A stretch of DNA of 64,000 bases from positions 31,900,430 through 31,964,429 of the forward strand of contig NC_090399.1 of NCBI RefSeq assembly GCF_036365525.1, given 5' to 3'. Shown here piece after piece: positions 1-64,000 of the stretch. The first letter of the stretch is position 1. Every line of letters begins with the position of its first letter. A program made the position numbers and the translations under genes. Source of the DNA: Heterodontus francisci (Eukaryota). The notes under the pieces are model-generated. The model did no database searches, was not told the origin of the DNA, and saw only the letters and a list, made by a program, of their open reading frames with translations.

Positions 1-125
1 GAACTTAAAATGATAGTTTTAGATAGCAACTGCAAGTCCATGTTTAACGGATGTTAATTGCGTCGCATTATTATGCCTGCAAATTTATTTTGGCAGCGAG
101 AAGTATATCAATTTACTTTAATAAT

Positions 126-1067
126 TCTTTTTCTTTTCTTTCTTTCTTTTCTTTTGGGCCTCCTTATCTCGAGAGACAATGGATACGCGCCTGGAGGTGG
201 TCAGTGGTTTGTGAAGCAGCGCCTGCAGTGGCTATAAAGGCCAATTCTGGAGTGACAGGCTCTTCCACAGGTGCTGCAGAGAAATTTGTTTGTTGGGGCT
301 GTTGCACAGTTGGCTCTCCCCTTGCGCCTCTGTCTTTTTTCCTGCCAACTACTAAGTCTCTTCGACTCGCCACAATTTAGCCCTGTCTTTATGGCTGCCC
401 GCCAGCTCTGGCGAATGCTGGCGACTGACTCCCATGACTTGTGATCAATGTCACACGATTTCATGTCGCGTTTGCAGACGTCTTTATAACGGAGACATGG
501 ACGGCCGGTGGGTCTGATACCAGTGGCGAGCTCGCTGTACAATGTGTCTTTGGGGATCCTGCCATCTTCCATGCGGCTCACATGGCCAAGCCATCTCAAG
601 CGCCGCTGACTCAGTAGTGTGTATAAGCTGGGGGTGTTGGCCGCTTCAAGGACTTCTGTGTTGGAGATATAGTCCTGCCACCTGATGCCAAGTATTCTCC
701 GAAGGCAGCGAAGATGGAATGAATTGAGACGTCGCTCTTGGCTGGCATACGTTGTTCAGGCCTCGCTGCCGTAGAGCAAGGTACTGAGGACACAGGCCTG
801 ATACACTCGGACTTTTGTGTTCCGTGTCAGTGCGCCATTTTCCCACACTCTCTTGGCCAGTCTGGACATAGCAGTGGAAGCCTTACCCATGCGCTTGTTG
901 ATTTCTGCATCTAGAGACAGGTTACTGGTGATAGTTGAGCCTAGGTAGGTGAACTCTTGAACCACTTATAGAGCGTGGTCGCCAATATTGATGGATGGAG
1001 CATTTCTGACATCCTGCCCCATGATGTTCGTTTTCTTGAGGCTGATGGTTAGGCCAAATTCATTGCA
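126..1067 (-). mobile_element. 5'-truncated RTE-clade LINE (RT C-terminus + zinc finger) in C4 intron 2
   Basis: ORFs with FTYLGS, RWLGHVSRM and CSTCGRACHSRIGLYSH. It has an (AAGA)n tail and the target-site duplication TTTAATAAT at 117-125 and 1068-1076. Confidence 0.92.
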
Positions 1068-1418
1068 TTTAATAATATTGCTAAACATTTAGAACAAAGC
1101 TTATGGTGCTGCCCAGTGCAGCACTGCATACATTACTTTTAGAAATTCAAGAATCTTTACACAGTGGTTTTCGGAGAAGTGATGGACGCCGTAGACATCA
1201 AGCTTTCCAAGTATGTAACTATTTTCCATTGCTTCATTTTTCACTGGTGTATTATTTCTTTACATACGAAGAAAGAGTAACATTATCACATTGTCACAAC
1301 CAGGGACTTTGTAATGCAGCTCAAGTGTGCGCTTTGATAAAAGATTTCACTACAATCACCAAGTGACAGATGTCGTTGCACTTCACTTTATGCAGCCGCT
1401 CACGTTGGTGCTGCTTAC

Positions 1419-1611
1419 CATTATATCTTTAATTTGCTGGTAGTTATTCTCGGCCTTTAGTTCAAAAACAACGGCGTCTGAACACCGCTTGTTCGTTACA
1501 GCATCGAATAAAGAAACGTTGAAACGGACAGGATTTTCTGCTCCCTCTAACTGAATGGCGACGCTCTCTTTCACCCCGACGTGAATAATGTTGGGGGCCG
1601 TAATTAAGTAG
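1419..1611 (-). CDS. C4: Complement C4, coding exon 2 (start of MG1 domain: SYLITAPNIIHVGVKESVAIQLEGAENPVRFNVSLFDAVTNKRCSDAVVFELKAENNYQQIKDIM); the gene continues beyond the left edge
   Basis: ccttcccag acceptor and GTAAGC donor, 193 nt, phase 2->0. The sequence is thioester-protein MG1-like. IHVGVKESVAIQL and the Cys in KRCSDAVVFEL match the mammalian C4 pattern (VHLGVPLSVGVQL...PCSPKVDFTL) better than C3/C5. Confidence 0.85.
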
Positions 1612-2769
1612 CTGGGAAGGTGAAAAAGTCATAGCATATTTTACTCAATATACAATGTGGAACTCTTCACTGAAGAACACACATATACACAGAGAATTCT
1701 GGCGGTGAATTTCCACAAGTGTTCTCCACATTGGTAACCGTTTTGTGGAGTTTCCATGACTCTTCGACCTGAGTTATGACAGAAGATTGTGAGAAGTCCC
1801 ACGGGAACTTACCCCCATATTTGCCATCCGCTCCGTTTCAAGTTCTGCCTCTGCGGAGCTGGGCGATCAGTAAAACTCGGATCACCTGACCGTCTACTAC
1901 CTTGTACAAATTTCCATCTCAGACTGGTAACTGCAGGATGAGGTGGAATATAACAACGGGTATGAGGGATGGTGGAACGTCACTGTCCTAAATGTGGTTG
2001 TCTTTGGTCAAGCTATGTTTTAATGAGCCCGGATCAAAACCGAGTTGCAATAAATCCACATTGCCATTGCTATGAATCAATGAGGAAATTATAACACAAT
2101 TCGCTCTTAAAACTGTCAGGATCGCAAGCAACGCTGTTTTTAAAGTCCAGCCAGCTTTATGCCTCTGTTCCCACTAATAAGGGGGAAATGATCGAGAACA
2201 AAAGGCATTTAGGCTAATCCTAGTACTCAAATTCGATTGCAGCTGAGATTTGCTAAATCAGCAAAAGGAACAAAGGAAAGTCCTGCATTTATTTTGTCCC
2301 GGATCTTGCGGTTACCATAGCGGCGAACAATAAAAATATGGCCGCTACTGAGGGCTACAATAGCTCGCAACTTCCAGGAGCTCACTGACGCTCGAATCCA
2401 CAATTGAGGTTTGTCTTAATGGGCTCCAAGGCAGTGCAAGTTGATGGTCCCACTGGGACCTGTTTATTGGGGGAGCTGGGGCTGATTGACCTGTACTTAC
2501 ACCCACTATTTACTTTGATTTATTGAGGGAGTTTCCAGCTCAGGAGTACAGCCCGACAACTCAACAGAAGTGGGAAAACATTCCGCCTCATCCCTGGCTC
2601 CCTCCTCCCCCGGCAACCGCGTCTCCCCACTACCCCTGGTTACTCCCCTTCCCCACCGTTTCCATGTACCCTCGGCTCTCCCAGCCCTTCTCCGACATCG
2701 GCGCGAATGAGGAGCCGGGGCGGAGAGCAACCGGCTATGCAGGGAGAGGAGAGCCAGGGGTCCTGGGGA

Positions 2770-3200
2770 AGAAAACACAGGGGTACCGGGGCGGGAGACA
2801 CCGCGGGTGCCAGGGGAGACACACAGGGTGCCGTGGGCGGGAGGTGAGGGCACACCGGGAGTGCCGGGGAGACACCGGAAGAGCCAGGGGAGACACGACG
2901 GGTGCCAGGGACGACACCGGGAGTGCCAGGGGAAACACACAGGGTGCCGGGCGGGGAGGGGGTGGGGGTGACACCGGGAGTGCCGGGGAGGCACCGGCAG
3001 AGCCAGGGAGACATGAGGGATGAGAGCGGAGACACCGGGAGTGCCGCAGAAGACAATGGGACTGCTGGGGATACTCTGGGGATGCCGGTGAGTGCTGATG
3101 GAGACACCGGGATTGCCGAGGGATATATTGGGGATGACTGGGGAGATACCGGGAGTGCCGGGGGATACACGGAGGGTGCCGGGCTGATCGGGAGACCTCG
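2770..3200. repeat. GC-rich minisatellite (~20-bp GGGAGACACCGGGAGTGCC-like units) in C4 intron 1
   Basis: Repeated degenerate units, which also explain the overlapping Pro/Gly-rich ORFs on both strands. Confidence 0.8.
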
Positions 3201-3912
3201 GAGTTACAGGGGTGGGCAGAGGGGAAACACTGGTGTGCCTGCAGCGGGGAGAACAAACTCCCCCTGAGGCCGGAAGTGGAACTGCCCCCTGCAGCCAGGA
3301 GGGAAACTGCCCCTGTAGCTGAGAGAGAAACTGCCCTCTGCAGCCCAGGCAAAAGGCCGGCAGGGAGTTTGAAACACAGTCAGCAGGGTCCGCCTCCGCG
3401 TCACCGCTGACCACAAAATCCGGGCCCTCGTTTCTTGTCAGGAACTTCGAACCTCAGAACCGGCCAATGAAATAATTTTGAAGTGCTGTCACCGCTTTGT
3501 TGCAGAAAAGGGCAGCAGTCAATTTTCCTACAAAATTCCTCAAACAGCAATTAAATAAAGAACTGTATAAGCTGTTCCAGTGCTGTTGGTTGAGGGGTGG
3601 ATCTTGGCCGGCCTGGACACGGGGAGAACTCACCCGGTCTTCCTCGAATATTACCCTGGGATCATTTCTATCCAGCTACTAGGGCGGTTTAAACTCTCGC
3701 CTTAAAATCTACTCATTCGCACAATGAAACAACCCACTATCCTGTACTTATTCGGGAAGGCATAGATTAGAGATTGTGTCTGTCGGCAAATTTATTTAGC
3801 GCCGTTAAAAATGTTTTTTTTTAAGGGTGAAAGTAACTCATATTTACGTTGTTCTCTTTCCTGTGCGCTTAGAAAGCAGCTGTAAGGAACTAACATTGCA
3901 CAGCATACTTAC

Positions 3913-3977
3913 GATGGTGTTTGCTCGGCAGCAGATATAACCACAGAGAACCATAGAAGGAGGACCAGTGGTCCCAT
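3913..3977 (-). CDS. C4: Complement C4, coding exon 1 (signal peptide MGPLVLLLWFSVVISAAEQTP+TC)
   Basis: ATG at 3977, hydrophobic leader, GTAAGT donor after 3913. The 65-nt phase-2 exon joins in frame to exon 2. Confidence 0.85.
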
Positions 3978-4019
3978 TGCTGGGAATAATGGCCTACTCT
4001 CTGCAGCTAAGAACAAGCT

Positions 4020-4167
4020 AGGTCAATGGTCTTTTTGTGTCAGCCTGACTGTGCTGCGGAACAATCCTCCGCGACTTTTTGTAGATGTATTTGTGCAATA
4101 ATATTGATTTTAAAGTTACTCATTCACCTAATGCATGTCTCAGTGACAGCGCGTGAGCAAAGTCAAC
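4020..4167. promoter_or_regulatory. Putative C4 proximal promoter with liver-type motifs
   Basis: AGGTCAaTGGTCT DR1-like site (4020-4032), TTGTGCAAT C/EBP-like site (~4091-4099) and CAAAGTCA HNF4-like site (~4158-4165), all just upstream of the C4 ATG. These are motif matches only. Confidence 0.4.
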
Positions 4168-4374
4168 TCTACATTTCTTTTCAGTTCTTTTTTCTCATAC
4201 GCTGCCCATAATACTTATTGGGATTGCCTCGGATCTTTAGCCAAAGTTATAAAAGGCAACTGGGCGATCCTTGGGGAAATTCAACCCCTGTCAGTTCAGT
4301 ATTAAAAAAATATAAATCTGTTCCTCCGTATTGTCCTAGATGACGATTCGGCTTTCCATTGACAGCGCATCTAT

Positions 4375-5040
4375 CATAGAATCATAGAATGGTTACAGCA
4401 CAGAAGAAGACCATTCGGCCCATCGTGCCCATGTTGGCTCTCTGCAAGAGCAATTCAGCTAGTCCCACTCTCCTGCCCTTCCCATATAGCCCTGCAAATG
4501 ATTTTTTCTCTTCATGTCCTTATCTAGTTCCCCTTTGAAAGCCCCTGAATCTACCTGTGCCACACTCTCAGAGAGTGCATTCCAGATCATAGCCACTCAC
4601 TGCATAAAAAAGTCGCGTCTGGTTATTTTGTCATCGGTGTCCTCTGGTTCTCGACTCTGCTACCACAGGGAACAGTTTCTCCCTAGCTACTCTGTCTAAG
4701 CCCCTCATGATTTTGAACACCTCTACCAAATCTCCTCTCAGCCTTCACTACCCTCAGAGGAACAATCTCAGTTTCTTCTATCCAGCCAGTTAGCTGATAT
4801 CCTTCATCCCTAGAATCATTCTCATAGATCTTTTCTGCGCCCTCTCCAAAGGAGCATCTTCCGAAAGCTCAGTGCCCGGAATTGGATGCAATACTTCAGT
4901 TGAAGTCGAACCAATGTTTCATAAAGATTCATCATAACTTCCTTGCTGTTGTACTCTATGCCTCTGTTTATTAAAACTCAGGATCCCATGTGCCATTTTC
5001 AACCACTTTCTCAACCTGCACTGCCACGTTCAATGATTCT
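4375..5040 (-). mobile_element. Degenerate CR1 LINE 3' fragment
   Basis: ATCATAGA tail repeats, ggccattcggccc end, similar to other CR1 copies in the window. Confidence 0.75.
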
Positions 5041-5436
5041 CATACAGTATAAATTTGCTGTTTCCCTCACATTGTTATGCTTGTGGATTGTCCTGATGAG
5101 TGGAAGACGAAAAGCTTCGACAACATGTCTCCATATTCAGTGATACTCAATTTTGTACAACCAAACGACTACTCAGCTTATTTCACTTATTTGACTCCTG
5201 TTGATTGATCTTGCTGCGTTCAATTGACTGCCACATTTAACTACAGGAGAACAATAACCACACTTCAAATGTGTTTAATTAGCTGCAAAGCACTTCAGGA
5301 CGTGCTGAAGTCGTGAAAGATGCCATGTTTGTGTTAGCTTTTCCTTGATATTTATTGTTTCTTTCACCAACTCATCCATGTAACAGGCCTCCTTTGCACA
5401 ATAAGGCGCAGTCTCAACTTCAGTCCCTGGTCACAA

Positions 5437-5642
5437 AGAAAAGCAAGAAATGCCTGAAATATTCAGCATGTCTGGCAGCATCTGTGGAAAGAGAAACAGA
5501 GTTAACAGAACTGATGAACGGTCACTGACCTGAAATGTTAACTCTGCTTCTCTCTCCACAGATGCTGCCAGACCTGATGAGTATTTCCAGCATTTCCTGT
5601 TTTTGTTTCAGATTTCGAACATCTGCAGTAGTTTGCTTTTTA
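5437..5642. mobile_element. Penelope-like pseudo-LTR inverted pair (hairpin) around a hammerhead-like core
   Basis: The arms ...gtctggcagcatctgtggaaagagaaacagagttaaca / tgttaactctgcttctctctccacagatgctgccagac... are reverse complements. The same unit flanks the GIY-YIG fragment at 47060-48070. Confidence 0.65.
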
Positions 5643-6379
5643 TTTCAATCCCTAGTCTGTCGTGTCCAACATCTTTGATTAGAAATCGATATCTGATTGA
5701 AATGTAATGATAATAATAATATATTTTATTTGTAATCATTTTTTAATTTGAGACCAATGACTAGGTCACAACTAACAATGCAAAAATTATATTTTGTTAG
5801 AATGTTCAGTGTAATGTGTGAAAAGGCACAGAAAAGCGGTGAACCGCACATTATGACAATCACAGGGAGAAACTATTTCGGCCTCATAGGAAGCAAGCAA
5901 CAGGGTTTTCGAGAGTTCGAGGTTGAGTTGCGTTAATAAGTAACTTGGTATTTTCAGAAATCACCTGAATCACTGCCAGTGTGTGGCAAGTAAGTAGCAG
6001 ACGGCCCTCTCTTGAAACCTTACAGTTAATGTCAACAAAGTATTAGGTAGCATTTGCCTAGCGAAATGTAAATGATCGCGTTATCACTTGCTTAAAAACG
6101 CAGAATTGATGGACAATTATTCCAAAACATAAAATTGTACATCACGACCGACTTTCTTAATTCTGCAATTTCGTTATAAATTCGTGTCATTAATGTGTTT
6201 TTTTTTTGTGGTGCCAGATTAAAACAGAAAATGTTACATGAGAAAATCTTAATTTAAAAGAGGATCAAAGGCATTCGTCTATCATGGATGATATGATAAA
6301 ATATTCCACTGAACTCAGAGGTTTTCTGGTGCAGAGATGGAGAGAACAATTCTTGTGGAGGACCACAGATTAAATTTGT

Positions 6380-6960
6380 ATGGGAGAGATTTCCCCCAAA
6401 TGCCTCATTAAACCCCTACAAAACACTGGTTTGGCATCAACTGGAGTTCTAGGCATCACACTTTCGGAAGGACGTGATGGCATTAGAGAGGGTGCAGCAA
6501 ATATTCATGACAGTGGTTCCAAAGATGAGGAACTTTGATTATGTGGATAGATCGGAGAAGCTCCATTACTCCCCTTGGAGAAGAGAATGTTAAGAGCAGA
6601 TTTGATAGAGGCACTCAAAATCATGAGGGGTCTAGACAGAGTACATAGGGAGAAACTGTTCCCATTGGTGGAAGGATCCAGAACCAGAGGAAACCAAGTT
6701 AAGGTGATTGGCAAGAGAAGCAAAGTGACATGAGGAAAAATGCTTATACGCAGCAAATGCACTTCCTGAGGTTGTGATAGAGGTAGATTCAGTCTAGGCC
6801 TTCAAAAGAGAACTGGGTAATTACCTGAAGAGGAAAAAAAAAGTCAGGGCTACTGGGGAAAGGCAGGGGAGTGGAACTAGGTGAGTTCCTCTTGCAGAGA
6901 GCTGGTACAGACACGACGGGCTGAATGACCTACTTCTGCGTTGTAACCAGTTCATGGTTC
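6380..6960 (+). mobile_element. Degenerate CR1 LINE 3' fragment
   Basis: LERVQ...LEKRMLRADLIEALKIMRGLDRV-like remnants. Confidence 0.75.
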
Positions 6961-7199
6961 TAAGATCTCTGGAAATTAAAGACTCTTTTCACTTTTGGGA
7001 ATTGTGAATTTCGAGTCAGTTACTGGAAAAATGAGACTGAGTAATTTCACAATATTTGCTGCTGACCGATGTGTGAGGTGCAGAAGCAGAACATTTGCCA
7101 TTGGTAAATAGAAGGGAGGGTCAATGATCGTATTTGCTTACATGATTTGTGAGAAACACTGGTAAACAGCCAACATGGATCACACTTCCACTCTGCAGC

Positions 7200-7620
7200 A
7201 GCAGCTACCATAAACAACCCCTCCATAAACATTCACTCCCTCCACTACCAACGCGCAGCGGCAGCCGTATGTACAATCTACAAAATGCACTGCAGCAATT
7301 CAACAAAGCTCTTTAGACAGTACCTCCAAACCCGCGACCTCTACCACCAAGAAGGACAAGAGCAGCAGATGCACGGGAATGTCACTACCTGCAAATACCC
7401 CTCCAAGCCACACACTATCCTGACTTAGGAGTGTATCGCCATTCCTTCACTGTCACTGGGTCAAAATCCGGGAACTCCCTGTGGGTGCATGTACCCAGCC
7501 CACATTCACTGCAGCGGTTCCATAAGGCGGATCACCACCACCTTCTCAAGGGCAGTTAGGGATGGGTAATAAATACTGGCCTAGCCAGCGATGCCCACTT
7601 CCCATGAACGAATAAAAAAA
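7200..7620 (+). mobile_element. 3' end of a second CR1-group LINE family
   Basis: Matches copies at 27755-28670, 29460-29765, 36830-38300 and 58100-58350 (cttctcaagggcaattagggatggg tail). Confidence 0.75.
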
Positions 7621-8079
7621 CACAAGCAAAATGTGTTCCACTCGTCTAAGGAGGAATATCAATTCAGGTAGTGTGTGGCTAATTTTAACTTTGGGGGTTA
7701 GTATAAAATAGGAGATGTCGGTTGGTGGCTGATTATAAACGCCCCTGAATTTCCCCTTCAATTGACTTCAACTCAAGCAAAACTTTCCTGTGATGTAGAA
7801 TGGATGGCGAATTCAATAATGGCCATTTTAAATAATTGCTCCATTATTTTAAGGTAGTGCTAGTTCCGAGGACTACCTTCAGTGGCAAATGGATAATCTC
7901 TCACACACCTGTAAAGAGTTTGATTTGACTATCAGCATTAGGAAGATGAATGCCAGGGTCCAGGAGGTTGGCAGGAGGTCGCCATCAATCAGCATTGATA
8001 ATGTGACACTAGGCTTGTATCTGCTGGAGTTCCGAAGATTAAGAGGTGATTTGATTGAAATAGGATACAATATGCCTAG

Positions 8080-10300
8080 CCTTTCCAACCTTTCTTTACA
8101 AGACAACCAGCCCATTCCAGTTATTCGTCTAGTAGATCTTCTCTGAACTGCTTCCAACGCATTTACATTCTTCCTTAAATAAGGAGTCCAATACTGGACA
8201 CAGTATTCCAGATGTAGTCTCAGCAATGTCCTATATAACTGAAGCGTAACGTCCCTACCTTTGTATTCAATTCCCCTCACAATAAATGATAACATTCAAT
8301 TAGCTTTCCTAATTACTTACCGTACCTGCATACTAACCTTTTGTAATTCATGCACTCTGACACCCAGTTCCCTATGCATCTCAGAGCTGCACTGGAAGAC
8401 CAGCAGGTTTCGGGGAGACCAAATCCACCAAGTTGCTGATCCTCCCGCATGAGATGATGCTTATCTCAGTGTGCATCCCTGGGCATAGTGCATAGAGCAC
8501 TGACTCCTCCTGCATTATGGAGCAACTCGAACCTTGGCAAAAAGCATTGCATCTCTTTCCAGACATACTTTTCAAAGGCACATGCTTTATATGCTTTATT
8601 ATATGCTCTTTCAACCTGCCCTAGCATCTTAAATGACTTATGCACTTATACACTCTGGTCCCTCTGCTCCTGCACCCCCTTTAGCATTGTACTGTTTATC
8701 TTATATTGTCTCTCCATGTTCTTCCCACCAAAATGAATCACTTCACATTTATCCGCATTGAACTTCATCTGCCACTTGTCCACGCATACCATTAACTTGT
8801 TTATGTCCTTTTGAAGTTCTACATTATCCTCACTACAGTTCACAATGCTTTCAAATCTCGTATCATCCACAAATTTTGAAAGTGTTCCCTGTAAACCAAA
8901 GTCTAAGTCATTCATATAGAACCAGGAAAAGCAAGGGTCCTCAGACTGACCCCTGGGGAACTCCACTACAAACTTTCCTCCAGCCCGAAAAACATCCGTT
9001 AATCACTACTCTCTGTTTCCCATCACAGGTTCAATTTCATATCCATGTTGCTACTATCCTTTTTATTCCATGTGCTATAACGTTGTTCACAAGTCTGTTG
9101 TGCAGTACTACATCAAATGCCTTCTGGAAGTCCATGTACATCACATCGACGGCATTGCCCTCATCAACCCACTCTGTAACCTCTTCAAAAACTCCAGCAA
9201 GTTAGTTAAATATAATTTTTCCTTGACAAATCCATGTTGGTTTTCCTTAATTAACCCGTATTTGTCCATGTAACTATTAATTTTGTCCTGAATTATTGTT
9301 TCTAGAAGTTTTCCCACCATTGAAGTTAATCTGACTGGCCTGCAGTTGCTGGGATTATCTTTACACCCTTTTTGAACAAGGATGTAACGTTTACAATTCT
9401 CCAGTTGTCTGGCACCACTCCTGAGTCTATGGAAGGCTGGAAAATCATGGCCAGTGCTTCCACAATTTGCACTCTCCCATCCTTCAGTATCCTTGGATGC
9501 ATCTCATCCGGTCCTGGTGCTTTATCAACTTTAAGTACAGACTACCTATCTAACGCCTCCTCTTTATCAATTTTAAATTCTTCTTGTATATTAATTCCTT
9601 TTGTTTCACCGTGGCCTGATGCAAAGTGTTCATTTAGCACCTCAGCTATTCCCCCTGCCTCCATGTGTAAATACCCCTTGTCATACAGGGCCCACCTGCC
9701 AAGAATGATGCATATTAATTTTGCCACATGAACATTGATTTTAAACTGTTACTGGAGTAAAGAAAGAACTTGCTTTAAAAAAAACAGACCCTTGACTGAA
9801 AAGACTTTTGCCTATTTACAGACAGTGCTTAAAAGGGACAAAATACCCTTCCCTGATACATTCAATCCACAATGGACTTTTGATTACTAGACGTTGAAGG
9901 TGGAGGAGCTAGCATTCCAGGTTAACTGCTAAGATGGCCGAATACACAACGGACCAGTTTGGCTGTTGCAGGTTTCTTTGAACAGAGAGTTTTAAATTGG
10001 CGACTGAGAATTTGAACTCAGAAAGCTCCTGGCTACTGGATTGAGAACATCTCTCTCCTGTCCACTCTCATCGCTTTCTCACCAGCTTCGGAATCTACTG
10101 AAGACACAGGAACCCCAAGAGAGAAAAGTTCCTACAGTGAACAAGGTTTGAAAGAATGCTGGGCCCCAACGAAAAGCAATTTTTTCAGCCCAGATCCGTT
10201 CTTCGCCCGTTGAGGTTGCTTTCCCCCAGTTAATTTTCTTGCTCTTGTCCTTTTCCATAGCCAACCTAAACTTTATGACACCAATGATCACTGGATCACG
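8080..10300 (-). mobile_element. Fragmented CR1 LINE ORF2 (RT)
   Basis: SKFVDDT, KWQMKFNADKCEVIHFG and LEYCVQYWTPYL motifs, with several frameshifts and insertions. Confidence 0.85.
9680..10180 (+). mobile_element. Partial LTR related to the Gypsy LTRs at 45834/50856, inserted in a CR1 fragment
   Basis: cctgccaaga...ccacatgaacatt and gggccc..acgaa motifs shared with the LTR at 45834-46620. Confidence 0.5.
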
Positions 10301-11664
10301 GATGTACTCATGGAGGTACTTGCAGAGTAGCAGACCTGACATGAACCTTCGTAACCTGAAGATTCTGCACTGAATGCATGTTAATGAAGAAATGCAAAAA
10401 CAAAGAAATCCTTATGCAAATATTAAAGGTCTTGAAAAATGGTGAATAGAAAAAGGGCTTTAATTGTGGTCATTTCAATTAATTATGGGCAAGAAAAATC
10501 TCAGGGAGTTATTTACACCATAATGCCCCTCCCATCCTGCTGAAGGAGCTGGTTTACAGTTTTCCTATTGCTCCACAGGTGGTAGCCCTTAGCTGTTGCA
10601 CAAGTGACTACCATCACCAATGAATTCAGACAGTAATTCACGGAAAAGAGGACTTTCCCTGCCGAATACTGTGCATCAACACAAATCTGTTCACAGACCT
10701 CGAATCTGCGTTGGTTCTTTTTTGCAGCGATTCAGACAAGGCAGAAATTCTGGATTTATCTAACGCTAGTGCAATTGCACTTAATTTGACAGCTAATTGC
10801 TGAGATATGTATTGGTATTTTTCTGTTTGCGTAAATAGGTCATATCACCAGACCGGAAGTAATGCTGTTCATCACAGGAACTTTGCTTTAACTTGTGGCA
10901 ATATTCGGAATCAAGTTTGGGGACACCATCGTCCATTTTGCAATATTAATTTCCATCATTGCTTTCTTCATAAGCGTCATGTTTCTGATATTAATGATGC
11001 CAATTTTAAAGCTGCCATTGAAAACACTGGGAAGCTTAAAGATTCGCTTGGCTCAACGTTGTCCCTGATAACCCCAAACCAGAGAAGGTTGAGGGTTCAA
11101 ATCCCACCCCAGTAACTTGGTCACGTAATCCAGATTGGCATTTCAGCGTCATCCATTGGTAGTGCTGCACTGTGGATGTTTCGCCCTTCAAATGGGACAT
11201 TCTACCCTATCAGCTGGCGGCAATTTATGTCTTGGCTCCATTTGAATAAGACAAGTGAATCAGGACATTTTAGAAATCCTGATCATCACTATACAAAGGC
11301 AACATCTTTCTTAAATTTGAATTTATAATGGACACTTAGAGAATTCCAAGCAGTGAGAGATGGTTTCCTCCCACGTCAGGATGTTTGTGCCCTGGAAATC
11401 TTTTGAGTTATAATGTCACAAATGCGTTGATTTTCCCCGTTGCATTACTGCAGCCCGTATAGAGAAATGATACGGAATTATAAAAGTGTGATCCTACCCC
11501 TGCCAATTGTAAAAATAAATGGCCCATGGAGTTGTGGCGAAGCTCGATATACCGATTTAGAGCTGGTTAGATGAATACTTGAACATGAAACATTTTCCTA
11601 CTTTTGGCACTCAGCTTTAGTAATGAACTTGCCCCAGCGCACGACAAATGCAATTGACCGTACC

Positions 11665-13232
11665 CTAGCATTAAAGTAGATATTTCTTCAGGGCCTGATG
11701 GGATCTACCCCAGAATACTGAGGGAGGCAAGGGAAGAGATTGCTGGGGCCTTGACAGAAATCTTTGCATCCTCATTGGCTACAGGTGAGGTCCCAGAGGA
11801 CTGGAGAATAGCCAATGTTGTTCCTTTGTTTAAGAAGAGTAGCAAGGATAATTCAGGAAATTAGAGGCCGGTGGTAGGGAAATTATTAGAGAGGATTCTT
11901 CGGGACAGGATTTACTCCCATTTGGAAACAAACAAACTTATTAGCGAGAAGCAGCATGGTTTTGTGAAGGGGAGGTCGTGCCTCACTAATTTGATTGAGT
12001 TTTGTGAGGAAGTGACAAAGATGATTGATGAAGGAAGGGCAATGGATGTTATCTATATGGACTTCAGTAAAGCCTTTGACAAGGTCCCTCATGGCAGACT
12101 GGTACAAAAGGTGAAGTCACACGGGATCAGAGGGGAGCTGGCAAGATGGGTACAGAACTGGCTCAGTCATAGAAGACAGAGGGTAGCAGTGGAAGGGTGC
12201 TTTTCTGAATGGAGGGATGTGACTAGTGGGTGTTCTGCAGGGATCTGTGCTGGGACCTTTGCTCTTTGTAGTATATATAAATGATTTGGAGGAAAATGTA
12301 GCTGGTCTGATTAGTAAGTTTGCGGACGACACAAAGGTTGGTGGAGTTGCGGATAGTGACGAGGATTGTCAGAGGATACAGTAGGATATAGATCGGTTGG
12401 AGACTTGGGCGGAAAATGGCAGATGGAGTTTATCCGGACAAATGAGAGGTAATGCATTTTGGAAGGTCTAATGCAGGTGAGAGGTATACAGTAAATGGCA
12501 GAACCCTTAGGAGTATTGACAGGCAGAGAGATCTGGGTGTACAGGTCCACAGGTCACTGAAAGTGTCAATGCAGGTGGATAAGCTAGTCAAGAAGGCATA
12601 TGGCATGCTTGCCTTCATTGGACGGCGAATAGAGTATAAAAATTGGCAAGTCATGCTGCAGCTGTACAGAATTTTAGTTAGGCACTTAGAATATTGAGTG
12701 CAATTCTGGTCGCCACACTACCAGAAGGATGTGGCGGCTTTGAAGAGGGTACAGAAGAGGTTTACCAGGATGTTGCCTGGTCTGGAGGGCATTAGCTATG
12801 AGGAGAGGTTGGATAAACTCGGATTGTTTTCACTAGAACGACGGAAGTGGAGGGGCGACATGATAGAGGTTTACAAAGTTATGAGCAGCATGGACAGAGT
12901 GGATAGTCAGAAGCTTTTTCCCAGGGTGGAAGAGTCAGTTACTAGGGGGTATAGGTTTAAGGTGCGAGGGGCAAAGTTTAGAGGGGATGTGCGAGGCAAG
13001 TTCTTTGCACAGAGGGTGGTGAGTGCCTGGAACTTGCTGCCTGGGGAGGTGGTGGAAGCAGGTACGAATGCGACGTTTAAGAGGCATCTTGACAAATACA
13101 TGAATAGGATGGGAATAGAGGGATACGGTCCCCGGAAGTGCAAAAGGTTTTGGTTTAGGCAGGCATCAAGATCGGCGCAGGCTTGGAGGGCCGAATGGCC
13201 TGTTCCTGTGCTGTACTGTTCTTTGTTCTTTA
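11665..13232 (+). mobile_element. 5'-truncated, fairly young CR1 (HER1-like) LINE
   Basis: QHGFVKGRSCLTNLIEF, YMDFSKAFDKVPH and KFADDT motifs, few frameshifts, ttctttg tail. Confidence 0.92.
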
Positions 13233-14049
13233 GCTGTGCTTGATCTCAGAAAATCACGCATAATTGCTCCAAAGTCAACTTGTTCAACTTGCACACCTGT
13301 CTGAAGCGCTTCACACTTAATGAAGTATTTTTGAAGTGTTGCCCCTCACTCAAGAATGTAAGAGACGAAGGGAAAATTTTGGATCTTGCTGCCAGGGTGT
13401 AAAACTGGGGTTGTGAATTGGCCGCTCTTTTTTATATATAAAAACAGCCAGGTTTCAATTCCATTGAAAGTAATGGAGATTCAAATCAGGTGGTTTTTGT
13501 AATGAGCAGCCGTTCCAACACATCAGTTTTATAATAGGGAGTCCAGCTGCAAATCTACCCCATGTGGTCCATTTATTGGAGAGAGAAGCGCCTTGGAACT
13601 GGAAAGAATACCGAAGGCAGACCAAAATCTGAAATCATGGCATTTTTTCAACAATAAATTATTTCCTCAAGTGAATAACATGGGAGCGCAAGGTCAAACT
13701 CAAGGATCATTGAATGCGATTGAAACGATGTTTGCTAGATATACTACAAACTTTAATTCTAATTTTGTGACGAATTTAAACAAAAAAAGTATACTGTTTC
13801 TCCCTGGGCAGTAGCATAAAATGAGCACTATCCTATCGTCTGCTTTAAGAGGCCCACGTAATATTCAGTTTTATTGAGTTTAATGCAAAGGAAAATTGGG
13901 CGGGTACATGATAAAGGCGGTTTTACTCCATCGAAATTAAAGTCAAATCCATTATCTTCAATGGGACTGAACGTCGGTCAGGGAGTATATAGGACAACCG
14001 ATGCAATACAGTCTGTTGTACACTACCGCGCAAGATGAATTTCAACACC

Positions 14050-16260
14050 AGCATGTAACATCGGAAAAGGAGGAGGTCATTCATCCCCTCCAGCATGTTC
14101 TATCATTCTATGAGATCATGGCTGATATGTATCCTAACTTCTTTAACCCGCCTTGGATCTAAATCCTTTAATATCCTCGACTAGCAAACATGATTTGATC
14201 TCATATTTAAAATTATTGCTTGACTAGCATCTACTGCTTCGTGTGGGAGAGACTTCTGCACCTTTACCACCCTTTGACTGAAGAAGTGTTTGTCTCCTGA
14301 ATGGCCTGGGACTGATTTTAAAATACTATCCCTTTGTCCAAGACAACCCACCAGTGGAATATGTTTCTCTCTATACCCCATAAATTGCTTTGGAAATCAT
14401 AAAACCCTCAATCAAATACCCATTAACACTCACTATTCCAGGAAATACAAGCCAAGTTTCGTTTACTTCTCCTCATAAAGCCTTGGAGCCTTGGCATCAT
14501 TCTTGTAACGGTGGTGCATTCGTTCAAAGGTGTGGTGCCAGAAATGTACACAATACTCCAGAATTGGTCGAAGCAGAGTTTTCCATAGCTGTAACAAAAT
14601 TTCCTCCCCGTTAATGTTCTAGCCCTGTAGTTATAAATACTAACATTCCATTATCCTGTTTGGATTTTTTGTACCTGGCCACTACATTTTAATGATCTGT
14701 GTACATGGACCCATAAATCTCCTTACAGTTCTACTTTCTCTGGTTTTCCACAACTCAAATAATGCTCTGATCTATACTTTGAAAATGGATATGCTCACAT
14801 TTGTCTGCGTTCAGCCATCTGCCAGAGTTTTGCCAACTCAATCTATCAATGTCCCTTAGTAATTTTTAGCTCCTGTCTACTTACTATGTCACCTATCTTT
14901 GCATCTTTGGTAGCTTGGATATATGATTATTGTGCTACCTATGTCATTTATAAATATAGTGAAAAGTTAAGACCTCGGCCCAGGTGCTGGTGGAACGCCA
15001 CCTTTTTCGAATCCAAATAATACTGTTACAGTCATGTGGTTAGGGGTGTGGGTGGTTCACATGTTCAAATCCCACCTGACCGCATCAAATGTTTTTGTTA
15101 TTAGGGTTTTAACTCAGTTGTGTTTTATTGGTAAAATAATCAGACAGTGACAGATTTTCTTGTAGGTTTAAAACAGAAGATTAATTATGTATTGATCAAT
15201 ATGCCTTATCCTGAAATTTGTTGCAACCGCGCCCACTCGCGCATTCACTCACATGCGCACACACACACGCATGCACACACACACACACATATACAAAAGA
15301 GACAGATAGAGAGAAAAAAGGGTAAGTTGTTTTCAGGTAAGGTAGGGCTTTGGGGTGCATGGTAAACTTGTTGAACTTTCTTGAAGATCAATTTCTCTTC
15401 AGGTGCAGGACTGGAGTGTTTGTAGATTTCTCTGATGGTTGCAAGTTCAGTTTGAAGATTGGCTCGCTTCCAGTTCTCTACTGCACAAGTTGAAATGTAG
15501 AATTCACAGTGGGTATCTTCCTTTTGCCATGCTGGATTTTTTTCCCAGTTCTCATCTGGACAAACTTTGATGATGATTTTTCTTGGATTTCTCTCTTTCT
15601 GTCTCTCCCCCTCTATGTCTCTCTCTCTCCAAAGAGTTACCCTTTTACCTAAAGGTCTCTCACATCTCCCCCTCTGTTGTCAGACACAGATCTTCCTTCC
15701 TGTGGTGGCCGTCAAAGGCCCAGGATGTGGTTACTTCACACCTTCTTTGTTTCAGAAGAACCCTTTCAATTCAAAAATGTCTCTTGATGGTTCAGGGTGG
15801 GTCACCTTTGGAACATATCCTTCTATTTTGGCGTCACAGTAGACAGCCTTAATACGAAAGGCCAGATCTTGACCTTCAGTGGCCATTTTCAAAGAAAAGC
15901 CATTTTTATAACTATTCAGGTTGTTGATATCCTGTAATCGTCGCCATTTATTTGATCATAACAATTATTTCTAGTCTATGTCTCCAACCACCCAACAAAT
16001 TATCGAACCAGGTTGATAATTTGCTTTTAATTCCACGATCTTTAATTTTAGCTAACAGTCTCTTATATGGACTATTATGGAATGACTTCGTGAAGTCCAC
16101 ATAAACTACATCCTTAGACAATCCCTGTCTACTCCTTTAGTTACTTCTTCAAAAATAGACATGACCTACCTTTTACAAAGCCACGTTTGATTCTCTATAA
16201 ACAGCTCAAATTTCTGTAAATGCTCAGCCACTCTCTCCTTAAATATAGGTTCCAGTTAGA
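14050..16260 (-). mobile_element. Old CR1 LINE fragment interrupted by a solo LTR
   Basis: Degenerate similarity to the other CR1 copies on both sides of 15024-15963. Confidence 0.65.
15024..15963. mobile_element. Probable solo LTR (~940 bp)
   Basis: TGTTA...TAACA inverted termini, internal (CA)n and CT-rich tracts, interrupts a CR1 remnant. No clean TSD seen. Confidence 0.55.
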
Positions 16261-17599
16261 CTGTCCATCTTTCCAGTCGGTCATAATTACTGCGGGAGGT
16301 CAGTGCTGCTTCTGAGCTATTAGTGGTTTGCAGCCATATTTTATTCAGTACCACAGATTTCTTTGGAAGATTCAGAAGATAAAATAGGGCCCAAATCAAA
16401 AATATGCCAAGTTTAATAGGACGCTATGTGTGATAATGAGACTCAGTGTGCAATCTGTGATCAAAGTACCATCTGTTAGCAAAAAGATTACACATATTAG
16501 ATTTTATTAATTCGTTTACTGAACCAACATTGAAAATTTTAACAAAGTGTTATTTACACATTTTGTATTTAAACACTATGATCGCCTTTGTCAGTGGCAT
16601 CTTTACGATCACTCAACAACAGATTTGGTGGATTCATTAGTTGTGAATCAGCACGATTTTTAAACTTTACTTTTCTGGCGCTGAAGTGCTGCTTGCAATC
16701 CCTTTCAAATATAGGCTCCTGTATTTTATATTGTTTCCTTCTTCACTGTTGCATATGATTCAAGTATCTTTTCATGCTGTTTATGATAAAGTAATAAAAC
16801 ATGAAAGTCACCTTAGAAATTAAGGAAAATGTGTTAAAAAGAGAGGATTGAGAGAATGATGAAACATAGCTTGCAAAATTCTTACCAAATATTTGATATG
16901 AATACACAACAGCTTGAAAGTTAATTTAAGATTTGGTTTTGCCTCGACAATATGTTTGGCGAAATTGAAATCCTAGTTATAATTCATGGTCCTCAGTTGT
17001 TACATTGTCATTCAAACCCCTAAAGTGTTTCCATCAAATTTCTTTGTTAGCTACTTTACGGAGGCACGGGACTTTTAGCTTGCTTGGCTTAAAATTTCGC
17101 TGTTAAAGGGGTTTCATACCAAAGTTTTTAAGTGTCAGCACTGCAATAACAACGTATGATTATGTTTTTAACTTGAAACATAGGTAAGGTTAACATCTCT
17201 TTATTAAATCAAAGGAATACAAGCAGCCAACCATTAAATCAAAACTCAGAGTCCATCCCGAGTAGCAAGTGACCTTTTCTGGTCACTCAATCACAGGACA
17301 AATATTAATGCCCTTGTGAAAGGTAACAGAGGCAAACGCGGAAGTTGCAGGATTTGAAGGTGGGTGGTGAAATTCAACAAGTGCAGGTATGCAAAAAAGA
17401 CGGTTGTGCATGGGTGCCCTATTATGCCCTCCGTCTGATATTCAACTCCATTGAATTCAATGGAATGGAATATCAGTCGTATCATATAACGGTCAGCAAA
17501 TTTCATTCTGCCTGTTTTTTCTTTCTCTGTGAATATCCAATTTCACACCCAAAATGAATTAGGTCAGAAATGATACAGAAAAAGGAGGCTTATGTAAGG

Positions 17600-18169
17600 A
17601 ATATAATACAGCAGAGTCAAAGCTGAATATAGAAATTGCAGACGAAATCTAAAAAGGGAAATGAAGAGCAAAGCCAGATTTTGAAAATAGTTTAACTGTT
17701 AACTTATAGGAAATTCAAAAGTGTTTATAAACATAAAAATAATTAAAATGTTATCAAAGGAAGGATGTGGCTGATTAGGGACTATAAACGAAATATTCTT
17801 GTGGAGGCAGAAGGCATGGTTGAGGCACTAAATGGATACTTTGCATTTGTTTTCACTAAATGGGAGGATGCTACCAAGGTAGCAATATACTCAAAAGATT
17901 GGCAGTCCCCAAAGTACAAAAGTCACCCAGTCCAGATTTGACGCATCCTAGGTTAGTGAGGGAAGGAAGAGTTGAAATTGTGGCTGCTTTGGCCATAATC
18001 TTCCAACCCTCCTTATATCAAGAAAAGCAGTGGTCCAACGTACCGACCCATGGGGAACCCCACTGGATACCTGCCTTCAGTCTGAAAAACGATTGACCAC
18101 TACTGTTTCAAGTCACTTAGTGAACCTTGTATACAGTGGTGTCCCTAGGGGTTGGTGTTGGGACCATCG

Positions 18170-18202
<33 letters not shown>

Positions 18203-19610
18203 TATGACCTGCACTTTGATATGCAGGGCATAATTTCAAAGGTTGCAAATGACACCAAAATCAGAAATGTAGTAAACAATGAGGAAGATAATTACAAATC
18301 AAGGAGACATAGACAGATGAGTGACAAGAGCAGGCACATAGACGATGAAATGTAATGCAGAGAAGTGTGAAATTATACATTTTTGTCAGAAAAATATAAA
18401 TTAAATGATACAATTGTAAAGGGGGTGCAGGAACAGATTGACCTGCGGATACATATACACAAATCATTGGAGGTGGCAGGATAAGTTGACAAGTCTGTTG
18501 AAACATCGCAAGGGATCCTCAGCTTTATTAGAAGGCAAAGAGTACAAATGCAAGGAAGTTATGCTGAACCGTTATAAAACCATGTTAAAGCTTATCTGGA
18601 ATTTTGTGTTCAGTTCTGAGTACCACACTTGGGAAAAATGTCAAGGCTTCAGAGACAGTACAGAAGAAATTTCCTACAATGGTGCCATTGGGGGTCTTCA
18701 ATTATGTGGAGACACTGGAGAAACCTGAGTTGTTCTCCTTAGAGCAGAGTTTAAGAGAGGAAATGATAGAGGTGTTCAAAATAATTAACTGTTTTAATAG
18801 AGTTAATAAGGAGAAACTGTTTTCAGTGTCAGAAGAAAGAAAATACATTCATTTATATAGCACCTTGCACAACCACCAGACGTCTCCAAGAACTTTACAG
18901 CCAATGATGTGTTTTTCTTGAAGTGTAATCAGTGTTACACTATAGGAAACGCCACAGTCACAGCATGGTCCCATAAACAGCAATGTGACAATGACCAGAT
19001 AATCTAATTTTGTGAATTTGATTGACAAATAAATATTGGCCAGGACACCAGGGGTAATTCCCCTGTTCTTCTTCCAAATGTGCTTAGTGCTGCGTGATCT
19101 TTTATGTTCACCATAGAGGGCAGACACAGCTTTGGTTTAAGATCTCAGCTGAAATTTGGCATATCCAATGGTGCAGTATTTTCCTTAGTACTGCACTGGA
19201 GTGGCAGACTTAATTTCTATTCTCAATTCCTGGAGTGGGACTTGTACCCCACAGCCTTCAGACTTAGAGGTGAGAATGCTACCAACTGGGTCTTAACTGA
19301 CACATAGTAGGGTTGATAACCAGAGGACAGAAATTCAAGTTGATTGGAAATGAACCACAGGCGACGCAAGTAAACATTTTCTTACACAAGGAGATGCTGT
19401 GATCGGAAAAGCACTGCCTGAAAGGGTGGTCAAGCAGATGAAATATTAACTTACAAAAGTGAATTGGATAAATGCTTCAAGGGAAAACATGTGCAGGACC
19501 AAGTTGTAAAAGAGGCGGTCTGGGATTTGTTGATAGCTCGACCAAAGAGCTGAGACCGGCAGGATGGGCCCAATGGCCTCCTTCTGGTTATATCAAACTG
19601 TGTTTCTATG
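17600..19610 (+). mobile_element. Degenerate, rearranged CR1 LINE with a DeuSINE-like insertion (~18845-19310, minus)
   Basis: ISKVANDTK and ELFSLEQ remnants. The insert matches the SINE at 63010-63580. Confidence 0.7.
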
Positions 19611-20656
19611 ATTTAGGTTTTTAAGAATAAAATATCCACATGCCTCAAAGACAGTTGTCCACTGAGTAGAGGAGCTGCACAGAACAGGCAAGCAAACTTC
19701 AGTTAGACTCTGTTAGGGTTGAGTTTCGGTGACTGAAAGCCATAGAGTTAGGGAGAGAAATTTAGCTAGTTTTTGTGTATCTCCTTGACTCCTAATTGAT
19801 CATGTAATATAGATGGCATGTGTCTGAGACTTCATTGAATACAAGACCGACTCAGACAGGTTTCCTTTCATGGCTAAATTGTTAAATTCAAGGTCAATGT
19901 TCATATGTACAGAATAGTCAATTGACCAAGTCACAAGAGGACGATCATCTCTCCTGGAGCGTCTTCAGGAAAAGGAATGTAATTGAAGAACAGATTTAAT
20001 TATATCTTAGCAGGGAAAGTTGCAGAGTTTTTTGGAGGAGAGGATAATGGTTTGCATATTTCCAAGGTTTTGAAGCGAATTGGCCACGTTTTCCCCTTTA
20101 CTGGAGATGGTGTCATACCAGGTTGCCTCATTTCATTTGTAATTTGAATGAAACCTTGTAAATGCGCTTCCAGAGAGACTGTGGATTAAGGTACTGGATG
20201 AGAAGGCAGCCAACTGCAGGAACCCTAAACTCTGTAATTTCTTCTCTAAGCCTCTCCGTCTCTTTACATCATTCACCTCCTTTGATATTTTCCTGAAAGA
20301 TTACTTGACCAAATTTTTGTTCACCTGTCGGAATATCTCCTCATGAGGCTCAGTGTCACATTTGGTTGATAATCACTGTTGTGCACCGCCATGAGACATT
20401 GTGGTATGTTAAAGGCGTTGTCATATGCACGTTGTTGTTGCTGTTATTGTTAGATGGGATTTACCTCCCAATAGGCTTCATTTTCAAGACGGACTTCTGA
20501 TTTTCCAAAAAATGTTTATGATTTTATTCTGATTTCAAAAGTGGCGTTTTTCACTCTGAAACAGATTTTGTTTTACCTGATATGGGGATTTGTGTCTAAG
20601 TAATACTTCATTAACAGAACATACATTCTCTTCCTCGATTTCAGTAACTTTAAGTT

Positions 20657-23600
20657 TTAATATAAGTCGTTAAAATCAGTCCCATCTACTGAACCAACAA
20701 TATCTGGAAGCAAAGACAACATCTTGATATGAATAATTGACTGTGGAGATTTGTTGCAAATTGAAACGACAGTTCTGGGAAGCAACACTTGGGGAGATTG
20801 GAAGGATGACTTCGGGATGAGGACGAAATTGTTTTCATAACTGAAATGGCCGTGTGAAAACATTCGGTGTGTATAATGTTTATAGCACGCACAAGCATGT
20901 AGTCTGGTTGCACAATATATCCGATCGTTAAATGAGGTGAAACGGAAAGGAATTCTTATTTTTGAACGAAGGGAGATAGTATAATAATAGAAGTGCATTC
21001 TGATATGAACAAGCGTTTTTTTCTCATCAACTATAGCCATAGAGTTAATGTTATCTATGTTAACGGAGTTGTCAGTATTGCAGTTTAACGGATGGTCATA
21101 AAAACCCATCTGGTTCACAAATGTCCTTTAGGGAAGGAAATCTGCGCTCCTTGCCCAGTCTGGCCCATTTGTGACTCCAGACCCACCGCAATGTGGTTGA
21201 CTCTTAACTGGCTTCTGAAATGGCCTAGCAAGACACTCAGTTGCCTCAAGGGCAATTACGGATGGGCAATATGTGCCGGCCATGACAGTGACGCCCACAT
21301 TCCATAAACCAGTCATAAAAATTCCTAACTGGACTAATGAAAGTCGAACAAATGTGTTATTCGTTGCAAAGCTAATATCGGACAATAGTAAGTAGTAATC
21401 AACAAACTGTAACAATCCTTACCATTCGGGGGAATGATGGAATAGACTTCTTCCTCACTGAACCACAAGGGAAGGAGGAAGCAAATCGTTACATTGTTTA
21501 CAAACACTTGGGATATGTCAGACAAAAATAAAGTTTCAAAGTAAAATGTCATTATCTACGCACCATTGAAAAAGTGGGGAAGGGAAGTCTGTGGAAACAC
21601 AAACAGCAAACGAATAAAACATAACTACATAGTAAGACTGCGTTTTAACCATGTATCATTTTCATCATTTGTCTATATTAATTAATATATATTTATTTAC
21701 GGGCAGTGAGGATGGGAAGAACATACTGCAGTCGGCTAACATACTGTTCTTTCATTATGGAATCTAGTTGCATTCCAACTCAAACTGGCAGATGAGCGTA
21801 TGCAGTATCCATTACTGGAAAGGCAATATAAAAATTTAGTTTCAATCCATAATCCAATGGACGTGGTTGAACTGAGTTTCAATCCATAATCCAATGGACG
21901 TGGTTGAACTGAGTTTCAATCCATAATCCAATGGACGTGGTTGAACTGAGTTTCAATCCATAATCCAATGGACGTGGTTGAACTGAATAGGAAATGAATA
22001 TTACATTAGCAAACAAACCACTGTTACTGAGTAATTTACTCATGTAAAATACTGAAGCCTCATTGAACATTGTCATTTGGGAAAATTCTTTAATTGGTGA
22101 TGCTCACCATCCAGGTTAACTTCATGATAGAGCGGGTCATTCCTGGGTGATAAGAAACAAAGAAGAGGTCAGTGCCACTGCACATTTAGTCAAACTGCAG
22201 AGCAATTCGAATAAAAAAGGCAGGAAGCTTTAACTCTGAGATTCGCCCACCTTTCCAGTGGAAGAGGAACATCTGCAAAAGTAAAAAGAACAATGAAATA
22301 CTTGTAACGTTAATGCAATCCGGCTAAAGATACTTTGAAAAAAGGAGACTGTTCCGACGGGTGGGTGGGTCAGTAACCAAAGGATATAGATGTAAAATAT
22401 TTGGTAAATTACCAGAGGGGAACAGAGGAGATTTTATTCGGCTGTGTTTGCTGATAACACAAGCACTAGATGGCGCAGTATTAAAATATGAGCAATTGCA
22501 ACCTGATCAACAAACGTCGCTGTCTGCGACGTCTCAGGCAGCTGCCAGTAATAAAAATGGCTCAATTTGGCACTGTAAAACGAATGGAACCCAAGCTCCC
22601 TCACCCCACAATGGCTATGATCGCCACCTCCACTCCCTCAATCGCCGCAGTTTCCCGCTGCCTGCCGCAAACGCCACTTCTTGTCCCCTCTCCCTCCTGC
22701 GCCCGCCTTCTCTCCGCTCTCTCCTGCCACTTCAGACTGCGCCCTGCCATTCTCTCCCGTGCCTGTCTGCTCGCTCCCTCCCACCGCCCGCTCACCACCT
22801 CGCCACCAGCAGAAATGGCAGGGGGTGGAGGGGGAAGCGAGCCGGGTGCTGGCAGCGAGCGGGGTGATGGAGCGGCGAGCAAGTAGGGGCAGTCTTGAGC
22901 AGGCAGGAGCGGGAGAGAATGGCAGGAGGGAGTAGGGAAAAGAAGCGTCGATTGAGGCGCTGACCGCGGGAGGGTGCGGGCTGCTGTTGGAGCGGATGGA
23001 GGCAGCGACCGCGGCCATGGAGGGGTGAAGCAACAGTCTGACTTCATTCCGTCTGACGCCATTACACGATTTTGTCAGACCCATACTGGCAAGCTGGCAA
23101 ATGTTCTGATGCACTGATAGCGTCCATGACTGTTCTGTGCATGCTCTGCGTTGTCAGGAGACACTTTTTAATGCAGAGAGTTGTTATGCTATGGAATGCA
23201 CTATCTGAAGGAATGGTGGAAGCAGATTGACGGCCAGCCAGTGAGCTGAAAATTAGCCCAAAGTGCCACTCACACCCACATTTTTCGGCAGTGGTCATTG
23301 GATAATATTTGTGGGCTGGAATCCAGTCTGACCTTTCCACCTACTTAGCCTAGAACAGGTAATACCGAGACTAATTGTATCACACAATCACCAGTCCCAG
23401 TGAGTAAGTTAGTTCAGCGCATGTCATAGAGCAACCATGGGATCACTCCGGTGCATTAGACACAGTAGTAAGACTGGGCAGTGCATGTACTCTCTAAACC
23501 GACTCTCCATTGAGAAGTGGGCTCAACATGATGAATGTGCTTTACTCATCAGCTGGGTTAATTTCATCATAGCCGGAGCAAGTGGTGTCCATACAGGGTC

Positions 23601-26600
23601 TGGAAAAGCTAAAGCAAAATCACATAGTAATGAACCCAAAACCCAGATCATTATAAAAAAAAGTCTCTTACTGTCATTACCACAAAATAACCTTTGGAAA
23701 AATAAATATTTATCCTTTGATGCAAACAAAACAAACACATTTAATACGATTTAATGAAATTTAAATTGTATACATCTCTTATGTCCTCCCAGCAACAATA
23801 ATCAATAAAACTATTGAAGTACTTTTCTAATAATAAATGTTATTTAAAAATGTGTAAAGGACAATTTAAACACATTGACCAGTTAAATAGATATAACTAA
23901 TACTCACTATTAACTTGAATGCTACTGCAAGGCACAATATTGCTTTGGAACCAATAGGAAAAAAGGAAATCAATGTCACTTGATTGAATATCTAAATACA
24001 CATCACTTTAACTAAATAACACTCTGCACTTCGATATTCACTGACCTTTGTAACACTGCAGGCTCGGGGACTGCTGAAATCGAAGGTGATGGAGAAAGTG
24101 TTACAACTTTGCTGCGTACGGCATAACTTTTTTCTTATTTATAAGTCACAGTGTTCAAACCACAATCCGGCCTCGATCATCTCATGGTTTCAACTGAACG
24201 TTACCAGTATTGTTTACCTACTCAAACTCTATACATATTCAAATGCTTAGTATTAAATATATAAGTATTTGACGTAATTTCTGAGCGTAAGCTATATGCA
24301 GCTGACTGCAGCTCACAAATGTAAAAATAATAGCCTGAAAATGATATCTAGGGAGGGACACTTGCCGTATTACTAGATATGGAAACATTCGGATTCTATT
24401 TTAACAATAAGCAACCATTAATAATGCAGAAAGATCAATATCACACGAGCCCATTAACGGCCCATTCGCTAATGTCACCTGGACTGCTTCATAACCCATC
24501 ATGCAAACATGTCCATAGTAGTAAAATAATGCAACTTAAACAAGTCACTTACGAGCTAAAGAGATAGCGTCAAAAATCCAATCATTCCTTCTGAATCACA
24601 AACAGAAAAAGCGCATTATCGATCAATGCAAAAATTATTGTTAAAAAAGAGGGGATTTACAGTGGGGAAGATTTACCAACCTCTGAAATTGTAGGCCACG
24701 AACTGTAGAAAGAAAAATTGACAGAGAAAAGTAACAGTTTGTATCTGACCATATCGAAGACATCAGTAAGAACCAAATGTCACTGCATTAGTTTGCATTT
24801 GTATGAATGTATCTATTTTATGGATATATCTGCAAGCGGAATGCTGTCCCTTATAAGAGTTACCTTTTGTCAGATAGTAACATGAGGAGAACAGAATGAA
24901 AGCTCCCAAAGCTCCGGCACTGACATACACGAATGTGTAGCGAGTCTGTGATTCGCTGGGTTTCTGTGTAGACGCTTCCAGCGAAAGCTTGCCCAGGCAG
25001 AAGAAAACAAGAGATTGTTGCCCCAGGACATCACTTCCTATCTCCCTTTCTCCACTGCAGATGAATATACAGTGTGCCCCAACACCAACATCTCCATCAA
25101 TTATAATGAGATTTAATTTCAATGGATGAAGAAAACTGCAGATGTCGTGCTGATTTTTGTGCTGATTTTTCCATTCGCCCCTGTATTTGTTAATTGGTCT
25201 TCTTATGTGTAGTTACGTGTGTGCGTTTTTTAAGAGTTTAAGAACTAATTTTTGATGTTATGAAATTCAGTAGTTATCGTGACAAAAAAGCCTAACGATT
25301 ATAAATTCGCAATAGTTGTCAATATTCTCCGGGAGAGGTGTTGGCTGTGTATGACTCTGAATGTTTGCATATGCGCCAGTGGTCTCTGTGCAAGCGTGAT
25401 CTACAGAGAGACGGGTGGTGAGACTGACACTGGTAGAAAACCTTGCAAGTTATGATGGAGCGGTAAAGAAATCCCAATTGTTTTCCTCGTTCCCTGGGAA
25501 ACATATTCATTTTGAAAAGTCTACCTCTACCTTGTCTACACCCTCTGTGTGTATGTATATATGTGTGTGTGTATCTGTGTGCAAACTATCATAACTGCTT
25601 CATAAACAGTTTGGTGATTTGACGGAAACAATAATTAAACACAAGCGGTTGACTGATATACACGTGCACCTTGACATAGAGAGAGAATGTTATCCTCATT
25701 TTCACTATGCTAATCTATTTTCATTACATGTAAGACCCGCGGTGCCTCCGCCCTTACCGAGTAAGCGACTGACCGACCTAGTGATTATAATGAAGTGTCA
25801 ACTCACGCACTACATTAAGTGTTGTTCCTTGACCTTGTTTTTCCTGAAATCCCATTAGTTCCACTTTGCAGTAATATATCCCTGAATCGTAATGTCTCAG
25901 ATCTGTTATATTAATGGAAGCGTCCCTTTTCCCTTTGAAATCGTCTGCACTTGCCCGAGTTATTCGCCCACTGTATTCCACAGCTTGGTCGGTGACTTCA
26001 GCTCCGTCTTCCGTGTTTTTGAACCATTTGAACACACCGACTCCTGAAGGGCCTTCATACGTGCAGTTGAGGATCACCGACTGCCCCTCAGTGGCACTAA
26101 TGAAGGGTGGGGTTTGAATAACTCTGATGCTGTAGTCTGCAGGAACTCCTGCCAATATATGAATTGGGATAATTTCTGAATAACAAGACACTCCTTATTT
26201 CACATAATGAAAATGAACGTCAAAACAAACAACCAAACGCTCAAGATCCTGGAAGCCTCTAGTGAAGAGTCCACAGAGACTGCGCTTATCCAGAAAGCCA
26301 GAGAGAGTTTCTAGAAATGGGAAATTTGACCCTGTTGGTTGGGTGCATTTTTCAGAGACCCCGCGTCCCAGCTGGGGCCTGAGACTTGCGGAGGGCTCAC
26401 AGGAAAATCTCCGGCGCAGAGACAACCATTTCCAACAGCTCGCTTTGGTCGACAGAAATCGCAGTTGATGAGCCCAGAATTTCCCCAGAAACCTTCCACT
26501 GCAGGAGTGGTGACGCCGAGCCTCGGGGATTCATCCTATCGGGGTCGGTTTTCATCGTTACCGCCTGGGCGTCGGGAAAATCTAGGGGGAGATTCCCATG

Positions 26601-27308
26601 GCCCTGATAGAACCCACCGGATTTCCTTCCATTAGTTTGAATGGAAGTTCTGTCACTTGGATCCTTCACTCCAGAGTTATTTCTGCGTTCTGCTCAGGCG
26701 ATATTTAACGACCAGGCGGTAAAGGCGAATATTTACATTATTGTGGTTTATTAACTTAATTCAGCAAGCATAACTGATCAGTCCTCAGCATCGCAAAGAG
26801 ATAAGTGAACAAGTAGCCATTTTTATAGCTATCGCACATTTATGACTCAGTTGTTAACATCCTCGCCTCTGTGTCAATGTTATGGATTGGAGCCTCACTC
26901 CATCGGTCTATCATGTCACTTAGGTCCATTGTCCAGTACAGCGCTATCGGAGTGCTGTTTGATAGAGTTACGAATTTATCTGGAAGACAGAGACTTGATG
27001 CCCCTCTGTATGTTCAGTTGGTTCAAATGAATGGTACCAATTCCATGCCGCTATTCTAAGAAGACGGGAGATATCTCTGGTGCCCTGTCCAACATTCATT
27101 CCCAACTAACCCCAACAGAACTAGATAATTCACTTTATCTCTGTTCGTTTTACCATCCTGGTTTCCTACCACTGTCTCTGTACAGGCGAGGCGCTGTGAC
27201 ATCTTTCTGAGACACTATTTAAGACGTTACATTCTCTGACTGAAGTGTTGTGAATCGCTACTTACCAGAGAAAAGGGTCAGGACCCACACTATGCACCTG
27301 GAATCCAT
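20657..27308 (-). CDS. Gene A: NKp30/NCR3-like VJ-type IgSF receptor, ~240 aa, 10 predicted coding exons (27308-27266, 26148-25807, 24992-24864, 24702-24681, 24590-24553, 24073-24046, 23924-23908, 22272-22251, 21457-21423, 20703-20657)
   Basis: The exons sum to 723 nt, are phase-compatible and have no internal stop. All introns are GT-AG except the TM-exon acceptor (GG). AATAAA lies ~130 nt past the stop (20528-20523). Confidence 0.7.
21095..21310 (+). mobile_element. SINE fragment sharing the 3' tail of the second CR1-group family
   Basis: Matches the fuller copy at 38760-39100. Confidence 0.65.
21423..21457 (-). CDS. Gene A cytoplasmic exon SEEEVYSIIPPN (Tyr motif)
   Basis: Strong pyrimidine tract + CAG acceptor, GTAAGG donor, 35 nt, phase 2->1. 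Confidence 0.7.
21838..21986. repeat. Perfect 37-bp tandem repeat x4 (TTTCAATCCATAATCCAATGGACGTGGTTGAACTGAG)
   Basis: Identical head-to-tail units with no spacers, in a gene A intron. Confidence 0.95.
24864..24992 (-). CDS. Gene A stalk/transmembrane exon (KLSLEASTQKPSESQTRYTFVYVSAGALGAFILFSSCYYLTK)
   Basis: Hydrophobic helix and AAAG|gtaac donor. The 129-nt length equals the gene B TM exon. The acceptor reads ctGG; a fallback AAG acceptor lies at 24974. Confidence 0.8.
25807..26148 (-). CDS. Gene A Ig V-set (VJ-type) exon, NKp30/NCR3-like
   Basis: B-strand C (LNCTY), C-strand W (FKWFK), GAEV...EYSGRI, DSGIYYC and a J-like GQGTTLNV in one 342-nt phase 1-1 exon. An alternative in-phase acceptor exists at 26136. 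Confidence 0.93.
27266..27308 (-). CDS. Gene A leader exon MDSRCIVWVLTLFS(G)
   Basis: 43-nt phase-1 exon with hydrophobic core and GTAAGT donor. Confidence 0.85.
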
Positions 27309-27754
27309 CTGATCCTTCACTGCACTAACAATGATATTAGAAATATTAAAGATAAACGGTAGCAACAAGCGTACGGGAGATTCACGGTCTGATTGAAAAA
27401 TCTAACTCTTTCCATCGGTGTGCATGTGACGTACCGGAAAAGCGATTGAGAGTAGAAATGTGTTTCCGCTCTGCACTCCTTCATCAGCACGTGTTTGCAT
27501 ATTTCATAAATAGTTGTTTCTTCTCCTAGATTTACATATTATTAATAATTACGCAACTCCAGGATTCTGAAATTTATGAATAAAAGATTTATAGCACATT
27601 TGAAATCCCGAAAACTGTTACACAGGGAAATTTGGAACAGAAGCTGGAACGGTTCATGTTTTACTGTTGCTATCGAGAGCGCTTCTTATTACACGGGAGA
27701 TTGCATTGTGTACGCTGTTTAAATAAGCTGACCCTCACTGATTTTTTTTTTTTT

Positions 27755-28670
27755 GATTCGTTCATGGGATGTGGGTGTCGCTGGCTAAGCCAGCATTTAT
27801 TGCCCAGCCCTAATTGCCCTTGAGAAGCTGGTGGTGAGCTGCCTTCCTGAACCGCTGCAGTCCATGTGGGGTAAGTACACCCACAGTGCTGTTAGGAAGG
27901 GAGTTCCAGGATTTCGACCCAGCGACAGTGAAGGAATGGCGATATAGTTCCAAGTCAGGATGGTGCGTGGCTTGGAGAGGAACTTGCAGGTGGGGTGTTC
28001 CCACGCATCTGCTGCCCTTGTCCTTCTAGGTGGTACAGGTCACGAGTTTGGAAGGTGCTATCTAAGGAGCCTTGGTGCATTGCTGCAGTGCATCTTGCAA
28101 ATGGTACACACTGCTGCCACTGTCTGTCAGTAGTGGAGGGAGTGAGTGTTTGTGAATGGTGTGCCAATCAAGTGGACTGCTTTATTCTGGATGGTGTCGA
28201 GCTTCTTGAGTGTTGTTGGAGCTGCACCCATCCAGGCAAGTGGAGAGTGTTCCATCACACTCCTGACTTGTGCCTTGTAGATGGTGGGCATGCTTTGGGG
28301 AGTAAGCAGGTGAGTTACTCGCCACAGGATTCCTAGCCTCTGACCTGCTCTTGGAGCCATAGTATTTATATGGCTACTGCAGTTCAGTTTCTGGTCAATG
28401 GTAACCCCTCGGATGGTGATAATGGGGGAGTCAGCGATTGTAATACCATTGAATGTTAAGGGGAGATTGTTAGATTCTCTCTTGTTGGAGATGGTCATTG
28501 CCTGGCACTTGTGTGGCGCGAATGTTACTTGCCACTTATCAGTCAATATCTAGATAATTTTCAGGTCTTGCTGCATTTTTACACTGACTGCTTCAGCGTC
28601 TGCCGAGTCGCAAATAGTGCTGAAACTTGTGCAATCATCAGCAAGCATCCCCACCTCTGACTTTACGATT
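27755..28670 (-). mobile_element. CR1-group LINE 3' fragment (second family)
   Basis: KWQVTFAPHKCQAMTIS...YKAQVRSVMEHSPLAW ORF. Confidence 0.88.
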
Positions 28671-30324
28671 GATTGAAGTGACCTGATTGATATTTGAATC
28701 CAATCCTATTCCAAATTGATTGCATTTTGGAACATTTTGATTGCACATTGGCCGTAACTTAGCTGAAACACAGGGCTAAAAATTTTGCTGTGTTCTGGGC
28801 CACATTCGCTTGTCATAAAGGATCTGCACTCTTCCCCCATTCTCTGGTGGTTCTAGCGGTCTCTCTGTTGGGCGGCAGATCGAAAAACAACGTCTAGTGC
28901 AATAAGTCTTGTTTGCACCCTGTGTGGTTAACTGCAAACCTCCGCTGATCAATGTTATTTTTGGCAGCTGGAATTAAGCAAATGCAACATACCATAGATT
29001 AGTTTCAACGGCAACTTTTTTGTTACCATTTGACAGTCTGAATTATTTGCAGTGTATTTAAAATACCTCGGATACGGGTTTTGAAAAATGCTCTCTGACG
29101 GTGCTATGCTCCACTCTTCTGGAAAATTCGAAGCATGTTTAAAGCTTCAGTATTAGTGCGAATGCAGCTGAAATAAAAATCTGAGATACGTGCAAAATAG
29201 CACACGCTTTCTGCCCCATGCTTACGTGGTATTTTGTACTGAAAATGCAACGAACGGAAACGTAATGAAGAAGCAATTAATCAACCGTGCGTACAGAAGT
29301 TAAGTCTGAATGGAGAAAATGTTAAGGCCAATCGAAAGCTAAACATTTGGGTTTCCAATATTTTACCTGGGAGCGAGAAATGAGGACAACATTAAATTGG
29401 CAAAGACCAAAAACTGTGTCCGGCCCCGCTGGTTCCAGGCCCTACGCTATTGCGGATGTTATCTTAGACAGCATCTTCCAAACCCACGACCACTACCACC
29501 TATAAGGACAAGGGCAGCAGAAGCATGGGAACACCACCTCCTGCAAGTTTCCCTCCATCCTGACTTGGAATTATTTCTTCATTCCTTCACTGTCGCTGGG
29601 TCAAAGTCCTGGAACTCCGTTCGGAACAGCACTGTGGGTGTACCTACACCACATGGACTGCAACGGTTCAAGAAGGTAGCTCACCACCACCTTCTCAAGG
29701 GCAATTAGGGATGGACAATAAACGCTGGCCTGGGCAGCGACGCTCACAGCCCACAGATGAATAAAAAGAACACACATATATAATCGCTTGAGCGAGACCA
29801 TGCTTGGCATAGATAATCCTTATTCCCCATGTAAAAACTGAATAATATTTCTCTACCTTAACACCTTCACTACACGCACTGTGCTTCAGCAACATTCACT
29901 CCCACAGGGATGAGCATGTCCACTTCCAGCTTCCTAACATCTGACATTTACTGAACCAATTCTTATTTAAATTAGTCTGAACTGATTGAATACAAAGACC
30001 TACAGCCTCATAAAGAAGGATGGGAAATAGCTGCAGTTTACGTCATGTTTTCGAATTTCGATCTTTTTAAGCATTTTCGAGTTGAATTGTGCTCATGCTT
30101 TTTCAAAATTAAAATAAAAGGCTTTTGCACCAACCTTCTGTCAAAACTATGACCAGACATCGGGAGAGCCACAAGGAACTTTCTGCTCTGTTCTGCTCGT
30201 CTCCAGCTTTAAACTAAGATGAAAGATTGGTTTAAGGCCGGGATAATTGGTCTGTGCCGTTTATGTAAGAGAGCGGGAGGAAGTAGAGTTGATACAACTT
30301 TGGAAGAAGAGGGAGAACTTCAGA

Positions 30325-33220
30325 GTCAGAGAGTTATTTACGTCATGGAAGGAGACCATTCAGTCCATTGAGTCCACGTCAGCTTTCCACGGAGCTATGC
30401 AGTCAGTCCCAATCCCAGGTTCGAGCCCCGTAGCCCTGCAAGTCTATTTCTCTCAGGTCGCATCCAACTTCCTCTTGGAGTCGTTGATCATCTCCACCTC
30501 CACCACCCTTGTGGGAAGCGAGTTCCAGGTCATCGCCACCCGCTGCATAAAAAAGTTTGTCCTCATATTTCCCCTGCATCTCTTACCCAAAACATGCAAA
30601 ATGTGTCCCCTAGTCCTTGTACTATTTGCTAATGGGAACAGTTTTTCCTGGTCTAACTTATCTAAGCCTTTCATAACCTTATACACTTCTGTTAAATCTC
30701 CCCTCAATCTCCTTTGTTCTAAGGAGAACAACCCCAGTTTTTCCAATCTAACCTTGTAACTAAAATCCTTCATCCTTGGTACCATTCTGATAAATCATTT
30801 CTGCACCCTCTCAACGACCCTCACATCCTTCCTGAAGTGTGGTGACCAGAACTGGGTGCAATACTTCAGCATTACTTCCTGCTTTTGTACTCAATGCCTC
30901 TATTTATGTAGCCCAAGATCTCATTTTCTCTACTAACCACTCTCTCAATATGTCCTGCCATCTTCAAAGAGCGATGCACATTTACCCCCAGGTCCCTCTG
31001 TTCCTGCACACTCTTTAGAACTGTGTCATTAACTATATATCGCCTCTCCCTATTCCTTCTGCCAAAATGCATCACATCACACTTGTCAATATTAAATTCC
31101 ATCTGTCACCTGTCTGCCCAATCTGCTGGTCTATCCATGTCCTGTTGCAGGCAGTTCATATCATCCTCACTCCAAGTTTGGTGCCATCGGTAAATTTTGA
31201 GATTAAATCCTATATTCCAATATCCAAGTCATTTATATGTAGCAAAAAAGCAGTGGTTCCAGCACTGACTCTTGGGGAACACCACTGTCTACCATCTTGC
31301 AGTCTGAAAAGCAACCATTTACTATGACTTGCGGTTTTCTGCCCTTATGCCATTTTTTGTTTGTATCCAATTCGACACTGGCCCTCCTATTCCATGAACC
31401 ACAAGTTTGTTAACCAGGCTTTTATGTGGCACCTTATCAACCACTTTCTTAAAATCCATATAAACAACATCCATTGCATTTCCTTCACAAACCTTCTCTG
31501 TTACTTCATCAAAAATTCAATTAGATTAGCCTGCCTTTACAAATCCACTGACTAACCTTAATTAACGCAAATCTCTCTAAGGGTCTGTTGATATTTTCCA
31601 TGCTTGTTGTTTTTAAAAGCTTATCCATCAATGATGTTAAACTAACTGGACTGCATTTGCTAGGATTGTCCTTGCACCCTTTCTTGAATAAGCGCGCCAC
31701 ATTTGCTCACTCTCCAGTCCTCGGGCACCTCCCCCACATCGAGGGAAGATTGGAAGATTATGGCAAGTCCTTCTTTTATCTCCATCCCCACTTTCTTTAG
31801 CAACCTGGGATGCATGCTACTCGGACCAGGTGACTTATTTACTCTAAGCATAGCCAGCCTTTTTGGTGCCTGGCCCCTCTCAATTTTTATCCTATCGATT
31901 GCTTCGACTCTTTCTGCTCTACTGATATTTTATCAGCCTGCATGTCCTTAGTGAACATTGACAAAAAGTTATCATTAAGTATATTAGCCTTGCCCTGCTC
32001 CTCTCAGCATATATTACCTTCTTTGTCCCTAATAGGCCCACCCCTCATCTTACTGCTCACTTACTATTTACATGCTAGTAGAAGATCTTTGTGTTTCCTT
32101 TTATGTTGACTGCCATTCTATTTTCATATTTCTCTCTTTGCCAGTCTTAATTTCCTCTTCACCTCCCCTCTCAGCTTATTGTCTATGGCTTGGTTATCAC
32201 TTGATGAGCTCACCTGATATGGATCATATACCCTCTTTTATTGTTTCATCATCATTCCTGTCTCTTTTGTCATACATGGAGCCCTCTTTTTGGTTCCTTT
32301 ACCTTTCATCTTGTTGGAATGTACCTAGCCTGTACTGAAGCATCTCTTTCTTAAAGATAACCCATTGTTCTGATACAGCCTTTTACGACATTCTTTGGTT
32401 CCATTCTATAATTGCCAGATCCATTCTCATTGTGTTGAAATTCGCCCTCTTCCAATCTATACATTCTACCATATTTTGTTCCTTGATTTTCTGCATTTCC
32501 AATCTAAACCATATGATGCGATCACTCTTACCCAAGTGTTCCCCGACAGGCACTTGGTCCACTTGACCTATCTCAATCCCCAGCACCAGATCAAGCAATG
32601 CCTCTTTCCTAGTTGGGCTGAGAACATACTGATCAAGGAAATTGACTTGAACACATTTCAGAAATCCCCCCCCCACCCCCCCCCTCTCCTTACTCTAAAA
32701 TTACTCTAAAATTACACCAATCGATATTTGGGTAATTAAAGTTCCCCCAATATCACCATTCTATATTTCTTGCACATCCCTGTGATTTTTCTGCAGATTT
32801 GGTCCTCTATCTCTCTCTCACTATTTGGGGACCTATGGCATACCCCTAGTAGTGTGATCATACCCTTTTTGCTCCTCAACGCTAACCAAATTGATTCTGT
32901 CCTTGCCCGTTCAAGGACATGCTTCCTTTCGAACTCAGCAATGTCTTCCTAGTCAGGACTGCCACCCCACTTCCCTTTTTTTCCTTCTATATCTTTTCTG
33001 AACACTTCATATCCTTGCATATTAAGCGCCCAGTCCTCACCATTGTTAAGTCATGTTTCTGTTACTGCTAGTACATCATATTCCCAGACTGTTATTTGTG
33101 CTTGTAGCTCACCAATATTATTCACCACACTTTGTGCGTTTACACATCTGTATTGTAATCCTGTAGTTGCATTTCTCGTAGATTTCCCCTGCCCACTCCC
33201 ATCTAGTACACAACTACTAT
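30325..33220 (-). mobile_element. Long degenerate CR1 LINE (endonuclease to 3' end)
   Basis: CVNAQSVVN..YDVLAVTET (APE start), LLDLVL, KSPGP..MHPRLLK and LEKLGLFSLEQRRLRGDL motifs. Confidence 0.9.
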
Positions 33221-33997
33221 AATAAAAACAGAAAGTGCTGGAAACACTCAGCAGGTCAGGCGCCATCAGTGGAGCAGAAGCAGAGTTAACGTTAACGTAA
33301 TACGGAACTATTCCCTCCTCTAGTACTGTCTACCACACTCACTCTGAGCCTACGTGAGAAACTGTCATCATGGTATTATTGACTGAATGAAGACGAAATG
33401 TTTTAGGAGAATTTGGGGGATAACGTGAGAATTCCGTTGCTTGCTGCAGGATAGTGTAATTATAAAACCAAAAATAGCAACAATATAGAAATCAGTATTA
33501 ATATTTTTGAGTTGTGTGTGATAAGGGCTAACACATGGTTCGGGTTCCATTGGGGAGTGCTAAGTCAGCAGAGGGTTAAGAGGCACCAAACGGGTTGCTC
33601 TTGAGCCGATTTATGGTGTGGTATTTGTAAAATGCAAAATTGCCTTATCATCAGCAGAAAGTCTACATTCTAATGAGAATGCAGTGGATGTTCTGAAACA
33701 TTGTCATCTACTGGTGCAGTAACGGATGACATATAGCAGAGAATGCTGCACTGCCAGAGGAGCCGTTTTCCAACGTGATGCTGAACTGTGGACGAAGGGC
33801 AGGTCCCCAGGGTCCTGGTCAATATTTTATTTTCTTATTTAGAGATACAGCACGGAAACAGGCCCACCGAGTCTGTGCTGACCACCAACCACCCATTTAT
33901 ACTAATCCTACATTAATCCCATATTCCCTACCACATCCCCACCATTCTCCTACCACCTAACTACGCTAGGGGCAATTTACAATGGCCAATTACCTAT

Positions 33998-34450
33998 CCT
34001 GGAAACAGCCAACATCACCAGCATCGAGGCCTTCCTCCTGCAAAGCCAAATGTGTTGGGTGGGTCACGCTGCCCGGATGGACGACAGTCGCCTGCCCAAG
34101 ATTGTGTTGCATGGAGAGCTGACTACAGGTAAAAGGAACAGAGGGGCCCCATACAAATGTTTAAAGGACTCCCTGAAGAAGTGCCACATCAACCATTGCT
34201 AGTGGGAAGCACAGGCCATAGATTGTGATGTCTGGAGATGCTAAATCAGGAGGGCTCACAGACACATTTGAGACTCAGCGAAGAACCAGCATGAAAAAAA
34301 AGGTCCATTTGCTGCCAGCAGTGACTACACCTTCACTTGTACCCGCTGTGGGAGAATCGGCCGGTCACGGATAGGCCTGAGCAGCCACCAGTGCGCCTGC
34401 AATCAATGACTACAACCTTCCCAAAATCTTCATCCGCGAAGAAGTGCCAA
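33998..34450 (+). mobile_element. Older RTE LINE 3' fragment, adjacent to a V-SINE remnant (33830-33998, minus)
   Basis: WVGHAARMDDSRLPKIVLHGEL and a CTRCGRIGRSRIGLSSHQ-like zinc finger. Confidence 0.8.
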
Positions 34451-35240
34451 GTGTGGGGGGGGGGGGACTCTTAAACAATTGTGTTATACTTGAAATTATC
34501 TTACATATTATTCCTTCTACTTGACAAGTCAATGTCATTGCTTTAGGCACAATCATTCCATTAGCAAACGGTTCGCAGCCTACACGTTTCCAAATTTCCC
34601 ATATTAACCTTGACAGATTTCCCTGTTAAATGAAGAAAGGTGACAGAAGTGAAGTTTTGCCCCAGTACGAGAGAGATATAGCAGTGCATTCTGAAGTAAT
34701 GATTAACTCTTGTTAATACAGTTTTACAATGATAATCAGCACCGTGCTAATACAGCAGATCCACCCTTAGGCATTGACTATTTGCTCTAGTTTCATGCAA
34801 CTTAAAGCTACCATATATAAATGGAAGTTCAGTCCGATCCGTCTGATTTTGCACTTCAATTGCCGAAACTAGGAACAGACGTAATTGCACTGACACCGGT
34901 GTTAATAAATGCGCGTTAAATACTGGCTTATGGATCAATGTTCTTTATGCATTAGCATTTTTAAGGGGTCTTGATAGAACCGAAATTATAGGGAATAAAT
35001 CATCATTATACACCCAAAATCTTCTTTATTGATAGATCAATGTTCCTTTCCTAAGAAATACAAATGTTAACTCTTGAATGTATTTGTGCTACCCGCTCCC
35101 ACGGCCATCTCTAGTAATATCAGTTGATGATATGGAAAGACATTTAAGTTTGGTCTTCACCCTTCCAGTCAGATCTAAATTCCGATCAGTCAAACTGTAG
35201 GTAACTATTGACAGATTAAATTGTTGCATTTATGTTCCAG

Positions 35241-35571
35241 ACAATGGGTTTACCAGTGAAATCAAAGTCTTCCAGTCCCCGAACTCCATTAATGTAACAG
35301 AAGCGGGTCGGTGCAGCTAAACTGCACCATTGAAGCGAACGCTACTGTCGGACGAGTTTTTTTTAGAGACGGACCTCATCTCATAGCGGAATTCTTTCTA
35401 TTAGAGCCGGATACTCAAATCAGGGTCGAATTACTTGTGCAAAAAAAAATGGCTCTTGTTAACATCCTCAATTTAGGAAAAAATGACTCGGATTTTTACT
35501 ACTGCGAGGTGGAAATTCCAGGGATTGGGAAAGGAAACGCGCGACAGGAACACAGCTCATTCTAACTGACA
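35241..35571 (+). pseudogene. Frameshifted Ig V exon (EIKVFQSPNSINVTE/VQLNCTIE...DSDFYYCEVEIPGIGKGN/TGTQLILTD)
   Basis: ttccag acceptor and GTGAGT donor. The length is 331 nt (not 3n), with frameshifts near 35303 and 35540, and the C-strand Trp is absent. Confidence 0.88.
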
Positions 35572-36829
35572 GTGAGTAGAGCAGACCAGAGTTCATTTGA
35601 AAGATTTCCCAATATTTAAGATTTGCACTGCTGTGCATGTGCTATACTCTGTGTTTTCAGTTCGGTGTTTTGAATTGTGTTCGTTTGCTAACGTCACTTT
35701 TGCATACATTGGCTACACTTGGTCACGAATTCACTTTCCGAAAGTGCACGGGTCGAATCTGAATCCCGCTATTCAAGCGTGGTACTGTCCCGCGATGAAG
35801 CAGAGGCCGAGTGGAGACTCCGTCTTAACTATTGTCCCACTGAGTCCTAACTATTGTCCCACTGAGTTCCCGATCTCCGCCCTGAGAAGAGACCTGCTGT
35901 TTCTTCACTGGTTAAGGAGGCAATTGAGCAATTTTGGCCAGCCGGTGCGGTTTGCTTCTTCGGTCACAGGAGGCAAAATAGAACCCGTCAAAAGGAAATC
36001 CTGATATTGCTCTTGTTAAATCAATTGTGGATGACTTTGATTTTGCGGATGAATCCACAGCGACAATGGTTTCGGTAAAAAAATAGTTTTGGGTACTTGT
36101 AGAGAGCTGAATGGGTCGGAAAATGTGAGCCAGTCTCCATGGAACGTTCGCTGCAGGGTAGCAGAAATCTCGGGAGTCGCCATTGCTGTTGTAGGAGGCT
36201 TTACCCCACTTCATTAAAGCATCTTCTTATCAATCACAAAGTAATGATAGAACCTATCTCATTGACTAAACTGTTGATCACCTGTTTTAATATCTCCTTA
36301 TGTGCTAACCCTCAGGTTTAATTTGATAATCTCTCCCTTGAGACGTTTAACTATGTTAAAAGCGCTATACAAACACAGGTTGTTGCTGTAATAGACCATA
36401 AAATTGGCTGCTTTGGTCCAAATCGTCGGAAAATACATAAATATAAGAAACCAAATTGCGAAATGGAGAGTATGATCGGTCGAAATGGAAAACCAGCGAT
36501 GCACTCGATCCCATCAGTTGCCAGGCAGGTGAGTTAGGTTATTCTGCCGCCTTAGCGTTTGTTTTTTATTTATATTTTGGAAAGATTCTCCTGTAACAGA
36601 AGTTCTTAAAGTGTGGTCCACGGATCACTAGTGGCCCGCGCAACACCCTGGCCCAGGCCATATGAGAGAACTGGCCAGAACCTTCATCCCCACCACTCTG
36701 GTGACTGTTACGACATACAACAGCCAGATCGGATTGGCAACAGTTGTGGGCCTGAAAACAAAGAGGAATCGGCTGAACGTGGAGTCCAACATGAGAATGA
36801 AACTCTCCAGCTTGGATCCAGACATCCAT

Positions 36830-38300
36830 GTAGAAATGCAGCAAGACCTGGACAATATCCAGGCTTGGACTGATAAGTGGCAAGGAACATTCGTGCCACA
36901 CAAGTGGCAGGCAATGACCATCTCCAACAAGAGAGAATCTAACCATCTCCCCTTGACATTCAATGGCATTACGATTGCTGAATCTCCCACTATCAACATC
37001 CTGGGGGTTACGATTGACCAGAAACTGAACTGGAGTAGTTATATAAATACCATGGCTACACGAGCAGGTCAGGGGTTAGGAATCCTGCGGCGAGTAACTC
37101 ACCACTTGACTCCCCAAAACCTGTCCACCGTCTACAAGGCACAAGTCAGCAGTGTGATGGAATACTCTCCACTTGCCTGGATGGGTGCAGCTCCAACAAC
37201 ACTCAAGAAGCTCGACACCACCCAGGACAAAGCAGCCCGCTTGATTGGCACCCCACTCACAAACTTTCACTCCCTCCACCACGGATGCACAATGACAGCA
37301 GTGTGCACCATCTACAAGATGCACTGCAGCAACGCACCAAGCCTCATTCGCCAGCACCTTCCAAACCCACAACCTCTACCAACTAAAAGGACAAGGGCAG
37401 CAGATGGCAATGTCACCACCTGCAAGTTCGCCTCCAAGCCACACACCATCCTGACTAAGAGTCATAGAGTCATAGAGAGATACAGCACCTTCGGTCCACC
37501 GAGTCCATGGCGACCATCAACCACCCATTTATACTAATCCTACATTAATCCCATTCTTCCCTTTCACATCCCCACCTTCCCTCAATTCTCCTACTACCTA
37601 CCTACACTAGAGGCAATTTTTAAAAATGGCCAATTTACCTATCAACCTGCAGGTTTTTGGCATGTGGGAGGAAACCGGAGCACTCGCAGGAAACCCACGC
37701 AGTCACAGGGAGAACTTGCAAACTCCAAGCAGGCAGTACCCAGAATCGAACCCAGGTCACTGGAGCTGTGAGACTGCGGTGCTAACCAGGCTTGGAACTA
37801 TATGGTGTTCCAAGGGCGGCACAGTGGTGCAGTGGTTAGCACCGCAGCCTCACAGTTCCAGGGACCCGGGTTCAATTCTGGGTACTGCCTGTGCGGAGTT
37901 TGCAAGTTCTCCCTGTGACCGCGTGGGTTTTCGCCGGGTGCTTCGGTTTCCTCCCACCGCCAAAGACGTGCAGGTGATAGGTAAATTGGCCATTGTAAAT
38001 TGCCCCTAGTGTAGGTAGGGAATATGGGATTACTGTAGGGTTTGTATAAATGGGTGGTTCTTGGTCGGCACAGACTCGGTGGGCCGGAGGGCATGTTTCA
38101 GTGCTGTATCTCTAAATAAATTTTTGCTGGGTCAAAATCCTGGAACGCGCTCCCTGATTGTACTGTGGGTGTACCTACCCCACATGGACTGCAGCGTTCA
38201 AGAAGGCAGCTCACCATCACCTTCTCAAGGGCAATTAGGGATGGGCAATAAATGCTGGCCTAGCCAGTGACGACCACATCCCCCGAGTGAACAAAATAAA
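36830..38300 (+). mobile_element. CR1-group LINE 3' fragment (second family) split by two head-to-head V-SINEs
   Basis: The QQDLDNIQAWTDKWQ...YKAQVSSVMEYSPLAW ORF stops at the SINEs, and the tail resumes at ~38125. Confidence 0.85.
37460..38120. mobile_element. Two tRNA-derived V-SINE (HE1-like) copies in head-to-head orientation (37460-37790 minus; 37815-38120 plus)
   Basis: A/B-box-like head ggcggcacagtggtgcagtggttagcac...gggttcaattc, V-domain ggagtttgcaagttctccc...ggtttcctccc, and a CR1-derived tail. Confidence 0.85.
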
Positions 38301-38759
38301 CCTCATTGGTGTCTCATCAAAAAAAAAACATTCCTCCCATTAATTCTGATGAATTTTCAGGTGGTTCCAAGCGAAAGAGAGTGGGGTAGAGCTCGTAGGT
38401 GGCCCGCAGGGTGTTTTGTCCTGCCTGGATGAAAACTGTTGAGAACCACTATCCTACAATGAAGCCCTAGGTTGCCGCAAATCGCCCTGGTCGCTACTTA
38501 GCAGTATTCTTAAATTCGCCCAGGAGCACATTCTCAGCTCAGTAGCTTCTAATGGTTAATTAGTTCATAAGGAGTACAATGGTAAGAAATCCTCTCGTCT
38601 CCACTTCTGGTAGCACTAGCAAACTGTTCATTGAAATTCCAAGCGAAATCCTGAATTCCACGGCGGTTCGCCTGATTGCCCGTCTAACTTTCATGAACAC
38701 GATTGACTAAAACATGGGGAAAAAAGAGGCGTTAACAACTTTTAATTATGGTTTGAGGG

Positions 38760-39100
38760 AGAGCCGGTGGCGTTGTGTTAATGTCACTGTAATAGGAATC
38801 CAGAGGCCCGGGCTAATAGCTAAGGTCACAGGTTCAAATCCCACCAGCCAGCTAGTGGAATTTAAATTCAATTAATTAATAAAAACCCATCTGGTTACTA
38901 ACGGGCTTTTAGGGAATGGAATCTGCCGTCTTTGCCTGGTCTGGCCTACATACGACTCCAGACCCACAGCAATGTGGCTGACTCTTAGCTGCCCTCTGAG
39001 ATGGCCTAGCAAGCCACTCAGTTGTCAAGGGCAATTAGGAATAGACAACGGATGCTGGCCTTGCCAGCGACACCCACATATCCATGAAAGGAGAAAAAAA
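38760..39100 (+). mobile_element. tRNA-derived SINE with the CR1-group (second family) tail
   Basis: ggttcaaatccc B box and gggcaattagg tail. Confidence 0.65.
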
Positions 39101-40254
39101 AATGAGTGGAAACTTGGCCCACAGGAAAGCTTCACCAACACACTGAGATGTCGCTGCACATAGCAACCCAATCAGAGTAGCAAGTCCCTCAGTGTACATT
39201 TATGTGCAGCTGTCGTCTATTATGTCAGTTAGTGCTTAACTCTCCATTGCTACTCCATACAAATATATGTTCTGAAAGTTATAATGGAGAGTGAGAAACA
39301 TCCCCTGATATCTTACGTTGATACTGTGTAATTGAAGCATGCATAGATGGAGGTTTATAATCGATGTAGAATCTGTATGAGTTGTTCACTAGTCTCTGAG
39401 TGGAATTGATTATCCTACAATTCCACCCAGAATCCTTGGAGTTGGAAAGGACAAATAATTTATAAATTTCTATGTTCTAATAACTATTGGTAACTTTCCT
39501 CTTTGGGATTGAGGTGACAGTCCAGTATATGATCCAGTATATGATCCAGCTCGGTTAACATTACTCCAGGGCACTTTTGACGACTGACCAGCGACCCTGG
39601 GTCAGTAATGGTGGCTGGGCACAATGCCTGTCAAAGTGACTTAGAATTCTTCCCACTCGACTCCAGACAACTCTGTAACTCAACGCCATGATCGGAAAGT
39701 TTGTTTCTACCCATCACTTGAAGTAAAAGCATTAACAGTGCTTCCTGCAAGCTTACAAATCTCAACAACACCCCATGCCTACTTAGTGAATGTAGACAGT
39801 AGCATTGCAACAAATAATTACTTTTATTCCATTTTCACAAGGATACAACAGCCCAGATTTCATATGAAAATAAGAAATGACGTCTTTAACGCAAAGAACG
39901 CCCACCGGAATGATATTTGAGTGTTCAGAACGTAAACCTAAGCAATGCAATTTAATTATTAAACCGAAAATTAGTGATATTGATGATTCTATGCCGAGTT
40001 TTGGTTTTCATTGATCGGGAGTAAAATTGGACGTGGGCGATATAGCATTGATCACCTTTTATACACTCGGCCCGAAATTTCATCCCATTGCCATATTTGG
40101 ATATCGGGCGTGTCCAAGAACGCTCGGCCAATATGATTCCTCCTGTCATGAGTCCCAGTCCATATCTAATTTCACCCCATCATTTTCTTGCATAATCTTA
40201 CACTTTAACCAACGTCCACAGTACTCACTACATTATTGGTTTTGTTTCCAACAG

Positions 40255-40469
40255 GAGATCCAAATGTTATCTGACATTTCCCCACACTCAGCTTCGGATT
40301 ACAAGTTGCAAAAGCGGTGATGCTGGCCATTCTCATAATCACAGACCTAACAACCTACTTGTGCCCCTGCTGTGTGCTATGTTACATCTGCAGAAAGTCG
40401 ATGCAAATTTTATCACCAAGTTTTTTTTTCAAGGTGCCCGTGCTCGCATTATGTCGCAATGTTGATTGA
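40255..40469 (+). pseudogene. Degenerate TM exon (DPNVI*HFPTLSFGLQVAKAVMLAILIITDLTTYLCPCCVLCYICRK...)
   Basis: Strong acceptor ttttgtttccaacag. The phase-1 frame gives a Lys-containing hydrophobic stretch, with a stop at 40272-40274. The 3' boundary is uncertain. Confidence 0.6.
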
Positions 40470-41299
40470 CAAACTCGCGTGAACAGGTCCTTGCAAAAGC
40501 AATAATTCTTATAATGTATTCCTTTCGGAATTCAATTCAACGCGATTTTTAAAAATGTTACTATACATGTCTTCTGGGACTGCATTTATTCATTTTGTTA
40601 GGCATTCTGAGCGTAGGGCTCGCCAGAGGACCGACCATGATGCTTGCTTTGAATGTCCTTAACTGAATGTTGTTTACAATCTATTCAAAATATACGGAAG
40701 CTGACAGAGTGATTGACGTGTTTCTTCTTGATCCCTTTATGCTTGACAGTTTAATATAATGTGACCTATCTACACCATGTATGGAAGGGCTCTTGATCGT
40801 TTGTTCTCTCTTTTTGGAATGCAGTCACGTTTATCTTCTCGTGTTTAATCCAAATTGTTCATTCCATACTGAGATCAGAATAGGTCCTATCCTCAGCTTG
40901 TCGGCATTAACTTTCCTCCACCCGAGTGCGTCCTGTACTTACTGAGATTTTGCTTTGAGGTCTCATCCTCCCTGATATGCGAGTAATTCGCGCAAAATAT
41001 TCAGTTACCTCGAATTATTTTCCTGATGGCATAAAGGAGGTTCACAGCTCAACATTCATTGAGTAATAAAAAACAAATGCTCCCTGAAGCTCCAAAAGTG
41101 AAAGCAGGAGAAGCATTAACACACTATCTGTCATTTAAATAATCGAAAAGGCCTCTTTCTTCCTTTGGTGATATTATTTATTTTCAGGGCACTGAAACAG
41201 GCCCTTCGGCCCACCGAGTCCGTGCCGACCATCAACTACCCATTTATACTAATCCTACATTCCTACCACATCCCCACCTGTCCCTATATTCCCCTACCT

Positions 41300-43203
41300 A
41301 TAAATCACTGACCAACACAAACAAATGGACCGCTGGGTTGAGCACTACCTAGAACTGTACTCCAGGGAGAATGCTGTCACTGAGACTGCCCTCAATGCAG
41401 CCCAGCCTCTACCTGTCATGGATGAGCTGGACATACAGCCAACCAAATCAGAACTCAGTGATGCCATTGATTCTCTAGCCAGTGGAAAAGCCCCTGGGAA
41501 GGACAGCATTACCCCTGAAATAATCAAGAGTGCCAAGCCTGCTATACTCTCAGCACTGTGCTGGGACGAGGGAGCAGTACCCCAGGACATGCGCGATGCC
41601 AATATCATCACCCTCTATAAAAACAAAGGTGACCGCGGTGACTGCAACAACTACCGTGGAATCTCCCTGCTCAGCATAGTGGGGAAAGTCTTTGCTCGAG
41701 TCGCTCTGAACAGGCTCCAGAAGCTGGCCGAGCGCGTCTACCCTGAGGCACAGTGTGGCTTTCGTGCAGAGAGATCGACCATTGACATGCTGTTCTCCCT
41801 TCGTCGGATACAGGAGAAATGCCGTGAACAACAGATGCCCCTCTACATTGCTTTCATTGATCTCACCAAAGCCTTTGACCTCGTCAGCAGACATGGTCTC
41901 TTCAGACTACTAGAAAAGATTGGATGCCCACCAAAGCTACTAAGTATCATCACCTCATTCCATGACAATATGAAAGGCACAATTCAACATGTTGGCTCCT
42001 CATCAGACCCCTTTCCTATCCTGAGTGGCGTGAAACAGGGCTGTGTTCTCGCACCCACACTTTTTGGGATTTTCTTCTCCCTGCTGTTTTCACATGCGTT
42101 CAAGTCCTCTGAAGAAGGAATTTTCCTCCACATAAGATCAGGGGGCTGGTTGTTCAACCTTGCCCGTCTAAGAGCGAAGTCCAAAGTACGGAAAGTCCTC
42201 ATTAGGGAACTCCTCTTTGCTGACGATGCTGCTTTAACATCTCACACTGAAGAGTGCCTGCAGAGTCTCATCGACAGGTTTGCGGCTGCCTGCAATGAAT
42301 TTGGCCTAACCATCAGCCTCAAGTAAACGAACATCATGGGGCAGGATGTCATAAATGCTCCATCCATCAATATTGGCGACCACGCTCTGGAAGTGGTTCA
42401 AGAGTTCACCTACCTAGGCTCAACTATCACCAGTAACCTGCCTCTACAGGCAGAAATCAACAAGCGCATGGGAAAGGCTTCCACTGCTATGTCCAGACTG
42501 GCCAAGAGAGTGTGGGAAAATGGCGCACTGACACGGAACACAAAAGTCCGAGTGTATCAGGCCTGTGTCCTCAGTACCTTGCTCTATGGCAGCGAGACCT
42601 GGACAATGTATGTCAGCCAAGAGCAACGTCTCAATTCATTCCATCTTCGCTGCCTCCGGAGAATACTTGGCATCAGGTGGCAGGACCGTATCTCCAACAC
42701 AGAAGTCCTCGAGGCGGCCAACATCCCCAGCTTATACACACTACTGAGTCAGCGGCGCTTGAGATGGCTTGGCCATGTGAGCCACATGGAAGATGGCAGG
42801 ATCCCCAAAGACACATTGTACAGCGAGCTCGCCACTGGTATCAGACCCACCGGCCATCCATGTCTCCGCTATAAAGACGTCTGCAAACGCGACATGAAAT
42901 CCTATGACATTGATCACAAGTCGTGGGAGTCAGTTGCCAGCGTTCGCCAGAGCTGGCGGGCAGCCATAAAGACGGGGCTAAAATGTGGTGAGTCGAATAG
43001 TTGACAGGAAAAAAGACAGAGGCGCAAGGGGAGAGCCAACTGTGCAACAGCCCCGACAAACAAATTTCTCTGCAGCACCTGTGGAAAAGCCTGTCACTGT
43101 AGAATTGGCCTTTATAGCCACTCCAGGCGCTGCTTCACAAACCACTGACCACCTCCAGGCGCGTATCCATTGTCTCTCGAGATAAGGAGGCCCAAACGAA
43201 GAA
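41300..43203 (+). mobile_element. Young 5'-truncated RTE LINE inserted in a V-SINE (halves at ~41180-41300 and ~43204-43392, minus)
   Basis: Nearly intact RT (QCGFRAERST, FIDLTKAFD, GVKQGCVLAP, LLFADD) with few stops. It is near-identical to 126-1067. Confidence 0.95.
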
Positions 43204-44229
43204 TACTAGGGGCAATTTATAACAGCCAATTTACCTATCAACCTGCAAGTCTTTGGCTGTGGGAGGAAACCGATGCACCCGGCGAAAATCCACGCAGACA
43301 CAGGGAGAACTTGCAAACTCCACACAGGCAGTACCCAGAATTGAAACCGGGTCGCTGGAACTGTGACGCTGCGGTGCTAACCACTGTGCCGCTCATATTA
43401 ATTGAATTGCTGACAAGTAATTGAGAAAATATTGAAATTTGGGCATCTACCTGGAAACCGATTGGTAAAATTTGCCATGACTAAACGTCCCGTAAAACAG
43501 AATGTGATTCTGGTCACGGAAAGACCTCACTCTGGAGGAAATCAGGCCAGGGTTGCATGGTGAGAATGGATGGATATTTGCAGCTTACCTCGACTAAGTT
43601 TCTGAATCTGGGAATGCTGGTGCATAACTCCCCCTTATAAATTAAATGAGTGTGAGACCGTCCATGTTAAGGCAAATTGCATAATATCTGGGGGGAAATG
43701 ACATTGATGATGTGATTTTTTTTCTATTACCTTTATAAATCATGAATAACAGTAAATTCAGATGATTTATCTGTAATACAAGAATAGTAGATGACGTAAA
43801 TCAAATTATAGAACTAAGAGTTATTCATCATTTTATTGAATGCTTTACTCAGCTGATGAGCCAGAAATAAAGCCTTTGATCTCTGCAGGCAGCCATATAA
43901 ATACTGTGGCTACCAGAGGAGGTCAGTGGCGTTTTTGAGTGACGTCATCACCCATCTGCTCACTCACAGAGCGAAAATCCTTCCTTTTCAGAAAGGTGAG
44001 GGGCAGTTCTGATTATGCCCTGCAATGCGCTATGGTGCCAGTGGTGGCACCCTGCATCTCAAGGGAACCAGCAACCTGAGTGAACAGGGTGGCCCTTTCT
44101 CTGCTGCCTGGCTGCGATGATCTGCTGTGCTGTAGATGGTATCAGTGGCCCATAGTCACTGCTCCCTGACATGGTGACAGACAACGCGACCCCCCCCCCC
44201 CCCCCCATCCCGCTCCCCAAGGCTGCCTG

Positions 44230-44500
44230 AAAGGAATCTGAACTGTAAAGATTGACAGCAGCGGTAACCGTGTCAGCCGCGGTTAGAGTAGTGCAGGTAT
44301 ACCAAAGTGGTTTCATTCTTACTCGGAATCCCACATAGATGGCCATCATCAGCTTTGCAGTAATAACTCTTTCCAACACCGAGGTCCTTAAAGGACATGG
44401 TCTTCTTGCAGATTCTTCGCAGGCGGGAATATTGCGTAAGCTGCAGTCTTCCCCTTCTTTCCAATTAGGAATGGTATCCTTCCTCCATAAATGTCATAGC
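44230..44500 (-). mobile_element. Old LINE RT fragment (L2/CR1 group)
   Basis: LERVITAKL...GFR remnants. Confidence 0.45.
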
Positions 44501-44509
44501 TTAATGACA

Positions 44510-46620
44510 GGCTGGTGGCAGGAGACGGTCCCGTGCACAGTCCCTAAATGTGTAGTGGATCAGGACATGATCAAACCAGTTCCCCCAGAGGAGACTGCAT
44601 TGGCACTGCAGGCAAGTTACCATGAGGTCTGCCTGTCTGACGCTTTCTTTGGAAACTGAGGAGACTGAAGGAATGAATTAAACAGATTTTCCCTAGATGA
44701 GGTTCAGCGAACCGAACAAGTACTGCAAGAGTTAGCGCAGGCTACCCAGTTGGAAAATGAAGCAGAGGGAGTCCCTGATTGCTACTATTTAAAGAATGAG
44801 GTACTGATGAGGAAATGGAGTTCTCCTCACAGACCGGAGGGATAGGAGTGGACAGCAGTTCACCAGTTAGTGGTGCCACAGAGTCATCGGGAGAAATATT
44901 AAGAAGGGCCCACAAGACTACAGTAGCTGTACATGCCGGTACATGAAAGACCAAAGCCCACATAAGACTGTCCAAACCTCCACAAAGATATGGTGGAGTA
45001 CTGCAGGAGTTGCCACATGTGCCAGGTTGAGGGGAAGCCCCAACCTACAGTGAAACCAGCACCCCTAAGTCCTGTACCGGTGTTAGGAGGATCCCCTCAG
45101 CAGAGGGCTGGTGAACTGTAAGGGACCCCTGCCAAGAACAAAAGGGAACAAGCAGGCACACGGCTGGCAAAGGTTTAGAAAGAGAAGGGGAAAAAGTGAC
45201 TCAGAAAGCAGGTTAAATGAAGTTCGGGAAGAATCCCAGGTGAAGACCCCTACTGTCCGGTCAACCAACCCCGAAAACTGTGAAAAGTTAGACCCCACAT
45301 CCTCCTATGTAAATGTAGACTCTAGAAGCACCCCGCCAAAGTCGTTAACAGCGTTTGTGGGAACCTGCAGAGACAAAGATTGACATCTAGAGGGCACAGA
45401 AACCGTGAGGGTGATGCCTCAACTAGTCGAAGCGCCACAGGAGAGTGCAGCCAAGTCGGCATAAATACCTACAGGTAGAAGTGTCCCAGAGAACAAAGGG
45501 AAGAGTAACAAAGACTCCTCCCCCATAGTCAGAGGAAAAGGGACCTACCCATCCCCTGAAGTCAAAGGAAAAGGGAACCCCCCATCCCCAAAGTCTTTGT
45601 AAAGTGGCCCTGCACCCAGAACAAATCATTTTAATAAGTTTAAGATTGGTGTATGAGTGGAAATGAACGAGGGACATGAATGTTTTTTCTTTCTGTAATA
45701 TATATTTCTCTCAAACTCTGTAATGAAATGTGTCATTTTTGTTCAAATCGCATTTCATTTCCCTGCATCACAGTCATAGAGTCATAGAGTTGTACAGCAC
45801 AGAAACAGGCCCTTCGGCCCATGGGTGTGGAAGTGTCAGGCAACGCCCCCCCCCCCCCCCCCCACCCCCTCTCAGCTGCCAAGACTGAGGCACACATTAT
45901 TTCACCACATGAACATTAAAACTTAAAATTGCAAGCCCCTGACTGGAAAGATATTTCAATAGTATCAGACAATGTTGGAACAATGGGGACCCAGTCGTTG
46001 CTTCCCCAATGCACAGGAGAAGTGGTCAGACCAGTTTTAGTCACATGGCTATTGCAGAAGTTTGAACTGAGAGTTTTACATTGGAGAAAACAGTGTTTGA
46101 ACTCAAAAAGCCATGTGCTCCCGGTTGGAACAGAACCTCCTCTCCAGTCCTGCCTGCTTCCATCTGTTTCCCACGGAACTGAATCTACGTGGACAAGGTT
46201 TAAAAGAGCACTGGGCCCTGACGAACAGCAAGACTACCTACAATCAAGTGAGCTCGAAGCACAGTAAACATGAAACTCTTCTAATATTGCCTCAAACTCC
46301 TCGCTACTATATTTTCCTCCCCTCTATTCTGTCCCTATTTGCATGTGTATATCACATGTACATGCTAGCGTGGGCACGTCATATATCCATAGGCATTTAC
46401 TGTATTAATGTTTAAGTTTTAATAAAATTTCATCTGTCTTCTTTAAACCTCAGAAAACCTGTATGAATTGGTTTCTTTGTCTTATAATTGGAAAGCTATG
46501 AACAAGAATTCACAAAGGGGGAGCTCAAAACACAGTGTGTTTAAAACTAAACCCTGTTACAATAAGACCAGGTGAAGATAGTAACAGAAACCTCGACACC
46601 TTTCGCACCTGGTCGTAACA
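44510..46620 (+). mobile_element. Deleted Gmr1-like Gypsy LTR retrotransposon, 3' part with LTR 45834-46620
   Basis: Integrase Zn-binding YCRSCHMCQVEGKPQ and a TGTCA...TAACA LTR. It is homologous to the minus-strand copy at 48070-51722. Confidence 0.82.
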
Positions 46621-46779
46621 TGGGGGGCGGGGGGTTGTGGGGGGGGGGGTGGATGGTGGTGGTGGTGGTGGGAGGGGAGCAGTGGAGGAGGTCGAGAGGG
46701 TAGTTGGAGAAGGGCAGTGGGTGGACGTAAATGTTCCCGTGGGGTGAGGTCCAAAGTGAACTACTGGTCTCAGGAAAAT

Positions 46780-47010
46780 AAATGCTTGCATTTATATAAC
46801 GCCTTTCACGATCATAGGCCGTCCCAAAACATCTTAGAGCCAATGAGATTCTTTTGCAGTGTAGCCACTGCTGTAATACAGGGAAAGGACAGCCAATTTC
46901 CGCACAGCAAGCTCCCGCAAACAATGTGACCATGACCAGTTAACCTGCATTTGTGATGTTGATTGAGGGACAAACATTGGCCAGGACGCCAGGGAGAACT
47001 TCCAGACTTT
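46780..47010 (-). mobile_element. DeuSINE-like fragment
   Basis: Reverse complement of the core/tail at 63360-63580. Confidence 0.65.
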
Positions 47011-47059
47011 ATTGGAAGTTCAATTTCTCTGCAACAGCCAGTTAGCTATCTGACTAAAA

Positions 47060-48070
47060 CAAAAACAAGAAAAGCTGGAAATACTCAGCAGGTCTGGCAG
47101 CATCTGTGGAGGCAGAAGCAGAGCTAACGTTTCAGGTCAGTGACCCTTCATCAGAACTGGCAGATATTAGAAATGTAAAAGGTTTTAAGCAAATAAAGCG
47201 GGGGTGTGGCAAGAGATAACAAGGGAGAAGGTGTTGATAGGACAAGGTCACAGAGAATAACTGACCAGAAGGTCACGGAACAAAGGTGAACGGTGTGTTA
47301 ATGGTGTTCTGAAAGACAAAGCGTTCATACAGAGAGGGTGTGAATTGAGGCATTGAGAGGCATCTTGACAAATACATGAATAGGATGGGAATAGAGGGAT
47401 ACAGTCCCCAGAAATGCAGAAGGTTTTAGTTTAGGCAGGTATCAAGATCGGTGCAGGCTTGGAGGGCCGAATGGCCTGTTACTGTGCTGAACTCTTCTTT
47501 GTTCTTTGTTGACTGTAAAGCACAAAGCACTCCAACCACAAACATTAGAAAAAAAATTAAAAACAAAACAGTGGGTAGGCAAAGGAGAAACAAACTAAAA
47601 AAAAACCTATGATAAAATAACCAAATAAAAAAGGGAACGGCAAAGAAAAAAAGGAAAAAAAATCATTAAACATAAAAAGGGGGGCCCGTCATGCTCTGAA
47701 GTTATTAAACTCAATTTTCAGTCTGGCAGGCTGTAGTGTGCCTAATCGATAAATGATGTGCTGTTCCTCGAGCTTGCATTGATGTTTACTGGAACACTGC
47801 AGCAATTCCAGGACAGAGATGTGAGCATGAGTGCGGGGGTGGTGGTGGAGGGTTGGTGAAATTGCCAGCAACTGGATGCTCGGGGTCATGCTTAAGGACT
47901 GAGTGGAGGTGTTCTGCAAATTGGTCACCCAATCTGTGTTTGGTCTCCTCAATGTAGAGGAGACCACATTGTGAGCAGCAAATACAGTATACGACATTGA
48001 AAGAAGTACAAGTAAATCGCTGCTTCATCTGAAAGGAGTATTTGGGACCTTGGATAGTGAGGAGAGGAGC
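47060..48070 (-). mobile_element. Penelope-like element 3' fragment (GIY-YIG endonuclease + pseudo-LTR), with a short CR1 tail inserted at ~47355-47507
   Basis: FTCTSFNVVYCICCSQCGLLYIEETKHRLGDQFAEHL and LGTLQPARLKIEFNNFR motifs. Confidence 0.85.
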
Positions 48071-51000
48071 CATGTGACTTAAACTGGTCTGACTACTTCT
48101 GTGTATTGGAGAGGCAACTGCTGGGTCCCCATTGTTTCAACATTGTCTGGTATTATATAAATGTCCTTCCAGTTAGGGTTTGCAATTTTTAAGTTTTTGT
48201 TCATATAACAAAATAATGTCTTGGCAGGTGGAGATTTGCCTGACACCTCCGCACTCAGGGGAAGGAAATGTGATTTGAAGAAAATGGTACATTTCATTAC
48301 AGAATTTGAGAGAAATATAAGATAGAGAAAGAAATCATGCATTTCTCTCATTCATTTCCATTCATTCGCCAATCTTGAAGCTCATAAAAATGGTCTGTTC
48401 TGGGTGTCAGGGCTGCTTTAATTTCCCCTTTTTTCCCCTCAGGGGAGTTAGTAGGCGGCGGGTCTTTCCTGAACTCCCTGATTTCTGCAAAGACATTTGG
48501 CTTCAGTGGATACCTGGTTCCTTTTTCCTCTGACTGTGGGGGAGGAGTCTTTGTTACTCTTCCCTTTGTTCTCTGGGACACTCCTACCTGCAGGTATTTG
48601 TGCACACTTAACTGCATTCTCCTGTAACACTTCGACTAGGTGAGGCATCACCCTCACGGTTTCTGTGCCCCCCCCCCCCATGTCTCTCTTTGTCTCTGCA
48701 GGTTCCCAGAAATGCTGTTGGCAATTCTGGTGAGGTGCCTCTCGAGTCTGCATTTACATAGGAGGATGTGGGGTCTAACTTTTCACATTTTTCGGGGTAG
48801 GGGTTTTCATTCAGGATTCTTCCTGGACTTCCTTTAACCTGCCCTCTGGGTCATTTTTTCCCCTTCAAAACTTTTGCCAGCTGTGTGCCTGTCTGCCCCT
48901 TTTTGTTCTCAGCAAGGGTCCCTTGAGGTTCAGCAGCCTTCTGCTGGAGGGTCCTCCTTACACGGGTACAGGACTTAGCGGTCCAGGGTGAACAGTAGGT
49001 TGGGGATTCCCCTCAACTTGGCACATGTGCTAACTCCTGCAGTACTCCACCACATCTTTGTGGTGTTTTGACCTGTCAAACTGCTGTCTTATGTGCGTTT
49101 TGGTCTTTCATATACCGGCATGTACAGCCACTTTAGTCTCGTGGGTCCTTCTTAATATTTCTCTTCGGTACCTCTGTGGTACCACTAACCGGGGAACTAC
49201 TGTCCACTCCTTGCCCTCAGTTCTGTGAGGAGAACACCATTTCCACATCAGTACCTCATTTTTTTAAAAGTAGCAATCAGAGACACCCTCTGCTTCACTT
49301 TCAGATTAGGCAGCCTGTGCTAATTCTTTCAATACTGGGTCGGCTCGCTGCGCCTCAGCTGGGGAAAAGCTGTTTAATTAATTCCCTGGGTCTCCTAACT
49401 GTCCAAAGGAAGTCTCAGCCAGGCAGACCTGATGGTCATCTGCCTGCAGTGCCAATGCAGTCTCCTCTGGGGAGCTGGCTTGATCATAGCCTGATGCATT
49501 ACACATTCAGGGAAACTGCACAGGGACCATCTCCCACCACAGTCGCATCCCTCTTACCTCCATGGTCTTTCTTTCACTACTGGGGGATGGGGGGATGCTA
49601 CGACCTTCACCCCTGCCAGGTTCTTACCTAGGAGCAGGTCAAACCCGCCCACAGGTAAGCTAGGGACAATCCCTACAGTGACTGGTCCCAAAACTAGGTC
49701 GCACTCCGGGTGCAGCCAGTGTGCAGGTACAGTCATACACTGCCCTCTAATAATTCTTTATTAAGAATGGGAGTTTTTTAATTCCTCTAGCAGGATTACT
49801 TCTCTGAGAGTCTGATAAGTGTATTTTTAGAGCCCTCAGCCACTGGTCAAATGCCAGATGCTTACTTCTTTCAAACTCCAGATACGTTTGATTGGCTTGC
49901 TTTTTGAGGGTTCTAAACTTTTGGTGGTAGGCTTCGGGTACTAATTCATATGTCCCAAGAATAGTATTTTTGGTCAGTTCATAGTTTGATGAACTCTCAT
50001 CTGGCAGCAAGGAATCGACCTCATGGGTTTTTCCAGTTAGTTTGCTTTGCGGTAAAGGAGACTAGGTTTCAGTTGCCATTTTAGCTGCCTTGCCAGTTTC
50101 TCAAAGGGCATGAAAAATGCTTCCACATCATTCTCATTGAATTTTGGAAGTAGTTGGGCGAGCTTTAGCAATCTTCTGTGCAGTCCTGAATTCTGATCAT
50201 CCATATTGGCTATGCTTTCACTTGAGTTACTCTGTCGCCCCCAAGTTAGCTCGAGCTGCTTCAACTCTCGTTTTTCGCATTCTTTCCAGAATATTCTTTC
50301 TCTGTCTCTGTCTCTCCTTTCCTCTCTCATTCCTTCTCCTGTCTTTCTCTCTCTCTTTCTCTCTCCTGTGTTTTATTTTCTTCACGTTCCTTTTGGAAGG
50401 ACCTTTCTTTTTCCCTCTTCTGCCTCTCTCTCTCTCTTTCTCTTCTCTGTCTTCTGATTCAAGTTTCCTTTGTTTCAATTGTATCTTTGCTTGTAGTACC
50501 CTCTCTGGGTCTACTTCTAACACTGCCTCTGCCTCCTCAGATTCAAGGGGAAAATGGTTGGCCACTAGCCTTTGGAGTTCAGACTTCCTAGCCTTGCCAC
50601 ATACAGTGATCCCACATGGCTCAGCCATTTTTCTCAACTCCTCCATAGACAGTGCTTTTAACTTATCCCAAGTCATTTCACCCTGGCTTGGAGAGCTACT
50701 CGTTTCAGTTGCAAACATATTAGTATGCAATCACACACAACCACAAGAAAACCTGTATTGATCTGCTCTTTTTTGTTTAGGAACAATTTGGATCCCCACT
50801 TGCAATTTCACTCGTTTGTCTGTGGGTAACAATCCAGATGGTAGCACCCAATTTCTGTTATGACGAGGTGAGCAATGTTTCTAGAGGTCTTTGGCTGTCT
50901 TTACCTGGTCTTATTGTAACGGGGTTTAATTTTAAACACACTGTGTTTTGAGCTTGCCTTTTTGTGAATTCTTGTTCAGTGTTTTCAATTATAAGACAAA

Positions 51001-51722
51001 GAAGAAACGGGCTTTCTTTGGTTTGAAGCAGAAAGATTACATTTATTAAACTTTACCTTAAACTCTAATATGGCTCATGCCTACGGATATATGACATGCC
51101 CACGTTAGCATGCACATGCGATATAGACATGCAGATAGGGACAGAAAAGAGCAGAGGAAAAGATAAGTAGAACAGTTTGAGGCAATATCTTGTATTGTTT
51201 CTCGAGCTCGCTGTAATCCTTGATTGAAGATATGGTCTTGTGTTTCACTGTGGCCCAGTAGTCTTCTTAAAACCTTGCTAATGTAGGAAACCTTTAGTTT
51301 CTCTGAGTTTATGTGTATTCAACAGTTTCGGTTCCCTGAGAGATGAGCAGGCAGGACAGGAGATGTTCTCAGTCCATGAGCACATAGCATTCTCTCCTCA
51401 AATCCCTTTGTTGGGAGTTCAAATTCAAAAAATCCTCCCAGGTTTCCCAGCAGGTTAGTCATGTGACTAGCTCCTCCATGGAACAGTCTCTTCAACTTAC
51501 TTTGTTGGAAGTTCAAATTTCTCGGCAACAGTTAGTCATGTGACTAAAACTGATCTGGCCACTTCTGTATATTGGAGACTCAACTGCTGGGTCCCCATTG
51601 TTTCAACATTGTCTGGTACTATGTAAATGTCCTTCCAGTCAGGGTTTACAATTTTTAAGTTTTTGTTCATGTGGCGAAATTATGTGTGCCTCAGTCTTGG
51701 CAGGTGTGGGATTTGCCTGACA
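48070..51722 (-). mobile_element. Degenerate non-autonomous Gmr1-like Gypsy element: 5' LTR 51722-50856, PBS, gag, protease, integrase N-terminus, truncated 3' LTR 48245-48070
   Basis: TGTCA...TAACA LTR and a degenerate tRNA-Pro-type PBS (TTGGGTGCTACCATCTGGAT). Gag shows LLPKFNENDVEAFF..FEKLARQLKW and YELVPEAYHQKFR; the protease tail is GPVTVGIVPSLPVGGFDLLLG. No RT was found. Confidence 0.85.
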
Positions 51723-53096
51723 CACGGCACAATGGGCTGAATGGCTTCCATCTGTGTTCTATCATTCTATAGGAGGAACTAATGGAATGATGGCGGTGCA
51801 GATGTCCCCGTGTTCAACTCAGTACCAGACAGGTGTTGTATTTGACCCATCAGGGAGAGGCCATGACAGCAAGTGTGGACATTGAGAGGAAAAGCTGAAA
51901 TCCTCTTTCATTTCCTCGCCCTGGGATAAATGTAGTGCCAGATGAAAGTCACCTCTTTCTACCAGCTGTGAGGGCCCCTGACAAACACTGTAACAGCCTA
52001 TTCCCAGTTTTTACTGAATTGGTTCCACGGCGCAGAGACTCACATTGATTGTCACAGAAGTAGAAATCTTACTGAACCGGTAAAAGGCTGACCTCCACAG
52101 TAGAAGATTGTGGATCAAGTCCCATTCCAGGAACTGGAGCAGGGAACGTGGGCCAGTACGATAGCGAGGGAGCACGGTATTGATGGCGGCACCTTCGCTT
52201 GGATGAAGCACTGTGGACCTAGTTAAGGATGATGTAGAATATACCGTGGCACTATTGGAAGGAGGGCAGGGAACTTTCTTATGTCTCACTCAGACAATCC
52301 AACCAACCCCACAAAAATGAACTCCCCAATTATTTTAATTTGCTGTTTGAGAAACCATGTTTGGTGCAAATTTGTTGCTATAGTTCCCTGTAAGTTAACA
52401 GTGACTATTGGGTAGATCTTGGTGTTTACTGCCTGGCTGTTAATTCTGGGAGAAGTAGAAAGGAACGTTTAGATGGGATTTTTTCATGGCAGAAACATAA
52501 AGCGCTGGATTTTCCTCTCATCAAAATCAATGGAAGGAAATTCCGGCGAATTCAGTTTGAGGTATTGGAACTTCCCATCAGATTTTTATCCACACTTTGC
52601 CCTGACGGTGCTTAACGCCTGGACAGTGAAGCTAAACGTCTACCTGTATCTGCCCTAAAGTGTTCAGGTGCGAAAAGCTGTGCGACGTCCTGCAAAGTCA
52701 TACTTTACAATGAGTAATATTTCTTAGGGCAGATTTTGCCCCGATCTCCTGCCGTGACTTCGCTGGAAATTCAGTGGAACTCCTGTTTAGCAATTACATC
52801 TTTCTCCGACTATACCACAGGGATCAGGAGATCACCGTCAGAGTTGATCCCACATGAAACTTAACGTAGAGTAAATATTTTTCATTAAAGGTATCACGAA
52901 AAATCAACAAAACCGTTGAGTCGACTGAGAAGAACTGATATTACGAAAATATGAAATACTATATCGGATTCTGATAACCTTTATGGAGTTATATGATGAA
53001 ACTGGTTGGATTAAACAGTAACGAGTGTTAACATTCAACATGTTTACATCAATTTTAACAGATGCATGAACCTGTTTATTTAAGTGGGGTAATGTA

Positions 53097-53440
53097 GGGT
53101 GGCACAGTAGTGCAGTGGTTAGCACCGCAGCCTCACAGCTCCAGCGACCTGGGTTCCGTTCTGGGTACTGCCTGTGTGGAGTTTGCAAGTTCTCCCTGTG
53201 ACTGTGTGGGTTTCCACTGGGTGCTCTGGTTTCCTCCCACAGCCAAAGACTTGCAGGTTGATAGGTAATTGGTCATTGTAAATTGCCCCTCGTGTAGGTA
53301 TGTGGTAGGAGAATGGTGGGGATGTGGTAGGGAATATGGGATTCATGTCGAATTAGTATAAATGGGTGGTTGTTGGTTGGCACAGACTCAGTGGGCCGAA
53401 GGGCCTGTTTCAGTGCTGTATCTCTAAATAAAAATAAATA
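53097..53440 (+). mobile_element. Full-length V-SINE (HE1-like); further copies at ~55040-55255 (-) and ~55720-56010 (+)
   Basis: Same head, V-domain and tail as 37815-38120. Confidence 0.88.
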
Positions 53441-53775
53441 ATACTCTGTAAAAATGGGGGGCAAATACATTTTATACAAACGTGATATTCTCATCTAATA
53501 CCAAAGAGCCTTATGTTAAAGAATTAGAGATTCCAAACCCTCATAATTTGTACATAAGTGGATCAATGTTACTCATTAAGGTGGAGATCCAAGCATTCCT
53601 CTGGAATTTCCATGGAGAGTTGTCCCGATCTTCCCCCGTTGAAGACCAGCAGGAGCCCCAGAGATGCCAGAGTTTCCGTCGAAATTACGGCGGGAGATGG
53701 GGACAACTCTGCAGAAATTACATCCTTTGTCAGCCTCTGCGGTCTCAACACTGGGATGAATTGTATCAGCTCCGC

Positions 53776-53901
53776 TTACTTCACCGTGGCATACAGAACT
53801 GCTTCTTGGTTCAGGGGGTGCTCTGTTTGATTGTTCTCCCGCAGATTCAGCGTGGCGTATTGCACATTGTCTTCCTCTCTATTGAGATTATCTTCCTCTC
53901 T
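53776..53901 (-). CDS. Gene B terminal exon with two ITIMs (REEDNLNREEDNVQYATLNLRENNQTEHPLNQEAVLYATVK*)
   Basis: VQYATL and VLYATV fit (I/V/L/S)xYxx(L/V). The phase-0 TAG acceptor matches the preceding 38-nt exon. Confidence 0.85.
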   Translation of the reverse strand, partial: REEDNLNREEDNVQYATLNLRENNQTEHPLNQEAVLYATVK

Positions 53902-56900
53902 CTATTGAGATTAAAGTATTTCAGTGTTGAACAAAATATTATAAATTGAATATAACTTAGGCATCAAACACAGTGCAATGATTAACACCCAGCAACGACA
54001 TGTTGTACAGTTTCAATGAATTATAATTTAACCGTTCAAACATTCTCAATAAATAGTATATAAGTCCACCCATCAAATATTGCACAGTTAAATAGAACAG
54101 AAAACACTGTTCTAAATATTGTTGTTCCTTTGAATAGATTTCAGTGTGTCAAAGATTGCACAATTCAATCAAATATATAACAAACAGAGGAAACAGACAA
54201 CTGTTATTAAATTATTACAACTACAATGTTAAAACCCATGCATTTGAAAGCAATTCGCAATACGATCATGGCTGATCTTCGACCTCAATTCCACTTTCCC
54301 ACCCGTTCCCTATATCTCCTGATTCCTTTAGAGCCGAAAAATCTGTCCATTTCAGTCTTGGATATACGCAGCAACTGAACAATCTGGGCTGGAGAATTCC
54401 CAAGATTCACAATCCTCTGAGTGAAGAAATTTCTCCTCACCTCAGTCCTTATCTTGAGATTATGTCCCCGAGTTCGAGGCTCTCCAGCCAGGTAAAACTG
54501 CCTCAGCGTCTACCCTGTCAATCTCGCTCAGAATCTTATACCTTTCAATGATATTTACAGCATCTGTGAAAAACATATTAACCCTGGTAATAACTGTTCA
54601 GGAGAACTTTCTGTTCAGAGGAAATGTTACATCCCACCAGTTATCCTGCCTTTACTATTTTCGGGCGCTGACTGACCGCCTTTGTATATCCAGCATTTCA
54701 TGTTTTGACTCCAGAATTCCAGCATTTTTGTTCTTTCTTATTATCTCCACTCATCAAATTCTATGTGTTTTGTGTATATGTGCATATGTTTATATAGAGG
54801 GCTGGTTGCCTTATTTTATGTGTCTGGGTTATGCTTCATATGTGTGACTCTTGTTTGCGGATGTCTCTTATATGTGTGTGTGTGTGTTTCAGTGTGTATG
54901 GCTGTTTGAATTCTGGGACTGCAATCATGCATTTCCTGGATGCTTCTTGTTGAATTCTAACTAATATTTTAGTCCATGTTTCGATTAATTTTTAAAATTG
55001 CCGCGCCTGCGCGTAAAGCTGGCCTTTGGTACGGGCTGCAGTTTAGTTTAGTTTAGTTTAGAGATACAGCACTGAAACAGGCCCTTCGGCCCACCGAGTC
55101 TGTGCCGACCATCAACCACCCATATATACTAATCCTACACTAATCCCATATTCCTACCACATCCCCACCTGTCCCTATATTTCCCTACCACCTACCTATA
55201 CTAGGGGCAAATCATAATGGCCAATTGACCTACCAACCTGCAAATCTTTTGGCTTGTTCTCGCTTTCCCTCCGTGTGGCAAATTAAACATCTACCATACA
55301 TCCTCAACAAAAACAATTGAGGCCCTCCAACTTGTTTCTGTTTGTTTATATTACTACAGACAACTAAGAAAGCTTCTTAGATTATAATGTAGATGGAAAA
55401 ATAAACCACAGGTCACTTGGCTTAGCAATAACATAAATAGCGTTACATACCCCATTTGTTCCTCTGCGCTCAGAGCTATTATTTGTCTCTGTAAAACAGG
55501 GGGCGGGGAAGGCGGAATGACATCGTATAAATTAATGTGATCTATACAAGAAAATACAACACACTGGGTCATAAATACACTGATGTATAATGCTATAGCA
55601 TACAACATTACATTTTTGAAAACTGTAGAGCACAATGCAATGAAATATATGGTAGGATATACAGTATCTTAGAACAATATGATGCAATTAGCATAGCGCA
55701 AGATATGCTTTACAATTTACAGCCTCACAGCTCCAGCGACCCGGGTTCAGTTCTGGGTACTGCCTGTGTGGAGTTTGCAAGTTCTCCCTGTGACCGTGTG
55801 GGTTTCCGCCGGGTGCTCCAGTTTCCTACCACAGCCAAAGACCTGCAGGTTGATAGGTAAATTGGCCATTGTAAATTGTCCCTAGTGTAGGTAGGTGGGG
55901 ATATGGTAGGGAATATGGGATAAATGTAGGATTAGTATAAATGGGTGGTTATTTGTCGGCACAGACTCAATGGGCCGAAGGGCCTGTTTCAGTGCTGTAT
56001 CTCTCTCTGATCTAAGCTGGACAATATAAAGCAGTCAAGTTCCCCTCTGCGATTTGTAGGTACTGTATTCACATCTAATTTCTCCGCCCATTATTTTAAG
56101 TGCTTAAACTAGTGGACGAAGAAATTTGATATGAGCACGCCAAGCACTTATGGTACGAGATTAGAGCGAATATACTACAATCGTGACATTGAAACGTACA
56201 TAACAATATCATGTAATAATTTCTCACAAAATCAGCGTATGATAAGAAAATCGTATAAAGTATTTTATTAACCATAAATCTTAACACTCTAAGTTGACTT
56301 TGTGACCAGAACATCTAATATGTCTCACTTAATGACTGTTCTGGAAACAGGAGTTATTGAATCAGAGAATCATTCAGCTGAGGAGAAGGCCATTCGGCCC
56401 AAGCTGCCTGTGCTGACTCTCTGAAAGAGTTACTAATTAGCCCCATTCCTGATCCTTCCACATATCCAGCAAGGTGTCCCTTTATAAGCATATATCCGAC
56501 TTCCTTTTCAAAGTTGCGACTAAATCCGCTTCCATCACCCTTTCAGGCAATACATCCCCGATCATAACAATTCGTTGAGTTATAAAGAAAAACCACATCT
56601 CGCTCCGGCTTTTTCCCAGTCATTTTAAATTTGTATCCTTTAGTTACCAACAGAATCACAGATTATAACTAATAGATCATAAAATTAACCAGACTAGCAA
56701 CTAGAAATCAAATTCAGTCGACTGTTTGCGTTTATCAAAAGCACTAGGCTGTACACATTTCTCTCTGTTACTCACCCTTTTCCGGGATCTCTGCGTTTAT
56801 TGGATCTGGCCTGGAGCAAAAGGAGGCATCAGGAAATTTAGACGCTCGAGAAAACACCAATGAAAAAGAAAATGACGATATAAAAGAAGTAGTTCTATGT

Positions 56901-59900
56901 TTACAGCTACCTTGCGGGTTGCTGACGAGTGGCTGTGAGGAAAGGAAGGTGAAGACAAAAAAATTAAAGAGCTGAAGCTATTATTTCATTTGCTTCTTAT
57001 TGATATAATTGGTAGCGAATGGACTGGCCAATTTAAATTTAACCCAACTCGTCGAGAAGCTGACAGGGTGGGGTTGCAATTTTACGCGTACTTGAAATCA
57101 ACGGGAGAACAATATTGGGCGGGTTTAAACCCGGCGTTTCAGCCGGTTCTGTGGGTTTCCCGCCCGACGGGTGAGGTTAAAATTAGCAAAGAATTTACCA
57201 TTCGCATGAAAATGTACAGAGCTACAATTGGCATCGTTACCTTTCTTAAGGCAGCTTCTGATAACAAATATGAGTACAACGCTGATCAGGAGAGACGCCA
57301 CTGGTGCCGCCACATAGCCAAATGATGGGATCTTTATTATGTACTTGTCATTGCTACTGTCTTCAGAATCTGCATGAAAATGTATAGACAAGGCGGTCAT
57401 GAGCAGGGTAGTGTTCACATTGAGATTGACTGTCAGTAGATATGACGCAGATTCCAATCCCTTTGAAATGTGGCGCTATACTAACATTTCTCACTGCACA
57501 CATCAAACTGAGTCACGGATTAGAGCGCAAAGTGGCACGAGCGGTCAAACGGAGAGATTCCCACCCTTGAATTTACACTGTGGGAATTTCAATGGAAGGA
57601 CGCTTAACTTGTTGGTGCCAATTTCCTTTCATTTAGTTGGCGGGATGTGGGGTGGTGGAAACGGGTGCGGTCTGCTCAGAATGTCGTTCCTGCCGCCGGG
57701 TTTTTCTGAATCCACTACATCCTGGGGATCCGGGAACGAAAAGACACAACTTCCCTCAGATTTACGGGAGGGTTAAGAGAAAAAGAGCGTGCAGATATTG
57801 GACTTGCCTAAACTGGGTGGTTAATGTGGTTCTGTAGGGGGCCGAGCATTTTAACGGAGGCCAATGTATTAGTTTATGTTTACATATACAGCTCCACCTC
57901 CATTTACCAAATGATAGCGAGATCTAATTTATCATTGTTTATTCTCAATAGCCTGCTTGATATCGGTATGCTGAAATAGCAAGATGCTCCTTAGGCGGCA
58001 CCCAGTCTTCATTGGGTTGACTAGTTGACTGCAGTTCTGCCGAAAATTATAGGCAACTAAATTTAATTATTTTTTAAAATAACAAAATTGTCGGGATATC
58101 ATCCCATGGTGTCTTTGAGAAGGTGGTGGTGAGCTGCCTTCTTGAACCGCTGCAGTCCATGTGCTGTAGGTACACTCACAGGAAGGGAGTTCCAGGATTT
58201 TGACCCAGTGACAATGACGGAACGGCGATATGTTTTTTTTAAAGTCAGGATGGTGTGTAACTTGGAATGGAACATGGACTTTCGGTGTTCCATGTAGCTA
58301 TTCTCGTTGTCCTCATCGGTGCTGGAGGTCGCGGGGTTGGGAGTTCCAATCGATCTAATGGATAACCTACCCTTTCGGCCAATGCTACTCACTGGAAAAA
58401 TCTCCTATTTGATTCGTAACAATAATCTCACCAGCCCAAACTTACCAGGTTTATCACGTATCACTCTCAATGTGGTCCCGGCTCCAGACGCTACTCCGAT
58501 TCCGATCATCACGTTGCAAAAATAGAAACCGGTATCCTCCGGTTTCAGCTCGATTATTCTAATCGAGGCGTCTCTCCTCCTGCTGAAATCCTCTTTACTT
58601 GGCCCGAACACCCTACCTCGGAATTCGGCCGTACGGTTGGAAACTTCATTTCCCTGTTTCGTGCCTCGGTGCCATTTGTAGTCGCCGATTCCAGTGGGAC
58701 CTTCATATGTGCAGTTGAGGTTGACGGTCTCTCCCACCGCCTTGCTGAGAGATTCCGGCCTCTGAATTACTGTGATTTTACCTACAGTAACTGCTGCAAA
58801 TGGATAAACAGAATTACCATGGCGCTGTGATAAGGGAAAATTAATGTCTAATTACGTGATGCGGCATTTAATTAAAGTCATTATGAAATTAATGGAATTG
58901 AAAATGAGTCTATTTCAATAACAGGCGGGCACTGCGCAACGCCAATTTTGCGCCCAGCCGTCAAGTTGAAAATCTACCGTATGTGTGCGTGTGAACCTGG
59001 TGTGCCAGAAATGATCAAAAGACTGCTTACCGGAGAAAATGGCGATTGCCCAGGTAACTGCAGCCCAATCCATTCTCTCTGTAGGCGATAGAACAACTTC
59101 AGAAAATACTTCCATTGGTATACAGACAGGAAAATTTGAGCAATGCAGTGGAACCTGAGTTCGATTCCGGATATGAGCGACGGAAAAAAATGAAGTGCAG
59201 GCTGTTTACAGAATCGCAGTTTTTTTTTCTGGCAAATTGTCTTAACGACCCCGCCCCGCCTCTTGCACACACACACACGCACACACTCACATTCTGTCTC
59301 AATGGCACTTCACAGCTGAAGCACACACTTGGGCTGGGTTGTTAGCTTCACCAAGTAACTTGGGTAGATAATTAGCTGAGGATAGGGAAGAGAGTAAAAG
59401 TGAATGATTCCCCCCCCCCCCCCTCCCCCTGACTATGGTGAGAACTATGCAATAGAGATTCCTAGGGGTGGGTATTAGGACCATTGCTCCTTTTTGTTAT
59501 GTCAAAACCATCTGGACTTGTGTATAAGGAGTGAAGTTTCGAAATTTGTAGATGATATAAAACGTGGCAACGTGGTAAATAGTAATTGTAGCTGAGTTCA
59601 GGGCAACATCAACAGATTGGTACAATGGGCATTTACGCGGCAGATGCGATTTAATGCCGATAAGTGTGCACTTTGGAAGGGAGAACTTGAAGAGGCAGTA
59701 TAATCTAAACGATAGTATTTTGAAGGGGCGCAAGCGACCCTGGGGGTGAACATTCACAAACTTTTAAGGCAGTAGGGCAAGTTGATAAGGCAGTTAAGAA
59801 AGCGTATTGGATATTTGGCTTTGTAAATGGGGGAATCGAATTCAAAATCAAGAACGTCATGCTAAAGTTTTGCAAATCAGTGATGAGGCGTCGGCTGGAG

Positions 59901-62221
59901 TATTGTGTATAATTGTGGGCACCACACTTTAGGGGGATGTCAAGGCCTTGGAGAGAGTACAGAGGAGGTTTATCAGGATGGTACCAGCAGTGAGGGTCTT
60001 CAGTTATGAGGAGAGTTTGGAGAAGCTGCGATTGTTCTCCATAACTGGAGAAAGTTAAGGCGAGAAATGATAAAGGTGTTCGAAATAAGAGATTGTCATC
60101 GACCAAGTAGGGAGCAACTGTTTCCTGTGGCTGGTGGGTCGGGAACCAGAGGTCATGGATTTAAAATAATTGGGAAAAGAATTAGAGGCGAAATGGGGAG
60201 AAATGTCTTCACCCAGAGGGTTGTTAAGGACTGGAAAACTACCTGAAAGGGCGGTCGAATCAGGTTCTTTGACCAAATTAGACATTTAATTGAAGAGAAC
60301 TAATCTGCAGGGTTTGTGGGGAAAAGCAGGGGTGTGAGGCTCAATTGGACAGTTGACATTGCAACAGGCATGACGGGCCAAATGGCCTCCTCCTGCGTGG
60401 TCGGATTCTACGATACTACCGCCTGGGCCTCAAACATACTCTGGACAGTGCACAGAGAGGAAATGTGGCTGGGAAGATCCCACGTCTCTTACAGCACCCG
60501 ACGGATTTTCCTTTCTGCGCTCCGCCCAGGCAGTGATTAACTAGATCTGAAAGACGGAATTTTAACACACTCTTCCTCATCCGCACAGATGAGCTCTTTC
60601 ACGGACAGGCTGCATTCTCTCACACAGAGGGGCACAATCCTAGTGATATGCATACATAGCGATTCTGGACGTGGCTGTGAAAATGCTCTCTATTGATCCG
60701 TCCCAGCTAAATGGGAAACTGGTTCTAAAAGAGAGGAATTATAATTGTTGGAATTATACTTTTGTTCAGGAACCCATTTCCCGTGTAAATGCTATTGGAC
60801 CTGTTTCTATGTTTCCTTTGACACCTTTTAAAACAGGTAAGGATTATTTAACATTTAATGCAATTTCATTTGCACCAGAACAACAAAACAACTAGTATTC
60901 TCATCGTTTGACTAAGTCGTGAGTCATGTCCAGTGTGGTCGAGCTATATGTAACACCGCTATTAAACCAAGCAAGTCGGAGTTTGATAAAAATTAATTCA
61001 ATTACACCGAGAACAAAAAAAACATAAACGGGTTGTCAATTTCAGGAATGATTGAATTCCTGAACTTGAAATGAACAGGAACACAAGTAGAGGTTTGAAA
61101 AGGTAAAAAAAAAAAAGCCAATGCAGAAAATCTGAAACAGCAAAATGAAAGAGTTGGAAATAGGCAATTGTTCAGTCAGCATTTGGAGTGAAATGGACGG
61201 GGTAACATTCCGGTGCTGGCGCACTATTACCGTCCCACTTCAGACTTTAACCCTGGCTCGCTCTTTCAAATGTTTGGAAAATGCGCTCTTGGTGCAGAAT
61301 AACCAGGGAGGAAACGATGAGAGGGCCTGAACAACTTGCAATTGCCGCTTCTAGCAATGCGCCTGCAAGCAGAATTAGTGTTTGTACCGAAGAAGGGTCA
61401 CTGACCCGAAACGTTAACTCTGCTTCTCTTTCCACAGAAGCTGCCAGATCTGCTGAATGGTTCCAGCATTTCTTGTGTTTGTATTAGTGTTTGTACCCCC
61501 CAGCGCCCGCAGTTTCCCCTTCAGCGCCTCGTGTCAAAGCCTTGTTGCACCGCACCTGTTGTCCTCACCCCTATCTATCCTCTCTATCTCTACAATACTG
61601 GAATCTCCCCTGATTAGAAAACTGCAGCATTCCCCATAACAAGAACTTTAAAAAGCTCGAAAGCCTGAATCACAATTCAAGTCTCCAGTTAGTCTTCTAG
61701 TTATAGGTATTAAGAAAGACTGCACAGGCTAGGGGATCTTGTTTCTCTAGGAGACGGCTGAGGGGAGACCTAATAGAGGTACTTAAAATTATGAAGGGGT
61801 AGATGCAGAGAAGATGTTTATATTTGTGGAAGAGTTCAAAATTAGGTGTCATAAATATAAGGTAGTAACTAGTAAATCCAGTAAGGAATTCAGGACAAAC
61901 CTCTTTAACCAGGGAGTGATGAGAATACGGAACGTGCTGACACGTAGAATCGTTGAAGTGAATCGCAAAGGTGCATGTAAAGGGAAGCTAGATAAGTACA
62001 TGAAGGAAAACGAATTGATAAGATTAGCTGAGGTAGGGTGGGAGGTGGCCTGTTTGGAAAACAAACAGTGACAGACCAGTTGGGCCGAATGGCCTGTTTC
62101 TGTGCTGTAAATAGAATGTAATGTTCGGCGCAAACATCGCACCATTAGCCTACTCACCTTGTGCTAACAATCGACAGCAGCTTCCAAATAATAATTCGCC
62201 TTTGGGACCCTTAGCTCGCAT
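53776..62221 (-). CDS. Gene B: inhibitory NKp30/NCR3-like VJ-type IgSF receptor with two ITIMs, ~253 aa, 7 predicted exons (62221-62158, 58793-58446, 57369-57241, 56932-56911, 56810-56776, 55488-55451, 53901-53776)
   Basis: All introns are GT-AG, phases run 1,1,1,2,1,0, and the total is 762 nt with no internal stop. The leader exon is the least certain part. Confidence 0.8.
57241..57369 (-). CDS. Gene B stalk/TM exon (DSEDSSNDKYIIKIPSFGYVAAPVASLLISVVLIFVIRSCLKK)
   Basis: Uncharged hydrophobic helix, CAG acceptor, AAAG|gtaac donor, 129 nt. Confidence 0.88.
58446..58793 (-). CDS. Gene B Ig V-set (VJ-type) exon, NKp30/NCR3-like
   Basis: LNCTY, YKWHR, GNEVSNRTAEFRGRV (cf. human NKp30 GKEVRNGTPEFRGRL), DTGFYFC and GAGTTLRV. 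348 nt, phase 1-1. Confidence 0.93.
59425..60420 (+). mobile_element. Degenerate CR1 LINE 3' fragment in gene B intron 1
   Basis: KFVDD and LEYCV.LWAPHFR remnants. Confidence 0.8.
61710..62115 (+). mobile_element. Degenerate CR1 3' end
   Basis: RLRGDLIEVLKIMKG remnant and gggccgaatggcctgtttctgtgctgta tail. Confidence 0.75.
62158..62221 (-). CDS. Gene B candidate leader exon MRAKGPKGELLFGSCCRLLAQ
   Basis: 64 nt, phase 1, AAG|GTGAGT donor. It is only weakly hydrophobic but shares CRL with the locus P leader. Confidence 0.5.
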
Positions 62222-63009
62222 TATCCCGTCTGTGCTGCACCATTGTCCTCAAGACTGTACATCTTGATGGATAAAATTCAGGGCGCAGGGAGAGAAACTC
62301 CTGGCAACAATGTACTGTTGATCAGAAACTAGGAGAAAATGAAATTATGGAATGTGATCTTTAAGTAAACGTGTCCTTGTGCCTGTTGGCAGAGAGAGCA
62401 GGTAATTGCTTTAGTACCTTGATGAAGGATCAAGTCTCATAGTGGAGAAGATCTGCCAATATTCAAAGCAATCGTATCGGAATATTGTGACCTGCAATAG
62501 CTTTGATTTATAAGGGGACAAGACAAGGAAGACTTTAAGGGCGTGGGGAGGGACGGTAAGGAGAATCAGCTCAGAGTAGGTCGCTGCAGTGGAAGAGCTG
62601 TGGCGGGGGAGAGTGCGACGGGGCGAATGATCTCTAAATACAGTTTCTATGAGTCAGAGACCAAATTACCCCGGGAGCTGCTACATGCAAAGCCCTACCT
62701 CACCTCAACCCCAGTGGAGGTAGTGGAACAGAAAGGAGTAGGGAAACATTCCTCTCATCTCTGTTTGGAGGGCACGCTTGGAAATCAGCTTTCAGGGAAG
62801 TAGTGAAGAGTGAGACACATCCAAACGCAAGGTGCCGGTGGTTTGTGTTACTTTCATGTGTGATTGTTGAGTGTAGACAGACAATCAGGGGCATAAAGTC
62901 CAGTTAACAGTTTCCTCATAAACACAGCTGGAGATTCCCCTCGAAAGGATGGAAAATTAGTGAAACTAAACTGGGCAGCGGAATTGTCAGCTCAGCATGT
63001 TCTAATGTG

Positions 63010-63580
63010 TTTACCTCCTCTATGACTCAGTGGGTAGCAATCCCCTCTCTGGGTCCGGCGTTTGTGAGATCACGTCCTACTCCAGAGACTTGAGTATGAA
63101 GTCTGGGCTGACACTTCCAGTGCAGTGTTGAGCGAGTGCGGTATTGTTGGAGGTGCTGTCTTTTAGACGAGCAGTTCAACTGAGAAAAAAGCAAAATACT
63201 GCAGATGCTGGAAATCTGAAATAGAAGCAAGAAATGCCGGAAATACTCAGCAGGTCTGGCAGCATCTGTAGAGAGAGAAGCAGAGTTAACGTTAATCTGA
63301 GTCCTGGTCTCTCCTCTCAAGATCCCACAGCATAATTTCAAAGGAGAACAGGTGAGCTCTCCCAATGTTCTGGACCACTATTTATCCGCCAACCAACATC
63401 ATTGAGAAAACGTACCTGGCCCTTATCGCATTGCAGTGGGATCTTGCTGTGCACAAATTGGCTGCTGCGTTTCTTACGTTACAACAGTAACTACACTTGA
63501 AAAGTTGTCCATTGACTGTGAGACACTTTGGGACGTCCTGAGGTAGTAAAAGGCGTTGACTAAATGCAAGCCTCTTTATT
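63010..63580 (+). mobile_element. DeuSINE-like SINE with a Penelope pseudo-LTR fragment inserted (~63185-63295)
   Basis: Core gggatcttgctgtgcacaaattggctgctgcgtttc...acaacagt and tail gggacgtcctgagg...aaatgcaag. Confidence 0.7.
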
Positions 63581-64000
63581 TATGCAGTTATTTCCCCCTA
63601 TTCTATAGTCCAAAGCCGTTGGCTTATTTGAACAGAGTTGAATCTTGGACCAATCCAACAAAAGGCTCAGTAAACGACAATTTTCAAACAACCTGAAAGT
63701 AAAATTGTATTGTTTCTTTACAGTGACTGATTCACTTCTTTCTAAACACAGTTGAAGGGAGATTTCTTCCAGGTCAGCAGCGGTTTTGTTATTGGTTTAG
63801 AATCCATGTTCCTCTATTCTACCCCGGTGGACAGCTGGTTGGAAATAAATTATGAGTAGTTGCAGCCTCTAGATTGACATCTGATCCATGCAGTGACAAC
63901 AGTCCCCCTGCCATCAACGTGACAATCATGTGAATGTAACTACTAGTGATACCAATCACCTCGGATGGAGGGGAAACACAGAGGGGGTCTGGGGAGCGGG

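Follow-up and report, generated by a model that had tools for sequence, protein, structure and literature searches.

NKp30 (NCR3) of mammals is one activating gene, whose transmembrane (TM) Arg couples to CD3-zeta/FcR-gamma and whose product binds B7-H6. Among Ig scaffolds, C2 domains are used in KIR/LILR, and V plus C1 domains in SIRP-alpha. In Xenopus, XMIV is reportedly a set of class III V-type genes, some with ITIMs, as Ohta et al. are said to have described in 2006. In cartilaginous fish, the inhibitory receptors of NK type are still poorly characterised. The NCR3-like family and its MHC linkage are already published and are not new here. We analysed a 64-kb window (64,000 nucleotides) of contig C29 of the horn shark, Heterodontus francisci, which holds three V-exon loci of the shark NCR3/NKp30-like family, named B, A and P.

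Results

Three VJ-type loci beside complement C4

Each of the three V exons (B 58796/58793-58446, minus strand; A 26148-25807, minus strand; P 35241-35571, plus strand) contains a C-W-C core and, in the same exon, a J-like GxGT strand. No RSS-like site was found within about 600 bases of the B, A or P V exon. With the J-like G strand in the V exon, these V domains are of the non-rearranging VJ type. The window also includes exons 1-2 of complement C4, which starts 13 kb beyond gene A and extends to about C29:31.79 Mb.

1410..3977, minus strand: complement C4, exon 1 3977-3913 (predicted) and exon 2 1611-1410; Pfam MG1 and C4_MG1

The identity of C4 is supported by its thioester exon, whose best PDB match is C4, and by a basic alpha-gamma cleavage site. 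MHC class I exons start at 32.07 Mb, ~107 kb past the window end, and class II alpha is located on the same contig at 52-54 Mb. A search for class II beta gave no match, but its control gave no signal either. The horn-shark gene order beside C4 is the same as the catshark order in a table of PMC10751288, which is C4B-H, NCR3, RGL-like, C4C-S and the fused B+A orthologue LOC119975537. This orthologue is unlabelled in the table, and NCR3 rows are found in that supplement. Loci A, B and P are in an MHC class III position. A first-pass annotation of this DNA had placed the cluster next to complement C4 in an MHC class III-type region and proposed a check of flanking MHC synteny. The C4 exons, thioester exon and cleavage site bear out the first claim, and class I and class II alpha on the contig of C4, together with the shared catshark order, bear out the second.

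Gene B is spliced and carries two ITIMs

62158..62328, minus strand: gene B 5' exon; contigs X1 rec 7 and X2 rec 12, RefSeq models P0002/P0004/P0005
59031..59078, minus strand: leader exon, 48 nt; AG/GT sites, length equal to the 48 letters between 5' exon and V in X2 rec 12
58446..58796, minus strand: single-exon VJ-type V domain; Pfam V-set, spliced contigs
57241..57369, minus strand: stalk exon with uncharged TM; contigs X1 rec 6 and X2 rec 12 connect it to V, hydropathy scan
55451..56932, minus strand: tail micro-exons 56932-56911, 56810-56776 and 55488-55451; open frame, AG/GT sites as in RefSeq X1/X2
53776..53901, minus strand: last coding exon with two ITIMs; exon and 3' UTR in contigs X1 rec 3 and X2 rec 10

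Spliced contigs contain both the V-TM joint of gene B and its 5' exon, where an upstream ATG lies in frame at 62221. The signal peptide begins at a second ATG in the next exon, and the catshark and nurse-shark orthologues begin at this second Met. The V exon has tandem acceptors (58796 and 58793) and is spliced whole, and the spliced contigs contain no C1 exon between V and TM. We note that all splice evidence comes from one sample, shared by runs X1, X2 and X4, and that these runs are presumed to be RNA. The V domain of gene B shares 66-67% identity with nurse-shark NCR3 and with a catshark protein. Both ITIMs, VQYATL and VLYATV, are canonical, with their tyrosines 22 residues apart, and the catshark orthologue keeps both tyrosine motifs. 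As deposited, the nurse-shark orthologue stops after a tail of 28 residues that lacks an ITIM, and a frame shift removes both ITIMs from isoform X3 in the RefSeq annotation of gene B.

The uncharged TM and two ITIMs suggest that gene B is likely inhibitory by design; as a spliced gene with two inhibitory motifs, it is predicted to damp immune cells. The first-pass annotation had read this TM and these ITIMs in the same way, which the motifs and the hydropathy scan confirm, and the RNA-seq junctions it suggested mapping are represented by the V-TM joint and 5' exon of this one presumed RNA sample.

Gene A has an uncharged TM and a decaying tail

27266..27308, minus strand: gene A leader exon; AG/GT sites and frame, homologous to the RefSeq model of paralogue A'
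25807..26148, minus strand: single-exon VJ-type V domain; Pfam V-set, best PDB match NKp30
24864..24974, minus strand: stalk and uncharged TM exon; Arg precedes TM, acceptor used by A' mutated in A
21423..24702, minus strand: tail exons 24702-24681, 24590-24553, 24073-24046, 23942-23908, 22272-22251, 22142-22108, 21588-21564 and 21457-21423; A' alignment and A' RefSeq models, open frame
20657..20703, minus strand: penultimate exon; donor present in A' lost, reads into stop
16726..16776, minus strand: last exon with YATV motif; contig X1 rec 8 joins exon 21457-21423 to it

The V domain of gene A is 92% identical to that of paralogue A' at 31.01 Mb. Its tail is composed of repeated pairs of about 22-nt and 35-nt exons, with one more pair, near 23.5-23.7 kb, destroyed. 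Both the micro-exon tail and its EEVYSII motif are confirmed, in the same frame as in the RefSeq models of A'; an alternative open frame through the tail exons was rejected, since these models follow the tyrosine-motif frame. EEVYSII is not a canonical ITIM, with Glu at Y-2. The last exon is out of frame if spliced straight to the 21423 donor. This exon, 16776-16726, falls outside the span 20657..62221 of the first-pass annotation. Gene A is losing tyrosine motifs that A' keeps, and A' carries an ITSM. The leader, V and TM exons of gene A are without contig cover in three runs of one sample, which is uninformative either way.

The juxtamembrane Arg of gene A lies outside a complete, uncharged TM, and it is not conserved, being His in A'. 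The catshark orthologue of gene A has an Arg inside the TM, where both A and A' have Gly. With an uncharged TM, Arg outside it and a long tyrosine-motif tail, gene A is, judged from these features, not of the activating type. The juxtamembrane Arg, micro-exon tail and EEVYSII reported in the first-pass annotation are all present, and an activating design for gene A is not supported by its uncharged TM.

Locus P and an old inverted duplicate

35241..35571, plus strand: locus P VJ exon, frameshifted (pseudogene); orientation opposite to A and B
40255..40400, plus strand: candidate TM exon with Lys; right-phase AG acceptor, in-frame stop before it
10675..56620, no strand assigned: block with old inverted duplicate; copy at C29:30.980-31.037 Mb, collinear blocks ~73-87% identical

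Locus P has a leader-like remnant near 34865-34964 and at least four frame-shifting indels relative to its intact relative. Its DNA is 74% identical to this intact gene at C29:14.83 Mb and 85% identical to a second broken copy, P', at 30.99 Mb; the locus is dead in both copies. No canonical donor was found for the Lys segment, and the duplicate copy also keeps the Lys. Lys-type hydrophobic segments occur at ~0.19 per 5 kb (96 in 2.53 million strand-bases of fetched DNA, real exons included). The candidate shows no homology to the TM exon in the intact relative of P; a right-frame blast matched only its own duplicate, and the comparison with the Mustelus Lys-TM was not significant (E about 3; DNA score 18). 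A Lys-TM exon for locus P is plausible. An inverted pseudogene was correctly recognised here at first reading, and the Lys TM read at the same time is a candidate segment only.

The inverted duplicate holds A', P' and a 3' remnant of gene B, and the copies were broken independently. This shows birth-and-death turnover, as had been proposed from the window alone.

A paired design in the wider cluster

Scoring of 150 of 274 candidates genome-wide gave at least 31 V-exon matches, every one of them on contig C29. ITIMs are present in gene B and in the RefSeq models of four other horn-shark members, and an ITSM in a fifth. Arg-TM exons are located at 31.244, 31.306 and 31.440 Mb. At 31.24 Mb, the Arg-TM gene has a V domain that shares 75-77% identity with those of ITIM members at 31.18 and 31.39 Mb (clade support 98/93), and a short, tyrosine-free candidate tail for it is found at 31.250 Mb. 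This Arg-TM gene and its ITIM-bearing close relatives lie 0.45-0.8 Mb from the window, and in one horn-shark subgroup 75-83% identical V domains are found on Arg-TM and uncharged chains. A further gene, at 14.85 Mb, has a Lys-TM and is conserved in Mustelus; no tail was found for it. No TM exon was found within 14 kb of the V exons at 31.083, 31.127/31.130, 14.943 and 15.379 Mb. The intact relative of P carries both a TM Arg and an ITIM, and three other sharks lack this Arg, so charge is not a clean label in this family. From these sequences, a paired design, with similar V domains on Arg-TM and ITIM chains, appears at the level of the wider cluster, outside the window.

The first-pass annotation had instead taken the three window loci themselves for a KIR/LILR-like activating/inhibitory set. 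In such a set B would be inhibitory, A and P activating, and all three recently expanded together; we consider this improbable. The catshark orthologue of A has an Arg in its TM and lies next to a two-ITIM B orthologue, which suggests that the ancestral A-B tandem may have been a charged and an inhibitory gene, and locus P has its candidate Lys-TM segment. Against a pair in the window, V identities are 46% for A-B, 37% for A-P type and 32% for B-P type, and A, B and the P type are separate old lineages common to other sharks, with a single horn-shark clade rejected (p=0.0002); such identities and separate lineages do not fit a KIR/LILR-type pair. In addition, the residue aligned with the catshark Arg is Gly in A as well as in A', the Arg beside the TM of A corresponds to His in A', the tail of A is long and bears tyrosine motifs, and both copies of P are dead. 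No intact charged-TM activating gene was found within the window, where A is uncharged and P is broken with a candidate Lys exon, and the first claim of a paired set is not borne out at this scale.

The V domains are of the NCR3/NKp30 type

A profile of 19 horn-shark V exons matched NKp30 at 83.5 bits versus 62 bits or less for SIRP, and single Ig V domains scored lower. Gene A and P's intact relative each had NKp30 as best PDB match, and gene B alone scored 46.3 bits with mouse SIRP-alpha and 44.6 bits with NKp30. In a tree of 44 rows (28 database domains and 16 hand-chosen horn-shark exons, excluding the frameshifted P and P' and near-duplicates), gene B groups with deposited nurse-shark NCR3 and a catshark protein (support 100/99), and gene A joins the second V in the same catshark model (support 99/98). 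Deep branches are weak (68/83), and a separate 107-row tree was run in quick mode. The trees include no mammalian NKp30 rows; the suggested V-domain phylogeny places B with nurse-shark NCR3 and A with its catshark orthologue. By these domain relationships, the loci belong to the shark NCR3 (NKp30-like, single-exon VJ) family, and the NKp30/NCR3 scaffold assigned at first reading is upheld by the family profile and the nurse-shark grouping.

Within this family, the genes might serve as T-cell co-inhibitory/co-stimulatory receptors with a CD28/PD-1-like role, or as general SH2-scaffold receptors, rather than as NK-type pairs; we regard this as very unlikely. A single V domain with tyrosine tails, and the ITSM in A' and the 14.90 Mb member, would suit such a role. 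A nurse-shark NCR3 subtype is also expressed in thymic cortex, as Kinlein reportedly found in 2021. An excerpt of PMC11599192 states that the B7 family supplies ligands for both NKp30 and the CD28 family. However, no CD28, CTLA4 or PD-1 chain is among the PDB matches listed for gene B, the profile, gene A and P's relative, and the proline-rich CDR3 motif of CD28-family members, as described in excerpted text, is absent from our alignment. This alternative is about role rather more than ancestry, and an inhibitory gene B would fit it.

The least likely alternative, that gene B and its relatives represent myeloid paired receptors of a shark SIRP-like or other VJ type and resemble NKp30 only through generic V-domain similarity, draws on the automatic RefSeq naming of two gene B isoforms as SIRP-alpha-like, the 1.7-bit lead of SIRP-alpha in the gene B PDB list and a tree with B sister to all SIRP-like rows that is not rejected (p=0.28), but the family profile favours NKp30 by more than 20 bits, B within mammalian SIRPs is rejected (p=0.0025), the spliced contigs have a single V and no C1 domains between V and TM, and the locus is MHC class III with an orthologue deposited as NCR3.

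Discussion

We think it probable that the spliced two-ITIM gene B, the uncharged, decaying-tail gene A and the frameshifted locus P are NCR3/NKp30-like genes beside C4, with B likely inhibitory and likely activating counterparts located elsewhere on the chromosome. Exon structure, the splicing of B, motifs, synteny, orthology and duplication are the observations from which signalling, ligand and cell type are predicted in what follows. By analogy to NKp30, the ligand may be B7-H6 or a different member of the B7 family; it would engage the single V domain of gene B; Src-family kinases would phosphorylate both ITIMs; and SHP-1/SHP-2 would bind via their tandem SH2 domains, damping lymphocyte activation. 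Any signalling by gene A would use the YxxI/V motifs of its own tail for SH2 docking, not an ITAM adaptor. Activating function may reside in the 31.24 Mb Arg-TM and 14.85 Mb Lys-TM genes, through FcR-gamma/CD3-zeta or DAP12-type adaptors.

As a candidate, gene B is concrete: it is spliced, has two ITIMs and keeps its place beside C4 in two shark orders. The 31.18/31.24/31.39 Mb subgroup, with 75-77% identical V domains on Arg-TM versus ITIM chains, is a testable pair. If that subgroup shares a ligand, the NKp30 scaffold would have been a paired-receptor system early in jawed-vertebrate history. In the literature searched, whose scope does not extend to Kinlein 2021, Janes 2023, Flajnik 2012, Ohta 2015 and Ohta 2019, no title or abstract opening reports both activating and inhibitory forms of shark NCR3.

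A broader reading is possible but doubtful. The shark MHC may hold an ancient NKp30-based paired complex, flanked by the class III C4 genes on one side and the class Ib cluster on the other, in which ITIM and Arg/Lys-TM members keep exchanging or duplicating V exons. Such a complex might be the NK-receptor system, both inhibitory and activating, that is missing for cartilaginous fish; it would read B7-H6 or neighbouring MHC class I, and mammalian NKp30 might be its lone activating survivor.

Comparison with known systems

The horn-shark genes resemble KIR, LILR and SIRP in being clustered, in showing opposing signalling designs (here by sequence) and in including pseudogenes. They use VJ-type V domains, unlike the C2 domains of KIR/LILR or the V plus C1 domains of SIRP-alpha, and the window loci are too divergent for a pair. 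Trees give no clear placement of the MHC-linked VJ genes of Xenopus (XMIV), amphibians and reptiles relative to the shark clusters; related frog and bichir proteins have an Arg-TM and short tails, and related gecko and turtle proteins have ITIMs. Mammalian NKp30, with its VJ exon in MHC class III, is the best single-domain PDB match for the profile, gene A and P's relative. Compared with NKp30, neither A nor B has an Arg inside the TM, and B has ITIMs. Nurse-shark NCR3 (QTT61898.1) has the same single-exon VJ V domain on the MHC chromosome, beside class III C4 genes, and gene B is its orthologue (66% identity, support 100/99). As deposited, nurse-shark NCR3 has a short tail without ITIMs, unlike gene B. 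Relative to nurse-shark NCR3, the horn-shark family is greatly expanded, with at least 31 V exons and with multi-V, ITIM, ITSM, Arg-TM and Lys-TM members.

Family affinity of the receptor loci

The V exon of gene B, one of three NKp30-like (NCR3-like) loci in the window together with gene A and locus P, was searched against the 6.0 Gb horn shark genome. With 150 of 274 candidates scored, this search gave 31 matches, every one on contig NC_090399.1 (C29): 11 at 14.8-15.4 Mb, 18 at 31.0-31.5 Mb, and two in the window. A profile search added diverged or broken V exons within the fetched stretches, which cover part of these regions. The window between 10.7 and 56.6 kb has an inverted duplicate at C29:30.980-31.037 Mb (~73-87% identity). 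It contains copies of A and P (A' and P'), but of B just a 3' end, which has lost the second ITIM tyrosine.

Against PDB, NKp30 headed the single-domain chains for the family profile with 83.5 bits, compared with no more than 62.3 for SIRP, and multi-domain chains outscored it only through summed domains. Individually, gene A matched NKp30 best (53.8 against 44.8 bits), the intact relative of P at 14.83 Mb (the P-type gene) matched NKp30 only, and gene B tied between NKp30 and SIRP. A tree of 44 rows placed each of B, A, the P type and the Lys-TM gene with orthologues of other sharks, and SIRPs formed a separate starred clade; the tree used 111 columns without mammalian NKp30, and its deep order is weak. 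AU tests rejected B inside mammalian SIRPs (p=0.0025) and A, B and the P type as a single horn-shark clade (p=0.0002), but not B as sister of all SIRP-like rows (p=0.28). The NKp30 scaffold proposed in the first-pass annotation is borne out by the profile scores and by A and P's relative, with B tied, and we consider the assignment to NCR3/NKp30 good.

Gene B

Gene B has an open frame over eight exons and the same structure as RefSeq isoforms X1 and X2: a 5' exon, leader, VJ exon, uncharged transmembrane (TM) exon, three micro-exons, and a last exon encoding VQYATL and VLYATV. Two sequence contigs of one sample bear on its splicing. Contig X2 rec 12 contains the 5' exon, V, TM and the first exons of the tail, which retain the intron separating them; a gap of 48 letters between the 5' exon and V corresponds to the length of the leader exon. 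The V-TM junction is also present in contig X1 rec 6. The uncharged TM and two ITIMs initially read from the window are confirmed. The catshark model XP_038671257 opens with the gene B orthologue and keeps both tyrosine motifs, one of which scores as a canonical ITIM under the pattern used here. The nurse-shark protein QTT61898, deposited as NCR3, has a V domain 66% identical to that of gene B and stops after a short tail. Gene B is best read as a conserved inhibitory receptor of the NCR3 family, which would recruit SHP-1/2. RefSeq isoform X3 uses an upstream acceptor (window 55451-55541) that adds a YDVI motif, shifts the frame and removes both ITIMs, and is possibly a non-inhibitory splice form.

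Locus P and gene A

The P V exon lies on the + strand and carries at least four frame-shifting indels relative to its intact relative (74% DNA identity). P' is a second broken copy, whose frameshift differs from those of P and whose acceptor is mutated. A hydrophobic segment with a Lys at 40255 is the sole such candidate in the 10 kb downstream of the P V exon; no donor was found for it, and such segments have a background rate of ~0.19 per 5 kb. This Lys is kept in P', which is not independent support because P and P' are ~83% identical throughout. In P's intact relative, the TM exon is unrelated to this segment, and a tail with tyrosines comes after it. The inversion and pseudogenisation of P stand, its TM Lys is reduced to a candidate segment, and P is best read as a dead duplicate.

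Exon frames of gene A were set from A' (31.013 Mb, V 92% identical) and the RefSeq models of A'. The tail consists of repeated exon pairs (~22 nt and ~35 nt) that tend to carry a YxxI/V motif. Compared with A', gene A has one Tyr changed to Phe and no longer has a donor at its penultimate exon; one tail exon pair has also been lost, by a deletion together with a mutated donor. PLYHEV and EEVYSII are retained, neither being a canonical ITIM. One contig joins the EEVYSII exon directly to the last exon (16776); read through this junction, the terminal YATV motif is not in frame. No charged residue lies in the TM; the Arg sits ahead of it and is His in A'. In the catshark orthologue an Arg lies within the TM, where both A and A' have Gly, and gene A possibly descended from a charged form. 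From the TM, the Arg position and the lost tail exons and donors, gene A is a long-tailed uncharged receptor in decay. Its micro-exon tail with EEVYSII was correctly recognised at first; its present design is not that of an activating receptor.

Several other features were observed in and around these loci. In a gene A intron (window 21838-21986), a 37-base unit occurs four times in identical form. The A' tail (C29:31,013,000-31,031,300) has one ITIM-pattern and one ITSM motif, and RefSeq isoforms P0098 and P0156 skip the TM exon, which would give secreted forms retaining the tyrosine tail. A LINE-type reverse-transcriptase fragment (Pfam RVT_1) lies at window 41304-43200, with copies 86-94% identical at window 149-1067 and at nearby loci. 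Between P and B, a degraded retroelement-like stretch with repeated terminal-like segments (window ~43900-51700), absent from the inverted duplicate, includes a weak SCAN-domain match (49747-50061).

Paired design in the wider family

Most family members were uncharged in TM scans; charged TMs and tail motifs are listed below.

Charged TM segments and tyrosine motifs of family members on C29
31.244, 31.306, 31.440 Mb: exons with TM Arg (TM scan)
14.83 Mb: P-type gene, Arg in TM scan
14.85 Mb: Lys-TM gene, conserved in Mustelus
31.18, 31.22, 31.39, 14.97, 14.83 Mb: ITIM in RefSeq models
14.90 Mb: ITSM in RefSeq model

Since the V exon at 31.30 Mb has stops and that at 31.43 Mb lacks a normal acceptor, only the 31.24 Mb Arg gene appears intact. 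Its V domain has 75-77% identity with the V domains at 31.18, 31.35, 31.39 and 31.478 Mb; among A, B and P's relative, identities are 32-46%. Judged by sequence, this subgroup, and not the trio of the window, has paired-receptor anatomy. The KIR/LILR-like activating/inhibitory cluster suggested for the window is not borne out, with V domains this divergent, A uncharged and P dead; a paired design is visible at sequence level in the wider family.

The 31.35 and 31.39 Mb genes are a recent duplication, with V domains 99% identical. Some members have two or three tandem V exons (C29:31,474,000-31,479,000; 31,349,000-31,393,000), and RefSeq names a three-V model 'protein turtle-like'. The Lys-TM gene lies immediately upstream of the P-type gene (C29:14,826,000-14,854,000), an order shared by a fused model from Mustelus. 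A TM Arg and an ITIM occur together in the P-type gene; this Arg is missing from three other sharks. Related VJ proteins of other vertebrates (database proteins P0099, P0066, P0134, P0063, P0019, P0057 and P0026) include ITIM-tailed and Arg-TM short-tailed types. The model of a bichir VJ protein is fused to PRRC2A, a class III gene.

MHC setting

C29 is the MHC chromosome: it carries 61 of the 64 class I matches in the genome, along with exons of class II alpha (52.0 and 53.9 Mb). The nearest class I match is at 32.07 Mb, ~107 kb past the window, so the search for MHC genes on the flanking scaffold was positive. Three thioester genes were found on C29 (30.9, 31.8 and 46.1 Mb). One of these starts inside the window:

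window 3977 (start): C4 exon 1, predicted
window 1611-1410: C4 exon 2, same thioester gene

The best match of its thioester exon is human C4 (54.7 bits, C3 44.6), and a basic alpha-gamma cleavage site is present, supporting the reported C4 next to the receptors. It has Asp at the catalytic position (C29:31,821,461-31,821,676), and the 30.9 Mb C4 has His (C29:30,911,754-30,911,972).

Comparison with described systems

In PMC10751288, two adjacent class III C4 genes lie by the class Ib cluster, with the third C4 close to class Ia; the horn-shark layout fits this description. At the catalytic position, that paper gives Asp in the copy close to class Ia and N, S or R in the second of the class III C4 genes of other elasmobranchs. 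Shark signalling types are not described in the available parts of PMC11599192, PMC11999971, PMC12272517, PMC10450919 and PMC12619710. In PMC12227049, which cites eight accessions from nurse shark, NCR3 is treated as an MHC-linked VJ gene that does not rearrange. The supplement of PMC10751288 has 11 NCR3-labelled rows over white shark, catshark, sawfish and lungfish, and its catshark order is C4B-H, an NCR3-labelled gene, LOC119975535, RGL-like, C4C-S and LOC119975537. The last of these, unlabelled in that table, is a fused B and A model whose strand agrees with that in horn shark.

Follow-up and report, generated by a model that had tools for sequence, protein, structure and literature searches.

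NKp30 (NCR3), known as an activator, is to our knowledge the one NK-cell receptor that can be traced from sharks to humans. A locus in the horn shark Heterodontus francisci, lying within the 64,000-nucleotide stretch of DNA analyzed here (the window), raises the question of whether the family also holds an inhibitory form. We consider it quite probable that this locus is an intact, transcribed, MHC-linked gene of the NCR3/NKp30 family, whose product combines a single V domain with two conserved ITIMs and an uncharged membrane anchor, and which likely acts as the inhibitory member of a paired-receptor cluster. Its structure, splicing, family, conserved motifs and neighboring paralogs with a transmembrane (TM) arginine are established below.

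The gene is encoded on the minus strand. All of its introns are GT-AG, the exon phases are compatible, and the frame stays open for 247 residues with the leader exon included. Its parts are as follows.

62159..62221, minus strand: 3' part of an upstream first exon (tblastn match, donor seen)
59031..59073, minus strand: coding part of the leader (signal peptide) exon, acceptor at 59078
58446..58793, minus strand: V exon, a single-exon VJ-type IgSF V domain of the NCR3/NKp30 family with two N-glycosylation sequons
57241..57369, minus strand: stalk and transmembrane exon, 129 nt
56911..56932, minus strand: cytoplasmic micro-exon 1, 22 nt, with the lowest-scoring of the donors used
56811..56910, minus strand: 100-nt intron after micro-exon 1, spliced or retained in contigs of runs X1 and X2
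56776..56810, minus strand: cytoplasmic micro-exon 2, 35 nt
55489..55541, minus strand: alternative 5' extension of micro-exon 3 (RefSeq isoform X3), which throws the last exon out of frame
55451..55488, minus strand: cytoplasmic micro-exon 3, 38 nt
53776..53901, minus strand: last coding exon, whose start is a short tandem duplication, in frame and with the acceptor included
53848..53865, minus strand: ITIM 1, VQYATL
53782..53799, minus strand: ITIM 2, VLYATV (to 53776 with the following K and stop)

The ATG at 59073 is the conserved start, the catshark and nurse-shark proteins beginning at the equivalent Met; the RefSeq frame opens at an in-frame ATG within 62159..62221, which places 23 extra residues ahead of the signal peptide. 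The leader exon (59073-59031) falls outside the span 53776..58793 given by the sequence-only reading, and the V exon has a NAGNAG alternative start at 58790. The TM exon is uncharged as that reading had described it, with zero charged residues in a 21-residue core. The tyrosine of ITIM 2 follows that of ITIM 1 by 22 residues. Single ITIM consensus matches are frequent (223 in the six frames of the window), but only three tandem pairs share one open frame, so that the pair is more than a chance match. On a simple splice score applied to 351 AGs, the three micro-exon acceptors come 1st, 5th and 2nd, while the last-exon acceptor is weak (96th). Two other tail models also bring the ITIMs into frame, one combining acceptor 55541 with the second copy of the duplicated acceptor (53878) and one combining acceptor 55541 with donor 55447; both were rejected for poor scores (rank 269/351; 67/293) and because they misfit the contig arithmetic described below. 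Acceptor 55541 is not kept in the duplicated copy. Coverage of the 3' UTR extends down to at least 53412.

RNA-type contigs cover the exons in two of four runs (X1 and X2, both from one sample); no run is recorded as RNA, and these two are treated as such because their contigs skip introns. Runs X3 and X4 gave no contigs on the exons, which counts neither way. The V-to-TM and TM-to-22-nt junctions are spliced in contigs of both runs, and the 22-to-35 junction in run X1 only. The 35-to-38 junction appears as loose contig ends identical to the 38-nt exon in both runs, and the junction from the 38-nt exon to the last exon is indirect, resting on contig arithmetic (the 105 loose letters equal 38 + 67, and their end falls 30 nt inside the following contig) and on the RefSeq models. 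These models, XP_067865393/5, named ‘SIRP-alpha-like’ (isoforms X1/X2), already encode the ITIM tail. Spliced contigs and RefSeq models therefore agree on the chain of V, 129-nt TM, 22-, 35- and 38-nt exons with compatible phases that had been read from the sequence, and the tail VQYATL ... VLYATV is in frame in the last exon; the tail, described by that reading as hidden, is present in the RefSeq annotation.

The tail is not carried by every transcript. Intron 56910-56811 is retained in contigs of both runs, leading to a TAG at 56909-56907 and a 181-residue protein without ITIMs, and RefSeq isoform X3 uses acceptor 55541 and loses both motifs; the sequence-only reading mentions neither form. 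Since some transcripts stop just after the TM exon or shift frame, there are at least three isoforms, the ITIM form among them. The sequence-only reading had named such transcripts as evidence against its proposal; they do exist, but the ITIM form is spliced as well.

Comparison with other sharks reveals that both tyrosines are kept in the catshark and bamboo shark orthologs, as that reading required of an inhibitory receptor. The catshark ortholog is collinear across all three micro-exon segments, and its identity to the horn shark protein is 20/29 in the ITIM block, 76/115 in the V domain and 13/43 in the stalk and TM region. The ITIM block is thus conserved to about the same degree as the V domain, unlike the stalk and TM region, implying that selection has acted on the whole tail. 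Both predicted cytoplasmic motifs match the ITIM consensus, (S/I/V/L)xYxx(I/V/L) as given in the accessible part of PMC12151841, and are kept in the orthologs, except that one -2 position in each is Met (in ITIM 1 for catshark, in ITIM 2 for bamboo shark). The same part of that source reports conserved SH2 sites in shark SHP-1 and SHP-2 as well as SHP-2L, and states that Ala at pY+1 in PD-1 favors SHP-1. Both horn-shark motifs have a hydrophobic -2 residue and Ala at +1.

The isoforms allow an alternative in which the tail-less form is the main product and the gene mostly a decoy or adhesion receptor, with a minor ITIM isoform. Contig depth in run X1 is higher for the retained than for the spliced form (9.12 vs 5.96) and run X2 holds a retained-intron contig only (depth 8.24), although depth is a poor measure of isoform share and both runs come from one sample. 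Isoform X3 points the same way, as does the deposited nurse-shark ortholog QTT61898.1, which ends before the ITIM exon in Gly-Glu, where read-through of the micro-exon 2 donor of the horn-shark gene would append Gly-Glu-stop. However, conservation of the ITIM block argues for selection on the full tail, short introns are commonly retained in incompletely processed RNA, and the retained-intron stop sits 172 nt ahead of the last junction, which by the usual rule makes this form a candidate for nonsense-mediated decay. We regard this alternative as unlikely. It is less probable still that the tyrosine motifs are real yet serve as endocytosis or adaptor sites, or in activating SHP-2 signals, without inhibition. 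YxxL/V motifs also suit sorting signals. A consensus ITIM can moreover be silent: in one study, according to the portion of PMC6514059 available, the ITIM of NKp44-1 is phosphorylated yet recruits neither SHP-1 nor SHP-2. Against this stand two full consensus matches with their -2 and +1 residues, and a tyrosine-to-tyrosine spacing of 21-23 residues in 10 of 16 proteins hand-picked among the 150 matches listed.

The RefSeq name raises the further alternative of a SIRP-alpha-like or other generic ITIM receptor unrelated to NKp30. With the single V sequence, SIRP-alpha is indeed the top PDB match by 0.9 bit, the two scores being about equal (47.0 vs 46.1 bits for NKp30). The cluster profile instead gives NKp30 81 bits and SIRP at most 61.5, with NKp30 as the best single-domain match; pIgR ranks above it only as the sum of five weak domains. 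In Foldseek, the top four matches are NKp30, ahead of SIRP-alpha. The V and J segments share one non-rearranging exon with G-x-G-T in the G strand, a trait of the NCR3/NKp30 family, and the V domain is 66% identical to that of nurse-shark NCR3 (QTT61898.1). On a quick tree (72 rows, 113 columns, with a backbone too poorly resolved to support one-to-one orthology with mammalian NCR3), the ortholog clade including nurse-shark NCR3 has an SH-aLRT of 100, and SIRP-like V rows form a separate branch with support of 99. Structurally, the V-C1-C1 ectodomain with a SIRP-type V that marks SIRP-alpha is not found, as the horn-shark protein has no C1 domains. Together with MHC linkage, these results largely refute the alternative, which we hold to be very improbable. 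The NKp30-like identity proposed from the sequence is thus supported by fold, profile, nurse-shark relative and MHC linkage, although the absence of a TM arginine means that the gene is not filed as a mammalian-type activating NKp30.

Genomic neighborhood analysis places an MHC class I alpha-2 match some 112 kb away from the V exon, at C29:32,071,099; a search for MHC class II beta, run without a positive control, returned no match. The surrounding cluster comprises 20 related V exons and includes both Arg-TM and uncharged-TM members: eight TM-exon candidates were found in 17 cluster loci, three with Arg and five without a basic residue. Related ectodomains with activating- and inhibitory-type anchors and tails in one cluster correspond, as judged from sequence, to a paired-receptor layout, which is the norm in leukocyte IgSF clusters. 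V identity to the other 16 aligned paralogs is only 34-50%, so a common ligand for activating and inhibitory members is not assured. With tree labels assigned by eye (ITIM on 23 rows, charged TM on 28), each label requires 13 changes on the quick tree, which does not support a single ‘inhibitory lineage’ of V domains. The proposal of an inhibitory counterpart of NKp30 is supported with qualifications: the putatively inhibitory architecture is conserved in orthologs, but the gene sits in a mixed multigene cluster, as an inhibitory-type member of it, and is no unique counterpart of mammalian NKp30.

With two ITIMs in place of an activating membrane charge, the gene product is likely a brake on immune cells. 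Lacking the TM arginine, it should be unable to recruit CD3zeta or FcRgamma. Engagement of a ligand, for which a B7H6-like self protein is our first guess, would lead a Src-family kinase to phosphorylate both tyrosines, on which both SH2 domains of SHP-1, SHP-2 or SHP-2L could dock; the docked phosphatase would then damp signals from activating receptors, Arg-TM paralogs included. When the 100-nt intron is retained or acceptor 55541 is used, the ITIMs are lost, and the brake would be lowered either via nonsense-mediated decay or via a ligand-binding decoy. A conserved inhibitory form in a shark MHC cluster suggests an ancestral system with both accelerator and brake. It makes the horn-shark gene a concrete candidate for keeping NK and T cells of sharks self-tolerant, provides a defined splice switch and corrects the misleading RefSeq name. 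A broader reading is possible, if doubtful: mammalian NKp30 may be the activating half, still surviving, of an MHC-linked paired system that is 450 million years old. The inhibitory half, its tail carrying tandem ITIMs at a fixed spacing of 21-23 residues, would persist in bichir, sturgeon, lungfish, salamanders and lizards as well as in sharks, bind the same B7H6-like ligand and, in sharks, be turned off when an intron is retained in a regulated manner. The published cDNA of this subtype from nurse shark would then be one of these truncated forms, with the ITIMs hidden. The surprise is limited, because paired receptors are usual, the tail is already in RefSeq, and ITIM-bearing NKp30 relatives may already have been described in the literature.

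The shark NCR3 gene family reportedly comprises eight MHC-linked subtypes (work ascribed to Kinlein et al. 2021), and the MHC-linked XMIV genes of Xenopus are said, in work ascribed to Ohta et al. 2006, to encode V-type receptors related to NKp30, some with an ITIM and some with a charged TM. A search for an XMIV-named sequence or paper found none, and a literature search outside Kinlein 2021, Flajnik 2012, Ohta 2019, and Ohta and Flajnik 2015 found no description of an ITIM-bearing shark NCR3. In their accessible parts, PMC10751288, PMC11599192, PMC12227049 and PMC12863176 refer to NKp30/NCR3 just in passing or within their references.

Nurse-shark NCR3 (QTT61898.1) shares the ortholog clade, the uncharged TM and the first two micro-exon segments with the horn-shark gene; unlike the deposited protein, the latter has the full tandem-ITIM tail. 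Mammalian NKp30 shares the single non-rearranging VJ-type V exon, the closest fold, MHC linkage and, according to the part of PMC12272517 seen, cytoplasmic tails that alternate by splicing. It differs in its TM arginine for CD3zeta/FcRgamma, which the accessible part of PMC6514059 supports for the mammalian receptor as the sequence-only reading had stated; the horn-shark TM is uncharged, and its gene carries two ITIMs and is one of many. The same part of PMC6514059 gives the mammalian tail no signaling motif, and a figure legend of PMC12272517 credits isoform C with an ITIM. The checkpoint receptors PD-1 and SIRP-alpha resemble the horn-shark protein in having a V domain, a TM without charge and two tyrosine motifs of a kind that suits tandem-SH2 phosphatases, whereas the horn-shark V domain belongs to another family. 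Its second motif is without the Thr of an ITSM, and the PD-1 consensus given in the available part of PMC12151841 is matched by neither of the two. Beyond sharks, the same tandem motif is found in NCR3-like proteins of bichir, sterlet, lungfish, salamanders and a gecko, and a TM arginine is seen in the hamster and meerkat NKp30 matches.

The minus-strand gene at 59073-53776 has the V, TM, 22-, 35- and 38-nt and ITIM exons that the sequence-only reading described, preceded by a leader exon whose inclusion gives an open frame of 247 aa.

Exons of the gene, read from the sequence
59073-59031, minus strand: leader exon
58793-58446, minus strand: V exon
57369-57241, minus strand: stalk/TM exon
between the TM exon and the last exon, minus strand: micro-exons 1, 2 and 3 (22, 35 and 38 nt)
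53901-53776, minus strand: last exon, ending VQYATL ... VLYATV-K-stop

The TM core contains no charged residue, as also claimed there. Lone ITIM matches mean little in this window, where the six frames hold 223; tandem pairs within one open frame number three. By a simple splice score devised for this analysis, the three micro-exons have acceptors at ranks 1, 5 and 2 among 351, while that of the last exon, at rank 96 of 351, is weak. A short tandem duplication spans this last acceptor (53913-53870, minus strand), adding about six in-frame residues; it is missing in catshark and in the duplicated gene copy.

The encoded protein is identical to the Heterodontus francisci RefSeq models XP_067865395.1 (isoform X2) and XP_067865393.1 (isoform X1), both labelled SIRP-alpha-like, while XP_067865396.1 (isoform X3, NCR3-like by name) uses the alternative micro-exon 3 acceptor at 55541 and leaves the ITIM frame. 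RefSeq starts at an upstream ATG (62221), adding 23 residues, whereas in catshark and nurse shark the protein begins in register with the Met at 59073. Because similar RNA data may underlie these models, they are not taken as independent of the contigs described next.

Four sequencing runs were considered, none recorded as RNA; two, runs X1 and X2 (one sample, and distinct from the RefSeq isoforms), yielded intron-skipping contigs. In both, contigs connect V to TM and also TM to the 22-nt exon; loose contig ends past the 35-nt exon match the 38-nt exon. The 105 loose letters equal 38 + 67, with an end point 30 nt within the next contig, and from this length arithmetic we infer that the junction of the 38-nt and last exons is present. 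Of the contigs covering the 100-nt intron that separates the 22- and 35-nt exons, one from run X1 is spliced (depth 5.96), whereas another from that run (9.12) and the sole run X2 contig (8.24) retain it; contig depth is no measure of expression. The proposed exon chain is borne out, with the 22-35 splice seen in run X1, and the retained-intron contigs carry a stop ahead of the ITIMs. Retention places a TAG directly after micro-exon 1, whose donor scores lowest among those used, giving an ITIM-less product of 181 aa with its stop 172 nt upstream of the last junction. Depth arithmetic also hints at two 5' ends (59031-59095 and 62159-62400, minus strand); one 5' contig continues upstream past the leader-exon acceptor, and the other is seemingly spliced from an upstream exon.

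On V sequence alone, SIRP-alpha and NKp30 score alike. Built from 17 V exons of the cluster, a profile favors NKp30 (81 bits) over SIRP (at most 61.5), pIgR ranking above NKp30 only through the sum of five weak domains. The predicted structure (pLDDT 89.9) returns NKp30 at Foldseek ranks 1-4, and a deposited nurse-shark NCR3 (QTT61898.1) shares 66% V identity. With 150 of 276 candidates scored, the horn-shark genome holds at least 31 V matches, all on contig C29 (at least 20 at 31.0-31.96 Mb), as are the majority of MHC class I matches, the closest ∼112 kb from this gene. On these grounds the gene is an NCR3-family member, bearing out the NKp30-family claim. It is not an activating NKp30, for which the defining feature is a TM Arg, as carried by mammalian NKp30 (PMC6514059); this gene has none. 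The remaining V matches, at least 11, form a second NCR3-like cluster at 14.8-15.4 Mb, 16 Mb distant on the same contig; one RefSeq-type match to it combines an uncharged TM with a terminal ITIM-like motif.

Both ITIM-like motifs, with their tyrosines, are kept in the orthologues of catshark (MQYAQL, VLYATV) and bamboo shark (VQYAEI, MVYAKV). The catshark orthologue, the first half of the fused model XP_038671257.1, has micro-exon segments collinear with this gene and identities of 20/29 in the ITIM block, 76/115 in V and 13/43 in the stalk/TM. That model apparently fuses neighbors orthologous to both intact genes of the window, suggesting the same gene order in catshark. A quick tree unites catshark, bamboo shark, nurse shark and one further match (support 100). 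The nurse-shark record is probably a truncated isoform, since its terminal Gly-Glu coincides exactly with the point where micro-exon-2 donor read-through would end this gene. In a chosen set, not a census, of 16 proteins hand-picked among 150 representative matches listed of 346 (E ≤0.001), a pair of ITIM-like motifs with a spacing of 21-23 residues occurs in ten: those of horn shark, catshark, bamboo shark, bichir, sterlet, lungfish, three salamanders and a gecko. The spacing is wider in another three, and the last three (nurse shark, hamster NKp30 and meerkat NKp30) have no such motifs.

The V tree does not support a single ancient inhibitory lineage, because ITIM and charged-TM sequences intermingle, each label needing 13 changes, and the bichir and lizard branches hold close ITIM/Arg pairs; the tails may have converged on a generic SHP-binding spacing. 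Within the cluster, 17 scanned loci yielded eight TM-exon candidates, three with a mammalian-NKp30-like Arg and five without a basic residue, two of these with Glu; several have ITIM-like exons downstream. The cluster shows a paired-receptor pattern.

Beyond the demonstrated structure, splicing, family membership and conserved motifs, the receptor would recruit no ITAM adaptor; ligand engagement would lead to phosphorylation of both tyrosines, on which a tandem-SH2 phosphatase could dock and damp activation. ITIM-less isoforms might lower this brake through decay, or act as decoys. The human NKp30 ligand is given as B7-H6 (PMC3972465), but V identity to the paralogues is only 34-50%. A caution for the ITIM reading is that one study, as cited in PMC6514059, found no SHP-1/2 recruitment by the NKp44-1 ITIM.

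In Xenopus, the MHC-linked XMIV genes are related to NKp30 and include members with ITIMs and members with a charged TM. NCR3 family members of the inhibitory type are likely already in print. This gene is a real and well-supported case of such a receptor within a known family. The literature searched does not describe a shark NCR3 with ITIMs; what this analysis adds is the cross-species ITIM conservation and the intron-retention isoform.

A second NCR3-family gene (27310-21400, minus strand; V exon ∼26130-25800, TM exon end near 24863) has Gly at the TM site, as does its duplicate at 31.014 Mb on C29; the catshark counterpart has Arg there. In its RefSeq model, the duplicate carries several Tyr-Asp/His-Asp/Glu-Ile motifs on a long tail. 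A divergent V exon (35261-35575, plus strand) is frameshifted close to its start and appears to be a pseudogene relic. Locus L024 (G000:C29:30,979,500-30,983,500, in the horn-shark genome) is a partial inverted copy of this gene's 3' half, in which CG replaces the last-exon acceptor AG and His replaces the second ITIM Tyr; no V exon was found in the 27 kb examined upstream. A decayed LINE-type reverse-transcriptase remnant occupies 41300-43150 (plus strand), and introns carry abundant SINE-like repeats, many in shorter stretches.
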